Translations under genes and position numbers: made by a program
Notes under the pieces: model-generated
What the model saw: the letters and a program-made list of their open reading frames with translations, nothing else
What the model was told of the DNA's origin: nothing
The model's database searches: none
Shown: in pieces, positions 1 through 64,000 of the stretch
Layout of the letters: each line of letters begins with the position of its first letter
Numbering within the stretch: position 1 is the stretch's first letter
Origin: Eledone cirrhosa
Taxonomy: Eukaryota
Direction: 5' to 3'
Length of the DNA stretch: 64,000 nucleotides
Assembly (NCBI GenBank): GCA_964016885.1
Contig: OZ024743.1
Coordinates: forward strand, 39,990,001-40,054,000

Positions 1-395
1 GCATGGATACGTGTGTGCCATTCGGGGATCTTTCGCCGTTACAATAACATCGAATACGTGAGCTATCCACGAACCATTTCTCTATGCTCTGTTTGTGTTC
101 GCTTATTAAATATCTAATTTTGAAATGAACACCTGTTCAAATCGCCAGTCTTGCTTCATAATCGCAACATTAAAACATCCTCCTTAATTAATATCTATCT
201 CCGCTCCTGCACAAGCCACGAGATACCTCATCTCCGATGGATGATTTGCATGGCGTCAAGTGTTTTAATTTATTGCATCATCGTTTAATAACCGGAATGA
301 CAGGTTCTACCCATTGATAAACAAAATAAAACGAATGGGATAAATAAGGCTGTTTATAAACATGGCTTAGAAACTGTGGGAGTATATTAAATTAA

Positions 396-587
396 ATAAT
401 GTTTTCTACTTTTGGCACAATGCCAGCAATTATCCCAGTGCATTACTGGTGCTTTATTTTATCGACACCGTAAGGATGAAAGGCAAAGTTAACCTCGGCG
501 GGATTTAAACTCAGACTATAAAGGCTCGTAAGTCTTTGCTATAAAGCATGGCGTTAGACCCTCTACCGATACTGCCAATCCACCTTC
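396..587 (-). mobile_element. tRNA-derived SINE (Meta-domain-like central region)
   Basis: Reverse complement carries a B-box-like GAGTTTAAATCCCGCC, then ACTTTGCCTTTCATCCTTACGGTGTCGATAAAATAAAGCACCAGTAATGCACTGGG and a tail TTGCTGGCATTGTGCCAAAAGTAGAAAAC. Five more copies occur in the window. Confidence 0.8.
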
Positions 588-2278
588 TCTACATTTTAAA
601 GTAGAATAAACAATAAATAGTGGGTTATATAGAAATAAATCAGCAAATGTTTAAATATTGATAAATTGGATCAAATAACTCAGGTAAAACATGAAATTTA
701 AAAAAAAAAAGATTATGTGGATAAGTAACCAGTGATAAAGTATATGTACTATGTGTATGCATACTGAATATACTCAAGCTCACACAAGTATACTGAGGAG
801 GTTTAGAAATCTTTACATAGCAATGCACGAAGAATTGCTTTAATGAAAGGAATAGAGTGAGATAAAAATTTAGAGAGCAAGTAAATGAGATGGTGGAAGG
901 ATTTGGAAACGTATGCACACACACAATCACAAGCACATTAAACATGCACACATAAATACCCGTGTGGACATATACATACACACATGCATGTATATTGACA
1001 TAACTGCATGTAGGCATACATGCACAGAAAAGCGCGAGCATGTACATATGCATATACGTATAGATACATGTGTACACATGCACATGTGCATGCACGTGCG
1101 TATACACACCCATACCCAAACACACATTCATACACAGAAGCCCATGCATGTACATATAAGGAAAGGATGTAGTAAAGTTGTCGACAGTCATGCATGTATC
1201 ATGAACATGCACTCACATATATACCTACTACATTTATACACCCATACAAGAATCAGGGAAGAAGATGTGTATAGTCTTTCTGCAGATATACATATTGGAA
1301 GTATAGCATTTAAAAGGAAACTTACGTGAGGAGTAGTGGTTCTTTGGTGGCACAATGTAGATAATAGGTAGATATGCTGGGTGTGGTGTGGTAAAATGAA
1401 TTGTGGGTCCGGGTTCTCTGCATGTGGGCTCCCCGTGGAAGTACGAGTATTTGGGCAGATGTGTTAAGTGGAGATTAGCCCGGGTACAGATACCTACACA
1501 ATCTTAAATGGTGAGTGGTTCAGGTCACTGCAGCTTGTAAGTGTGGACCATTAGCTTTAAAGGTAATTTATTAGTTTGAGGTATTGGTATGAATTTTGTA
1601 TGCGATGCCTACATTTGGTCACAACACCCATCAAAAGGCTTACTTGAACACACATGGCGAAACCGCTTGGTGCTGCTTTAATCATTTTACACATATCTAT
1701 ACTTACTGTTCATAAATCAAAATCCAATACATTATTGTTTTTATTACACATTGACCTTAGAAAGTGTACTTGGTTTCCTACAATATGGTCTCTTATTGAA
1801 GGAAACTTGAGTTTTAATGATATGAACTTCAGTCCTTTCGGGAAAAGCTACGTATAAAGAAGCGTGACAAAAACAACTTCCTCAAAGATGCACCACTCTG
1901 CCGGTTAAGCATCAAATCCGTCTTGTTTTGATTTTAAGCCGAACACCTTAAACATAGGGGCACAAGCTTTCACAAATACTGCTATGTACAGATATTATCA
2001 ACGTATGAAAAATAATTTTAAAAGATCCTGAAAAAATGCCACATGGCATTTTGTCCAACCCACTAACAATGTCCGAATATGCAGCCATTATTCTTCTAAT
2101 AAAACATACACACCTAGCAAATTAGTCCCCATTCCTCTCCTGCCAACTTTACTGTATATGTAGTGAAATGATAAAATGATTACTGGGCCGTAAAATATCA
2201 CAATGCATGTTGAAGACAATTGAAACAATGTTAAATATGTTTGTGTCATTGGATTCTGGTGTAATTGTTGATTCATCG

Positions 2279-2749
<471 letters not shown>

Positions 2750-2825
2750 TATATATATATATATATATGAATGGATGTATAGTATATTTGGCAATATACT
2801 GTATGTTTAATATATATATATATAA

Positions 2826-2986
2826 TAATTGCTTCTACTTTTGACACAAGGCCTTCGGTTATCGACCCGTTGAGGGTGAAATGCCGAGTTAATCTCAGCG
2901 GGATTTGAACTCAGCACGTAGGTAGGCATAACTCAATGCTGCAAAGTTAGTGTCTGATGCTCTACCGATACTGCCCATCCACCTTC
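2826..2986 (-). mobile_element. tRNA-derived SINE, diverged with internal deletion
   Basis: Homologous to 396-587 (GGGATTTGAACTCAG, TCTACCGATACTGCC, CACAAGGCC). Confidence 0.7.
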
Positions 2987-3132
2987 AAGGGAGGTCCGAC
3001 GAGCTTTTGATTCCAGAGTTGGGCTAGATGGATACCGATCGAACCGTGGGGTAGGCAATAGCGAAAAGCGCGTCACTACACTATAAACGCAATGATTACA
3101 TAACAAATCGTCCTTCTGATTATAATTTTCAT

Positions 3133-3197
<65 letters not shown>
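3133..3197 (+). repeat. (TAA)n microsatellite, left edge of the retrotransposon cluster
   Basis: Direct observation. Confidence 0.95.
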
Positions 3198-3198
<1 letters not shown>

Positions 3199-3360
3199 TT
3201 TGTATTATATATTTTGTATTCAAAAAAAGAAAATGGTTATAAATGGAACAAAACACCCTCTGTCTACACTATATAGAACAGCGGCAATTTCAATTTCACC
3301 AACACCAGAAACTCGATACACTACCTATCCCATCACACTAAATATAACGGCAACTTCACC
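3198..3360 (+). mobile_element. Diverged fragment of the family B 5' leader, no ORF
   Basis: AAAAAAAGAAAATGGTTATAAATGGAA...CTCTGTCTACACTATATAGAACAGC...CACCAACACCAGAAACTCGATACAC matches the reverse complement of ~21200-21390. Confidence 0.75.
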
Positions 3361-3817
3361 GGCATCATAATAATAATTACTATTATTATTGTCTCAAATT
3401 TAAAAAAATGTTTAATTCAAATTTTACGGGAATATGTCAACACAAAATATAATGAAAATATATATTAAACATAGGAACACAAACTCATAGATACTATATC
3501 AGTAACCACAACACCACCGCTGCCACCACCCCACCACATCCATCATCGCCGCCACCACTCATTCAATGCTACTGACACTATTCCCCTGTTAACTTGAGAG
3601 AGAAAAGGGAAGTTGGTGGTAGCACTAGACAAGAGAGAGGCTAGCAAAAGATATAAATAGATTGACTTGGTGACCTTGCCACGGACAAACGTCTACATCA
3701 ACAATTATGGGACTGCTGGCTCACCCCTTCCTCACCAACAATATAAAAAGCCCCGGCACCACCACCGACATAGCCAGCAGCAATAACAGCCAACTACAAC
3801 AAAAAGTATATTATATT

Positions 3818-6800
3818 ATTGTAATGCACTGGGTGATTGCTGGCCTTGTCCCTGGAGTGGAGACAATTATTAATAATTTCATTCTTAAGCCACGCAATGC
3901 TCACATTAAGGAACCACTCATGATAATAACATTTAAAAAAAACAACAAAAAGAAAACCCCGTGACCAAGAAATACCGGAATGGCGGCCGGCGGGGAATAG
4001 CCATGTCTCTAGGGGAGAACGACCCCTCTAGTCTTGGTTGACACTCGTTCTAGAAGTGGTAACACGAAAAGATTACCCCTTGGCGGATAAGGATAAAACG
4101 CGACAAAATAAAGTAGATGTCTAATGATGAAATCTCATACCGGATCGGCCGTCACCCGGGTAAAAAAGGGCCGCGTCCCTCAGAGAGGAACCAGACTGGG
4201 GTCGAAAAATCAGCTAATGGTTCAAACCTTCCCATCACTTCGGAGCTGGAGACCTCCCATAACCGGAATACTCCTACTGTTGGCCCTCCATGCTCACCAC
4301 CAAGAAATCCAAAGAAAAAGAGAGAAAAATGGTCAAGGGAAGATAATAAAGAAGTCCTTGAGGCTTTCTACACTGCCATGTACTACCCATTAAATACATC
4401 GAATACAGAGCAAACATATATCAACTGGAAAAAGAAACATCCCGAAAACAGAGGCTATATTGACAGTAACAAACTAGCCAATATACGAAGAAATATTGTA
4501 AGAAAAAAGTTACTAACTGATATAGAAATTGATCAGATCAAGCTAGTAGCACAAAGTCAGCGAAGGGAAAATGAAGCATGTGTCAGTGAAAACGAGGTAA
4601 ACTGTAACACTTCGAATCCCAGAGTTGGGGCGGAATCACTGGCAACAGAACAAATTAAAGAAAGGAGCGAAAAAGTGGAGGGAGTGCATGCTCAGGATGA
4701 AACTCCAAATGAAAATAATGAGATCGTAAATGATAAAGAAATGAATGAGAATGAACTTGCCAACTTGAAGGATGAAATTATGATCGAATGGATGAAAATG
4801 AAAGAATCTGACATGGGGGAACGAGACACCCTCCCTAAGATCCAGAACTCCAAACAGAACCAAAAGATAATACACAAGACTAACATAATTCTCAAAAACA
4901 TTATCATCACAAACAAAATAAACATTACTGACTTAAATCATCTCTATTATGCATCGGCTAAAGTCACCACTCACTTATGTGAAGTGAAGATGAAAAAACA
5001 AAGGAATTCCCACAAGAAATCTACTTGGCAAGATAACATCAATCGCCAAATAAACCTTCTCCGATCTGACATAGAAATTTTAACAAACTATAAAGTAGGT
5101 GAACATGTTAAACAAACTAAACTTAGAAAATTGAAAAAAAAGTACAGTATAAGATCAACATGTGACATAGACATGCTGATAGAAACAATCAAGCAAAAAG
5201 TGTCGGCCAAAGCTGCTCGTATAAGGCGCTTTGAAAAACGATCTAGATTCTATAAGGACAATAATATGTTCAAAAACAACCAAAGAAACTTCTACAGAAA
5301 AATTGGTAAGTCAACAATAACTGCTAAATCAATACCACCCAAGGAGGAAGTGCAAGAATTCTGGGAAAAGATCTGGGCCGAAGAAAAAGTTCATAACATA
5401 CATGCCCCATGGATAGACAGACAAATGAAAGAAACAGCTCACCTTGAAGAACAAACATGGGAAAATATAACAGTTGAACAGCTGCGCTTGGCTCTAAGAA
5501 AAACCAGCAAATGGAAATCCCCAGGAAAAGACAAAATACAAAACTTTTGGATAAATGCCTTCACAGAGTCTCATGAGCTGTTAGCCCAACTTTACAATGA
5601 AATAGTTAAGGAGCCAGAAAAGATACCATCATGGCTAGTTAACGGCATTACATTCCTGCTACCGAAGAATGATGAGACAAACAATCCCAAAAATTACAGA
5701 CCGATAACCTGCTTGACCACAATGTATAAAATTTTAACATCAGTCCTAACTGAATACACATATGACCACCTGATAACAAATGACCTATTTCCCATTGAGC
5801 AGAAAGGGTGTAAACGAGGCTCATATGGCTGTAAGGATCAGCTTCTGGTTAACAAAATGATACTGGAAGATTGTCATAATAGACACAAAAATCTATCGAT
5901 TGCTTGGATAGATTATAAAAAAGCATTTGATAGTTTGCCACACAGTTGGATTGAAAAATGTTTAGAGATTTTCAAAATATCCCCCGTTGTCAGGAGGTTT
6001 TTGTCATTCAGTATGAGGACATGGAGAACGACACTCCTTTTGAATAGTGAAACAAAATCACTGGAAGCTGGAGAAGTTAACATTAATTGTGGAATTTTTC
6101 AGGGTGACTCTTTATCACCGCTTTTATTCTGCATCGCACTTATACCATTAAGTAAAATGCTCAATGAAACAAAACATGGATATAGAGTCTATGACAAAAC
6201 CATTAATCACCTGTTCTACATGGATGACCTGAAACTATTCGCAAAAAATGATGAACAATTGCAAGGGCTATTATCCACTGTGAAGCAGTTCAGTGATGAC
6301 ATTAAAATGGAGTTTGGACTGGATAAATGCGCCAAAGCAACGTTCACCAGAGGAAAGCTGCTGAAGAGTTCAGACATTAATCTTGATCGGGGGAACGTGA
6401 TAAGAGAGCTTGATCAAGAACAAACTTACAAATATCTAGGTTTTTGTGAAGGAGACGGAATCAAGCACTCGACAATGAGGGAAAGGATAAGGAAGGAATG
6501 TTACCGCAGAGTCAGAGCAATCTTAAGAACGGAATTGAATGCAAGGAATAGGATCGATGCCATAAACACGCTTGCCATACCAGTAGTAACCTACAGTTAC
6601 AATGTCATCAACTGGTCAAGCACAGAGATCCGTAGGCTCGATACAAACATCCGAAAATTCTTAACCATGCACAGAATGCATCACCCTAAGGCAGACATAG
6701 ATAGAATATATCTCCCTAGGAAAGAAGGAGGACGTGGGTTAATCCAGTTAGACATTGCGTTGAAAACTGCAACAATTGGATTATCCACATATCTAAGGGA

Positions 6801-7907
6801 ATCACATGATTGGATGATCAAACTCGTTTTGAAACACGAAAGCACCAAAAGATCATATTCCATTACAAAAGATGCACAAAGATACAGTAATGGACTACAA
6901 ATTTCAGAAGTCCCATTTACTGCTGAAATGGAAAACACAGAAAAAGCAAAGCAGGTAAAAGTAACTGCAAAGAAAGAACTGCTACAGAAACTGGCTAAGA
7001 AATGGCAAGAAAAGCCTCTGTATGGAAAATACCCAGAGCGAGCTAACAATCCTGATGTTGACAAAACTTTAATCCATCAGTGGTTGGCATCCTCTGGACT
7101 GAAATCGGAGACTGAAGGACTGATTATATCCGCACAAGATCAGTGTCTGCCAACAAAAAATTACCAAGCCAACATAATAAAAAATGGGTGCAGCCCATTA
7201 TGCCGTGTATGCAAAAAACAACCAGAGACCATTGACCATATAATTTCAATGTGCAGTCCTATAGCTCCAACCGAATACCTAAACAGGCATGACAGAGCTG
7301 CACAATACATACATTGGATAATGTGTAAGCATTTTGACCTGCCCCATCAAAAGAATTGGTGGGAGCATCAACCACCTCCCATACTTGAAAAAGATCACAT
7401 CTCAATCTTGTGGAACTTTAGCATCCAAACAGACCGAAAGATAGATGCAAATAGACCTGATATAATATTGAAGGACTTTCAAAGCAGAGTATGCCTGCTA
7501 ATTGATATGTCTGTTCCAATAGACAAGAATGTATCTATAAAAACATTTGAAAAATTGAGCAAGTATAAGGACCTGGAGATAGAAATTGGAAAAATGTGGA
7601 AATTGAGAACTAAAACAATACCAGTGGTTGTAGGCGCTCTGGGAATGATACCTAAGGGGTCTAACGACTACTTATCGCAAATCCCAGGAAACCCGCGTAT
7701 AGGAGAAATACAAAAGATAGTACTAATGGGAACTGCCCATATACTAAGGAAGATCCTGTCAATATAAGTACATCACAAGTCTAAACACTAAGGATGCATG
7801 TGTGAATATGTGTGTTCTTTCTTGAACATGGCGGACCTTGTTGTCTCTTGAGGTCACTGGTTGTGACTTGGTGATAACTCGTATAAACATAAAGCAAGAT
7901 AAATGCA
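3818..7907 (+). mobile_element. R4/Dong-clade non-LTR retrotransposon, family A copy 1 (intact ORF)
   Basis: Single RT+RLE ORF and ~140-bp 3' UTR ending in (TAA)n at 7908-7952. Boundaries set by comparison with the inverted copy at 12841-17007. Confidence 0.92.
4117..7767 (+). CDS. Retrotransposon protein: Myb-like N-terminus, reverse transcriptase, CCHC knuckle, restriction-like endonuclease
   Basis: 1216 aa. Motifs: KSPGKD, NYRPITCL, DYKKAFDS, GIFQGDSLSPLLF, HLFYMDDLK, CRVCKKQPETIDHIISMC, RHD, RPD..D..K..KYKDL, IPVVVGALG. Confidence 0.95.
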   Translation: MSNDEISYRIGRHPGKKGPRPSERNQTGVEKSANGSNLPITSELETSHNRNTPTVGPPCSPPRNPKKKREKWSREDNKEVLEAFYTAMYYPLNTSNTEQTYINWKKKHPENRGYIDSNKLANIRRNIVRKKLLTDIEIDQIKLVAQSQRRENEACVSENEVNCNTSNPRVGAESLATEQIKERSEKVEGVHAQDETPNENNEIVNDKEMNENELANLKDEIMIEWMKMKESDMGERDTLPKIQNSKQNQKIIHKTNIILKNIIITNKINITDLNHLYYASAKVTTHLCEVKMKKQRNSHKKSTWQDNINRQINLLRSDIEILTNYKVGEHVKQTKLRKLKKKYSIRSTCDIDMLIETIKQKVSAKAARIRRFEKRSRFYKDNNMFKNNQRNFYRKIGKSTITAKSIPPKEEVQEFWEKIWAEEKVHNIHAPWIDRQMKETAHLEEQTWENITVEQLRLALRKTSKWKSPGKDKIQNFWINAFTESHELLAQLYNEIVKEPEKIPSWLVNGITFLLPKNDETNNPKNYRPITCLTTMYKILTSVLTEYTYDHLITNDLFPIEQKGCKRGSYGCKDQLLVNKMILEDCHNRHKNLSIAWIDYKKAFDSLPHSWIEKCLEIFKISPVVRRFLSFSMRTWRTTLLLNSETKSLEAGEVNINCGIFQGDSLSPLLFCIALIPLSKMLNETKHGYRVYDKTINHLFYMDDLKLFAKNDEQLQGLLSTVKQFSDDIKMEFGLDKCAKATFTRGKLLKSSDINLDRGNVIRELDQEQTYKYLGFCEGDGIKHSTMRERIRKECYRRVRAILRTELNARNRIDAINTLAIPVVTYSYNVINWSSTEIRRLDTNIRKFLTMHRMHHPKADIDRIYLPRKEGGRGLIQLDIALKTATIGLSTYLRESHDWMIKLVLKHESTKRSYSITKDAQRYSNGLQISEVPFTAEMENTEKAKQVKVTAKKELLQKLAKKWQEKPLYGKYPERANNPDVDKTLIHQWLASSGLKSETEGLIISAQDQCLPTKNYQANIIKNGCSPLCRVCKKQPETIDHIISMCSPIAPTEYLNRHDRAAQYIHWIMCKHFDLPHQKNWWEHQPPPILEKDHISILWNFSIQTDRKIDANRPDIILKDFQSRVCLLIDMSVPIDKNVSIKTFEKLSKYKDLEIEIGKMWKLRTKTIPVVVGALGMIPKGSNDYLSQIPGNPRIGEIQKIVLMGTAHILRKILSI

Positions 7908-7950
<43 letters not shown>

Positions 7951-7953
<3 letters not shown>

Positions 7954-8171
7954 TTTTCTTTATTGGCCACAAGGGCTGACATCAAGAAAAACATTACAGA
8001 CGGTACAGGATGGTACAGGACGGTACGATGCACAAAACCCATATCGTACCGTCCTGTACCGTCCTGTGCCGTCTGTAATGTTTTTCTTGATGTCAGCCCT
8101 TGTGGCCAATAAAGAAATCATTATTATTGTATTGTCCCCTATATGTCGGCCCTTGTGGCCAATAAATGAAA

Positions 8172-8174
<3 letters not shown>
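7951..8174. mobile_element. Three very short Tx1-like (or related SINE) 3'-end fragments; the first two form a palindrome
   Basis: Arms 7951-8029 (-) and 8043-8120 (+), third fragment 8128-8174 (+). All end in CCCTTGTGGCCAATAAA(T)GAAA plus a (TTA)n tail, like the 3' end at 12745-12820. Confidence 0.8.
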
Positions 8175-8206
<32 letters not shown>

Positions 8207-11200
8207 GGCGACCTACGTAGTAAATCGTATCATCGTGAGCTCCGCAAAGGTTTGTTATTTTCAGTTGTTTAAAATTGACATTTATGGAAAATGTTTATTG
8301 TTAACTGTATATAAGTGCACATACATTGATTTGTGAAAAGGACACTCAAAAAGATTGGGACCCCAACTCATGATGTCGAAATGTTTTCAACCAAAATGAA
8401 CTCTTCCACACCAAAGACGACGCCTACACCATCCACCACGTCACAACCAAAACTAACGCCTGTGGAGGATTGTCCACTCCCCGGCCTATCACAACTGAAG
8501 AGAGATTGTGACGACGAGGAGTGGGAAACGGTATCAGGAAAAAATAAAAAAAGAAACCAAAAAAGAAAAAAATTCTCTTCCTTCCCCCTCCAAAAACAAA
8601 ATACAGAGGGAAACAAATAAATTAACAAACAAAAAAGTTAGGACAGATATGCCACGATCCACACCAGCATCACCAACCCCGTCACCCCAAACACCAACAC
8701 CATCACCATCATTAACCCCAACACCATCATCACCTACACCACAAAGGTCACGAAAATGCGAAACAGAAACAACCCCACAACAAACGCAAACAAAACAAAA
8801 CAACCAAAACGATACACACTACACAGCATTAAATTTGAACAACAACCAATTATTACATTACATCCAACACTACACCAGCATCACAGAAAAAGACTACACA
8901 AATACCCAAAAGTTCACACCACCACCACACATACAAATCACTGGCATCACACAGAAAACTTACATGACACTAAAACAAAAATTCCCCAAAGACATCGGAG
9001 ACTTCCGACAAGCACTCTCCAGGAGGATTTATAAGGACATCCTTCCTGAGGAGGCCACAAGCAGTGAAAAGGATGGAAAAACCGTCCTTCCTCTACGAGA
9101 AGTAAGGTAAGTGGTCTTTCCCATCTTTTCCACTCCATTTCAACATGACTTCACTCAGTATAGGTAGCATAAATGCGCGTGGCTTGGGGTCGTCATGGAA
9201 GTAGGGCCATCTCCTCAACGACCTCAGGTCACTAAACATAGATGTAGTGGCCATCAGCGACACCAGAATCTCCGAAGCACGGGCCTTCGCACCGATCTTC
9301 GGCGGCTACGATGTGTACGCATCTCCTAGCCGTCCGGGATCGAGGGGAGGACTTGCTGTGCTTTTACGGAGAGGTTTGGATCTTGCCATACGGGCCATCT
9401 TCCTGGACCCAGAAGGTAAGTTGGTGGTGCTGGACATGACCAGCGGAGACGGACAAGCTTTAAGGTTAGTGGCCGTCTACGCCCCGACAGGAGCAGGGCG
9501 GCGGATTTCTTCCGGCGTCTGGAGACTTTTCTTGGAACGTCCCGCTCTTTAGTATTAGTGGGCCACTGGAACAGGATCTTAGATGCATGCTGGGATTGTG
9601 TGGGATTAGTGGATAGGGGAGGAGTGTGCAAGAGTCTCACCAACCTGCTCAGGCGTTTTGAACTGTCTGACAGGTACCGATTGAATTTCCCGAATGTACC
9701 AATGTGGACTTGGACAAATCGCATAGGGTCATCCAGATCATATCTAGATAGAGTATTTTGTAGGGAAATAGATAGGTCTAGCATAGGCTGTCCACAATTC
9801 AAGATAGTCAGCTACACGGACCACAAATTCGTGATCTGTGTGCTTGAATTAGATAGGTTTCATAGACGAGGACCCGGCTACTGGAAGCTAAACGCGTCCT
9901 TACCAGCGCGCAAGGCCTACAGAGACCGGATTAGCGAACTAGTTAAGCGGGCGTTGACGGGGGCCATCGTCAACAGCAAGTGGTGGTTTGCTCTGAAAAG
10001 AGCGATTAGAATAGAATCCATTAGGTTTAGTAAGGCTTTAGCAATAGAGAAAAATAGAGCAGAGGGAGAACTAGTTAGAAAATTAGACGAGGCGTTTAGC
10101 AAAGGCATTGCGAACGACGTGCTTGCGGCAAAATTGGCCCTTGACCAATTCTTCAATGCAAAGCATGAAGGCTGCGTTGTCAGGGCAAAGGTGCATGCTC
10201 TCAGACACGATAAGACGAAAGCCGATCAATAAGCCCGAGTGGCGGAGGCGGGTCGTGGCAACAAACCCACGATCCGGTCTTTGGTGGACCACGACGGGCG
10301 CATGCTACTCGATCCCGGGCAAATGTGTGAAGCTTTTCAGCGACACTTCGCTCAGCTTTTCGGGGGAAGCGGTGGGCCGGGTCGAGGGATGGACTTTAGT
10401 GTCTACCTCGACGGGCTGCCGCGACTCTCGGCCACTGAGGCAGAGTGTTGCGAAAAGCCGATAACAGCCGCTGATGTACGGGAGGCAATGACTGGCTGCA
10501 CAAGGGGTAAATCGCCTGGTTTGGATGGTCTGCCCTATGAACTTTACGTACAAATGCCAGACTTGTTCGGAGGCCTTTTGGCGGACGTCTACTGCAACTG
10601 GCAACAGAACGGCAGAATTCCCAGCTCTGTGAGCCGAGGAGCGGTGGCACTGCTGAGAAAGGATCCGAACAAGGGGGATAACATAGATAATTTCCGGCCC
10701 ATAACGCTGCTAAAGACAGAGTTCAAGATTTTGGATAAGGTGCTAGCAAAGAGGTTGGCGCTTGTCGTTGATGGTCTGGTGGGAGAGGCGCAGACGTGCG
10801 CCATTTACGACAGATCCATTCACGACAACCTCCACCTCATGCGATACATCGTAGAGAGGGTAGCTAGGGAACCTGGCACGGGTGGGTCCTTGATCAATTT
10901 AGATCAGTCGAAAGCTTTCGATAGGGTCGACCATCGTTACCTAGCGGCAGTCCTGAGGGCGGCTGGCTTTGGGCCCGTCTTCAGAGGCTGGATCGCTGCC
11001 ATGCACAGCGACATCTGCTCTGTGGTGAGAATGAACGGTCACCTTTCGGAACCGTTCAACATCATGCGCTCGGTCCGCCAAGGATGTCCCCTCTCGTCCC
11101 TCTTGTACGTATTGACTCTCGAGCCATTACTGCACAAACTGGAGACGTTGAGGGGCATCCCGCGCGAACTAGGATGCGGAAGATCCGTGTCAGCATATGC

Positions 11201-12819
11201 GGACGATGTCACCGTAGTGGTGTCGAACGCCAAACACATCGAGGCGATCGGCACTACACTAAGAGAATACGAAGCGGTGACAGGAGCAATGATCAACCAG
11301 GAAAAGTCAGTGGGCCTGCAGCTCGGCACCTGGAGAGGCAGGTCCATGCCGTCCAACAGCGTCGTCGGACGCTGGACGGACGGACCGGTTAAATTGCTAG
11401 GGGTCTGGTTCGGTCCGGACCTCCAGACGGACAAAAACTGGGACGAGGTGACGAGCAGGGTGGCTTCTCTCACCCAGAAATGGGCCGAGAGGAAGCTGTC
11501 CCTGAAAGGTCGAGCGGAGGTGGCTAATGCGTACATCGCGTCCGTCATCTACTACCGCCTGACCGTCGTACCTTGTCCTAAGCCTCGCCTGACTGCGCTG
11601 GAACGTTTGCTCTTTCGCTTTTTGTGGAAGGGACGCGCTCCGATGGTCAGGCGGTCCATCCGTTGTCAACACCCGCTACGTGGAGGGCTGGGCATGCCGT
11701 GGCTGATGATACGCAGGCACGCGCTCAGGCTACGACATCCCCACCTCTTCCTCGACGGTGATCAGGTGTGGTCACCGTTTGCTAGACACGTATTTCTCCA
11801 GCTCGTTTCCTTGAAGGAGCTGCAGTCCTGGGTCAAGCGAAGACGGAGAGGGAGCGCCTGGAGACTGGAATGTCTTCAGGCGCTCACAGCCCTCGACCAA
11901 TCGGGCAATGTGATCGGTGGAAACTCCACCTTGGCGTTCTATAGAGGATTAGTTGAGGGGAAGAGCGACGACGTACTTGGGGAAACTCTAGGCGTCGACG
12001 AAAATCAACTAGCCAATCTCTTCGGAAGAACTTTCGGGCCAGGGCCTATGGACAACTTCCAGAAATCTCTGGCCTGGCAGTGCTACCGAGGAGCCTTTCC
12101 AGTTCGGGATAAACTCTACAGGCATGGAGGTGCCGTCAGCCGGGCATGTCCAAGTTGCGCACATGGCGACGAAACCGTCCTGCACGCACTCGTCCAGTGT
12201 CCGAAAATTGCTGACTTGTGGGTTTATGTCGAACACCTGCTGTCGCGTTTAGGACGGATCCGGCTATCATCTGAGTCCATCGTGAGGATTGCCCCGCCCT
12301 CCTCCTTTAGCCGGGAACGGCAGGCAGTTTTTATCTGCCTGGTGGCCATGGCGAAAGAGATAGTATGGTGGACACGTTTGAAAGGGCCTGAAGACGAGCA
12401 CTTACCTCTTCGGTGATGCTCTGATTGACTTTTTCAAATTTCATTTGAAAAGGAAAATCAGAGTAGAGAGGGAAGTGCTCTCTTCCCAGCATTTTGTTGA
12501 AAGATGGGTGAAAGAAGCAAGAATGGCTCGAGTGAATGGGCCTATTCTGAGTATATATCTGTAAATTAAAGGTGGAAAACTGGGAGAGGGCACTTGCCTT
12601 GATGGTCAGGGTCATTGTGGCTTTTTACTGGGCTTTCTCCACAAATGTCCCTCCGAAGTCTCCCCCCTATTGCGGAATTTTTCATTGTTATTTTTTGTTA
12701 CACCCTCTGTTTTTTTTTGTTTTTTTACACGCAGAAATGCCCATTTGTACCGTCCTGTATTGTCCTGTACTGTCCTTAATGTCTACTTTATGTAAATCCT
12801 TGTGGTTAATAAAGAAAAC
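8207..12819 (+). mobile_element. L1-clade, Tx1-like non-LTR retrotransposon, near full length, disrupted
   Basis: Flanked by (TTA)n on both sides. A/C-rich 5' region with Pro/Thr-rich ORF1-like frames (8333-9110), ORF2 remnants, and a 3' UTR with AATAAA. Confidence 0.85.
9145..12564 (+). pseudogene. ORF2 (AP endonuclease + RT + C-terminal Zn finger) with stops and frameshifts
   Basis: SINARGL, VYAP, SYLDR, TDH, GPGYWKLN, KSPGLDGLPYELY, NFRPITLL, DQSKAFDRV, RQGCPLS, AYADD, CPSC..DETVLHALVQC. Split across ORFs 9247-9552, 9558-10232 and 10239-12416. Confidence 0.9.
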
Positions 12820-12840
12820 ATTATTATTATTATTATTATT

Positions 12841-15800
12841 TGCATTTATCTTGCTTTATGTTTATACGAGTTATCACCAAGTCAAAACCAGTGACCTCAA
12901 GAGACAACAAGGTCCGCCATGTTCAAGAAAGAACATACATGTTCACACATGCATCCTTAGTGTTTAGACTTGTGATGTACTTATATTGACAGGATCTTCC
13001 TTAGTATATGGGCAGTTCCCATTAGTACTATCTTTTGTATTTCTCCTATACGCGGGTTTCCTGGGATTTGCGATAAGTAGTCGTTAGACCCCTTAGGTAT
13101 CATTCCCAGAGTGCCTACAACCACTGGTATTGTTTTAGTTCTCAATTTCCACATTTTTCCAATTTCTATCTCCAGGTCCTTATACTTGCTCAATTTTTCA
13201 AATGTTTTTATAGATACATTCTTGTCTATTGGAACAGACATATCAATTAGCAGGCATAACCTCCTTTGAAAGTCCTGCAATATTATATCAGGTCTATTTG
13301 CATCTATTTTTCGGTCTGTTTGGATGCTAAAGTTCCACAAGATTGAGATGTGATCTTTTTCAAGTATGGGAGGTGGTTGATGCTCCCACCAATTCTTTTG
13401 ATGGGGCAGGTCAAAATGCTTACACATTATCCAATGTATGTATTGTGCAGCTCTGCCATGCCTGTTTAGGTATTCGGTTGGAGCTATAGGACTGCACATT
13501 GAAATTATATGGTCAATGGTCTCTGGTTGTTTTTTGCATACACGGCATAATCGGCTGCATCCATTTTTTATTATGTTGGCTTGGTAATTTTTTGTTGGCA
13601 GACACTGATCTTGTGCGGATATAATCAGTCCTTCAGTCTCCGATTTCAGTCCAGAGGATGCCAACCACTGATGGATTAAAGTTTTGTCAACATCAGGATT
13701 GTTAGCTCGCTCTGGGTATTTTCCATACAGAGGCTTTTCTTGCCATTTCTTAGCCAGTTTCTGTAGCAGTTCTTTCTTTGCAGTTACTTTTACCTGCTTT
13801 GCTTTTTCTGTGTTTTCCATTTCAGCAGTAAATGGGACTTCTGAAATTTGTAGTCCATTACTGTATCTTTGTGCATCTTTTGTAATGGAATATGATCTTT
13901 TGGTGCTTTCGTGTTTCAAAACGAGTTTGATCATCCAATCATGTGATTCCCTTAGATATGTGGATAATCCAATTGTTGCAGTTTTCAACGCAATGTCTAA
14001 CTGGATTAACCCACGTCCTCCTTCTTTCCTAGGGAGATATATTCTATCTATGTCTGCCTTAGGGTGATGCATTCTGTGCATGGTTAAGAATTTTCGGATT
14101 TTTGTATCGAGCCTACGGATCTCTGTGCTTGACCAGTTGATGACATTGTAACTGTAGGTTACTACTGGTATGGCAAGCGTGTTTATGGTATCGATCCTAT
14201 TCCTTGCATTCAATTCCGTTCTTAAGATTGCTCTGACTCTGCGGTAACATTCCTTCCTTATCCTTTCCCTCATTGTCGAGTGCTTGATTCCGTCTCCTTC
14301 ACAAACACCTAGATATTTGTAAGTTTTTTCTTGATCAAGCTCTCTTATCACGTTCCCCCGATCAAGATTAATGTCTGAACTATTCAGCAGCTTTCCTCTG
14401 GTGAACGTTGCTTTGGCGCATTTATCGAGTCCAAACTCCATTTTAATGTCATCACTGAACTGCTTCACAGTGGATAATAGCCCTTGCAATTGTTCATCAT
14501 TTTTTGCAAATAGTTTCAGGTCATCCATGTAGAACAGGTGATTAATGGTTTTGTCATAGACTCTATATCCATGTTTTGTTTCATTGAGCATTTTACTTAA
14601 TGGTATAAATGCGATGCAGAATAAAAGCGGTGATAAAGAGTCACCCTGAAAAATTCCACAATTAATGTTAACTTCTCCAGCTTCCAGTGATTTTGTTTCA
14701 CTATTCAAATGGAGTGTCGTTCTCCATGTCCTCATACTGAATGACAAAAACCTCCTGACAACGGGGGATATTTTGAAAATCGCTAAACATTTTTCAATCC
14801 AACTGTGTGGCAAACTATCGAATGCTTTTTTATAATCTATCCAAGCAATCTATCCCACATATCTAAGGGAATCACATGATTGGATGATCAAACTCGTTTT
14901 GAAACACGAAAGCACCAAAAGATCATATTCCAATTATAATCTATTATGACAATCTTCCAGTATCATTTTGTTAACCAGAAGCTGATCCTTACAGCCATAT
15001 AAGCCTCGTTTACACCCTTTCTGCTCAATGGGAAATAGGTCATTTGTTATCAGGTGGTCATATGTGTATTCAGTTAGGACTGATGTTAACATTTTATACA
15101 TTGTGGTCAAGCAGGTTATCGGTCTGTAGTTTTTGGGATTGTTTGTCTCATCATTCTTCGGTAGCAGGAATGTAATGCCGTTAACTAGCCATGATGGTAT
15201 CTTTTCTGGCTCCTTAACTATTTCATTGTAAAGTTGGTCTAACAGCTCATGAGACTCTGTGAAGGCATTTATCCAAAAGTTTTGTATTTTGTCTTTTCCT
15301 GGGGATTTCCATTTGCTGGTTTTTCTTAGAGCCAAGCGCAACTGTTCAACTGTTATATTTTCCCATGTTTGTTCCTCAAGGTGAGCTGTTTCTTTCATTT
15401 GTCTGTCTATCCATGGGGCATGTATGTTATGAACTTTTTCTTCGGCCCATATCTTTTCCCAGAATTCTTGCACTTCCTCCTTGGGTGGTATTGATATAGC
15501 AGTTATTGTTGACTTACCAATTTTTCTGTAGAAGTTTCTTTGGTTGTTTTTGAACATATTATTGTCCTTATAGAATTCAGATCGTTTTTCAAAGCGCCTT
15601 ATACGAGCAGCTTTGGGCGACACTTTTTGCTTGATTGTTTCTATCAGCATGTCTATGTCACATGTTGATCTTATACTGTACTTTGTTTTCAATTTTCTAA
15701 GTTTAGTTTGTTTAACATGTTCACCTACTTTATAGTTTGTTAAAATTTCTATGTCAGATCGGAGAAGGTTTATTTGGCGATTGATGTTATCTTGCCAAGT

Positions 15801-17005
15801 AGATTTCTTGTGGGAATTCCTTTGTTTTTTCATCTTCACTCCACATAAGTGAGTGGTGACTTTAGCCGATGCATAATAGAGATGATTTAAGTCAGTAATG
15901 TTTAGTTTGTTTGTGATGATAATGTTTTTGAGAATTATGTTAATCTTGTGTATTATCTTTTGGTTCTGTTTGGAGTTCTGGATCTTAGGGAGGGTGTCTC
16001 GTTGCCCCATGTCAGATTCTTTCATTTTCATCCATTCGATCATAATTTCATCCTTCAAGTTGGCTAGTTCATTCTCATTCATTTCTTTATCATTTACGAT
16101 CTCATTATTTTCATTTGGAGTTTCAACCTGCGCATGCACTCCCTCCACTTTTTCGCTCCTTTCTTTAATTTGTTCTGTTGCCAGTGATTCCGCCCCAACC
16201 CTGGGATTCGAAGTGTTACAGTTTACCTCGTTTTCACTGACACATGCTTCATTTTCCCTTCGCTGACTTTGTGCTACTAGCTTGATCTGATCAATTTCTA
16301 CATCAGTTAGTAACTTTTTTCTTACAATATTTCTTCGTATATTGGCTAGTTTGTTACTGTCAATATAGCCTCTGTTTTCGGGATGTTTCTTTTTCCAGTT
16401 GATATATGTTTGTTCTGTATTCGATGTATTTGATGGGTAGTACAGGGCAGTGTAGAAAGCCTCAAGGACTTCTTTATTATCTTCCATTGACCATTTTTCT
16501 CTCTTTTTCTTTGGATTTCTTGGTGGTGAGCATGGAGGGCCAACAGTAGGAGTATTCCGGTTATGGGAGGTCTCCAGCTCCGAAGTGATGGGAAGGTTTG
16601 AACCATTAGCTGATTTTTCGACCCCAGTCTGGTTCCTCTCTGAGGGACGCGGCCCCTTTTTACCCGGGTGACGGCCGATCCGGTATGAGATTTTATCATT
16701 ATACATTTACTTTATTTTGTCGCGTTTTATCCTTATCCGCCAAGGGGTAATCATTTCGTGTTACCACTTCTAGAACGAGTGTCAACCAAGACTAGAGGGG
16801 TCGTTCTCCCCTAGAGACATGGCTATACCTCGCCGGCCGCCATCCCGGTATTTCTTGGTCACGGGGTTTTCTTTTAGTTGTTTTTTTTTAAATTGTTATT
16901 ATCATGAGTGGTTCCTTAATGTGAGCATTGCGTGGCTTAAGAATGAAATTATTAACAATTGTCTCCACTCCAGGCATAAGGCCAGCGATCACCCAGTGCA
17001 TTACA

Positions 17006-17007
<2 letters not shown>
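12841..17007 (-). mobile_element. R4/Dong-clade family A copy 2, ORF broken by an internal inverted insertion
   Basis: Near-identical reverse complement of 3818-7907, with (TTA)n on both sides. Confidence 0.92.
12981..16706 (-). pseudogene. Family A RT-RLE ORF split in two (14934-16706 and 12981-14813)
   Basis: Both halves align to the 1216-aa protein. The break coincides with an 89-bp insertion at 14851-14939. Confidence 0.9.
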
Positions 17008-17065
<58 letters not shown>

Positions 17066-17074
17066 GTTGTTATT

Positions 17075-20000
17075 CCTTGAATCTCAGTCATTGATGTTGG
17101 TTAACTGGAAAGTCCGTTGGAATGAATATCAAGCCACTACCTGCAGCCTCAGATATTCAGGACGTATCGGAGGGTTCTTGCTGTTCCAAGCAAGCATGCC
17201 TTTTGAAGCGTTCCAAAAAGCGTGAAGGGGCCGATTTTCTTTAACCATCCCTGGAAACTTTTGGAGATAGTCCCCAGTGCGCCTATGACAATCGGGATCA
17301 CTTTGACTTCATGGCAGTTCAAAATCCTTTTCACCTCCCAATTTAGGTCCTGGTATCGGTTAATTTTCTCCCTCTCCTTCTCTTGCACTCTCGTGTCGAA
17401 AGGGCAGGCCACATCCACAATCAGACACGATCTTTTTTCTTTGTCCACAACCACCAGGTCAGGTCTATTGTGTTCCAGTGTTTGTCCGTCTGTATCATAA
17501 AATCCCACAGCACCTTCACCTTATTGGTCTCCGTCACCGCCTCTGGCCTATGCTCATACCATTTCTCAGAATGTGGTAAATTGTTTACTCTGCACAGGTG
17601 CCAGTGGATCACCCTGCCCATCACATCGTGTCTCCAGCTTTTATAGTGGGTCGAGCCACAGTCTCCTCTCTCTCTCCACAGATCCTGCATAGTGGGCTAG
17701 CCTCCTCCTTGTAAATATGGTGCTTCAACCACTTCGTTTTGAGGGCCTGCTCCTGCGCAGCCATTAGCATTCCTTCTGTAGCCTTTTGAGGTCTCCTCTT
17801 CTCAACCAGTTCCATGTCTGTGGATCTCTAAATTCAGTTTTCTCAAAGAAGGTACTATGAAGGGATTTTCCCTTAAGGCTGCTCTTCCTCCTTGATGTTA
17901 TTTCCTCCTTGGACATCCCCTGGCCTACTGTCCCCTCCTTCAGTACAGTTCTGAGCATTGGCTCCTTACTATAGGTCACGTATTTGAATAGGTTGTTTTT
18001 CTCCATCTGAACACAGTCCTCTATGCTGATAAGACCTCTTCCACCCTCAGATCTCCTTAGGTAGAGTCTATCGACATCACTCCTCTTGTGGAACATGTTG
18101 TAGATAGTCAATAGCTTCCTAGTCTTCCTATCCATTTCTTTTTGTTCAGCAACATTCCATCTCAGAATTCCCGCACTGTATCTAATAATAGACACAGCTC
18201 GGGAATTTACTGCGCTTATGGCATTTCTGCTGTTCAGATGTGACTTCAATACGCTCCTTACTCTCCGAATGTATTCAGTTCTTAACAATTCCTTCATTTT
18301 GTTGTTCTTTATGCCATCAGCCTCCAGAACGCCCAAATACTTGTATCCTTCCTCAGAGTCAATTTCCTTTATCATCTCACCTGTTGTTATCTGGATCCCG
18401 TTACTTCTGATCAACCTACCTCTCCTCATCACAATGACTCCACATTTACTAATACCAAACTGCATACATATATCACTGCTGAAAATACGGACAGTGTCAA
18501 CAAGCACATCCAACTCCTTCTCACTTTTCCCGAAGAGCTTAAGATCGTCCATGAAGAGCAGGTGATTGATGGTAAGCTCTCCCTTTCCCAAATTGTATCC
18601 TGCTCTCACTTTACGCAGCATAATGGTCAAGGGCATCAGGGCAAGGACAAACAACAGAGGGGACAGGCTATCTCCCTGGAAGATACCTCTCTTGATCTTC
18701 ACGCTTCCCAAGGATACTCCAGTTGATGTCAACTCTGTCTCCCAGGACCCCATACTCCTGCCCAGCAACTGTCTGATGTTATCTGCCACCCTGAAGATCT
18801 CCAGGCTTTTGGTGATCCAAGAATGAGGCACCATATCAAATGCCTTTCTGTAGTCTATCCATCCCATGGCAAGATCAGTGTGTCTCCTCCTGCAATTCCC
18901 CATTACCATCTTATCAATAAGTAACTGGTCCTTTGTACCACGTGACTTCTTTCTGCATCCTTTCTGTTCGTCCGGCAACAAGTTGTTTCTGTGGAGGTGA
19001 TGGTAGATTTCCTCAGACACAATGCTCGTCAACAGTTTCCACATTACGGACAGACATGTGATAGGTCTATAGTTGGTAACATCATTACCCTTGATTCGGT
19101 CTTTCATTGTCAGAACTGTGGTACCTTTTGTCAACCACTCTGGCACCTCACCCGACACCAAGCAGTCATTGAACATGGCCGTCAGCTTCGGGTGGAGGGA
19201 TGTTAAATTGTTAATCCAATACCCCTGCACACCATCTGGGCCTGGTGATTTCCAGTTGGTTAGATTTTTGGCCTGCCCCTTAAGTGTTTCAACTGTGATA
19301 CTCAAATCAGTTTGTTGGTGGGGCCTGCTCACCGATCTCGCTCTGTACTGTCTCAATCCACCCTGCCTGGACATTATGTCTAACATCCTGCTCCCATATT
19401 CCTCTCCAGAATGTTTTAGTTTGCTCCGCCCCAGGGATCAAGTCGTTGCCTCTTTCTTGCCCCTCAAGCTGTCCAAACAGCATCTTCTGGTTGCTGTCGA
19501 ACATGCGGTTCTGTTTGTACTGACTGACTCTGTTCTCGTATCGCCTGATTTTTGCACTCTTTGCTACAATGCGTTGCTTCAGTTCCTCTATGATAATATT
19601 TAGCTATTTCCTCCTAGTTTTGTACTTTATTTCCAGTCTATTTTTAGTGCCTATGTTTTTTAGTGTCCCATTCAGTAGTGACTCAAGCTTTCCTATGTCA
19701 TTTCTCATTTCCCCGATTTGACCACTCAGTCGTTTCTTCCACCACGGCTCTGCTCTTTCTTGTCTGTTGTTTCCTCTCGCTTTTATACCAAGTAGTTTCC
19801 TCACCGTATTTGCTGTTGCTTTGAGGATATTGTTGCACTGGTGAAGGCTCCTCGCCTCAAGGTATGGGATGACTTTGTTTACCTTAGCTGTTGTTTCTTT
19901 TAACTTTTTCCTGTCTACAAATCTTAGGTTCATATGTCTCCCACTATCATTGTTCAATTCATCTACCACTAAATTTAGGATGTCAACCGAATCTTGTCCT

Positions 20001-21504
20001 AGCCCGTCAGCATTCATCTCCTCAGTGGCCGTATCTCTGTTCCAGGTATTATTTATCTCAGTATTCAGATCATTGTCTGCTTCGTGTGGTTCCTCCGTTC
20101 TCAGGACCTCTTCACCTTCATTTCCCACTGGCTCGCTTGTCTTGCATATTACACCCGCCATCTCCAAGCCATTCTCTCTGCTCAGTTCCTCCAGTTCCAG
20201 CTCGCTTATCCACCCATTAGTTCTTATTACCCGAGCCTGCCCGGCCAATTTTTGTTCATCTAATTTAAATAGACCAATCTCGTTCCAGATGTTATGCATC
20301 CGTCTCCTGTAGCCCCTCTCCTTGGCGTTACTTTTCAGGTAACATTGCATAACAGTTCTATTCAATTCTTTAGTCCAGTTGGTTCTGGCCCCTTTCCTTC
20401 TTCTTCTTCCTCCAACATCAGCAGTATTTGGTTGACAGTCAGGTTCCTGCTGCTGAGCCAGGGGGCACCTGTTGGGTGAGAGTCTGTCACATGACGTTCT
20501 AGTCTCCATTTCACCGTTATTCGAACTGTTTATGTTCGATATTTAAACACTCTTATCGAGGATTGGCGAATGTATGGTTACATAGCCATCTGTGGATTCG
20601 CCGTTCCACTTGGCCCTTGTGTGGCATTATCACCACGCTGTATACGAACACACATAAACAAACAAACACACAGGCAGAAAGGGCCCCAAAAATGAATAAG
20701 AATAAGTTTCATTGTAATGTAGTGTTCGAATGTCTGACTTAGTTTTTGTTTTTTTAGTTTTAGTTTTTCCTCCCTCTTCTCTGTCCGTCCGCCTGCTTCT
20801 CTCTTCATTCTTATTTTCTTTACATTTTTTTTCTTTTTTTTTTTTTTTTTCTGTTTGTTTTTCTCGTTTTTTGCTGTTGTTGCTATGCTGCTTTGGTTTT
20901 GTTGTTTGTTTTTTCTTTTTTTCTTTTGAGTCTATCTATATATTTTGATGCCTTCCTCTTTTTTAGTAGTAGGAATTCTATAATGTGGTGGCAGCAGCCA
21001 GCAGGGAGTTGTGGGTGACTGGCGGCGGTAGCGATACTGAGACAGTGGTGGTGGTGATGTCGATACCGAGGCAGCGGTGGTGTTGATGTGATCGTATTAC
21101 TGTAGTGATGGTGTTGTAGCGGTGGTAGCAGTGAAGGAGTGAAGGAGTGGTGGCGGCGGTGATGGGATAGTGGTGGTAATGATGGCAGTAGTGAACGGTG
21201 GTGGTGAAATTGCCGTTATCTGGCTGTTGTGTTTAGTGTACACAGGTGATGAGGTGGGTGGTGTATCTAGTTTCTGGTGTTGGTGAGTTTGGCTGTTCTA
21301 TATAGTGTAGACAGAGGAGAGGAGGGGGGGGGGGTTCTTCTTCCATTTATAGCCATTTTCTTTTTTGGATATACAGTGTACAATACAAAGTTGAATATTT
21401 GAATATTTGAGCCTTATAACAATATATTTTGGGTCCGAATTTTTTGGGGCTCAAGCCGGGTGCTTTACGTAGCATTTGTACTAAGAGTTGTTATTTCACA
21501 AATG
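17075..21504 (-). mobile_element. R4/Dong-clade family B copy 1, disrupted, slightly 5'-truncated
   Basis: Homologous to 21535-26394 and flanked by (TTA)n. Lacks the first ~70 bp and the leader duplication of copies 2 and 3. Confidence 0.9.
17149..20509 (-). pseudogene. Family B RT-RLE ORF with frameshifts and a deletion in the CCHC region
   Basis: Fragments 19604-20509, 17764-19386, 17621-17815 and 17149-17508 match the 1130-aa protein. Confidence 0.9.
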
Positions 21505-21535
<31 letters not shown>

Positions 21536-21608
21536 CTTGAATCTCAGTCATTAATGTTAGTTAACTGGAAAGTCCGTTGGAATGAATATCAAGCCACTAC
21601 CTGCAGCC

Positions 21609-24600
21609 TCAGATATTCAGGACGTATCGGAGGGTTCTTGCTGTTCCCAGCAAGCATGCCTTTTGAAGCGTTCCAAAAAGCGTGAAGGGGCCGATTTTCT
21701 TTAACCATCCCTGGAAACTTTTGGAGATAGTCCTCAGTGCGCCTATGACAATCGGGATCACTTTGACTTCATGGCAGTTCCAAATCCTTTTTACCTCCCA
21801 CTTTAAGTCCTGGTATCGGTAAATTTTCTCCCTCTCCTTCTCTTGCACTCTCGTGTCGAATGGGCAGGCCACATCCACAATCAGACTCGATCTTTTTTCT
21901 TTGTCCACAACCACCAGGTCAGGTCTATTGTGTTCCAGTTTCTTGTCCGTCTGTATCCTAAAATCCCACAGCACCTTCACATGATCGTTCTCCCTCACCG
22001 CCTCTGGCTTATGCTCATACCGTTTCTCAGAATGTGGTAAATTGTTTGCTTTGCACAGGTGCCAGTGGATCACCCTGCCCATCACATCATGTCTCCAGCC
22101 CTTATAGTGGGTCTGGGCTAGGCGTTTACACTCGGATACAATGTGAGCCACAGTCTCCTCTTTCTCTCCACAGATCCTGCACAGTGGGCTAGCCTCCTCC
22201 TTGTAGATATGGTGCTTCAACCACTTCGTTTTGAGGGCCTGCTCCTGCGCAGCCATTAACATTCCTTCTGTAGCCTTTTTTAGGTCTCCTCTTCTCAACC
22301 AGTTCCATGTCTGTGGATCTCTAAATTCAGTTTTCTCAAAGAAGGTACTATGAAGGGATTTTCCCTTAAGGCTGCTCTTCCTCCTTGATGTTATTTCCTC
22401 CTTGGACATCCCCTGGCCTATTGTCCCCTCCTTCAGTACAGTTCTGAGCATTGGCTCCTTACTATCAGTCACGTATTTGTGTAGGTTGTTTTTCTCCATC
22501 TGAACACAGTCCTCTATGCTGATAAGACCTCTTCCACCCTCAGATCTCCTTAGGTAGAGTCTATCGACATCACTCCTCTTGTGGAACATATTGTAGATAG
22601 TCAATAGCTTCCTAGTCTTCCTATCCATTTCTTTTTGTTCAGCAACATTCCATCTCAGAATTCCCGCACTGTACCTAATAATAGACACAGCTCGGGAATT
22701 TACTGCGCTTATGGCATTTCTGCTGTTCAGATGTGACTTCAATACGCTCCTTACTCTCCGAATGTATTCAATTCTTAACAATTCCTTCATTTTTTTGTTC
22801 TTTATGCCATCAGCCTCCAGAACGCCCAAATAATTGTATCCTTCCTCAGAGTCAATTTCCTTTATCATCTCACCTGTTGGTATCTGGATTCCGTTACTTC
22901 TGCTCAACCTACCCCTCCTCATCACAATGACTCCACACTTGCTAATACCAAACTGCATACATATATCACTGCTGAAAATACAGAGAGTGTCAACAAGCAC
23001 ATCCAACTCCTTCTCACTCTTCCCGAAGAGCTTAAGATCGTCCATGAAGATGAGGTGATTGATGGAAAGCTCTCCCCTTCCCAACGTGTATCCTGCTCTC
23101 ACTTTTCGCAGCATAATGGTCAAGGGCATCGGGGCAAGGACAAACAACAGAGGGGACAGGCTATCTCCCTGGAAGATACCTCTCTTGATCTTCACGCTTC
23201 CCAAGGATACTCCAGTTGATGTCAACTCTGTCTCCCAGGACCCCATACTCCTGCCCAGCAACTGTCTGATGTTATCTGCCACCCTGAAGATCTCCAGGCT
23301 TTTGGTGATCCAGGAATGAGGCACCATGTCAAATGCCTTTCTGTAGTCTATCCATCCCATGGCAAGATCAGTGTGTCTCCTCCTGCAATTCCCCATTACC
23401 ATCTTATCAATAAGCAACTGGTCCTTTGTACCACGTGACTTCTTTCGGCATCCTTTCTGTTCGTCCGGCAACAAGTTGTTTGTGTGGAGGTGATGGTAGA
23501 TTTCCTCAGACACAATGCTCGTCAACAGTTTCCACATTACGGGCAGACATGTGATAGGTCTATAGTTGGTAACATCATTACCCTTGATTCGGTCTTTCAT
23601 TATCAGAACTGTGGTACCTTTTTTCAACCACTCTGGCACCTCACCCGACACCAAGCAGTCATTGAACATGGCCGTCAGCTTCGGGTGGAGGGATGTTAAA
23701 TGTTTAATCCAATACCCCTGCACACCATCTGGGCCTGGTGATTTCCAGTTGGTTAGTTTTTTGGCTTGCCCCTTAAGAGTTTCAACTGTGATACTCAAAT
23801 CAGTCTGTTGCTGTGCCTGCTCACCGATCTCCCTCTGTACTGTCTCAATCCACCCTGCCTGGGCATTGTGTCTAACATCCTGCTCCCATATTCCTCTCCA
23901 GAATGTTTTAGCTTGTTCCGCCCCAGGGATCAAGTCGTTGCCTCTTTCTTTCCCCTCAAGCTGTCCAAACAGCATCTTCTGGTTGTTGTCGAACATGCGG
24001 TTCTGTTTATACTGACTGACTCTGTTCTCGTATCGCCTGATTTTGGCACTCTTTGCTACAATGCGTTGCTTCAATTCCTCTATGATAATATTTAGCTTTT
24101 TACTCCTAGTTTTGTATTTTATTTCCAGTCTATTTTTAGTGCCTATGTTTTTTAGTGTCCCATTCAGTAGTGACTCAAGCTTTCCTATGTCATTTCTCAT
24201 TTCCCCGATTTGCCCACTCAGTCGCTTCTTCCACCACGGCTCTGCTCTTTCTTGTCTGTTGTTTCCTCTCGCTTTTATACCAAGTAGTTTCCTCACCGTA
24301 TTTGCTGTTGCTTTGAGGATATTGTTGCACTGGTGAAGACTCCTCGCCTCAAGGTATGGGATGACTTTGTTTACCTTAGCTGTTGTTTCTTTTAACTTTT
24401 TCCTGTCTACAAATCTTAGGTTCATAGGTCTCCCACTATCATTGTTCAACTCATCTACCACTAAATTTAGGATGTCAACCGAATCTTGTCCTAGCCCGTC
24501 AGCATTCATCTCCTCAGTGGCCGTTTCTCTGTTCCAGGTATTATTTATCTCAGTATTCAGATCATTGTCTGCTTCGGGTGGTTTCTCCGTTCTCAGGACC

Positions 24601-25001
24601 TCCTCACCTTCATTTCCCGCCGGCTCGCTTGTCTGGCATACTACACCCGCCATCTCCAAGCCATTCTCTCTGCTCAGTTCCTCCAGTTCCAGCTCGCTTA
24701 TCCACCCATTAGTTCTTATTACCCGAGCCTGCCCGGCCAATTTTTGTTCATCTAATTTAAATAAACTAATCTCGTTCCAGATGTTATGCATCCGTCTCCT
24801 GTAGCCCCTCTCCTTGGGGTTACTTTTCAGGTAGCATTGCATAACAGTTCTATTCAATTCTTTCGTCCAGTTGGTTCTGGCCCCTTTCCTTCTTCTTCTT
24901 CCTCCAACATCAGCAGTATTTGGTTGACAGTCAGGTTCCTGCTGCTGAGCCAGGGGGCACCTGTTGGGTGAGAGTCTGTCACATGACGTTCTAGTCTCCA
25001 T
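21609..25001 (-). CDS. Retrotransposon protein (RT + CCHC + restriction-like endonuclease)
   Basis: 1130 aa. KSPGPDG, NYRPITCL, DYRKAFD, GIFQGDSLSPLLF, FMDDLK, CRICGEKEETVAHIVSEC, RHD, RPD. Confidence 0.95.
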   Translation of the reverse strand: METRTSCDRLSPNRCPLAQQQEPDCQPNTADVGGRRRRKGARTNWTKELNRTVMQCYLKSNPKERGYRRRMHNIWNEISLFKLDEQKLAGQARVIRTNGWISELELEELSRENGLEMAGVVCQTSEPAGNEGEEVLRTEKPPEADNDLNTEINNTWNRETATEEMNADGLGQDSVDILNLVVDELNNDSGRPMNLRFVDRKKLKETTAKVNKVIPYLEARSLHQCNNILKATANTVRKLLGIKARGNNRQERAEPWWKKRLSGQIGEMRNDIGKLESLLNGTLKNIGTKNRLEIKYKTRSKKLNIIIEELKQRIVAKSAKIRRYENRVSQYKQNRMFDNNQKMLFGQLEGKERGNDLIPGAEQAKTFWRGIWEQDVRHNAQAGWIETVQREIGEQAQQQTDLSITVETLKGQAKKLTNWKSPGPDGVQGYWIKHLTSLHPKLTAMFNDCLVSGEVPEWLKKGTTVLIMKDRIKGNDVTNYRPITCLPVMWKLLTSIVSEEIYHHLHTNNLLPDEQKGCRKKSRGTKDQLLIDKMVMGNCRRRHTDLAMGWIDYRKAFDMVPHSWITKSLEIFRVADNIRQLLGRSMGSWETELTSTGVSLGSVKIKRGIFQGDSLSPLLFVLAPMPLTIMLRKVRAGYTLGRGELSINHLIFMDDLKLFGKSEKELDVLVDTLCIFSSDICMQFGISKCGVIVMRRGRLSRSNGIQIPTGEMIKEIDSEEGYNYLGVLEADGIKNKKMKELLRIEYIRRVRSVLKSHLNSRNAISAVNSRAVSIIRYSAGILRWNVAEQKEMDRKTRKLLTIYNMFHKRSDVDRLYLRRSEGGRGLISIEDCVQMEKNNLHKYVTDSKEPMLRTVLKEGTIGQGMSKEEITSRRKSSLKGKSLHSTFFEKTEFRDPQTWNWLRRGDLKKATEGMLMAAQEQALKTKWLKHHIYKEEASPLCRICGEKEETVAHIVSECKRLAQTHYKGWRHDVMGRVIHWHLCKANNLPHSEKRYEHKPEAVRENDHVKVLWDFRIQTDKKLEHNRPDLVVVDKEKRSSLIVDVACPFDTRVQEKEREKIYRYQDLKWEVKRIWNCHEVKVIPIVIGALRTISKSFQGWLKKIGPFTLFGTLQKACLLGTARTLRYVLNI

Positions 25002-25571
25002 TTCACCGTTATTCGAACTGTTTATGTTCGATATTTAAACACTCTTATCGAGGATTGGCGAATGTATGTTTACATAGCCATCTGTGGATCCGCCATCCCA
25101 CTTGGCCCTTGTGTGGCATTATCACCACGCTGTATACGGACACACATAAACAAACAAACACACGAGGAGAAAGGGCCCCAAAAATGAATAAGCATAAGTT
25201 TCATTGTAATGTAGTATTCGAATGTCTGACTTAGTTTTTGTTTTTTAAGTTTTACTTTTCCCCCCCCTCTTCTCTGTCCGTCCGCCTGCTTCTCTCTTCA
25301 TTCTTATTTTCTTAACGTTTTTGGGGTTTCTTTTTTTGTTTTTGTTTTTCTCTGTTTTTCTCGTTTTTTACTGTTGTTGCTGTGCTGCTTTTGTTGTTTG
25401 TTTTTTCTTTTTTCTTTTGAGTCTATCTATATATTTTGATGCCTTCCTCTTTGTTAGTAGTAGGAATTCTATAATGTGGAAGTGGTAGCCAGCAGAGACT
25501 GGTGGCGTTGGCGATACTGAGACAGTGGTGGTGGTGATGTCGATACCGAGGCAGTGGTGGCGGTGATGCGA

Positions 25572-26217
25572 CCGTATTACTGTAGTGATGGTGCTGTAGC
25601 GGTGGCAGCAGCAGTGAAGGAGTCAGGGGGTGGTGGCGGCGGTGATGGGATAGTGGTGGTAATGATGGCCGTAGTGAGCGGTGGCGGTGAAGGTGAAAAT
25701 GCTGTTGTGTTTAGTGTACACAGATGATGGGGTGGGTGGTGTATCTAGTTTCTGGTGTTCGTGAGTTTCGCTGTCCTATATAGTGTAGCCAGAGGAGAGG
25801 AGGGGGGGGGGTTCTTCTTCTTCCATTTATAGCCATTTTATTTTTTTTTTGGATATACAGTGTACAATACAAAGTTGAATATTTGAATATTTGAGCCGTA
25901 TTACTGTAGTGATGGTGCTGTAGCGGTGGCAGCAGCAGTGAAGGAGTCAAGGGATGGTGGCGGCGGTGATGGGATAGTGGTGGTAATGATGGCCGTAGTG
26001 AGCGGTGGCGGTGAAGGTGAAAATGCTGTTGTGTTCAGTGTACACAGATGATGGGGTGGGTGGTGTATCTAGTTTCTGGTGTTGGTGAGTTTAGCTGTCC
26101 TATATAGTGTAGCCAGAGGAGAGGAGGGGGGGGGGCGTTCTTCTTCTTCCATTTATAGCCATTTTTTTTTGGATATACAGTGTACAATACAAAGTTGAAT
26201 ATTTGAATATTTGAGCC
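25572..26217. repeat. ~324-bp tandem duplication in the leader of family B copy 2
   Basis: Units start CCGTATTACTGTAGTGATGG at 25572 and 25896. Confidence 0.9.
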
Positions 26218-26394
26218 TTATAACAATATATTTTGGGTCCGAATTTTTTTGGGGCTCAAGCCGGGTGCTTTACGTAGCATTTGTACTAAGAGTTGTTATT
26301 TCACAAATGATTTAAATATGTTAAAAATATGTTAAAAATTCAAAACTTACGGGAGCGATTTCATGACCTCCGTCACCTCGTGCGTCTTGTTCCC

Positions 26395-26432
<38 letters not shown>

Positions 26433-26515
26433 GCTATTACTCTTTGAGTCTCAGTCATTGATGTTAGTTAACTGGAAAGTTTGTTGAAATGAATATCAAG
26501 CCACTACCTGCAGCC

Positions 26516-29500
26516 TCAGATATTCAGGACGTATCGGAGGGTTCTTGCTGTTCCCAGCAAGCATGCCTTTTGAAGCGTTCCAAAAAGCGTGAAGGGGCCA
26601 ATTTTCTTTAACCATCCCTGGAAACTTTTTGAGATAGTCCCTAGTGCGCCTATGACAATCGGGATCACTTTGACTTCATGGCAGTTCCAAATCCTTTTCA
26701 CCTCCCACTTTAGGTCCTGGTATCGGTTAATTTTCTCCCTCTCCTTCTCTTGCACTCTCGTGTCGAACGGGCAGGCCACTTCCACAATCAGGCACGATCT
26801 TTTTTCTTTGTCTACAACCACCAGGTCAGGTCTATTGTGTTCCAGTTTTTTGTCCGTCTGTATCCTAAAATCCCACAGCACCTTCACCTGACTGTTCTCC
26901 ATCACCGCCTCTGGCCTATGCTCATACCATTTCTCAGAATGTGGTAGATTGTTTACTTTGCACAGGTACCAGTGGATCGCCCTGCCCATCACATCGTGTC
27001 TCCAGCCCTTATAGTGGGTCTGGGCTAGGTGTTTACACTCGGACACAATGTGAGCCACAGTCTCCTCTCTCTCTCCACAGATCCTGCACAGTGGGCTAGC
27101 CTCCTCCTTGTAGATATGGTGCTTCAACCACTTCGTTTTGAGGGCCTGCTCCTGCGCAGCCATTAACATTCCTTCTGTAGCCTTTTTTAGGTCTCCTCTT
27201 CTCAACCAGTTCCATGTCTGTGGATCTCTAAATTCAGTTTTCTCAAAGAAGGTACTATGAAGGGATTTTCCCTTAAGGCTGCTCTTCCTCCTTGATGTTA
27301 TTTCCTCCTTGGGTATCCCCTGGCCTACTGTCCCCTCCTTCAGTACAGCTCTGAGCATTGGCTCCTTACTATAGGTCACGTATTTGTATAGGTTGTTTTT
27401 CTCCATCTGAACACAGTCCTCTATGCTGATAAGACCTCTTCCACCCTCAGATCTCCTTAGGTAGAGTCTATCGACATCACTCCTCTTGTGGAACATGTTG
27501 TAGATAGTCAATAGCTTCCTAGTCTTCCTATCCATTTCTTTTTGTTCAGCAACATTCCATCTCAGAATTCCCGCACTGTACCTAATAATAGACACAGCTC
27601 GGGAATTTACTGCGCTTATGGCATTTCTGCTGTTCAGATGTGACTTCAATACGCTCCTTACTCTCCGAATGTATTCAGTTCTTAACAATTCCTTCATTTT
27701 TTTGTTCTTTATGCCATCAGCCTCCAGAACGCCCAAATACTTGTATCCTTCCTCAGAGTCAATTTCCTTTATCATCTCACCTGTTGGTATCTGGATCCCG
27801 TTACTTCTGCTCAACCTACCCCTCCTCATCACAATGACTCCACATTTACCAATACCAAACTGCATACACATATCACTGCTGAAAATACGGACAGTGTCAA
27901 CAAGCACATCCAACTCCTTCTCACTTTTCCCGAAGAGCTTAAGATCGTCCATGAAGAGGAGGTGATTGATGGTAAGCTCTCCCCTTCCCAACTTGTATCC
28001 TGCTCTCACTTTTCGCAGCATAATGGTCAAGGGCATCAGGGCAAGGACAAACAACAGAGGGGACAGGCTATCTCCCTGGAAGATACCTCTCTTGATCTTC
28101 ACGCTTCCCAAGGATACTCCAGTTGATGTCAACTCTGTCTCCCAGGACACCATACTCCTGCCCAGCAACTGTCTGATGTTATCTGCCACCCTGAAGATCT
28201 CCAGGCTTTTGGTGATCCAGGAATGAGGCACCATGTCAAATGCCTTTCTGTAGTCTATCCATCCCATGGCAAGATCAGTGTGTCTCCTCCTGCAATTCCC
28301 CATTACCATCTTATCAATAAGCAACTGGTCCTTTGTACCACGTGACTTCTTTCGGCATCCTTTCTGTTCGTCCGGCAACAAGTTGTTTGTGTGGAGGTGA
28401 TGGTAGATTTCCTCAGACACAATGCTCGTCAACAGTTTCCACATTACGGACAGACATGTGATAGGTCTATAGTTGGTAACATCATTACCCTTGATTCGGT
28501 ATTTCATTGTCAGAACTGTGGTACCTTTTGTCAACCACTCTGGCACCTCACCCGACACCAAGCAGTCATTGAACATGGCCGTCAGCTTCGGGTGGAGGGA
28601 TGTTAAATGTTTAATCCAATACCCCTGCACACCATCTGGGCCTGGTGATTTCCAGTTGGTTAGTTTTTTGGCTTGCCCCTTAAGAGTTTCAACTGTGATA
28701 CTCAAATCAGTCTGTTGCTGTGCCTGCTCACCGATCTCCCTCTGTACTGTCTCAATCCACCCTGCCTGGGCATTGTGTCTAACATCCTGCTCCCATATTC
28801 CTCTCCAGAATGTTTTAGCTTGTTCCGCCCCAGGGATCAAGTCGTTGCCTCTTTCTTTCCCCTCAAGCTGTCCAAACAGCATCTTCTGGTTGTTGTCGAA
28901 CATGCGGTTCTGTTTATACTGACTGACTCTGTTCTCGTATCGCCTGATTTTGGCACTCTTTGCTACAATGCGTTGCTTCAATTCCTCTATGATAATATTT
29001 AGCTTTTTACTCCTAGTTTTGTATTTTATTTCCAGTCTATTTTTAGTGCCTATGTTTTTTAGTGTCCCATTCAGTAGTGACTCAAGCTTTCCTATGTCAT
29101 TTCTCATTTCCCCGATTTGCCCACTCAGTCGCTTCTTCCACCACGGCTCTGCTCTTTCTTGCCTGTTGTTTCCTCTCGCTTTTATACCAAGTAGTTTCCT
29201 CACCGTATTTGCTGTTGCTTTGAGGATATTGTTGCACTGGTGAAGACTCCTCGCCTCAAGGTATGGGATGACTTTGTTTACCTTAGCTGTTGTTTCTTTT
29301 AACTTTTTCCTGTCTACAAATCTTAGGTTCATAGGTCTCCCACTATCATTGTTCAACTCATCTACCACTAAATTTAGGATGTCAACCGAATCTTGTCCTA
29401 GCCCGTCAGCATTCATCTCCTCAGTGGCCGTATCTCTGTTCCAGGTATTATTTATCTCAGTATTCAGATCATTGTCTGCTTCGCGTGGTTCCTCCGTTCT

Positions 29501-29908
29501 CAGGACCTCCTCACCTTCATTTCCCGCCGGCTCGCTTGTCAGGCATACTACACCCGCCATCTCCAAGCCATTCTCTCTGCTCAGTTCCTCCAGTTCCAGC
29601 TCGCTTATCCACCCATTAGTTCTTATTACCCGAGCCTGCCCGGCCAATTTTTGTTCATCTAATTTAAATAAACCAATCTCGTTCCAGATGTTATGCATCC
29701 GTCTCCTGTAGCCCCTCTCCTTGGGGTTACTTTTCAGGTAGCATTGCATAACAGTTCTATTCAATTCTTTCGTCCAGTTGGTTCTGGCCCCTTTCCTTCT
29801 TCTTCTTCCTCCAACATCAGCAGTATTTGGTTGACAGTCAGGTTCCTGCTGCTGAGCCAGGGGGCACCTGTTGGGTGAGAGTCTGTCACATGACGTTCTA
29901 GTCTCCAT
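26516..29908 (-). CDS. Retrotransposon protein (RT + CCHC + restriction-like endonuclease)
   Basis: 1130-aa intact ORF. HLLFMDDLK, CRICGEREETVAHIVSEC, RHD, RPD, IPIVIGALG. Confidence 0.95.
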   Translation of the reverse strand: METRTSCDRLSPNRCPLAQQQEPDCQPNTADVGGRRRRKGARTNWTKELNRTVMQCYLKSNPKERGYRRRMHNIWNEIGLFKLDEQKLAGQARVIRTNGWISELELEELSRENGLEMAGVVCLTSEPAGNEGEEVLRTEEPREADNDLNTEINNTWNRDTATEEMNADGLGQDSVDILNLVVDELNNDSGRPMNLRFVDRKKLKETTAKVNKVIPYLEARSLHQCNNILKATANTVRKLLGIKARGNNRQERAEPWWKKRLSGQIGEMRNDIGKLESLLNGTLKNIGTKNRLEIKYKTRSKKLNIIIEELKQRIVAKSAKIRRYENRVSQYKQNRMFDNNQKMLFGQLEGKERGNDLIPGAEQAKTFWRGIWEQDVRHNAQAGWIETVQREIGEQAQQQTDLSITVETLKGQAKKLTNWKSPGPDGVQGYWIKHLTSLHPKLTAMFNDCLVSGEVPEWLTKGTTVLTMKYRIKGNDVTNYRPITCLSVMWKLLTSIVSEEIYHHLHTNNLLPDEQKGCRKKSRGTKDQLLIDKMVMGNCRRRHTDLAMGWIDYRKAFDMVPHSWITKSLEIFRVADNIRQLLGRSMVSWETELTSTGVSLGSVKIKRGIFQGDSLSPLLFVLALMPLTIMLRKVRAGYKLGRGELTINHLLFMDDLKLFGKSEKELDVLVDTVRIFSSDMCMQFGIGKCGVIVMRRGRLSRSNGIQIPTGEMIKEIDSEEGYKYLGVLEADGIKNKKMKELLRTEYIRRVRSVLKSHLNSRNAISAVNSRAVSIIRYSAGILRWNVAEQKEMDRKTRKLLTIYNMFHKRSDVDRLYLRRSEGGRGLISIEDCVQMEKNNLYKYVTYSKEPMLRAVLKEGTVGQGIPKEEITSRRKSSLKGKSLHSTFFEKTEFRDPQTWNWLRRGDLKKATEGMLMAAQEQALKTKWLKHHIYKEEASPLCRICGEREETVAHIVSECKHLAQTHYKGWRHDVMGRAIHWYLCKVNNLPHSEKWYEHRPEAVMENSQVKVLWDFRIQTDKKLEHNRPDLVVVDKEKRSCLIVEVACPFDTRVQEKEREKINRYQDLKWEVKRIWNCHEVKVIPIVIGALGTISKSFQGWLKKIGPFTLFGTLQKACLLGTARTLRYVLNI

Positions 29909-30477
29909 TTCACCGTTATTCGAACTGTTTATGTTCGATATTTAAACACTCTTATCGAGGATTGGCGAATGTATGTTTACATAGCCATCTGTGGATCCGC
30001 CATCCCACTTGGCCCTTGTGTGGCATTATCACCACGCTGTATACGGACACACATAAACAAACAAACACACGGGCAGAAAGGGCCCCAAAAATGAATAAGC
30101 ATAAGTTTCATTGTAATGTAGTATTCGAATGTCTGACTTAGTTTTTGTTTTTTAAGTTTTACTTTTTCCCCCCTCTTCTCTGTCCGTCCGCCTGCTTCTC
30201 TCTTCATTCTTATTTTCTTAACGTTTTTGGGGTTTCTTTTTTTGTTTTTGTTTGTCTCTGTTTTTCTCGTTTTTTACTGTTGTTGCTGTGCTGCTTTTGT
30301 TGTTTGTTTTTTCTTTTTTCTTTTGAGTCTATCTATATATTTTGATGCCTTCCTCTTTGTTAGTAGTAGGAATTCTATAATGTGGAAGTGGTAGCCAGCA
30401 GAGACTGGCGGCGTTGGCGATACTGAGACAGTGGTGGTGGTGATGTCGATACCGAGGCAGTGGTGGCGGTGATGCGA

Positions 30478-31128
30478 CCGTATTACTGTAGTGATGGTGC
30501 TGTAGCGGTGGCAGCAGCAGTGAAGGAGTCAGGGGGTGGTGGCGGCGGTGATGGGATAGTGGTGGTAATGATGGCCGTAGTGAGCGGTGGCGGTGAAGGT
30601 GAAAATGCTGTTGTGTTTAGTGTACACAGATGATGGGGTGGGTGGTGTATCTAGTTTCTGGTGTTCGTGAGTTTCGCTGTCCTATATAGTGTAGCCAGAG
30701 GAGAGGAGGGGGGGGGGTGTTCCTTCTTCTTCCATTTATAGCCATTTTATTATTTTTTTTTTGGATATACAGTGTACAATACAAAGTTGAATATTTGAAT
30801 ATTTGAGCCGTATTACTGTAGTAATGGTGCTGTAGCGGTGGCAGCAGCAGTGAAGGAGTCAAGGGGTGGTGGCGGCGGTGATGGGATAGTGGTGGTAATG
30901 ATGGCCGTAGTGAGCGGTGGCGGTGAAGGTGAAAATGCTGTTGTGTTTAGTGTACACAGATGATGGGGTGGGTGGTGTATCTAGTTTCTGGTGTTGGTGA
31001 GTTTAGCTGTCCTATATAGTGTAGCCAGAGGAGAGGAGGGGGGGGGGTTCTTCTTCTTCCATTTATAGCCATTTTTTTTTTGGTTATACAGTGTACAATA
31101 CAAAGTTGAATATTTGAATATTTGAGCC
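30478..31128. repeat. ~330-bp tandem duplication in the leader of family B copy 3
   Basis: Units start at 30478 and 30808, with the same breakpoint as copy 2. Confidence 0.9.
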
Positions 31129-31294
31129 TTATAACAATATATTTTGGGTCCGAATTTTTTTGGGGCTCCAGCCGGGTGCTTTACGTAGCATTTGTACTAA
31201 GAGTTGTTATTTCACAAATGATTTAAATATGTTAAAAATTCAAAACTTACGGGAGCGATTTCATGACCTCCGTCACCTCGTGCGTCTTCTTCCC

Positions 31295-31337
<43 letters not shown>

Positions 31338-33258
31338 ATTCTAGTTAGTGTTACACCTCTATACTTACTGGAAACTACGCGCTGAATGCTCACTCTAGTG
31401 TTCCTAAGTAACTGGACGCTACATTGCCTATATATATATATACAGGTATATATTGGCGTGAAAATATATAAAATGAAAGAAGTGGTCCATCAAATTGAAA
31501 CAAAATACTAATGTTTCCATGGGTCTATCAATTGCTTATATTATCTCGTGTTTATAAGTTCTGGCAGGTGTGGCAACGTGAAACAAATTATTTTCCTTAT
31601 GTACCGGACGCGCGACTCTGTCTAGGAATCAAAACTACAACTTCATGATAATTAATCCAACACTCGTATTCCAAGGCGACGTGATTATATAAGCTACTGA
31701 AATGCCTTGTAATATACATACAGTTATTTATATGACGCATTGTCAAATATGTGGTAAATACTAGTTTAAGAAAGCAATGCAAGTTAAAAATATGGGCGGG
31801 AAAAAGAAATGCGGTAAATATTTTCATCATATATATGCTTTATTCGAGTGATTATACACTCTTTTTTTTAAGAAACTGAAAATAAAGTGAAAACACAGTG
31901 GTAAATTACATTATAATCTAATTTACAAATTCGTAGTTGAGAACACAATAAAACTCTGAAAAATGTCTTCCGATTTACAAAGAGTGGGATGTAGTGTCCA
32001 AAAAACGTGTTAATGGCTGCAATTGATGTGAGGTGGCAATAGCTTATAAAAATGAATGCCTATATAAAAACCTCCCAGAAGTAATGAAGGTGTAGCAAAT
32101 CTAGTAGAGCAAGCGTCAATGCAGTTCCTGTAGGATGATCGGCATGAATAGGAATCATAGTGAAGTTCATGTACTTGATAAACTGAGAAGGAAACTAGTG
32201 TGGAATCTACCCAAGATCTATAAATGATACTGATAGGCGGAGAGTAGTGGAGAAGCCAAACTTAATCGTTTTGCCGGGGCAGTAGCCCAATCAAACTGAC
32301 AAATAATGAAACTTTCATGGAATTACCTGGCTGTATGCTTTACTATACTATGTCGGTTATTTCATGTGAAAATAGTTATAGGTGATTCAGTCGTATGGAG
32401 ATAATGTTATGCATTCAATTATTGAGTAACAGTCAGTTTGGAGCACAATCCTTCACGAGTTTCTACTCAATATTATCCATAATTATATCCATACATATTA
32501 TGTATCGGCTACGTATTTCCCGCATCAGGTGTTGGCGAAGTGGAATGCTTAAGCTCGTGGCCACACAAGGTGGTATAGTTGGGTAAAAATGTGATTTTCT
32601 GAGGATGTTTTGTACAACGTTATCTCAGAGAAAACCGCAGCTGATACAATGCAATCATTTGTAAATCACGTGTGATATTTTGTGATATTTTGCACATATA
32701 TCATAGTCTGAAATGAAAACACCATTAATGTACAGACATAGCCTTCGGGGACCGCTATATTGCAACTAATAAACAGGTCAAATAAATATATTGGAGGTCA
32801 GGAATATTTAGTTGGCTTGGTACTGAATGGCTCTGCATTACAATGAAAAAGCTGAATATATTAAACGCAGCTTAGATGAAATCACTTACAGAAGCAGGAT
32901 GAAATAATGGAGTAGGATATAAAATATATCTTCAGGCCAATTGAAATAATGGAAAGATTAGTGATACTCGAGAATTGTTGAACGTTATCTTATGCAGCGT
33001 GTATATGTCATGAAGAGGTTAACGACAGGACTACAAAATAAATTTGTTGACCAAAATGAAATATTTCATTGTATGATAGCAACTAGTCACGGATATATTG
33101 AAGGATTATAATGCTATACGGATCAATGTTACAATCCCTCTTCTATAATTCTAATTCTCGGATTAGTTAGAAAGAATAATAATGGAGCAGAAAATATGGG
33201 CGTAAAATACGAGATCCTATGAAAGTAGAAAGTCTGCCAGACGGTATTAATGGTAATA

Positions 33259-33393
33259 TAATTGTTTCTATTTTAGGCACAAGGCCAGCAATTACCTAGT
33301 ACATTACTGGTACTTTGTTTTATCGACCCCGTAAGGATGAAAAGCAAAGTTAACCTCGGCAGGATTTGAACTCAGATCGTAAAGGGGCGTAAA
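33259..33393 (-). mobile_element. SINE, 5'-truncated
   Basis: Same family as 396-587. Confidence 0.8.
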
Positions 33394-34115
33394 TTGGAAG
33401 CATTTATTTCCTATGACTATGTTTGAGTAAAATTATAGTGTAATAGTTACATCTCAAAATCCTCTAGCAAATCAGGTTATACTTTCTGGTCTTGAAATAT
33501 GAAGATGTGCCATCTTCCCATCTTCCAGCGGATATATCCTTTAATTTGAATAAAATGTTATATGATGATCTAACTTGCAAGAGGTTCAGAGGTTCCTTAA
33601 AGTTTCATGTCGAGAAAACTTTTTAAAGTAACGACCAGAAAATTCGAATCTCGAAATTTGATTGGTAAATATTTCATATACAGATGAAAGATCAAGCGCA
33701 AATTAAACCTTGGCGGTTTTCCACCACAGAACTAAAACTGTAAGGAGAAACAAAGTGAATGCCGTTGTAATCATTTCATCGCTCTTAATATAAATATGAA
33801 AAAGATGTAACGCCGCTCAAATTCTGTGCTAAAAGTAATATGAAATTCATATAGATGATTTAGGCTCAGATTTAATGTCTTGAAAAGATACGGCACTGTC
33901 ACAGCTGGGGCGTTTTGATTATAGATACACATATATCTGGTCTGACAAACAAAGGAAATAATCATATGTAAAATTTACTCACATCTTTAAATTCTTAATC
34001 GAAATAAAAAAAAACCCACTGAAAGAAAAAGTAATCATGAAACCTAACATTAATACTCAGACCAGGAAACTGTTTAGATGGATATATATTCATCACATAA
34101 ACACACACACCGACA

Positions 34116-34165
<50 letters not shown>

Positions 34166-34393
34166 CGTGTGTTTGTGTGTGTGTGTACATATATATTAAG
34201 CTTGGTTTACGTATGTAATTATTGGTAATTTTATCAATTCTAGTTTACATTACTAATGATGTGGAAGAAATGTTGTTGCATTACATTTGCGATCAATTAA
34301 TTTTATGAGTGTGTGTGTGTGCGCGCCCGCGCGTGTGTGCTTGTGTGTTCGTCTGTATGTGTTTATATATATATATATGTGTGTGTGGGGGGG

Positions 34394-34424
<31 letters not shown>

Positions 34425-34426
34425 AT

Positions 34427-34480
<54 letters not shown>

Positions 34481-34778
34481 ATATACATATCATTTTCTCC
34501 GCTATATACTCATTTATTATGTGAGGACACCTCTTATTTATTCTATTGAATTTCATTTCCTTTATATGAATTATCTAGATTTCGACGAAAATATCATAAG
34601 TAAAACATTTCATTAAATCCGTCCACATATTATTAACATCTTGTATGGATATTTTCCTGTATGTAATAAGCAATTTCCTCTCCTTTTATTCTTCCCTTTC
34701 TACTTCATAACACAATATTTTCGAAATCATTACACTGAAATATCTCCCTCCAATGTTATCAAGCGACCTATCCTCTGC

Positions 34779-34878
34779 TCTTTCGTAAATGTCTAAACTA
34801 ATGCTACAATGCATAACAATAAGTTCTATCTGTCCAAAACGACATATGACGCACACACACACACACACACACATACAT

Positions 34879-34940
<62 letters not shown>

Positions 34941-35055
34941 GTATGTGTGTCTGTGTGTGGGTGTGTGTGTGTATGTGTGTGTGTGAGTCATATGTCGTTT
35001 TGGACAGATAGAACTTATTATTATGCATTGTAGCATTAGTTCAGACAGTTACGAA

Positions 35056-35058
<3 letters not shown>
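34779..35058. repeat. Palindrome centred on (TA)n
   Basis: Unique arms 34779-34850 / 34987-35058 with about 3 mismatches, plus (CA)n/(TG)n inner arms around a (TA)n core. Confidence 0.9.
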
Positions 35059-35140
<82 letters not shown>

Positions 35141-35162
35141 GAGAGAGAGAGAGATAGAGAGA

Positions 35163-35241
<79 letters not shown>

Positions 35242-35769
35242 GCTCACTCAAACACACTGATATACACACACAGATTATAAGCAATTATGAAACTAAGAGA
35301 CTCCACGAAATACCCTGTACATATTCTAACTGTTAGAAGTACCAATCATATCTTGGTCGAATTACATGCGTTATATAACGCTCCTGTGGAGAAGAGAAGA
35401 CAACTACCATACGTGGCTGGATAATATAACTCTCTCGGGCAGCAGATTGGGGATAGGCTTTCGGATATGATGATTAGCTGGTAAAATATTGTATAAACAG
35501 TTCCGGGTCAACTCCCGGGTTCCCGTTTGACAACACATTTTACACTGCAGTGTTAAGGAAACTACTATCCATATGCAACGCAGTATTGGTGGTTGTGCTT
35601 CGTAGTGAACACTGATAAACATATTTTGCACTTTTCAGTGCTTGTTTGTCTTGTGAGCTTACTATTCGTTAGCTGTATATTAAGAGTACTTAATTTTGTA
35701 AATGTTTTAGCCTTAAAGCGCTGCTGATTGAATAGCTTACCTGATGTACCGAATTCAAATCTGTCATGG

Positions 35770-37470
35770 TTGCCAAGCTTTCCAGAGAAAAACAGAGCAA
35801 AGAGAGAAGACGCATGCTTCTCTCCATTGTGACGCTAAACATATCAGAGCATTTCCCATTTAACGTAACTGATAATTATATACCGTCCTTAATAGATATG
35901 TTGGCATTCAGCAGATTGCCATGTTTGACAATCGTTTATAGGATGTTCGAGAGATCTATGCGATTGACAGTGCCAAAGGCATTTATTACATCGACCAAAA
36001 CCACAAATATATCCTACTTCCTCTGGACCTACTCTGCATCATAGCGAAGGTAGAGGATCATCTCAATAATACCCCAAACAGAGCGAAAAACACATTCATT
36101 TACATATTAGATATCATCATCCTATGTACAGGTAATTATGTAGTGAATGATACAGTAAATTACATTACCAGCAATATCGAGAAAGGTGACATCATGAAAG
36201 TTGTCACTGATTTTTTATCTATCTTCTTTAATAGATGAAATAAGGATACATCTCTGGTGTTATGAGAGGCATGTTCAATCTACCACATTTCTACGACTAA
36301 CCGAAGAAGTTTAAAATACAGTTATGACCACAATATTTGTAAATTTCAAGTCGGATGCCATCTTTATGGGGTGCTTTATTTAATGAGAATTGCAAAATAG
36401 TCGTTTGTACTTATTCATGCTCGTATTGAATGCTAATTTGGGTATTGTAATCTACGTTCGACTCAACAGTAAGTATCTTAACAAAATGTAGCTTCCAGTG
36501 TGAGTGTATCTGAACTTTATCTGTGTATATGATTTTACCAACAGAGAATAGCACTGGATTTGACCTGCTCTTCCTCGGAACATGTGCCGCCTTCTGATCA
36601 TTAAAAAGCCTTTGAATCCTTTTCATCACTTGCTTCTTGTAGTTCAGCTGATTTAGCTGTCCACTAGGCATTCTTCATCTTCTTACGTAAGGACAGTAGG
36701 TGTTGCTTTCAATCCTTGTATGCTTTCATTTTAACTGGTTTGTTTATTTCCAAACCAAAGCCTCTGTAGGCTATTTTCCCGGTGATAACGTTCTGGATAT
36801 TCAAGATGTTTTTATAAAAACAGGTGTAATGCTTCCTCATAGAACACCCTGACATATCTAAGAATGTGCATAGATGCACATCTGTAAACTGTGTCCTTGT
36901 AAACTATGTCATAACAAATCTGGATAAAGTCGAGGAACGAGTAACGTTTAGAAGAAAGTCACAGCCTCCTTCCAATGGACGTCACAGCACCATCATCAGC
37001 CTTGGATGAGATAGGTGTATTTGGAAGACGTTTTTGTTGGGAAGATTGAGCGAAACCCTACTGCAAAGCAGTGCATGGTCCGAGAGATAGCACAAAGAGT
37101 GAAAAACGGAGGGAATTTCTAAAAGTTTAGGTGAAACCATCGTGTGATGTCATGGTCAACCATGTTTCAGTCTTTGTTCTCATCATGTCCAAAACGTTTT
37201 GCTGGTCCAATAAAGGCCTTCACCACTATAAGTCATTCACTATTGTGGCTTGCTGAACAGATCCACGAGTTCCGTTATTTTCCCATTTGATATTCCTTCA
37301 TTAGCACGAATGTCACGCAAAACCGATGGAGTCAGGTAAATCGTATTAGTGGAAGGCTTTTGTGCAATTTCCGATGGTCGTGTTGTGTGATGGTGACAAA
37401 GCAGGTATATTTTAGCTAAACAGCGAGTGATGATAAAAGAAACCCTAAACTGATACTTGCCCAATCTTTT
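35770..37470 (-). mobile_element. Degenerate RTE-clade LINE fragments
   Basis: Minus-strand remnants VDVINAFGTVNR..V.LNG..S..F.V (RT) and IYTDKVQIHSHWKLHFVKILT (RTE linker), plus endonuclease-like pieces near 37100-37470. Confidence 0.55.
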
Positions 37471-37935
37471 AATTTTGCAATCAAGCGCAGCTGTTTATTT
37501 ATCCAAATGTGAGTCTGAAATAGAACAAAATATTCAATGTTTGACTCCAGGAATGTTAGAACACTTCGTGACGGCGATTCAAATTTAGAACGAAGATCAG
37601 CCCTCAGAAGTAATGCACTCAACGGATATAATATCCCAAATGGAGGAAACAAAGAGGGATACACAATTATTTGTTCCATGAATCAATCAATCTGGTGTTG
37701 TTTTTATGACGTGATCTGATATTACTATAAGCATTCACTTACCATCTTAGCCCAATGCGTCTTTTGGTTTAACGGAGTCGGAGCTATGATCTCGCACGAA
37801 CTTAGGCTGATTTCACTTCGCCTCACTATTAGATTTTTAAAACAACCCTCAAATCATATGACATCATGGACGCTTCCTGGCTCCAAAGACTGAAACATGG
37901 TTGACCATGACATCACACGATGGTTTCACCTAAAC
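37125..37935. repeat. 52-bp perfect inverted repeat with ~700-bp spacer
   Basis: 37125-37176 GTTTAGGTGAAACC...CAGTCTTTG is the reverse complement of 37884-37935. Confidence 0.9.
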
Positions 37936-38121
37936 CTTTAGTATATTGTAGGTTTTTCGTTATATGTATGTGTGTATATGTACATATGTATGATGAGTGG
38001 TCAAGTTAACATACAAGCTACAGGTGGCCAGAGTGTTTTTGTAGAATGAAAAGAATAAAAAATATTTACATACTCACAACCACATACATAAACACTTACA
38101 CACACATATATATGTATATCT

Positions 38122-38162
<41 letters not shown>

Positions 38163-38547
38163 AAAAAGCACATACACACACATATATGTCATGATTCGGT
38201 CTTGTTTATCTTCTAATACTAACCCACAAAAAAAAAAAAAAAAAAAAAAAAAATTCCCTACTATATATCTGTTGAATTACTATTCTTGGGGTTTTATTTA
38301 TTTTTATTTATTTATATATTTATTTATTTATTCATTTATTTATTTATTTATTTACTTTTTCTTTTTCTTTTCATTTTAATTTTTATTTTACAAAAGCACT
38401 CCGGCTAATTGACCACTCCCCAAAGAAAAAAACGGTCTGTGCCATGGTATGGTCATGTGTATCTAAATACCCCCCCCCCCCGCCAAACCACCACCCCTCC
38501 CTTACAACTACCTAAATGCATAAATACCAGAACTTAATATGACACCC

Positions 38548-38598
38548 AGCTTCCTGAAGATTTCATCTGAATGAAACAGTTCTAGTCCTGTAGAAGCT
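38548..38598 (+). ncRNA. Type I hammerhead ribozyme motif in a PLE-like pLTR (~38390-38686)
   Basis: AGCTTC-CTGAAGA-T TTCA TC TGAA T-GAAA-CAG ttctagtc CTG-TA-GAAGCT, followed by AATAAA, a tail and (TA)n. Confidence 0.8.
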
Positions 38599-38685
38599 CC
38601 TTCTATACAATAAATATATTTTACTCTGCCATGTATTGAGTACCTTAGTTACTGTGGTTATCCTCGACTCAACGCGGGACCTACG

Positions 38686-38754
<69 letters not shown>

Positions 38755-39065
38755 ACACACATATATACAAATATATATATATATATATACACATACACAC
38801 ACACACATATGTACATATACACACATACATATAAAGAAAAACCTACAATATACTAAAATATTCATATAACGTCATGCATTAAATAATGTATCTTGTTGTA
38901 AACATGCACATATATAAACAACATAACCATATACATTCATCCATACACATACACATATACATGTATATATATATTTATATATACACACATATATATATAC
39001 ATATACGCATACATATATACGCATATATAAAAATCAAATATACAATATATTAAAAATATACATAT

Positions 39066-39158
39066 AACTGTTTCTATTTTAGGCACAGGACCAGCAATTA
39101 CCCAGTACATTACTGGTACTTTATTTTTATCGACCCCGTAAGGATGAAAGGCAAAGTT
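39066..39158 (-). mobile_element. SINE 3' fragment
   Basis: Same family as 396-587. Confidence 0.75.
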
Positions 39159-39842
39159 ATCATATACATATAACGTCACATAGATTTATATAAAAAAGAC
39201 GAAGGGACGTGTATGCGTATGAGATAGTACATAGGAGGAGTATGAGATGTACACTTAGGCCTGTTTGCGGAACAAATAATATGTGTTTCAAAATGGAATA
39301 CGTGGAGAGTATGGATTCTCGATTGAAAAGGTACACATGCATGGTGGTAAGTGAACCCGCCATATTTGAGTATGTCACAGTGGTTGAGGTATGTTGACCT
39401 ATAGGTGTAAAGTATTTGACTGAAAGTTAGTGGAATCTGGGTCTCCTGTCCCGGCCCAGGCGATGTTCTTGCCTCAGGTGACGCGCAGAGTCGGGTATGC
39501 ATCTTGGGTTATTTTGGTTTATCCCAGGGGGCATATACTGTCATCAAGGTATGGTGTCTGATCCGCTGAACACGTTTCGCCGCTCTGGTCTGCGCGCGCC
39601 CCGCCGCGTGCCTTTAGCCTGGGCTTTCCAGTGGTTTCCATGGGGAGAGTGTACACCGTCTCTAGTGTCTGCACGTCATGATCATTTCCGATTTCAGCTT
39701 GTAACACACAATAAATTGAGTTCAGGTGCATCACTGATTTCCAGCTTTATATTACATCACACTCTGCTCTGTAAGAACTTAGAGTGCTCAACCGGCATAC
39801 CGCCTACGGAAGCATCATAGCTACCATCAGACACACACACAT

Positions 39843-39893
<51 letters not shown>

Positions 39894-39897
<4 letters not shown>

Positions 39898-40264
39898 AAG
39901 GTTCTATTTAAAATTGTTGGGATATAACAAGTAAATATTTTTATAACTGATATAAAGCACTCGACAAATTTCTGGAGTAGATATACGATATTAATAAATG
40001 GAAACTATATTTATAAAACCATATTTATTTCATTATACATATTTCAGGGATGCCACATTAAATTATGGTATGCCTTCATCAGACAAAATACAATATATAA
40101 CAGTTTTACAAATAGGTTTGGCGTACCCTTTAAAATACAAGCATTACTTTTGGAGGCTGTCTGACAGCCTCCAAAAGTAATGGTCGTATTTAATGTGGTA
40201 TCCCTGAAATATGTATAATGAAATAAATATGGTTTTATAAATATAGTTTCCATTTATTAATATC

Positions 40265-40268
<4 letters not shown>
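39894..40268. mobile_element. PLE-like pLTR fold-back in (TA)n with an inner perfect hairpin
   Basis: Arms ~39982-40063 / ~40187-40268, a tail 39894-39981 on one arm, and an inner 20-bp hairpin at 40142-40182. Confidence 0.7.
40026..40090 (-). ncRNA. Minimal type I hammerhead ribozyme motif
   Basis: Minus strand: TATTTTGT-CTGATGA-AGG c ATACCA..TGGCAT c CCT-GAAA-TATGTA-TA-ATGAAATA, overlapping AATAAA. Confidence 0.75.
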
Positions 40269-40340
<72 letters not shown>

Positions 40341-40366
40341 GTGTGTGTGTATAGAAATATGAAATA

Positions 40367-40454
40367 TAATTGTTTCTACAAGGCCTGCAATTACCCAGTG
40401 CATTACTGGTACTTATTTTATCGACCCCATAAGGATGAAAGGCAAAGTCAACCT
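40367..40454 (-). mobile_element. SINE 3' fragment
   Basis: Same family as 396-587. Confidence 0.75.
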
Positions 40455-40964
40455 GGTATACTACAGTGAAATCACTAGATATAGTGGTATAGCATTTCAA
40501 CTATTTATACCTTGTGTTCTTGGATAGTGTACGATAAAATGTATACATAGTAATTTTTGGAGATAGGTCGGAATAAGAATTATCAAAGGCTATGTGCGTC
40601 AACTTGCTGAACGTTTAGTTTAAATTTAGTCAAAACAAAAAGAGTTGTAGTAAGCATTGTTACATTACCCTTAGATGCTTAATACGCAGACGTCGGTGCT
40701 GATTACAGTGCATCATTCTATCTGTCAAGGGAGGAACTATCACCTTTAGATATGACAATTGACAATATTTCAACATATGACATCGTAGAGAAAATCAATA
40801 TATATTTAGGAAAGGTTTACAATTCACAGCCGTCTACATAACAATGGCAGATATTGAGTGCTTATTGGTTTCTTTTTACTTGGTAAATGTATCGAAGGAA
40901 TTTATCCTTCGAAACTGTCTGCAATGAAAATGTCATATATATATATATATAGTAAAATGAGGTA

Positions 40965-41054
40965 TCCTCTTGATAAGTCGGCAGACCTCACAGGGACTCT
41001 ATATCTTTATGATGTATTGTTTTTGTTTATGCCACGAAACTACGTAGTCGAGGA
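40965..41054 (+). ncRNA. Type I hammerhead motif, U3-A8 core variant, copy 1
   Basis: TCCTC-TTGATAA-GT c GGCA...TGCC AC-GAAA-CTACGTAG-TC-GAGGA. Predicted cleavage after GUC at 41049. Confidence 0.7.
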
Positions 41055-41557
41055 ATCTAGGAGCACTTTAGGTATGATACATTTTATTACTAATTATATC
41101 TAAATGTTTTTTCTCTCTTCATAATGTATTTTTAACTCTGATACTGGTTCAGTCTGGTTCAACCGGATTTGTCTGTCCCAGTCATTCATTGAGCAACATC
41201 GGTGAGGTTGGCACCCTTAACTCACGGTTGGGTGTGGATGCATTCATGTATATGTGTGTGTCCGCATGTATCTGTGTGTTTCTAAATATATTGTTAATAG
41301 CTCCCTCTGGTTGAGTAATCTTTGAAGTGTGGTGGCTGCTGGAAAGCTGCCATTACTTATACTTCTCGTCTCCTTCACCACCTCTTCTACGGCTTCGATA
41401 TAAATACCCCCTCCACCTCTGTGGTATTTTCTTCTGGGTTATAAGAGGCTTAGCTCTGTTTCTCGACCGTTATATCGCGTGACTATCTCCCCCTCCGCCT
41501 TTTGGGATTCTTTCTCACGTCGTGTAGACGCGTTCTTGAGACTAGTAAAATGAGGTA

Positions 41558-41647
41558 TCCTCTTGATAAGTCGGCAGACCTCGCAGGGACTCTATATCTT
41601 TATGATGTATTGTTTTTGTTTATGCCACGAAACTACGTAGTCGAGGA
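41558..41647 (+). ncRNA. Type I hammerhead motif, U3-A8 core variant, copy 2
   Basis: Same motif. Predicted cleavage after 41642. Confidence 0.7.
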
Positions 41648-41784
41648 ATCTAGGAGCACTTTAGGTATGATACATTTTATTACTAATTATATCTAAATGT
41701 TTCTTCTCTCTTCATAATGTATATATATATATATATATATATATGAGTTTGTGTGGGGGCTTATACATATTCATATATCTCTCC

Positions 41785-41827
<43 letters not shown>

Positions 41828-42164
41828 AATTTGTGCCTCTGTTAGTTATAAGCCTATTTGGTTATAATGTTAAGTAATATTTAGAAGGAAACATTTCATA
41901 TGAACTAATAAATAGTGCGTCTTCATACGCTCATGTGTAGTGGTCTATTTGCTAAACCTTGATTTTATATATATATATATATATATGTAAATGTATATAT
42001 ATATGTATATGTATAAATATATATATATATATATACACATTTATGTATATATATATATATTTAGTTATGTAATAAACAAGATAAGATAATTATTTCATTT
42101 ACCAGTGGTTTCTTGAAAGCAAACAAAATTTGCTGTCAGTCATCAGAATGAAAAAATCCTGGTG

Positions 42165-42196
<32 letters not shown>

Positions 42197-42222
42197 GGCA
42201 CACACATGCACACACACATGCG

Positions 42223-42286
<64 letters not shown>

Positions 42287-42339
42287 TATATAACTATATT
42301 TATATGTATGTAAATATATCCATATATATATACATATTG

Positions 42340-42495
<156 letters not shown>

Positions 42496-42516
42496 TATAT
42501 AAAAATATATAAATTC

Positions 42517-42750
42517 ATTTTACGTCCACTTTTTCCCTGCTTGCAAGGGCGGGACGGGAACTGATTCTGGCTTGATTTCTACAGCTAGATGCCCTTCCTA
42601 ACACCAACCTCATTTACAGTGACTGCTTTTTTGCCATGGCACTTCCACGACCACTTTGCAGTGGAATGATATGGACCCCAGTCCCTATCATCTCATTTCT
42701 ACAGCTGAGTAAACTGGAGCAATGTGAAATAAAGTGCCTTGCTCAAGGAA
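42517..42750 (-). mobile_element. CORE-type SINE remnant with RTE-like 3' end
   Basis: CTGAGTAAACTGGAGCAATGTGAAATAAAGTGCCTTGCTCAAGGA is the reverse complement of the core at 47753-47786. GATGCCCTTCCTAACACCAACC resembles RTE-type 3' ends. Confidence 0.55.
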
Positions 42751-42760
42751 ATATATATAT

Positions 42761-42855
<95 letters not shown>

Positions 42856-44475
42856 GAGAGCGAGGAAGAGAGGAAGAGGAGGGAGAGAGATATATATAGA
42901 TATATATGAATAATATAATACGTATATAAAATAAAGAATATATATATTTGTATGTATGTGTATAAGTCTGTGTGCCAGTGCACACCCACGTGTGTGTGTG
43001 TGTCTAATGCAGAACAGAAACAACATAAAAAAAACGAACTAATACTGATAACGAAATTATTGAAGTAGGCTGAAAATAACTTTGAAATTAAAAACCTTTC
43101 ATATTTTTGAATATTTAGAAATGAAAAAGCTATCCACAATAACGTATTTGGGAAAAAAATTCTGCTGATGTGGCAGCCATACTATTTTAATTTATTTGTT
43201 GTGTCATTTTTATTCATTGTTTATATTCTGTTATATTTTACAAACATAATCTTTGTATCCGTAGCAATTTGCTTTTGCATAAATTTATTCTGCAAAACAT
43301 ATCGGAAATGTTCCATATGATATTGAAGTAAATAATTTTAATTTGTGGAAATATAAAATAGCACGTTACCGGAAGTCGATAAAAATATATCCTGGATTTG
43401 CATGTTTCGAAGTATAATTTTTTGTGTTAGATTTTATTCTCTTAATGCAGGTTCTTGTGTATGGATTTTTTTGTTCATGTCCTTTATATGTTCTCTATTT
43501 ATTTTGCCTGTGTAAGTATAACATGCACGTTATGTATGTAGGTGTGTATGTATAGCTTATATCCACTGTATACAAATGTTTTTCTAAGTTGTTCATGTCT
43601 CATATTTATGTATATGTTTATATTACGCATGCTATCTAGATTCTGTATATATATATATATACAGAGAGAGAGAGAGAGGAGGGACATAAAGAAAGAGAGA
43701 GATAAAGAGAGAAAGAGAGAGGGGGTGGAGATGTAATATTTTTAATTATTTGAGTTCTTCAAATAGAAAATATTTGTTTCGTTAAAAAACGATTCGATCG
43801 CAAGCATTTATGCAACACGCAAATCAATAATTATACTTTGAAATTTAGAAAAGTATTGCATATTTTCCCGTTCTAACTTTATTTTGCATTTGTAAATTAT
43901 ACAAAAGTAATACTCCATTGTCGTACTGCAAAACCAATAATCTCCGAATAGTTTGTCAACTGAAATTCTGCTCAACCAGGAAGCATCCAAATTACACAGA
44001 TTTATAGTCGATAGGGGAAAGGTAATACAAACCATATCTCGCATGTCCAATACCTGGTTTAACAAAAGGTATAAACAAGATTCATCCACATCATTCAATT
44101 CGGTGGTTATGACTAACGGTGGTTATGAAAAAAGTATGAAAACAAGAGAAAACATCTTTACTATGAACGTGACAATTCTGCATAGAGTAAATATGAATAA
44201 TCTAGAGGGGAACGAAGGTACATAGACATGGATATGATAATTAGATTATGACGAACAAATGAAATAAAAGAACAAGTTATCAACTGATTAACATGGAATG
44301 TGTATATATATATATATAGAGAGAGAGGGGGATAGATAGATAGAGAGAGATAGAGAGAGAGATACATATACTGAGAGTGCGAGATGTATATATATAGATA
44401 CATGTAGACAGGTAGGTTGGTAGATTGATAGATAGATAAATAGATAGATAGACAGCCTAACACACAAAGATAGAT

Positions 44476-44690
44476 ATCTTTCTCTATTTGCCACAGGGGC
44501 GTACAAAAATCGGACATTACAAGACGTGACGGCGGGGGTTTTACACAAACATCATATAACGTTAACATTAATAAATAACAATAAACTATATATAATAAAA
44601 TAACAATTGAAGTCCGCAATAGGGGGGAACGTTACAGCAGGGTTGTTTAAACACCCCGTGGATAGAACAACCCACAACACCAGGAACGGT
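44476..44690 (-). mobile_element. Tx1-like 3' UTR fragment in a (GATA)n tract
   Basis: Minus strand has CCCCCTATTGCGGA (identical to 12662-12675) and CCCCTGTGGCAAATAGAGAAA followed by (TATC)-type repeats. Confidence 0.6.
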
Positions 44691-45668
44691 AGATAGAAAG
44701 ATAGATAGACAGATAGTCAGACAGATAGATAAATATAGATATATATGTATACAAAGTTTTACTTAATGTAGACAGTGCCTCTTATTAAATAATGTAAACC
44801 CAAGCACCGTTAGATCTTCACTTTGGCTTTTATAATTAATTAGAATATTTTCATTCTTCAATTGGATAATCATACAAACAATTTATTATTTAATTAGCTC
44901 TCAAAGTGCTTTGTTCACAGTATGAGGCCTTGTCAATATCTCATTCCCACTGTATCACCGCCTCATCTTTAATATATTCGAATATATATATATATACGTT
45001 TCAGTTGTGTATATCATCAGGCACAGGCTTTCGCATATGTGTGCTTGTGAGGAAACACTCGTGTGCGTTTCTTTTCTCCTCGTAAAATGTTGGATAGACA
45101 AAATATGTGGGTGGGGGTGGGGGTATGTGTATGTGTGTGTCTGCGTGTGTGTGTGTGAAAGAGAGAGTTTCATTGAGAGAGAGAGTTAGAGAGAGAGATT
45201 GAAAGAGAGAGAAAAACGATAGAGAGCGAATAGCGGAAGGAGAGAGAGAGGGAGAGAGAGAGAGGGGGAGAGAGATAGAGAGAGCGAGAGAGAGAGAGAG
45301 AGAGAAAAAGAGAGAGAGAGAGAGAGAGAGAGTGAGAGAGAGAGAGAGTGTGTGGGGAGTCTATTAATCTAATTGAATTCTATAGAGAAAAACGTATAAC
45401 TTAGGAACTGACAAGTTTGGTTTTATTGTAACCTCCATTAATTAAAACTGCAATCGTTCTGCTCTTAGTTAACAGATATATTGTTGATGAATATATTATT
45501 TATAAATCAATACGATAATAATTAATGACTAATCAGTATTTACATATGATAGCTATACATTTGATTACTGCAATCAAATTATTGATATTGAGTAAGTAAT
45601 ATGAACGAAGCAAGCCTTATGGAATTCAATTAGGAATTGTACACACATACACACACAAATATATACAT

Positions 45669-46305
45669 CTCGCACCAACTAGAGGTATATGATTTTTAAA
45701 GCGATGAAATACAAATTAAAGTTGGAAGAACACTGATGACGGACTAATTTTATTAATATGTAACCCATGTGCAACCACGCAGCTCTCCATTTTTCTCATA
45801 TTTATATCTTTTCCTCAGCTGCGGTTGTCTGTTTCTTTCTTACTGCGTACCCTCTCTCTGTATCTCTCATCTTCTTTTTACCCCCTCTGCCAGCCACACT
45901 CTCTCTCGGCTGGTCCCTTCCTCACATTCCCACTCACTCACTCTCTGCTTCTCCCCCTCTCTCACTTCCTCCCGTTTGACCTGTGTGAAATCCTTTTCTC
46001 GCTCGCATCTCACCAATGTCGTATGGTCTGTATCTCTCGTCCATGAATTCACCAAGCTTAAGCTTACAGATATCATGTACTTGTCTCTTCCTATCTTTCC
46101 GTTGCAATACCATCGGTGTGTGTTTACATGTCTCGCTCGTTTCACCCTATTTTATTTGTCCCAATAACTGTATTTAGTTGTTGCTCGCACCAACTAGAGG
46201 TATATGGTTTTTAAAGCGATGAAATACCAATGAGAGTTGGAAGATCACTGATGAAGGACTAATTGTATTCATATGTAACCCATGTGCAACCACGCAGCTC
46301 TCCAT
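45669..46305. repeat. 122-bp direct repeats bounding a pyrimidine-rich spacer (period 515)
   Basis: 45669-45790 versus 46184-46305, roughly 93% identical by eye. Confidence 0.85.
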
Positions 46306-47679
<1,374 letters not shown>

Positions 47680-47680
47680 T

Positions 47681-47786
47681 GAAGGCGTTAGAGAATTGGA
47701 TTCGCAATCGTAAGGTTGTGAGTTCGATTCCTGGACCAGGCGATGCGTTATGTCCTTGAGCAAGACACTTTATTTCACGTTGCTCC
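47681..47786 (+). mobile_element. tRNA-derived CORE-type SINE, 5' part
   Basis: B-box-like GAGTTCGATTCC followed by GTCCTTGAGCAAGACACTTTATTTCACGTTGCTCC. Confidence 0.7.
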
Positions 47787-48399
47787 TTCTACCTGGAGTT
47801 GCGACCGATAGATAGTATTAGCAATTGGAAATACCAACGGAAACATTGTTTCCTCGGTCCGATTTGACGAAAGACGATCGTTCCTAAAATATGTATGTAT
47901 GTATGTATTTCTACAGGTTTATTTCAGAACCATCTGGAGAATTTACCTACCAGCGTAATATCTTCTTAAAAGACGGATTCATTGGTCAGCAGGGCTTTTG
48001 CGTTGTCACTCAATACCTCAAATCCATTTGTGTCCACTGTTTATGTCTCCAACATTATTGATATTTTTGTCTATTATTATCTATTGTGACATATTAATAT
48101 GATAATTATCAACGACAGGTTTCTGCAAATTCCTTTACAAAGCGAAACTCTTCTGTACACAGGCATGTCTGATACATGAATAGTAGGGCAATTCTTTTAG
48201 CTCGCAAAACTTTTTCTTTTGAACCTTATTTATAATTTATTTTTAGAACGTAACCATTTCTCATACACTATAAAGACCTAGGGATATTATACATTTTAAC
48301 TCAAGATCTTTATTATTTACTAAACGAAAACACATCAAATTTCAAAATCAAAACTATTTTCATATATTGCAGCTACATAATGGGTGTAATATAAAATGT

Positions 48400-49510
48400 C
48401 ACGTTTTTAGGAGTGTCTTTAGTGATTAATTGTACCGACCATTGCAAATATACGCGCAACACTAGCTGACGTAGATTGACACTTAAATAAGAGAGTGTAG
48501 TTCATGGGAGATATTGACGCGTTTTCTTTTCGACAAACTCATCCTAGATCATTGTCCTGCAATTTGGAGATAAGGCATGATTTTTTGTGGCATGGATCCT
48601 TTGTAAAATTCAAATTGGGGAGATTTTTAAATGCTTCCTCAATCGAATATTCTGAAGTTTCCGATGTTTTCAATTAAACTCTTCAATGGCAAATAGCATC
48701 GCAAAATCTGTGTTAAACTCAATTCTATTGTTGGCGTATTGGCACAGCATTTAACTTTTGATACAAAAATTCCTCCTTTACCGATTCCAATACTCATCTC
48801 CTGAAAGCAGGGAAATTCTTAACCATAATATTCAGCTGCTTTGATCTAACTGCCCTATCGAGTTACTATTGGTTCAGGATGTTTGATTGTTGAAGCTTTT
48901 ACCGATGTAATGAGACTGCACACGTTTTCATAGAAAGCTTTGACTATCAGGGCACAATTATGTAGGAGGTCCGCAGCACATATAACATGAAAGTAATTAG
49001 GATGAAGTACATTTTTATTTTACCTGCTTTGGTCATATACCTGGCAGTATCTGATGTTAGTAATAAGATGTCTTCTCGAGCAACGCTAATTTCATGCAGG
49101 ATATCATGAATAACCTGAATCATTATTATAAAAATAAGACGCATTATTGAAAATATTTTTACCTTTCCATTAAAACAATAAAGTGCCTTGTGAAATTATA
49201 CATCCACCTAAGTTGCTTCTTGTTATATTGCTTGTGGGTTCGCCAAAATCAGCCAAAATCTACTGGGAAACTGAGCTGGCAATAGTATTCATTAGTGTGT
49301 TTGACTCTATGTGTATAAATGTAATTATCGCTAGCACCTCTGATTCAGTTTTTCACTAGTATAATTTCTTTTGATTTACATTAATTTTGGGGGAATTGTT
49401 TGTCCAAATGCTTTAGTTAATTGCTTTATTTTTCTGTTTTCTTTCTCTAAGACTTCAGATATGTTCTCTGACAGCAAGATGTTTACAATATTTTACTTTT
49501 TTAATTGTTC
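48400..49510 (-). mobile_element. Degenerate hAT-like (DUF659-type) DNA transposase remnant
   Basis: Minus-strand ILLLTSDTARYMTKAGK and, after a frameshift, HVICAADLLHNCA resemble the SDAA.YM.KAG...H.TC.AH.LH motif. Boundaries are approximate. Confidence 0.55.
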
Positions 49511-49554
49511 CAGCCATCGAGAGCACCGTCTTTGTTGCTACACATTTTATCTCC

Positions 49555-49768
49555 GGCCTGTATTGGCTGGCCATTGGTGCAAGAGGGAGTTCGTTGCTGC
49601 TGCCCTTAGGTTTCCCTCGTGCCGTACTGTGGTCTTATCCGGGATTCTGGACCGCAAGGTCTCGAGATTTTTCTTGAAAGCATCCACGCCCACACCATGC
49701 ATATCTCTCAGATCCCTCGGCAGCCTGTTGAAGAGTTGAGGGCCCTAGAACCCCGGGCTACTGCAATA
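49555..49768 (-). mobile_element. CR1-group LINE 3' fragment
   Basis: Minus strand encodes GPQLFNRLPRDLRDMHGVGVDAFKKNLE...IPD...RAAATNSLLHQ, a typical CR1-like ORF2 C-terminus. Confidence 0.75.
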
Positions 49769-50195
49769 TAATTTTAAGAAATATTTATTTTGACTTCAAT
49801 TTGGCGTTTTAGGCTTGAAACCAAATGTTTTATTTCCTATTTTTTATCCACATACATTTTCAAAGACCTTTAGACTTTTTAGCCTTAAAATAACCACGCG
49901 CTCATAATTAACTGGTTTATATTTATTGCCTGGTTTATATTTATTGCCTGGTTAGTAAAATACTAGATCACTTCATTACTTTGTTTTTCCGAAAATATCG
50001 TCGTTTAGAATGTGTTAAGTTCTGTTACGCTACATTAGTATATGTGTGACCTCATGTAATGTATATCGAGGTTTATTGATCAACACAGCGTTATGTAACT
50101 ATTTAAAATAATGATATTCAGCAACTTTTAATTTTCATCTTTCTTTGTGTCAATAATTATAGTGGATGTTTTATTCATGATAAAATACCACGTTT

Positions 50196-50395
<200 letters not shown>

Positions 50396-51998
50396 TATTT
50401 ATCATTATTCTTATTGTTGTTGTTATTTTTGTTGTTTATGTTGCTGTTATTAATATTATTATTTATATTTTTTTTAAATGTTTAATTACATTGGTAAAAG
50501 AATAATAGTGATATATGATGAAATTACATTAACATTCTGAATATATTGAACGTTGTTTCCTCTTGTGAGTCTAGGTATGCAAGAATGAAATGAAACACAC
50601 ATATATTCTGACGTGTTCTTCATGTACTAGACACTATGTTGAATTATTCAGCTAGATTCTAAGAATCAGATATTTTCCTGTGTGTCTCACTGCATAATAA
50701 AGTCAATGTCAATGCATTGGGGAATGAAGTTCATGTAGGATATGTGTCAATATTACATGTGAAACTTCAGTTTGATTTTATAAGTAATATATTCTGTTTA
50801 ATGAAAATAAATAACTATTTGGAGTTGAATGGATCTTTAGTTGTTCGATCATTAGAACAGTGTGCCCGTGAAAGTAATATGTAAAGATCTTAGCATTTTA
50901 TTTACACGTGTACACTGAAAGCAATTGTCAGGTATATTCAGCATTGCATCTTTTGACTATGTTAACCAATCACACTCACAATGCGTTGATCGATCCTAGG
51001 CTACAGTATATAACAGATTGCGTAAGATGCAACGCAGTTAAATGGAAATGTGTTATATGGGCTTGCTGCGCCACATCCAAATATGTGTGGCGACTTATGG
51101 TATACAATTATATTAATTTCAAAAAACAGCTATCTAACGTGAATTCGCGGGTTTTGTAAGCGCAATGGGATACGCTAATTAATCGCTGCGCTGTATTATG
51201 GTGCTTTGACGCCCGGAATGGTATTTTTTTATATCAGATATCTAGGTGTTGGGGAGGTAATTAGTGTTGCGTGAAAGATAGGGGATAGGAGGTTACAACC
51301 TATCTCGATAAAGTAAAGTATACTCTAATAGAAATTAATAAAAGTATAAAACTTAGATTCATAGAATTAGAGACATGGTGAACGTAAAGATTGTTATGTT
51401 AGGGTCCTTATCTAATAGGGGAGTATACTGTTCGTGTCGAAGAAGTTCCAATAGCCTCAGTGAAGCCTTGACTAAATCTTAAAATGAAATTTGTTTCATG
51501 TGGGCAGTGATTGAAGAAATCAAAATTATTCCGCATCAATGCATAAATGCATAAATAACACCTCTGCGATTAATTTATTTAAGGTCCAGATTGTCCAGGA
51601 TCTTCCATATGACCAAGAAGACAGTGCCTGTATCTTTGAGGATTCACAGATGGCCTACGAGTATCGTGGCTTATATATTGTCTAGTTGCCTAATAATTAT
51701 TTCGTGGCTAGTGAATCTGCTCTCTGATATGCCTTCATATGTGGAGGTTTATTATTAAATATTCTAGGAAACCTATCTTACAATAATTGATGCTTGATTA
51801 TATTTATATATATAATCGGTGGCCATTGTCAAACTGATCTCTGTTTGACAATTACCACCTACCAGGAAAGTTAACCAGGAATCTTTAAACATCTTCCCAC
51901 CGAAGTTAACAAAGAACTTACTATATCTCCCAAATCACAATATTACAAAATTAACACAAATGTTTAGAACTACAAGTGAAATCATTATTCCCTTTTTG

Positions 51999-52030
<32 letters not shown>

Positions 52031-52413
52031 TGTGTGGGGTGGGGGTACTAGTACGTGTGTGGCTATGCGTGCGTGTGGGTGTGTATGTGTGTATGTGCGT
52101 CTGTGTGTGTATCTATATATGTATGTATATATATATATGTATTCATATATATATACAAATACCACTCCCCTTTCTTGTATATGTGTTTATGTGTATTTTG
52201 TACGTGTGCTTTGTGCGAATACATCGTTCGAGTGTATGTAAGTGTATATATTTCTTTGCCGCTTGGGTATGTTATTGCATATGTTTCTTCGATCGTGTAT
52301 GTACGTATGTATTTGTCTTTATGGAGCCTTTTCATATATATAAATTTATATATAATATATACATATATATATTATATGCATATATACACATATATATACA
52401 TATATATATACCT

Positions 52414-52535
<122 letters not shown>

Positions 52536-53169
52536 TGTTATATTGCAAAACAAATATATATGTATATATAGGTATATACAAATAGATTGAAATGCATCAA
52601 AGCATTCAATCGACTTACGTCTACAGAGGATTACATTTTTAATACATGCTTTCACCAGCGTACAATTACATCTGCTTATACGAATTCTTAGTAAAACAAG
52701 ATGGACGTACATACATACTAAACTGGTGTAATATTCGCTTAGTTAGCAACTATGTACGCAGTATTTGTTTGCTGAGTGTAGTATCTTACGAAAACTACGA
52801 GAGTCTATCTGAACTGATTAAATTTCTTTCGGTATTGTTAAGATCTTATTTTATTGTTGTAGAGTATTAGGTAAGAATCTCTCTGAACGTCTTTGAATAA
52901 ACAAGACGGGAAAGAAAACATGGTGTGGATTGGTATGGGGTGGAAAGCTAAGAATATTTAGAGTCGATGGGAATATGGTCTGTTAAATTCCTATTGTGCA
53001 TTTTTTCGGTTCGTATCCATCTCATTGCGATGTTGTCGATGTTTCTTTTCATTTCTATTGTTTAAAGACGTTCTATTTGTAGTATACGCAGAATATCCGA
53101 CACTGATCAACGGGAAAATCGCACCTAAAATAACAACTTCCTAACATGGTTTCAGCAACTCTCAATCAC

Positions 53170-54610
53170 TTAAATATTGCCACCACTGACATCACAAATA
53201 TCTACCTCAACATATTATATTAAAAGATTATCACCGTGTTAAACACACCTACAAAATATAGCAGGAAACATGTAACCTCAATAATGTTGCAACAGCTCAA
53301 AGTATGATATAATTCCTAAAACGATACTGCCACCGGCACTAACTATGTAAGCATCTCCAGCTCAGACATAACAAGAACAGCTATTTCAACGCTATGTTAT
53401 AACATTATACTCATGTTGAACACTACCAACGTATCGCGATACTTCATTCATCGTACGCCTATGCAATTCACAAAGGAGTTTCATAATTTCGTCGAGGGTT
53501 TTTGACTAGCAGTATCCATACCCTTTCAAATTAGATGAACAGTAACGGGATTCCTAAAACAATAACTCCATCACCAGTAAACAGAGAACGTTAACAACCA
53601 AAGTAGTTTTATCAATTGTTTGTTAAGGAAGAGGGAGAATTCATGAAATACCATATTTTCTATGAACAAACATCACAAAAACGCAACCTTTATTAATGAG
53701 AATAATAAATGATGTGATCAACTGGATAGCCAGTAAATGAGGGTTGTGTCAGTAGAATAATGGCGTTATACAGGGTTACAATATGAAACGAATTGTTGTA
53801 GTAAATAAGTATGTAAGCTCCTTCTCTGTTCATCTCTTTCCCAAAGTTGTCGACATACAACAATTTAAACGAAACAGAAACCACCATAAAATCGCTGATC
53901 AGCAAAACCTACCATTTTAAGAAAACCCACTGTACTAATAGGAAATGTATCATATGTAGAGTAAACCCCCGGATAAACTGTAAAACTAAGATGTACAGAG
54001 GCTACTTGCAGAAACATGACAACAACATACATTGGCAAGACAGCTCGTAGCATTGGTGAAAGGATAGACCAACACTGTGGGGAACTAAAAGGACGAAAAA
54101 ACGGTTCAGTACTATACGAACATGCCAGACACAACACAACGCTAACATAGACAAAATAGCAGTTAGAATAATATCTAAACATAGAAATGACCCAGCAGAT
54201 AGGCAAATCAGAGAGGCCAGCGAAATAGAACTTAGAAGGCCAAGGCTAAACAGAAGAAAATGAATGGAATAACAACAAGACCCGAACAAACAAAACTGAC
54301 CTAAGAGAAGTATAAATAAATAAATAAATAAATAAATACATACACAAGCACAATAACAACAAACCCATATAAACACACACTAGTAAACTAAGATAGAATA
54401 CATTAACCAATACACAGTCACCCAAACAAGAACACACATCAAACAAAACACTTTACACACACGCAAACTCATGCGCAGAGAAGACAAACAAATAAACAAA
54501 TAAATAAATAAATAAAGATGGCGTAAGCATACAATGCAACAGGAGGAAACATAATAGCACCAGTGACGATGTTGCAGATGTGCAACGAAAGAACTTTGAT
54601 AGACTATATA
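53170..54610 (+). mobile_element. Degenerate Penelope-like element (RT remnant + GIY-YIG endonuclease)
   Basis: DITNIYLNI (RT motif-like) near 53190. 53870-54270 reads C...KC..C......C...ATC..TYIGKTARSIGERIDQH..SVLYEH..RQIREA..RPRLN. Degenerate hammerhead-like hairpin at 54563-54590. Confidence 0.75.
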
Positions 54611-54880
54611 TATATGTGCTTGTGTCTATATTGTATCTGTATTTTTTACCGTTGGTCAGTCAATGGCAACATTGAGGACCGAATAAATTAAATAAACCGA
54701 TATAAAAGACACAGAAGCGAAAACCAACCAGACAGTGAGTGTGTTCTGTTATTAATGCTGGCTATATTATTACACAAATATGACCCTCCCCAAGTATAAC
54801 AATATTTGTTTCGACACACGATTTCATATCAAAAACCTCGCAAAACTAATTCATTGCCGCTATATATATATATATATATA

Positions 54881-55928
54881 GAAGTGGTTACGCAACAGTT
54901 AGTTAACCATACCGAGAACAATTGTTTCACCTTAGCGGATTCTAAGCTCGGTATGGGCATGGTTATAGGAACAGGAAGGACAACCGTATGAACGCGCATG
55001 CGCATAAACCCGGTCACTTCACACAGGCAATACTAGCCCTCTTAGATAGACACTTTCCCATAGGTCATAAATACCGCTCCATCTTTAACCGACACAAAGT
55101 TAAACTAGGATAATCCTGCGCTAAGAACATGAAGGCCCACATCACCAGCAGCCCTAGGAGCAACACCCAACCAGGGTGGTCTTGCCGTAAGCCTGAGGCT
55201 TGCCCCCTTCAACAGCAATGCAACACACCAGCTGTAAATTATGAAGCTGTGGTCACTTGCAACCGACGAAACGAACCACAAGAGGTAAAATCCTATATGG
55301 GCATGGCCGAGGACCGATTTAAGGAAATTTCCTGAACCACCAGTCTACCTTCAGGTAACCGGACAGACGTTTATCCACGAAACTCGCGAGCCACGTATGG
55401 TCCCTTAGGGACTCAAGTATAGACTACTCCATTCAATGGAAAGCCATCACTAAGTCCAAGCCATACCCAAGGGGAAATCCGACATGTGGCTTATGTATTG
55501 ACTAACGAATAACTATTGTAAAGAGATTACGCAATAGTGATTGCCTAAATATGAGAAATAAATTGTTCACACGTTGTCCACACGTCGCCAAACATCTATT
55601 GCATAACTACAAAGCTCGGGACTGATTCTTTGTAATTTTATTTTCAACCTAGAAACTTTTGGGACTTTAGCAGTTATCTCCCTTACATCTCTCGAACGCA
55701 GTCTATTAGTGCCTGTGTGAAGTGATCGGATTTCTGCGCATGCGTGTTCATACGGTTGTCCTTCCTGTTCCTATACCCATGCCCATTCCGAGCTGAGGAT
55801 CCGGTAAGCTGAAACAATTGTTCTCTCTCAGTATGTTGAACTAACTGTTGTGTAACCAACTCTACCTAACTCGTCCCATGGACTGAGTGCTCTACCACTA
55901 TGGATATTACCTTCCAGTGTTCCACCAC
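54881..55928 (+). mobile_element. 5'-truncated PLE (Naiad-like GIY-YIG) with inverted 5' pLTR, inserted in (TA)n
   Basis: LLDRHFPIGHKYRSIFNRHKVKL..SC..NM, CRKPEACPLQQQC, SYMG..E..FK, STKLASHVW, CGLC, CLN.R..LF..CPH. Inverted arms 54881-55029 / 55710-55864, with a tail to 55928. Confidence 0.85.
55783..55825 (+). ncRNA. Hammerhead motif in the PLE 3' pLTR (partly degenerate; inverted paralogue at 54907-54956)
   Basis: GAG-CTGAGGA-TCCGGTAAGCT-GAAA-CAATTG-TT-CTC. The inverted copy keeps a perfect 10-bp stem I but has a mutated core. Confidence 0.65.
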
Positions 55929-55942
55929 TATATATATATATA

Positions 55943-56045
<103 letters not shown>

Positions 56046-57289
56046 AGATATAGATATATAGATATGGTTGCGTGTCTGTGTCCATATATGTATGTTTTCA
56101 TGCATGAATGGACACACTAAGCTTTAGATTTAGTAGAATGTATTGATTCCAGGTACATGAACTATCGTATATTTTGGTTTCTAGTAAATTCCCGGGATAT
56201 TGGTTGACCAATTGCTCTGCTTAATTGTTTTGTTTATTTTTTTAATTATTTCATTCTTTCTCTTAGATTTCAGTTATTTTTTGAAAGCAATGCACTGGCC
56301 CCTAAATTACTACAGTGGGTCCAACAATGCTACTGTGGGCTCTTGCCATGCTACCATTGGCCCCCTGCGGCCTACTTGCCATTGGGCAACTTGGCAACCT
56401 GGCCAGTCTGATAGATTTGATTAAAAAATAAACATTCAATCGATTCCAGAATTTAGTTTGGAAATGTGAAATTGAATGATGTCTTAATACCATTATCACT
56501 TAATATATTATTTTAATCGGTAATCAAGCAGAGCGTTTCCTTGTGTATTTGATACTGGTGGGAAAGCAACATTTTCTATTGAAATGTCAACCAAACGTGT
56601 TACGGAAGAAATTATTTACCTAGAAAGATAATGATTGTACAAGTTGTTTTAAACACAGATGAGAGAGTTTTTATTTGTTAGTTTGCTCTGCTATAAAGAA
56701 CAATTAATTTCCTCCACAAAATATTACGTTAAAAATATGGACATTATATATTAAACTATTTAGTACGGGAGAACTTTGATTCTTTTCTCAGACTCAAATA
56801 TGATATACGGTTTACTATTTTCTCAGTTTATAGTTTCTATTGAATATACTGCCTGTAACGTAGGGAGCCGACGTCGATTGATATTTGCTTAGATCGACAT
56901 AAAGAATCAGCAAATCTGAACGCATGTGCGACATACGCAAGATCACAAACACATGCATACACACAAAAAAAAATACACCGATATATACATACATAAATAC
57001 ATACATACAGACAGACAAACAGATATGATTCAATAAAGTTACTCCAGACGTTCTTCGGCCGTTTGCATTTGCAATCGTTTTCTTTCGATCATTGGCCAAG
57101 ATTCATGACAATAGCCAAGGGTTGGCACAAATATCAAATGAAGGATAGGAGGGTTCTTGTGATTATCGAATGTTGAAGCTGCCATATTACTGTTCCAACA
57201 CCTGCAATTATTGCACTTAATTCAGCCTCTCCACTACACTCAACTCGGGAATACAGCTCAGATATATATATATATATATATTCATGCAG

Positions 57290-59450
57290 AACCTTCCACA
57301 TAAGATGCCGTGGAATATGGTCATAGGCTTGTTTGATCTCTACGATATCTCAAACATCTTCCTGCAGCGGGAATATTTGATTGTATGTGCTGCGTCTGGA
57401 GCTAAAACAACACTGTTCATCAGCTAGCTTGGACTTGACAATCTCGCTACATCTATTTGCCAGACACTTATCATAGACTTTACCAGGGATGCTTATCAAA
57501 GAGACCTCTTGGAGAAATACCTATTGTCTCTCTTTTTGATAATTGCGATTATCTTTTATGATTGCTTTTGCTGAGCTGACTTTCCAGAAATCAAGTCTAT
57601 CCGGCACAAATGAGCCAACCAGTGAATACTTTCTTTGTCCATGGTTTTTAACATCTCTAGCCGAATTTCGTCCTCCAAGGTAACCTTCCATATTTGAGCC
57701 TCATATAGATTAATCATCGCTCTTAGATGCACCTCTTGTACATCAGGATATGTTCCTGTGTCCGGGTTTAGGAAATCAGCGATGATGCCCCTCTCTGACT
57801 TGAGGAAAACCGCAGACACCTTCCTGACAACAGGGGTGGTGGAAGTTTTCTTATTACGAAATCAGTGAATGGTCTTCCAGAACACTATATTTGCAGATCT
57901 GAAGGAGGATTTACCCTTAAAACTAAGGTGCTCCCATGTCATAACTTTGGACGCTCTTCCTGTTTCAGCTGCAAGGTTTTACGCCTGTTTTGTGGAAAGT
58001 GTTTGAATGAGGTCGCATTTTCCAGCCAAGCTTTGTAGGCTTCCTTCTTTGCTCGGATGGTATATTTCACCTGCTACACAGCGCCAGAGGAAGATGCTTT
58101 CGCCCACACAATTTAATATGTGAAGCAGAAACTGCCGGGCTGAACAATTTCCACTCCTTTTCAGTTTGCTCTGGGAGTCCTCTGAATTTGGATGCATATA
58201 GTGTCAGCATACCTGGTCTTGAATTCTCTATCCCCAAACCCTTCCCACTTCATCCTGTATGACGATCTGGAAATGGCAGTTTTGGGGCTTTCTTTGGATT
58301 TAGGTAGACTTAGGTTGCAAATAACTTGATGATGATAAGTTGAACTTCCAGCACAAAATAGCAGGGGCAAAGATCAATTAGCAAAAATCAATTACCGATT
58401 TCTGTATCTGTTATCCATTATACCATGTATATTTATAGATAGCTGTGTGCTGGAAGAGGGTGTTCATAATAAAAAACCCACTAATAGAACATAACTCTAA
58501 TAAAGCATCTCCATTCGCTTTGAATCGGGATTCCCGTTCCTTCCAACCCCTCCTTTCCATATCCGGTGCTCTGTGCCAACACGTACATTCATAATCTTCC
58601 CCTAGTGTATATGAGTAAGTCTGTACCACATTCAACAGTGCAGTGAAATTATTCAGGAAGGATCATTATTCATATCCCTTTTTTGCGTAAAATTGCATAA
58701 GCTACAAAGACGCTTCTTTCAGTCTCTGCTTCAAGGCGAAAGTCATCCATCCTAAATGGATAAAGCTCATGGCACCATTTGACAGACGGTGTTTTGTGAG
58801 AATTCCACTCTCGACTGGGCAGTCAATTCTGGCGTCGCACCTGACTAGTGGAGTTTCCATTCTGCATCTAAATCTCAGAGTAACAGAACCATGCAAATTA
58901 TTTGAGGAAACCACAACTAAACTAGTCGGTTGCATTAACCTCCCAAACTTGTTCCTGATCCCTACCTCTAAGGGCAGTGGTGTTCTAAGTTCCAACGTTT
59001 ACGGATCGCTCCCTTCCGATATGTCCTTGGCGTCTCGAAATCCACAATGTTTGTGCGTCCATCGCATACCTCCAAGGACAGGTCACAGGCCCATTGCCAA
59101 TTTTTACAGCATGAGATTGAGACTCTCCTATGTTTTGCGAACAGGCACCTCTACGCATGGCCTAAATGCGTCACTTGTTAACCAGCTCAATGTACGATGT
59201 CATGTGACTGCGTTTGTTGTGTCTCGCCAATTGCAAATGTTGGTGGTCTCTTTAAGGCCAGTCAAGAGTTTGGTACATTGTTGAGACTCTCAACAATGTT
59301 CTTTTTAGAGGCAGCCATTATTCACATCGTTATAGCTACATAACGGAGGTGTGAGAGTTTTATTGAGAGTTAACTGTTTCACCCATTGCATCATCTCCCC
59401 TAGTTGCTAACCGCTGCTGATTCGCGTCTGCTTAGTCGTCCCACACATTC
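57290..59450 (-). mobile_element. Degenerate RTE-clade LINE (endonuclease and start of RT)
   Basis: NGDALLELCSISGFFIMNTLFQHTAIYKYTW (58411-58635) and DEIRLEMLKTMDKESIHWLAHLC (57556-57819). The 5' boundary is uncertain. Confidence 0.75.
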
Positions 59451-59473
59451 CTGCTTATCATTATATATATATA

Positions 59474-59587
59474 TTCAAATCCCGCCGAGGTTGACTTTGC
59501 CTTTAATCCTTACGGGGTCGATAAAATAAAGTACCAGTAATGCACTGGGATAATTGCTGGCCTTGTGCCTAAAGTAGAAACAATTAT
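59474..59587 (+). mobile_element. SINE, 5'-truncated at the B box, in (TA)n
   Basis: TTCAAATCCCGCCGAGGTTGACTTTGCCTTTAATCCTTACGGGGTCGATAAAATAAAGTACCAG... Confidence 0.85.
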
Positions 59588-59838
59588 ATATATATATTGC
59601 TGCAAACTGATTCGGCGAAACTGCAGTCGGGTCTTTGAAGAAATAAATAGGTATATTTTTGTTTATTATTTCCTTGTATATTTAAATTGATAAATAGCCC
59701 TGATTATTGAGTTATATTAATTCGTTTGGATATTTTAACTCTTTCGGTCATCGAACTAAACTTGTTATGGCGGACATCACACGCACATATACACATGAAT
59801 ATTTGTGAGTATATCATTATTATATTGTCCCAAATTTG

Positions 59839-59895
59839 CCTATGGCAAATATGTTACTCGCAAATATGTTTTCTAGCAAATATGTTACTCGCATA
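59839..59895. repeat. 15-bp tandem repeat GCAAATATGTTACTC, ~3.5 copies
   Basis: Direct observation. Confidence 0.8.
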
Positions 59896-60721
59896 TTGTC
59901 CACCTTTTCTACCCTTCTGGGACCACTGTTAATTTCACGTGTTAATTTCTCCCTCCACTTCTCGAGGATTTCTCACTTGTCCTTCTTGAGGGGTCTCTTG
60001 GACCCAACACTAACCCTTACTCAATATATTGATAACCACCTTTGCCTTTCCACACCGTCCCTCATCTCAGTGCATTTGTCTTATATAACATGTAACGCTT
60101 TGTAAGATCAGATTTTTAAAATATCATGTCGCATTCATCACCCCACCGCCGCCACCATCAGTCACATTGCCATACACCCCTCATCTCAGTACCATTGTGT
60201 TCTATCTGTCCTCTCTGTCAGGTTTTACCTTGTAAACCATCGTAACATCCGATCCTGTAAATATAATGTCGAACATATCGCCCCATCTCCACCACCACCA
60301 CCACCACCATACACATCGCTATACGTCCACTATCCCTCATCCACAACCTTGTTTTCCCCGTGTTCCCTATGTCGTTTTTTAACCTGTAATCCATCGTAAA
60401 ATTCGATCCTGTTAATATTTTGCCGCATCCACCACCACCACCACCACCAGGCACATATCCATACTTCAACAATCATCAACATCACCAACACAAACAATTA
60501 TTTTATATATATATATATATGTCAATTTTTTCTGAGTCGGTTTGTTCGTTGTTCTATTCCTAGCGGCTCGCTTATCGGTCGCTGTCTTCAATTTGCATAG
60601 TTGTCTAAACGTAATGTTAAAACTCTAAGGTAAAATTCCTTATTGAGTGCTTTAAATGCACATCCCGGCTGCATTCGTTAGCTTGGCTGCGGCCAGAGCT
60701 TCTATGTTTCTGTACTTCGTT

Positions 60722-60769
<48 letters not shown>

Positions 60770-62594
60770 GAGAGAGAGAGATAGAGAGAGAAGGGGAGAG
60801 AGAGAAAGGGATGTATGTGTGTTTATGCGACGGCGTTCGGCTTAGTTTCTGTCTACCTAACTTCAGCTTACAATGAATTTATCAAATCGAGACTATATTA
60901 CGCTAAGACACTGATTGGAAGCGAACTCTGTATTCACACATTCGTTCGAATATGATTTATATATATTTAATATTATTCAGAAATAAAATGGTAAATGCCT
61001 TAAGGTAGGCAACAAATTATAGTTAAGCTGCGTTCATTGCATGTCAGTATTAATTGGCTAAAATTGTTTCCAGTCACTAATGAAATAGAAAAGTTCAGAC
61101 GTTGCTTGTTCTTCATATTTGTTTTTATCTAAAAAACACAACATATGCTACCTGATCAGAAATAACATTATGTAAAATAAATAGATAACATAAATCTATG
61201 AAATATTAATTAATATTTTAATTACATAATTAACGAATTGATTTATCAATATTGGTGTCACTACATTTTGAAGATTTGCTGGCATATCAAATATTATGAG
61301 GAATTATACATAGCTTGTAAATGAGATGCGTCGGTGGATTATGATTTTGCAAAAACATATGCATAGATACAAATGTATAAAGAGACTGTGGAACGCACTG
61401 TCTTTTATATTTACTTCCAAATACCTAAATGAATGATCTGAATGTTGAGATCGTTCTCTATCTTATTATGAGAATGTTGCATATTTTTTTATATCTACGG
61501 GCATTATTTAGAAATCTAAATCACAAGATGAATCGATTAAAAATAAAATAAAATAAAAGATACCGCTTCAAGAAAATCTAATAACAAAAATAAAGTGCAA
61601 ATAAAGTAAATACAAGCATATTCATAGCACATTGTTTTCGGTAAAATTTTAATAGAATCAAAAGAAGTCTGGAAGCATTAAACATAATTTAAAAGTTTCG
61701 TCTGCCAATTTACATTCAGTTACGTTGATATGTCTTCAGGTAGAATTTGGTAACCCTTTTAAAACTTTATGTCACTCCTCCACCATCATTCCTCAAAATG
61801 ACAATAAATTGAATAAATTTAGAGCCAAGGAGATGAGAAACAAAAGAACTGATTTGAAACCTCAAATATTGGAACGTCATGAGTAGCAAATGGTTGTATT
61901 ATATAAAACAGATATTTGTAAATACCTCCTAGCTGTTGTGAATATTTTATGGTGAAAACTTTTCCCTTAGCAGATTGAGCAAGGAAATGACAAAGAAAAA
62001 ATGAAACAGGATAACAATTCCTCTTTCTTTGTCAATCACATATGGCCTGAAACAAAGAGTAGATGATCAGGACAATTCGAATAGAACTCATGAAGGTTTG
62101 ATAAATGAGGTTTTAAGATACATGATGTTTGTTCAAAAGAACTACATACCTCTCGTTTCATTTGTAATCACACAAACAAGTGTATCATTGAAATAAGCTA
62201 CAGGCAGACGTGACGACACACTGAGTATATGACGAAAAGGCGTCTTTTCTTGTTCAATTACTGCCCATCTGACTGTATTTCACTGTTTCCTTTTACGATA
62301 TTGTCGCCATGGCCATGAAATAATGTTAAACGCATACATTATTATATAAATGTGCAATGCACAAGGGATAATGTTGTATACACAACATTTCTATACATGG
62401 AAATATGCCTGTCATGAGAAATATATTTTGTTTCTGTCATGGAGTGTCATGAGTCTTTTCAGAAGATCAGAATTTGGTGTGATGGTATGATGCATCCTCA
62501 AAGTTTCGTCATGTCCGGAATTCATGCAAGCGGGTGCACTCCACTAAATTTTATTTAAAGGAGCTTTATGGACTGGTAAATTGCGTAACGGTGG

Positions 62595-62852
62595 GCTGAG
62601 GAGGCCAAACTCTTCAAATGCCGGTCGCTCTCCGACAGGTTTTCGGTTGTACCCTTGGCAGTGGAGACATCTGGTGTCTTCGGCCCTAGGACTACCTCCC
62701 TACTCTCCATCATAGGCGCTGAGCTGGCAAGCCGCAGGTGTGAGCCTAGCGAGCAGGAATGGCTTTTCCAGCGCGTCTCCCTTGCCGTCCTCCGAAGAAA
62801 CGCCTTCTCATTCTGTACACCGGGGCTGTGGGGAGGCCACCAATATGATTGA
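62595..62852 (+). mobile_element. CRE-clade non-LTR retrotransposon 3' fragment (RLE C-terminus)
   Basis: AEEAK..K...L...F..VPLAVETSGVFG...IG...FQRVSLAVLRRNA matches the CRE-type RLE tail. GC-rich island in AT-rich DNA. Confidence 0.7.
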
Positions 62853-64000
62853 CTGACTTGTCAGATGTTCTATTAACATTATAGACGACAGATGTAACTG
62901 AAAATATATAGTAATCATGCCCATTATACAATGTTACATATTGAGGTATATTCTAGTTTATTTGAATAAATGTTTGTTGACATCGAATGGCGTGTACGTA
63001 TATAGCTAATAGCAACCAGATCTTAAGTATGTATAGCCTGTATAGTTAAATAAAATGGCAAAGTCGGAATTTGATCTCTGTATTGGGTTGGAATGATGAA
63101 GAAACTTCTCGGTCCCACAGCATACCGCATCACCGTTCTTGTTAGATAGTCTAGTGCTCAGGACAAGACGTCCGTTTATAAATTATTTCCGATGAAAATG
63201 ACCTTTACCAACTTCATAGAATGCCATTTAGCATATCTCAGAGGAAATATATTTCATTTCAATTGTAATCTGAAAGGCGGATGAGAAGATTAGTAAGATA
63301 TACAAACAGGAGAATTTCCGCAGAGTTACATCATCATATGTACCCATTGTTTTAAGCTAAAACTTTCTCAACGTTGAATCTATTTCGAATAGTGAGCTCG
63401 CCGTACAACAGAGCATTTAAATATGCTTTCCTACACGGTACCTAATTATTGTCTTACAACATATTACCTAATTCATTTTCACTACGCAGGAACTAACTTT
63501 ATTTTATTAAAGAATGCATACTTTTATTTGACTTTATACTACACGATTTGTTTTACTACACATAATCTATATTGGTTTTACTGCATAGTGTATATCTTTT
63601 CTTACACAATACGTAGAATATTTCTACTATACACTACGTAATCTCGACGTACTGCCCAATAACTAAGTTCAAATATTTCCCTTTTGTTACATTTGTGTTA
63701 ACCTTTATCCTTCCATTTCCATATCCATAAAAAGATAAAGAAAATTATGCATGAGTGGTGAAAGTAAATATGTGTAAAAATGGTTAATTTAAAATTCAAA
63801 TTGAATTTAAAATAGAGACGACGTTGAATATATTAGCTAACAATTAAATATCGCATACGTTATGTAGAAAATGATTTAAACATTCTAATTTAAAATACAC
63901 ATTAGGGAGATATATATATAAAAATACAGAAAATATAAATGTTAAAATAAAAAAAAAAATTATAATTAGGTGGAAAACAATGGAGACAATTTTATTGATT

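Follow-up and report, generated by a model that had tools for sequence, protein, structure and literature searches.

We report a locus of the Eledone cirrhosa genome in which Dong-like and Tx1-like retrotransposons form a two-armed stack, one of many stacks in this genome. It was probably assembled by separate insertions, each leaving a long new repeat on one side, and so likely grew outward from a central hairpin. The window analyzed comprises 64,000 nt (assembly GCA_964016885.1, contig OZ024743.1, positions 39,990,001-40,054,000, forward strand); the array occupies positions 3133..31337 of it, and all coordinates below refer to the window.

Structure of the array

The array contains five Dong-like copies, a Tx1-like element and three 3' fragments, as a first-pass annotation of this DNA had proposed; the Dong-like copies fall into two families (A and B), the Tx1-like element is broken, and the fragments are Tx1 3' ends. 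The annotation was also right on the three intact ORFs (1216 aa in A1; 1141 aa each in B2 and B3, stop to stop), on the sense-strand ends, which are (TAA)n in Dong copies and (TTA)n in Tx1 copies, and on the absence of any element inserted within the ORF of another. It had described elements lying end to end with short TAA/TTA runs between them; this holds for nearly all joints, but not for the central Tx1 joint, which is repeat-free. The idea of one microsatellite had to be abandoned: the plus-strand repeat reads TAA to the left of approximately position 8030 and TTA to the right, giving two arms of opposite polarity. There are also more than the three LINE families that had been counted, since two further Tx1 subfamilies, distinct from that of the long copy, are matched by the fragments.

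The left arm starts at its outer end with a (TAA)21 run (3134..3198, plus strand), likely the growth point of this arm, followed by the family A copy A1 (3199..7907, plus) and by an (AAT)15 run (7908..7952, plus) common to A1 and a Tx1 fragment, which meet tail to tail. To the right of the central fragments, an (ATT)11 run (8174..8206, plus) precedes the Tx1-like LINE (8207..12819, plus), and an (ATT)7 run (12820..12840, plus) is common to this element and the family A copy A2 (12841..17007, minus), again tail to tail. Three family B copies on the minus strand complete the right arm: B1 (17077..21504), with an interrupted (TAA)n junction at its tail (17008..17076, minus), B2 (21537..26394) and B3 (26443..31294). 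They are separated by a (TAA)10 junction (21505..21536, minus) and a (TAA)12 junction (26395..26442, minus), and a (TAA)14 run (31295..31336, minus) forms the right outer end, likely the growth point of this arm.

The Dong-like copies

A1 lacks approximately 185 nt of its 5' end but has an intact ORF (4117-7767), and with 7 private changes in 4709 positions it is the youngest copy in the array. Positions 3199-3817 are family A's own 5' UTR, contiguous with A in loci L001, L013, L016 and L022. A2, the inverted partner of A1 at 98-99% identity, is 5'-truncated and has 35 private changes in 4081 positions; its ORF is interrupted by a 78-bp segment (14855..14932, plus), an inverted copy of A sequence located about 900 nt further 3'. 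B1 is frameshifted (40 private changes in 4344 positions), and B2 and B3 are full length with intact ORFs (21609-25034, with 20 private changes in 4111 positions, and 26516-29941, with 15 in 4398).

The A1 protein has an RT YMDD motif, a CX2CX8HX4C knuckle, an RHD motif and a PD..D..K..KY nuclease motif. A motif search located the knuckle in A1, B2 and B3, and matched the pattern PD..D..K..[KR]Y in A1 and B2, missing B3, where it is visible in the translation. A domain search returned RVT_1 but no Exo_endo_phos for the Dong-like ORFs, and A1 aligns with solved R2 proteins from the RT through the nuclease (E 6e-26). Judging from sequence, the copies thus appear to be R4/Dong elements, with a single ORF, a predicted RT, CCHC knuckle and restriction-like endonuclease (RLE) and no AP endonuclease. 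Near the N-terminus, both A and B show a W-x-x-E-x-N motif, which may be part of an N-terminal SANT/Myb-like domain; Pfam gave no Myb match. A diverged domain of this kind, with no N-terminal zinc fingers, is described for the R4/Dong clade (PMC7998251). The search for protein homologues returned 13, of which 12 were unnamed and one "hypothetical", with no named Dong/R4 reference among them. The A and B proteins are only 35% identical, yet the two families have about 350 nt of their 5' end in common at 72% identity. Their 5' UTRs measure 1.1-1.4 kb. A derivation of the Dong 5' UTR from a Tx1 5' region is no more than a lead. BLAST gave no convincing match, and of four 200-nt comparisons of Dong and Tx1 5' regions, one (B vs T4) scored above all of 500 crude shuffles while three failed to do so.

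The Tx1-like element and the central hairpin

The Tx1-like element in the window retains both termini, but its AP-endonuclease part is broken; the RT part spans 10233-12416. It is approximately 1.2 kb shorter than genomic copies of 5.8-5.9 kb, the loss falling in the 5' region and ORF1, and with 67 private changes in 3757 positions it is the oldest long copy in the array. We identified RVT_1 and zf-RVT domains together with Exo_endo_phos, the last a weak match (E 0.003) in the window's broken copy, and other genomic copies show a two-ORF layout and AP motifs. The predicted architecture is that of the Tx1 clade (ORF1, and an ORF2 with AP endonuclease, RT and a C-terminal zinc motif). The RT part is 33% identical to Xenopus Tx1 ORF2 (YTX2; E 5e-69); the search gave 77 matches, most of them unnamed, with YTX2 and a Tetraodon pol-like protein among them. 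At least four TTA units lie directly upstream of all 32 full 5' ends, and at least four are found at 52 of 64 3' ends, pointing to looser specificity in some copies. These elements therefore look microsatellite-specific, with simple repeat at both ends.

At the center, two 3' fragments of Tx1 subfamily T3 meet head to head at a repeat-free joint and form a 78-bp hairpin whose arms differ at 4 positions. The left arm is the fragment at 7953..8029 (minus); the right arm is the fragment at 8030..8119 (plus), reaching 8128 with (ATT)3, and the polarity switch lies at its repeat-free 5' junction. A 45-bp fragment of a further subfamily, T2, follows (8129..8173, plus). The hairpin junction is absent from every other of 40 scored places, and a second polarity switch was seen in region R19. 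Apart from this central mirror, the array is not special.

Could an inverted join or a repeat collapse in the assembly have produced the array or its switch? The switch does lie between two inverted copies 98-99% identical, and among contigs of four sequencing runs compared with positions 2850-8500 none spans the stretch, and the hairpin junction was not among the matches displayed, a result that speaks neither for nor against the assembly and says nothing about expression. The copies are nevertheless distinct, each with private changes, the hairpin arms differ, their junction is unique, and a switch occurs elsewhere, so that we regard an artefact as extremely unlikely.

One repeat targeted from opposite strands

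Polarity was scored in 135 search loci (partly overlapping, and including 5 of the window's own) with a total of 197 repeat sites. Tx1 lay on the TTA strand in 95 of 95 cases and a SINE likewise in 33 of 35, whereas Dong ends were on the TAA strand in 177 of 179 cases. Unselected DNA gave the same polarity (Tx1 6/6, Dong 3/3, SINE 13/13). These counts fit the earlier proposal that one target is shared from opposite strands, and the Dong-like copies, on this evidence, seem to insert in (TAA)n with their sense strand being the TAA strand.

Long TAA runs and clustering

A LINE was present across the 3' tail in 20 of 29 young A copies (one edge case dropped), 13 of 24 B, 11 of 29 Tx1 and 10 of 18 T3 copies. 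At ordinary sites, with at least four units, the matching side carried a LINE in only 4 or 5 of 38 cases. The annotation had suggested testing for clustering against empty (TAA)n sites; relative to ordinary TAA sites, clustering is present (young A 20/29 vs 4/38, Fisher p=1e-6). The genome contains 32,154 perfect TAA runs of at least 10 units. In a sample of 60, all taken from the initial 25 Mb of a single chromosome, 34 touched a LINE (63% weighted), 30 on the downstream side. Measured against this long-run baseline, the focal rates gave p=0.11 for A, 0.81 for B and 0.48 for Tx1. Since the long-run rates are close to the focal ones, a preference for long runs likely explains most of the clustering. 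Adding two loci by eye brings the rate for A to 22/30, slightly above that of long runs (p=0.04), and some preference beyond run length may remain for this family. Separately, the long runs next to elements may be no more than what insertion leaves behind, rather than what it prefers as a target.

A stronger version of such a preference, in which the insertion machinery is attracted by element ends or by the chromatin of an existing array beyond what repeat length provides, would account for the excess of A over the downstream rate of long runs, for the Dong neighbor found downstream of 14 of 29 young A copies against 1 of 38 ordinary sites, and for the 5' end common to A and B despite their divergent proteins. 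It is unlikely, given that B, Tx1 and script-scored A copies do not differ from the long-run baseline and that solo copies also occur. The latter come from 20 regions around other young A copies: 18 contained chains, 9 of the arrays extending beyond the 20 kb, and 2 held a solo copy. Five intact full Dong ORFs were found in these regions.

The annotation had also regarded the locus as a special landing pad that might act as a master locus. Since every copy in the window has private mutations and chains occur in 18 of 20 other regions, this view finds no support. A functional locus in the wider sense, either one that gave rise to the family's copies or a trap of the piRNA type with both strands represented, is very unlikely. 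It could claim the three intact ORFs and the A1/A2 4.2-kb inverted repeats, which could give double-stranded RNA if read through; but intact ORFs and similar chains are common elsewhere, and none of the 54 flanking ORFs scanned (of 81 of at least 75 aa) had a host gene domain, except for one sub-threshold DUF match. No host function is needed for the array.

Age order and probable one-sided growth

Private divergence from the center outward in the right arm was 1.78, 0.86, 0.92, 0.49 and 0.34%, and 0.15% in the left arm. Copies thus become younger toward the outside, a trend supported by five points (rho -0.9, p=0.04), although A2 (0.86%) and B1 (0.92%) are reversed and thinner sampling may have raised the Tx1 value. 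The annotation's view of a self-extending array fits this tenfold range of divergence, the differing truncation points of neighbors and the polarity counts.

Among 37 adjacent Dong pairs, which are non-independent and centered on young A copies, the junction had a median of 6.5 units when the upstream copy was younger (22 pairs) and 17 when the downstream copy was younger (15 pairs; p=1e-4). A new Dong copy thus has a long run at its 5' side (median 17 units) and a short one at its 3' side (6.5). Where a long run had a LINE on one side only, the LINE lay downstream in 16 cases and upstream in 4, although the weighted ratio is approximately 2:1 and not 4:1. Across all 59 Dong copies there was no flank asymmetry (28 vs 28, p=0.47); the effect was confined to the 39 youngest, with medians of 15 vs 7 units (p=0.0075).

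A chain could instead arise in a single event, by template jumping of the RT between RNAs, co-mobilization of read-through transcripts or tandem duplication. Approximately half of the Dong neighbors downstream of young A copies are also young, some Dong pairs are near-tied in age, and B2 and B3 are 98% identical, all as such events would predict. Yet truncation points of neighbors are all different, Tx1 neighbors lie on the opposite strand, the B tails differ in sequence and the window copies span the tenfold range of divergence, which makes a single event quite unlikely.

Separate insertions, our preferred reading, could proceed as follows. Long perfect TAA runs would be the preferred targets, with restriction-like and AP-type nucleases nicking opposite strands for target-primed reverse transcription, and tail addition, target duplication or slippage would renew the run at each insertion. 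The seed was likely a pair of Tx1 3' ends joined head to head, creating an inverted TAA/TTA site that would offer two outward-facing growth ends. How the hairpin arose is thus guessed from a single example.

Comparison with known systems

The ingredients of the array are already known from Dong, Kibi/Koshi and SART/TRAS. Dong elements of the R4/Dong clade have been described as Bombyx mori Dong, DongAg, DongBg and Darwinula Dong1/2, with (TAA)n as the reported target in most insects, molluscs and cnidarians (PMC3812793, PMC7998251 and PMC3774820). Our copies resemble them in inserting in (TAA)n and in having one ORF for an RT, a zinc knuckle and a restriction-like nuclease. They differ from the known Dong elements compared in falling into two families, whose 5' UTRs measure 1.1-1.4 kb and which have a 5' end in common; nor does the Dong literature compared describe one-sided growth or mixed chains that extend over tens of kb. 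Bombyx Dong has a 5' HDV-like self-cleaving ribozyme (PMC3774820), a feature not known to be universal. Here, no Rfam match was obtained at the Dong or Tx1 5' ends of four loci, and our own strict descriptor, run with no positive control, had 0 matches in four 5' ends.

Microsatellite-specific Tx1 elements include Kibi at (TC)n, Koshi at (TTC)n and crocodilian families at (TTCC)n/(TTTC)n (PMC4494074). The Tx1-like elements described here share with Kibi and Koshi the two ORFs, the AP endonuclease and RT, and a microsatellite target; unlike them, they use (ATT)n, unlisted for Tx1 in the passages of PMC4494074 compared, and share it with an RLE-type element that enters from the other strand.

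SART and TRAS both are R1-clade AP-type elements. In Bombyx, they enter telomeric (TTAGG)n repeats in opposite orientations, the endonuclease setting strand and site (PMC7265360). The situation here is similar in that a single simple repeat receives two oppositely oriented families, but with two unrelated nuclease classes and at tens of thousands of dispersed microsatellites, while SART and TRAS are mostly telomeric. Utopia and Keno, an RLE-type and an AP-type element, have converged on U2 snRNA genes, with tandem insertions reported (PMC4640811). Their sharing of one target by the two nuclease types is the same as here; the site they use is fixed within a gene and has the same 3' flank, whereas ours is a renewable repeat used from opposite strands.

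Tandem transposable elements formed by multiple insertion are known from R1 arrays (McGurk and Barbash, PMC5932611) and tandem SINEU-3 (PMC4494074). As in R1 arrays, our copies are head to tail with distinct 5' truncations and target sequence between them, suggesting sequential insertion. The R1 and SINEU-3 tandems are mostly same-family dimers, whereas the chains found here mix families, strands and a SINE, and most long target runs in the genome adjoin one of their elements. In the portions of the literature searched, we found no mixed Dong/Tx1 (TAA)n arrays, although such families may already be catalogued in Repbase or described elsewhere.

A wider hypothesis, which we put forward tentatively and at somewhat below even confidence, is that of a genome-wide ratchet, in which two unrelated retrotransposon classes make most long TAA runs, with the long run always on the same side, producing directional arrays; an inverted seed such as the hairpin would yield a two-ended array whose long inverted repeats are a ready source of double-stranded RNA and rearrangement. 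If true, the order of an array would be a dated record of insertions, and transposon hotspots and long trinucleotide microsatellites in a genome of this kind would generate one another with no need for selection. For comparing the enzymes, the (ATT)n-specific AP-type element and its (TAA)n-specific RLE neighbor form a clean pair, and the thousands of natural junctions, with two nuclease classes at one target, make the choice of strand and site testable from sequence alone.

Structure of the array

The array spans positions 3134 to 31336 of the window (G000:C4:39990001-40054000, from a genome of 3.0 Gb). The first-pass annotation described a series of abutting LINEs, and this is borne out: the array is real, and longer than usual for a class common in the genome. 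From the left, it consists of (TAA)21, the Dong-like copy A1 (+), (AAT)15 and a Tx1 fragment (-), followed by a Tx1 fragment (+), (ATT)3, another Tx1 fragment (+), (ATT)11, the long Tx1-like element T (+) and (ATT)7, and then by A2 (-), a TTA run, B1 (-), (ATT)10, B2 (-), (TTA)12, B3 (-) and (TTA)14. Intact ORFs were found in A1 (1216 aa), B2 and B3 (both 1141 aa); B1 is frameshifted, T carries stops, frameshifts and 5' deletions, and A2 is interrupted by an inverted duplicate, 78 bp long, of A2 sequence. This inverted copy (14846-14932) is identical to its source about 900 nt further 3' and has short matching ends; it could have arisen when synthesis switched to new cDNA as template, or as a patch left by templated repair.

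Families A and B encode an RT, a knuckle of the form CX2CX8HX4C and a nuclease motif of the PD..D..K type; solved R2 proteins can be aligned with A1. The two families share 35% protein identity, and about 350 nt of 5' end is common to both at 72%. T contains AP-endonuclease, RT and zf-RVT parts, with a 33% match to Xenopus Tx1 ORF2. The locus had also been proposed as a master locus; private changes, at 7 to 67 positions, mark every copy in the window, so the sampled copies do not seem to derive from any of them.

Copies and target polarity across the genome

The A1 3' end yielded 1223 candidates, and the 40 scored were all 100% identical and on C1; searches with the A 5', T 3' and B 3' ends yielded at least 1493, 841 and 221 candidates, respectively. 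The opposite-strand use suggested for Dong-like and Tx1-like elements holds genome-wide: at 197 repeat sites, drawn from 135 search loci of which some overlap and five belong to the window, Dong ends lay on the TAA strand in 177 of 179 cases and Tx1 ends on the TTA strand in 95 of 95, as did a SINE in 33 of 35. The same strand rules were followed in 600 kb of evenly spaced DNA (Tx1 6/6, Dong 3/3, SINE 13/13). One Tx1 copy (L084) ends in a (TTC)n rather than a (TTA)n run, a Koshi-type target.

When 20 kb was taken around each of the first 20 A hits, 18 of the 20 regions contained chains of at least two LINE pieces, nine of them running past the region end, and four A and one B full ORFs were intact. 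Neighbouring copies have different truncation points, which argues for separate insertions. When window 2850-8500 was compared with sequencing runs, no contig spanned it, and family A sequence was also seen in other organisms, abundantly in X4 (90-99% identity) and at low depth in X10 (about 98%); relatives, contamination or transfer could account for this.

The array is a variation on known target-specific retrotransposition. Dong elements are described at (TAA)n in insects, molluscs and cnidarians (PMC7998251, PMC3812793), and Tx1 families at (TC)n, (TTC)n, (TTCC)n and (TTTC)n (PMC4494074). SART and TRAS use a single repeat in opposing orientations (PMC7265360), Utopia and Keno, RLE and AP elements, converge on one site (PMC4640811), and tandem non-LTR copies arise through multiple insertion (PMC5932611). 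Octopus vulgaris has active Dong-R4 and Tx1 families, with 1129 and 421 (L1-Tx1) recent insertions annotated; the words "target" and "nested" are absent from the main text of that annotation (PMC13282606). No account of mixed Dong/Tx1 TAA arrays appeared in the open-access titles, abstracts and text passages searched.

Clustering and run length

The families do cluster, as the first-pass annotation expected. In family A, a LINE lay across the 3' tail of 20/29 copies, one edge case being excluded (22/30 by eye); the figures were 13/24 for B, 11/29 for T and 10/18 for T3 (another Tx1 subfamily), against a matching-side LINE at 4/38 or 5/38 ordinary sites of at least 4 units (p from 1e-6 to 0.02). 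Because element tails neighbour LINEs more than ordinary sites do, regeneration of an average site fails to explain the clustering. Most of it is accounted for by run length. Perfect runs of at least 10 units number 32,154 in the genome (8039 + 16318 + 7797); in a sample of 60 taken at the beginning of C1, 34 touched a LINE (63% after phase weighting), downstream on the TAA strand in 30 and upstream in 18. Relative to this baseline, the A, B and T rates were not significantly higher (p=0.11, 0.81 and 0.48; p=0.04 for the by-eye A count). Long perfect runs are probably the preferred insertion targets, and the elements themselves probably supply most of them.

A repeated non-LINE sequence with an A-run and an internal (TAA)10 was found at L270, L272, L275, L277, L278, L284 and L302; at L275/L302 a B copy sits inside this (TAA)10, so this repeat family may spread seed sites.

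Polarity switch and probable outward growth

The array had been attributed to one (TAA)n microsatellite. Instead, the plus strand of the left arm carries TAA repeats and that of the right arm TTA, and the switch falls where two Tx1 3' fragments are joined head-to-head with no repeat between. The arms of this hairpin differ at 4 of 78 positions, which suggests that each arm had its own template, or that they are an old mirror now diverged. Both arms together occurred in none of the other 39 scored places, and the hairpin is thus a local event; two insertions at one break, or a larger palindrome with its middle deleted, could have produced it. Other switches were observed in region R19, around another A hit (L187+L188, 10370-11112; beside a T3 3' fragment that directly adjoins a piece of A in inverted orientation), and at a natural TAA/TTA palindrome (L008). 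A compound run with an inverted TAA/TTA join, (TGC)n(CTA)n(TAA)12(ATT)52 (window 50195-50463), matches no A, B or T copy, so long inverted sites can stay empty.

The present analysis itself measured the baseline set by run length, the one-sidedness of the run and how age changes outward from the central mirror. Private divergence falls with distance from the centre: on the right side, going outward, it is 1.78% (T), 0.86% (A2), 0.92% (B1), 0.49% (B2) and 0.34% (B3); on the left, A1 shows 0.15%. Both outer ends of the array flank the youngest copies on their 5' side. In 37 pairs of adjacent Dong copies, which are not independent and include three in the window, the junction median was 6.5 units with a younger upstream copy (22 pairs) and 17 with a younger downstream copy (15 pairs; p=1e-4). 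On the 5' side of the 39 youngest copies the median run was 15 units, against 7 on the 3' side (p=0.0075); all 59 copies pooled showed no difference (p=0.47). In the sample of long runs, which is independent, runs with a LINE on one side had it downstream in 16 cases and upstream in 4 (p=0.012 unweighted; about 2:1 weighted). The data favour, without proving, outward, one-sided growth, the samples being small and the pairs non-independent.

5' ends of the elements

The family A 5' UTR includes a fixed SINE-like piece, and several copies have an additional SINE inserted there (window 3818-3890; L010, L038, L041, L044). A tandem duplication of about 330 bp in the 5' UTRs of B2 (25572-26224) and B3 (30478-31135), lacking in B1, marks B subfamilies. 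About 40-50 nt in from their 5' ends, A, B and two Tx1 subfamilies have in common a GCTC..G(C/T)AAG(G/T)T-like motif (window 31245-31294 (-) and 8207-8260 (+); L036), possibly a promoter or a splice-donor-like signal that they share; in one of four 5'-end comparisons, that of B with T4, a Tx1 subfamily, the score exceeded 500 of 500 shuffles. Just upstream of 10 of 21 full-length Dong 5' junctions (as at L052, L057, L205, L032 and L047) we found (GAA)n, or the first bases of the element partly repeated, which suggests that the 5' join slips and that GAA repeats are born there.

What the first reader, a model, noticed from the sequence alone, without database searches (positions are those of the whole stretch)
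7908..8206. Microsatellite polarity flips at a palindrome made of two head-to-head LINE 3' ends
Seen: (TAA)n, a 79-bp Tx1-like 3' end on minus, a 13-bp spacer, the same 3' end on plus, then (TTA)n. Both arms are truncated at the same point and differ at about 3 positions. Everything left of this point uses TAA polarity and everything right uses TTA. Known: classical twin priming inverts a 5' segment but does not duplicate the 3' terminus. Inference: two convergent TPRT events at a pre-existing (AAT)n(ATT)n junction, or cDNA fold-back, created the symmetry centre that set the orientation of later insertions.
Basis: partly seen in the sequence, partly recalled or inferred. Interest (0 to 1): 0.7.

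Follow-up and report, generated by a model that had tools for sequence, protein, structure and literature searches.

The report
LINE snap-back flips microsatellite polarity
This small mirror-image repeat is likely the scar of one jumping-gene insertion whose new DNA copy folded back and copied itself plus its landing site, which would have created a reversed TAA patch in a TTA repeat where a later element sits facing the opposite way to its neighbours; 17 hairpins of this kind turned up in the same genome.

Summary
The palindrome is real (arms 7953-8029 and 8043-8119, 3 mismatches). The 13-nt spacer is LINE sequence continuing the right arm, so the arms are not cut at the same point. Pattern scans of the genome found 22 head-to-head events; 17 are same-subfamily hairpins with 4-24-nt loops. 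In five, the mirror copy runs past the LINE end into 22-100 nt of local flank, which points to DNA-templated fold-back rather than to two insertions. The 28-kb cluster sits inside a dispersed repeat; all 15 two-sided paralogues show TTA polarity and no TAA run, so the TAA tract here likely arose with the hairpin. Best reading (0.68): snap-back of a ~90-nt Tx1-like cDNA made the polarity flip; one young Dong/R4-like element later entered the TAA patch facing opposite to its sibling. At this locus only pure repeat was mirrored, so double priming stays possible. Polarity is split only inside the cluster. Snap-back is known from engineered R2 insertions; I found no report of this germline form. 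The scan earlier noted the antiparallel Dong/Tx1 arrays in this genome and fold-back Penelope insertions in other genomes.

The parts
2991..3115 (+). left half of the dispersed host repeat into which the whole cluster inserted
   Evidence: paralogues about 84% identical continue through a short TTA-polarity motif into the sequence found at 31337
3116..3137 (+). degenerate ATT-polarity motif (CTGATTATAATTTTCATT) ending in a 2-nt AT overlap with the TAA tract; inferred rejoining point of the fold-back strand
   Evidence: sequence; paralogue spacers; rejoining is inference
3136..3198 (+). (TAA)21, left part of the reversed-polarity tract
3199..7909 (+). young Dong/R4-like RLE-type element (family Dong A), slightly 5'-truncated, ORF 4117-7767; splits the TAA tract
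   Evidence: 98.9-99.9% identical to 19 other copies over the first 250-700 nt
7910..7952 (+). (TAA)14, right part of the reversed-polarity tract; inferred fold-back copy of the (ATT)n target, later expanded
7953..8029 (-). short arm: 77-nt inverted copy of the Tx1-like family A 3' end; carries all 3 departures from the family sequence
8030..8042 (+). 13-nt loop = family A 3' UTR sequence continuing the right arm; 0-2 nt (AT) microhomology at the fold point
8043..8119 (+). long arm: family A 3' end (with the loop, 90 nt), inferred first-strand cDNA
   Evidence: 100% identical to locus L004 over 90 nt; family A copies carry ORF2 65-89% identical to the neighbouring Tx1-like ORF2
8120..8128 (+). 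(ATT)3, start of the original-polarity target
8129..8173 (+). 45-nt 3' end of a third subfamily (C), an ordinary truncated tandem insertion, likely later
   Evidence: 197 such same-strand neighbours within 21-81 nt genome-wide, some in tandem arrays
8174..8206 (+). (ATT)11
8205..12819 (+). Tx1-like L1-clade element (family B), broken APE-type endonuclease, RT and zf-RVT, same 3' core
12839..17007 (-). second Dong A copy, 5'-truncated, between TTA tracts; forms a 4-kb 97-98% inverted repeat with 3818-7928
17075..31294 (-). three tandem Dong-like family B elements separated by TTA tracts (21505-21534, 26395-26432)
31295..31336 (+). (TTA)14, right end of the original target
31337..31430 (+). right half of the host repeat

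Best explanation
The palindrome is likely the product of one aborted insertion of a Tx1-like LINE whose ~90-nt cDNA folded back on itself and was copied through its own 3' end and the (AAT)n primer, which would create a TAA-polarity patch inside a TTA-polarity site. Shown: the loop is LINE sequence on the right arm; both arms are one subfamily; the host site has TTA polarity in paralogues; sister hairpins mirror their local flank. Inferred steps: bottom-strand nick in (AAT)n; reverse transcription of 90-92 nt; release of the cDNA 3' end; self-priming on 0-2 nt (AT); strand-displacing extension by the LINE RT or a host end-joining polymerase; rejoining to the left end on a 2-nt AT overlap; later tract expansion; entry of a Dong A element (+) into the TAA patch and of Tx1 (+) and Dong (-) elements into the TTA side.
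For: Loop is family sequence. 17 of 22 head-to-head events are hairpins with 4-24-nt loops over stems of 10-71 nt. 10 of 14 pairs with arms long enough to test differ at 3 or fewer of 36 nt, against 267 of 1953 random pairs of 3' ends (binomial about 1e-6). Mirrored local flank beyond the LINE end: L041 100 nt, L042 67, L040 37, L034 34 (split by a later SINE piece), L151 22. The original flank resumes as a direct repeat in L034 (34 nt), L035 (19), L150 (18), L042 (12), L131 (9), as expected for one insertion event. Three of the shortest hairpins (L147, L148, L150) fold at the LINE's own 3' stem around CTTGT, with 4-nt stem homology in L148 and L150. Host repeat: 15 of 43 paralogues keep both halves within 400 nt, all with at most one TAA unit and 1-11 TTA units. 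The left-arm variant pair occurs at one other place in the genome, a copy that ends differently, and 0 of 34 family A rows carry two of the three variants, so no second source family is evident. The Dong A (+) copy is 98.9-99.9% identical to other copies, consistent with being younger than a hairpin with 3 of 77 differences.
Against: At this locus the mirrored flank is pure (AAT)n, so DNA-templated copying is shown only for sister loci. Fold-point homology here is 0 nt against the best-matching copy and 2 nt against the ACATGCAC variant (12 of 34 rows; only 1 row combines it with CCCATAT by exact match). One paralogue of 14 with only the left half (L171) has about 10 TAA units at the same site with no hairpin, and some empty paralogues (L136, L145, L166) hold a single ATAATT, so a TAA run can arise there by another route. 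A bare TAA/TTA junction exists at 50280-50385. All three differences lie on one arm. The number of head-to-head neighbours with two full cores (18 loci) is only about twice the random expectation of 8.6; the case rests on geometry and identity, not on the count. The hairpin class was defined after seeing the loci, and the background came from the first 18 Mb of one contig.
Confidence: 0.68

Rival explanations
1. Double priming: both broken DNA ends primed on the (AUU)n tail of the same or a sister RNA, and the two short cDNAs were joined head to head. This would also create the TAA tract anew.
For: Only pure repeat is mirrored here; AT overlap at the left junction could be a priming homology; twin priming is established for L1 (PMC2912911, passages); earlier AI notes propose this for Penelope hairpins.
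Against: Cannot give the 22-100 nt of mirrored local flank in L041, L042, L040, L034, L151; two independent cDNAs need not stop within 4-24 nt of each other in 17 loci; classical twin priming uses an internal RNA site.
Confidence: 0.14
2. Post-insertion fold-back: a break in an already integrated LINE 3' UTR was repaired by hairpin priming or replication template switching, deleting the upstream body and mirroring the 3' end and flank.
For: Gives the same hairpin and mirrored flank; self-annealing of resected ends makes inverted duplications (10.1101/2024.12.14.628481, passages); all three differences on one arm fit error-prone copying.
Against: No remnant of a family A body lies left of the TAA tract; the host repeat is intact to its TTA motif; direct repeats of the flank in five sister loci tie the hairpin to the insertion event.
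Confidence: 0.1
3. Two independent insertions converged on a pre-existing (TAA)n(TTA)n junction.
For: Four of 22 head-to-head events are mixed-subfamily pairs (L037, L047, L048, L049); bare junctions exist (50280-50385); L171 shows a TAA run in the same host repeat; arms differ at 3 sites.
Against: No microsatellite between the arms; same subfamily (family A is 7 of 63 background ends by a rough classifier); TTA-only paralogues 15 of 15; left-arm variants match no source family.
Confidence: 0.06
4. Assembly or library fold-back artefact.
For: Palindromes are a known long-read artefact (own knowledge); no read or contig spans the whole structure.
Against: Arms differ at 3 sites; a separate-run unitig holds the fold point and two private variants with no difference; both outer flanks join up as one host repeat.
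Confidence: 0.02

Closest known systems
Snap-back 5' junctions of R2-mediated (PRINT) insertions (PMC11371274, passages; PMC11331408, passages)
   Same: [quoted passage not shown]
   Different: There: RLE-type R2 protein, engineered template, cultured human cells, low frequency. Here: natural germline-fixed copies of an APE-type LINE, very short cDNAs, copying runs through the element's own 3' terminus into the primer DNA and reverses a microsatellite.
L1-associated inverted duplications and foldbacks (10.1101/2024.12.14.628481, passages; PMC10191854, passages)
   Same: Self-annealing on about 2 bp with a small hairpin primes an inverted duplication of 50-220 bp near a TPRT site.
   Different: The inverted duplications in the passages read lie on the reciprocal (5' upstream) genomic end and do not duplicate the element's 3' terminus; foldbacks on the RT end are large replication/fusion rearrangements. 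Somatic or experimental, not fixed.
Twin priming (PMC2912911, passages)
   Same: Gives an inverted element segment joined head to head with the 3' segment.
   Different: Second primer anneals internally, so the 3' terminus and the target flank are not duplicated; here both are.
Penelope-like elements with inverted pLTRs (PMC3846280, passages)
   Same: Head-to-head 3'-end palindromes, one arm shorter, attributed to self-priming.
   Different: Routine layout of a different class (GIY-YIG); here a rare outcome (17 among about 22,600 exact 3' cores, a lower bound) of an L1-clade LINE.
Microsatellite-targeting LINEs: Dong (TAA)n; Kibi (TC)n, Koshi (TTC)n (PMC3812793, passages; PMC4494074, passages)
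   Same: Strand-specific residence in a microsatellite explains the orientation of every element in the cluster.
   Different: Those passages do not describe reversal of target polarity.

Membership tests
cDNA snap-back product | loop is element sequence on one arm only | tested here: met
cDNA snap-back product | both arms from one template (same subfamily, shared private variants) | tested here: met
   same subfamily here; shared private variants in L038, L041, L131; this locus has no shared private variant, 3 differences
cDNA snap-back product | mirror copy extends into locus-specific target DNA | tested here: inconclusive
   only pure (AAT)n here; met at L041, L042, L040, L034, L151
cDNA snap-back product | microhomology at the fold point | tested here: inconclusive
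   0-2 nt here depending on source variant; 1-6 nt at L042, L043, L130, L131, L148, L149, L150; 0 or untemplated bases at others
cDNA snap-back product | empty site lacks the reversed tract | tested here: met
   15 of 15 two-sided paralogues; the true orthologous site could not be read
classical twin priming | inverted segment is internal; 3' terminus present once | tested here: not met
   3' terminus present on both arms
L1 clade / Tx1 group (families A, B) | APE-type endonuclease, RT closest to L1, zf-RVT | tested here: met
   family B ORF2: RVT_1 and zf-RVT; human L1 ORF2p E 1e-42 versus R2 1e-21; Exo_endo_phos only weak, E 0.004, below cut-off, gene broken; family A ORF2 65-89% identical to B
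L1 clade / Tx1 group (families A, B) | phylogenetic placement with named Tx1 elements | not tested
Dong / R4 clade | single ORF, RT plus C-terminal RLE, no APE; (TAA)n flanks in sense orientation | tested here: met
   1216-aa ORF matches R2 proteins over residues 448-1160; CCHC and PD..D motifs read by eye; TAA flanks on the sense strand for all five copies in the window
Dong / R4 clade | phylogenetic placement with named Dong elements | not tested
   label recalled; TAA target from PMC3812793 passage

The most novel reading that the evidence does not exclude
Snap-back of LINE cDNA, often at the element's own 3' stem-loop, is a standing source of TAA/TTA polarity switches across this genome, including bare junctions whose hairpin arms were later deleted; each switch makes microsatellite-seeking LINEs face each other and so seeds multi-kb inverted repeats that can drive inversions.
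Probability: 0.25. Interest if true: 0.65.

Novelty: new variant of a known kind. Interest (0 to 1): 0.48.

Why it matters
It gives natural, inherited examples of a repair intermediate so far seen mainly in engineered R2 insertions and tumour L1 events, with junction-level proof at sister loci that the new strand copied its own primer DNA. It also shows a route by which a retrotransposon can rewrite the strand polarity of its own target, turning a head-to-tail array into one that holds a 4-kb near-perfect inverted repeat. The 17 loci offer a ready test set for which polymerase finishes aborted TPRT and for the role of the LINE 3' stem-loop.

Tried and rejected
(1) I first read TATTATATTATT at 3805-3817 as a relic of an ATT target beside the Dong 5' end; it is element-internal, rejected. 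(2) The palindrome as a mobile unit: only the window matches the whole 167 nt among 40 scored candidates of 875, and other hairpins have different fold points; rejected. (3) Larger inversion breakpoint: host halves are collinear; the 4-kb inverted pair is two copies of a young family with different 5' ends; rejected. (4) Orthologous empty site in public runs: nothing laid in three runs and only repeat-derived pieces in X5; uninformative. (5) Folding 8020-8128 included bases of the copied arm, so its low energy is circular; RNA folds of the 3' ends show the small CTTGT stem in families A and C but z-scores of -0.1 to -0.5, so the stem rests on covariation seen by eye. (6) Automatic fold-point calls were unreliable for L035, L036, L040, L147 and L151 because no close reference copy was held; not used for homology counts. 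(7) ESM Atlas gave only generic RT clusters. (8) L046 was dropped from the count (window hairpin matched to the third 3' end) and L044/L045 counted once (identical duplicates).

Full report
Observation. The window is G000:C4:39990001-40054000 of a 3.0-Gb animal genome. An inverted repeat of 86 nt, 97% complementary, lies at 7944-8029 and 8043-8128; 77 nt per arm are element sequence, with 3 mismatches. (TAA)n lies left and (ATT)n right. A search with 7953-8119 scored 40 of 875 candidates: only the window matches all 167 nt, while the others match from about the start of the spacer to the end. The spacer is therefore the element's own 3' UTR: the plus copy is 90-92 nt, the minus copy 77 nt. All three differences are on the left arm; the right arm plus spacer equals locus L004 exactly. 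A unitig of run X5 covers 7981-8056 without a difference, 27 nt short side, under the tool's 31-nt rule, and may come from the assembled sample.

Surroundings. The hairpin lies in a 28-kb stack: (TAA)21, a Dong/R4-like element on + (3199-7909), (TAA)14, hairpin, (ATT)3, a 45-nt 3' end of subfamily C, (ATT)11, a Tx1-like element on + (8205-12819), (ATT)7, a second Dong A copy on -, and three Dong B copies on -, ending in (TTA)14. The Dong A ORF matches R2 proteins over RT and C-terminus; the Tx1-like ORF2 is closest to human L1 ORF2p with a weak, broken APE domain; family A copies carry ORF2 65-89% identical to it. The names Tx1 and Dong are recalled labels, not tree results. Of 63 background 3' ends, 44 are followed by ATT tails, 9 by CTAT, 1 by AAT and 9 by other sequence. 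Polarity is split only inside the stack; a bare (TAA)10(TTA)25 junction lies at 50280-50385 and TTA tracts occur upstream of the window.

Other head-to-head pairs. The exact 16-nt 3' core occurs 22,625 times. Patterns for an inverted core followed by a core within 0-201 nt, plus one for very short arms, gave 23 loci or 22 events (L046 dropped, L044/L045 merged). Random placement predicts about 8.6 neighbours for the full-core patterns against 18 loci found, so the count alone says little. The make-up does: 17 are hairpins with loops of 4-24 nt on stems of 10-71 nt, one is a complex same-family pair, four are mixed pairs. Of 14 pairs long enough to test, 10 differ at 3 or fewer of 36 nt, against 267 of 1953 random pairs. 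In L041, L042, L040, L034 and L151 the mirror runs 100, 67, 37, 34 and 22 nt into local flank, and in L034, L035, L150, L042 and L131 the original flank recurs as a direct repeat. L040 is the same event in a GATA array: 37 nt of reversed repeat, then GATA resumes. Copying of flank DNA cannot come from a second RNA, so these five are fold-backs. L147, L148 and L150 fold at the element's own terminal stem around CTTGT.

Ancestral polarity. The outer flanks of the stack (2991-3115 and 31337-31430) are two halves of one dispersed repeat. Of 43 paralogues, 15 hold both halves within 400 nt (11 with 5-35 nt between, 4 with a SINE-like insert); all have at most one TAA unit and 1-11 TTA units. Fourteen show the left half only, and one of these (L171) has about 10 TAA units with no hairpin; fourteen show the right half only. 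The loop places the first strand on the right, predicting an ATT-polarity target; the paralogues agree. In the window the TAA tract begins after ...ATTATAATTTTCATT with a 2-nt AT overlap.

Mechanism. Likely: nick in bottom-strand (AAT)n, 90-92 nt of cDNA, release, self-priming on 0-2 nt, extension back through cDNA, terminus and primer repeat, and rejoining to the left end, leaving a TAA patch. The left-arm variants match no source family and are read as later mutation or copying error. The Dong A (+) copy is 98.9-99.9% identical to 19 other copies, consistent with later entry into the patch; with its minus sibling it forms a 4-kb 97-98% inverted repeat. The enzyme is not identified. Rivals: double priming on the RNA tail (0.14), fold-back repair after insertion (0.10), two insertions at an old junction (0.06), artefact (0.02).

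Comparison. Snap-back junctions are described for engineered R2 insertions (PMC11371274; PMC11331408; passages). Small-hairpin inverted duplications at L1 sites are described on the reciprocal end (10.1101/2024.12.14.628481; PMC10191854; passages). Twin priming is internal (PMC2912911; PMC12350158; 10.1101/2024.08.27.596794, one passage). Penelope elements show routine head-to-head palindromes (PMC3846280, passages). Dong, Kibi and Koshi targets: PMC3812793, PMC4494074, passages. PMC13282606 (passages) lists active Dong-R4 and L1-Tx1 families in an octopus and has no hit for 'palindrom'. Nine searches of the open library found no report of inherited LINE 3'-end hairpins that reverse a microsatellite; subscription papers and supplements were not seen. 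Earlier AI notes of this scan describe the antiparallel Dong/Tx1 arrays and a GATA sister family in this genome and Penelope fold-backs elsewhere; none of those shown describes Tx1 snap-back.

Verdict. Real, recurrent, best explained by cDNA snap-back that created the flip; a new variant of a known repair outcome. Interest 0.48.

Noticed in passing
window 2451-2626: Perfect 71-bp inverted repeat with a 34-nt loop between (TA)n tracts; Rfam gives only generic hairpin matches below gathering scores. Possibly a MITE or Penelope-type fold-back (recalled resemblance).
   Followed up: partly
window 50221-50463: (CTA)18(TAA)10-12 directly followed by (TTA)25: a bare polarity junction with no LINE arms.
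   Followed up: no
window 3818-7928 and 12820-17007: Two young Dong A copies form a 4-kb 97-98% inverted repeat 4.9 kb apart, a possible substrate for inversion of the hairpin and the Tx1-like element.
   Followed up: partly
G000:C27:5.37-6.27 Mb (listing): Tandem arrays of 86-96-bp family B 3' ends joined by ATT: a satellite that seems built from a LINE tail.
   Followed up: no
L070-L129: The terminal stem around CTTGT covaries between subfamilies (GCC/GGC, AACC/GGTT, GGCC/GGCC or GGCT), and subfamily D has CTAT tails instead of ATT.
   Followed up: partly
L148:1480-1640: Two hairpins in one insertion: a terminal snap-back, (ATT)n, then a second fold before the element body resumes on the minus strand; looks like repeated template switching.
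   Followed up: no
L006:1200-1520 and L004: The AATAAT motif in the family A 3' UTR is itself a target for opposite-strand SINE and family B insertions, giving mixed head-to-head pairs.
   Followed up: partly
L134, L136, L139, L171: The host repeat often occurs as inverted pairs of its halves next to (TA)n, like a long-TIR non-autonomous element.
   Followed up: no
window 3196-3336 and 21246-21392: Dong A and Dong B share a 5' segment at about 74% identity; Dong B carries about 330-bp tandem units at its 5' end.
   Followed up: no
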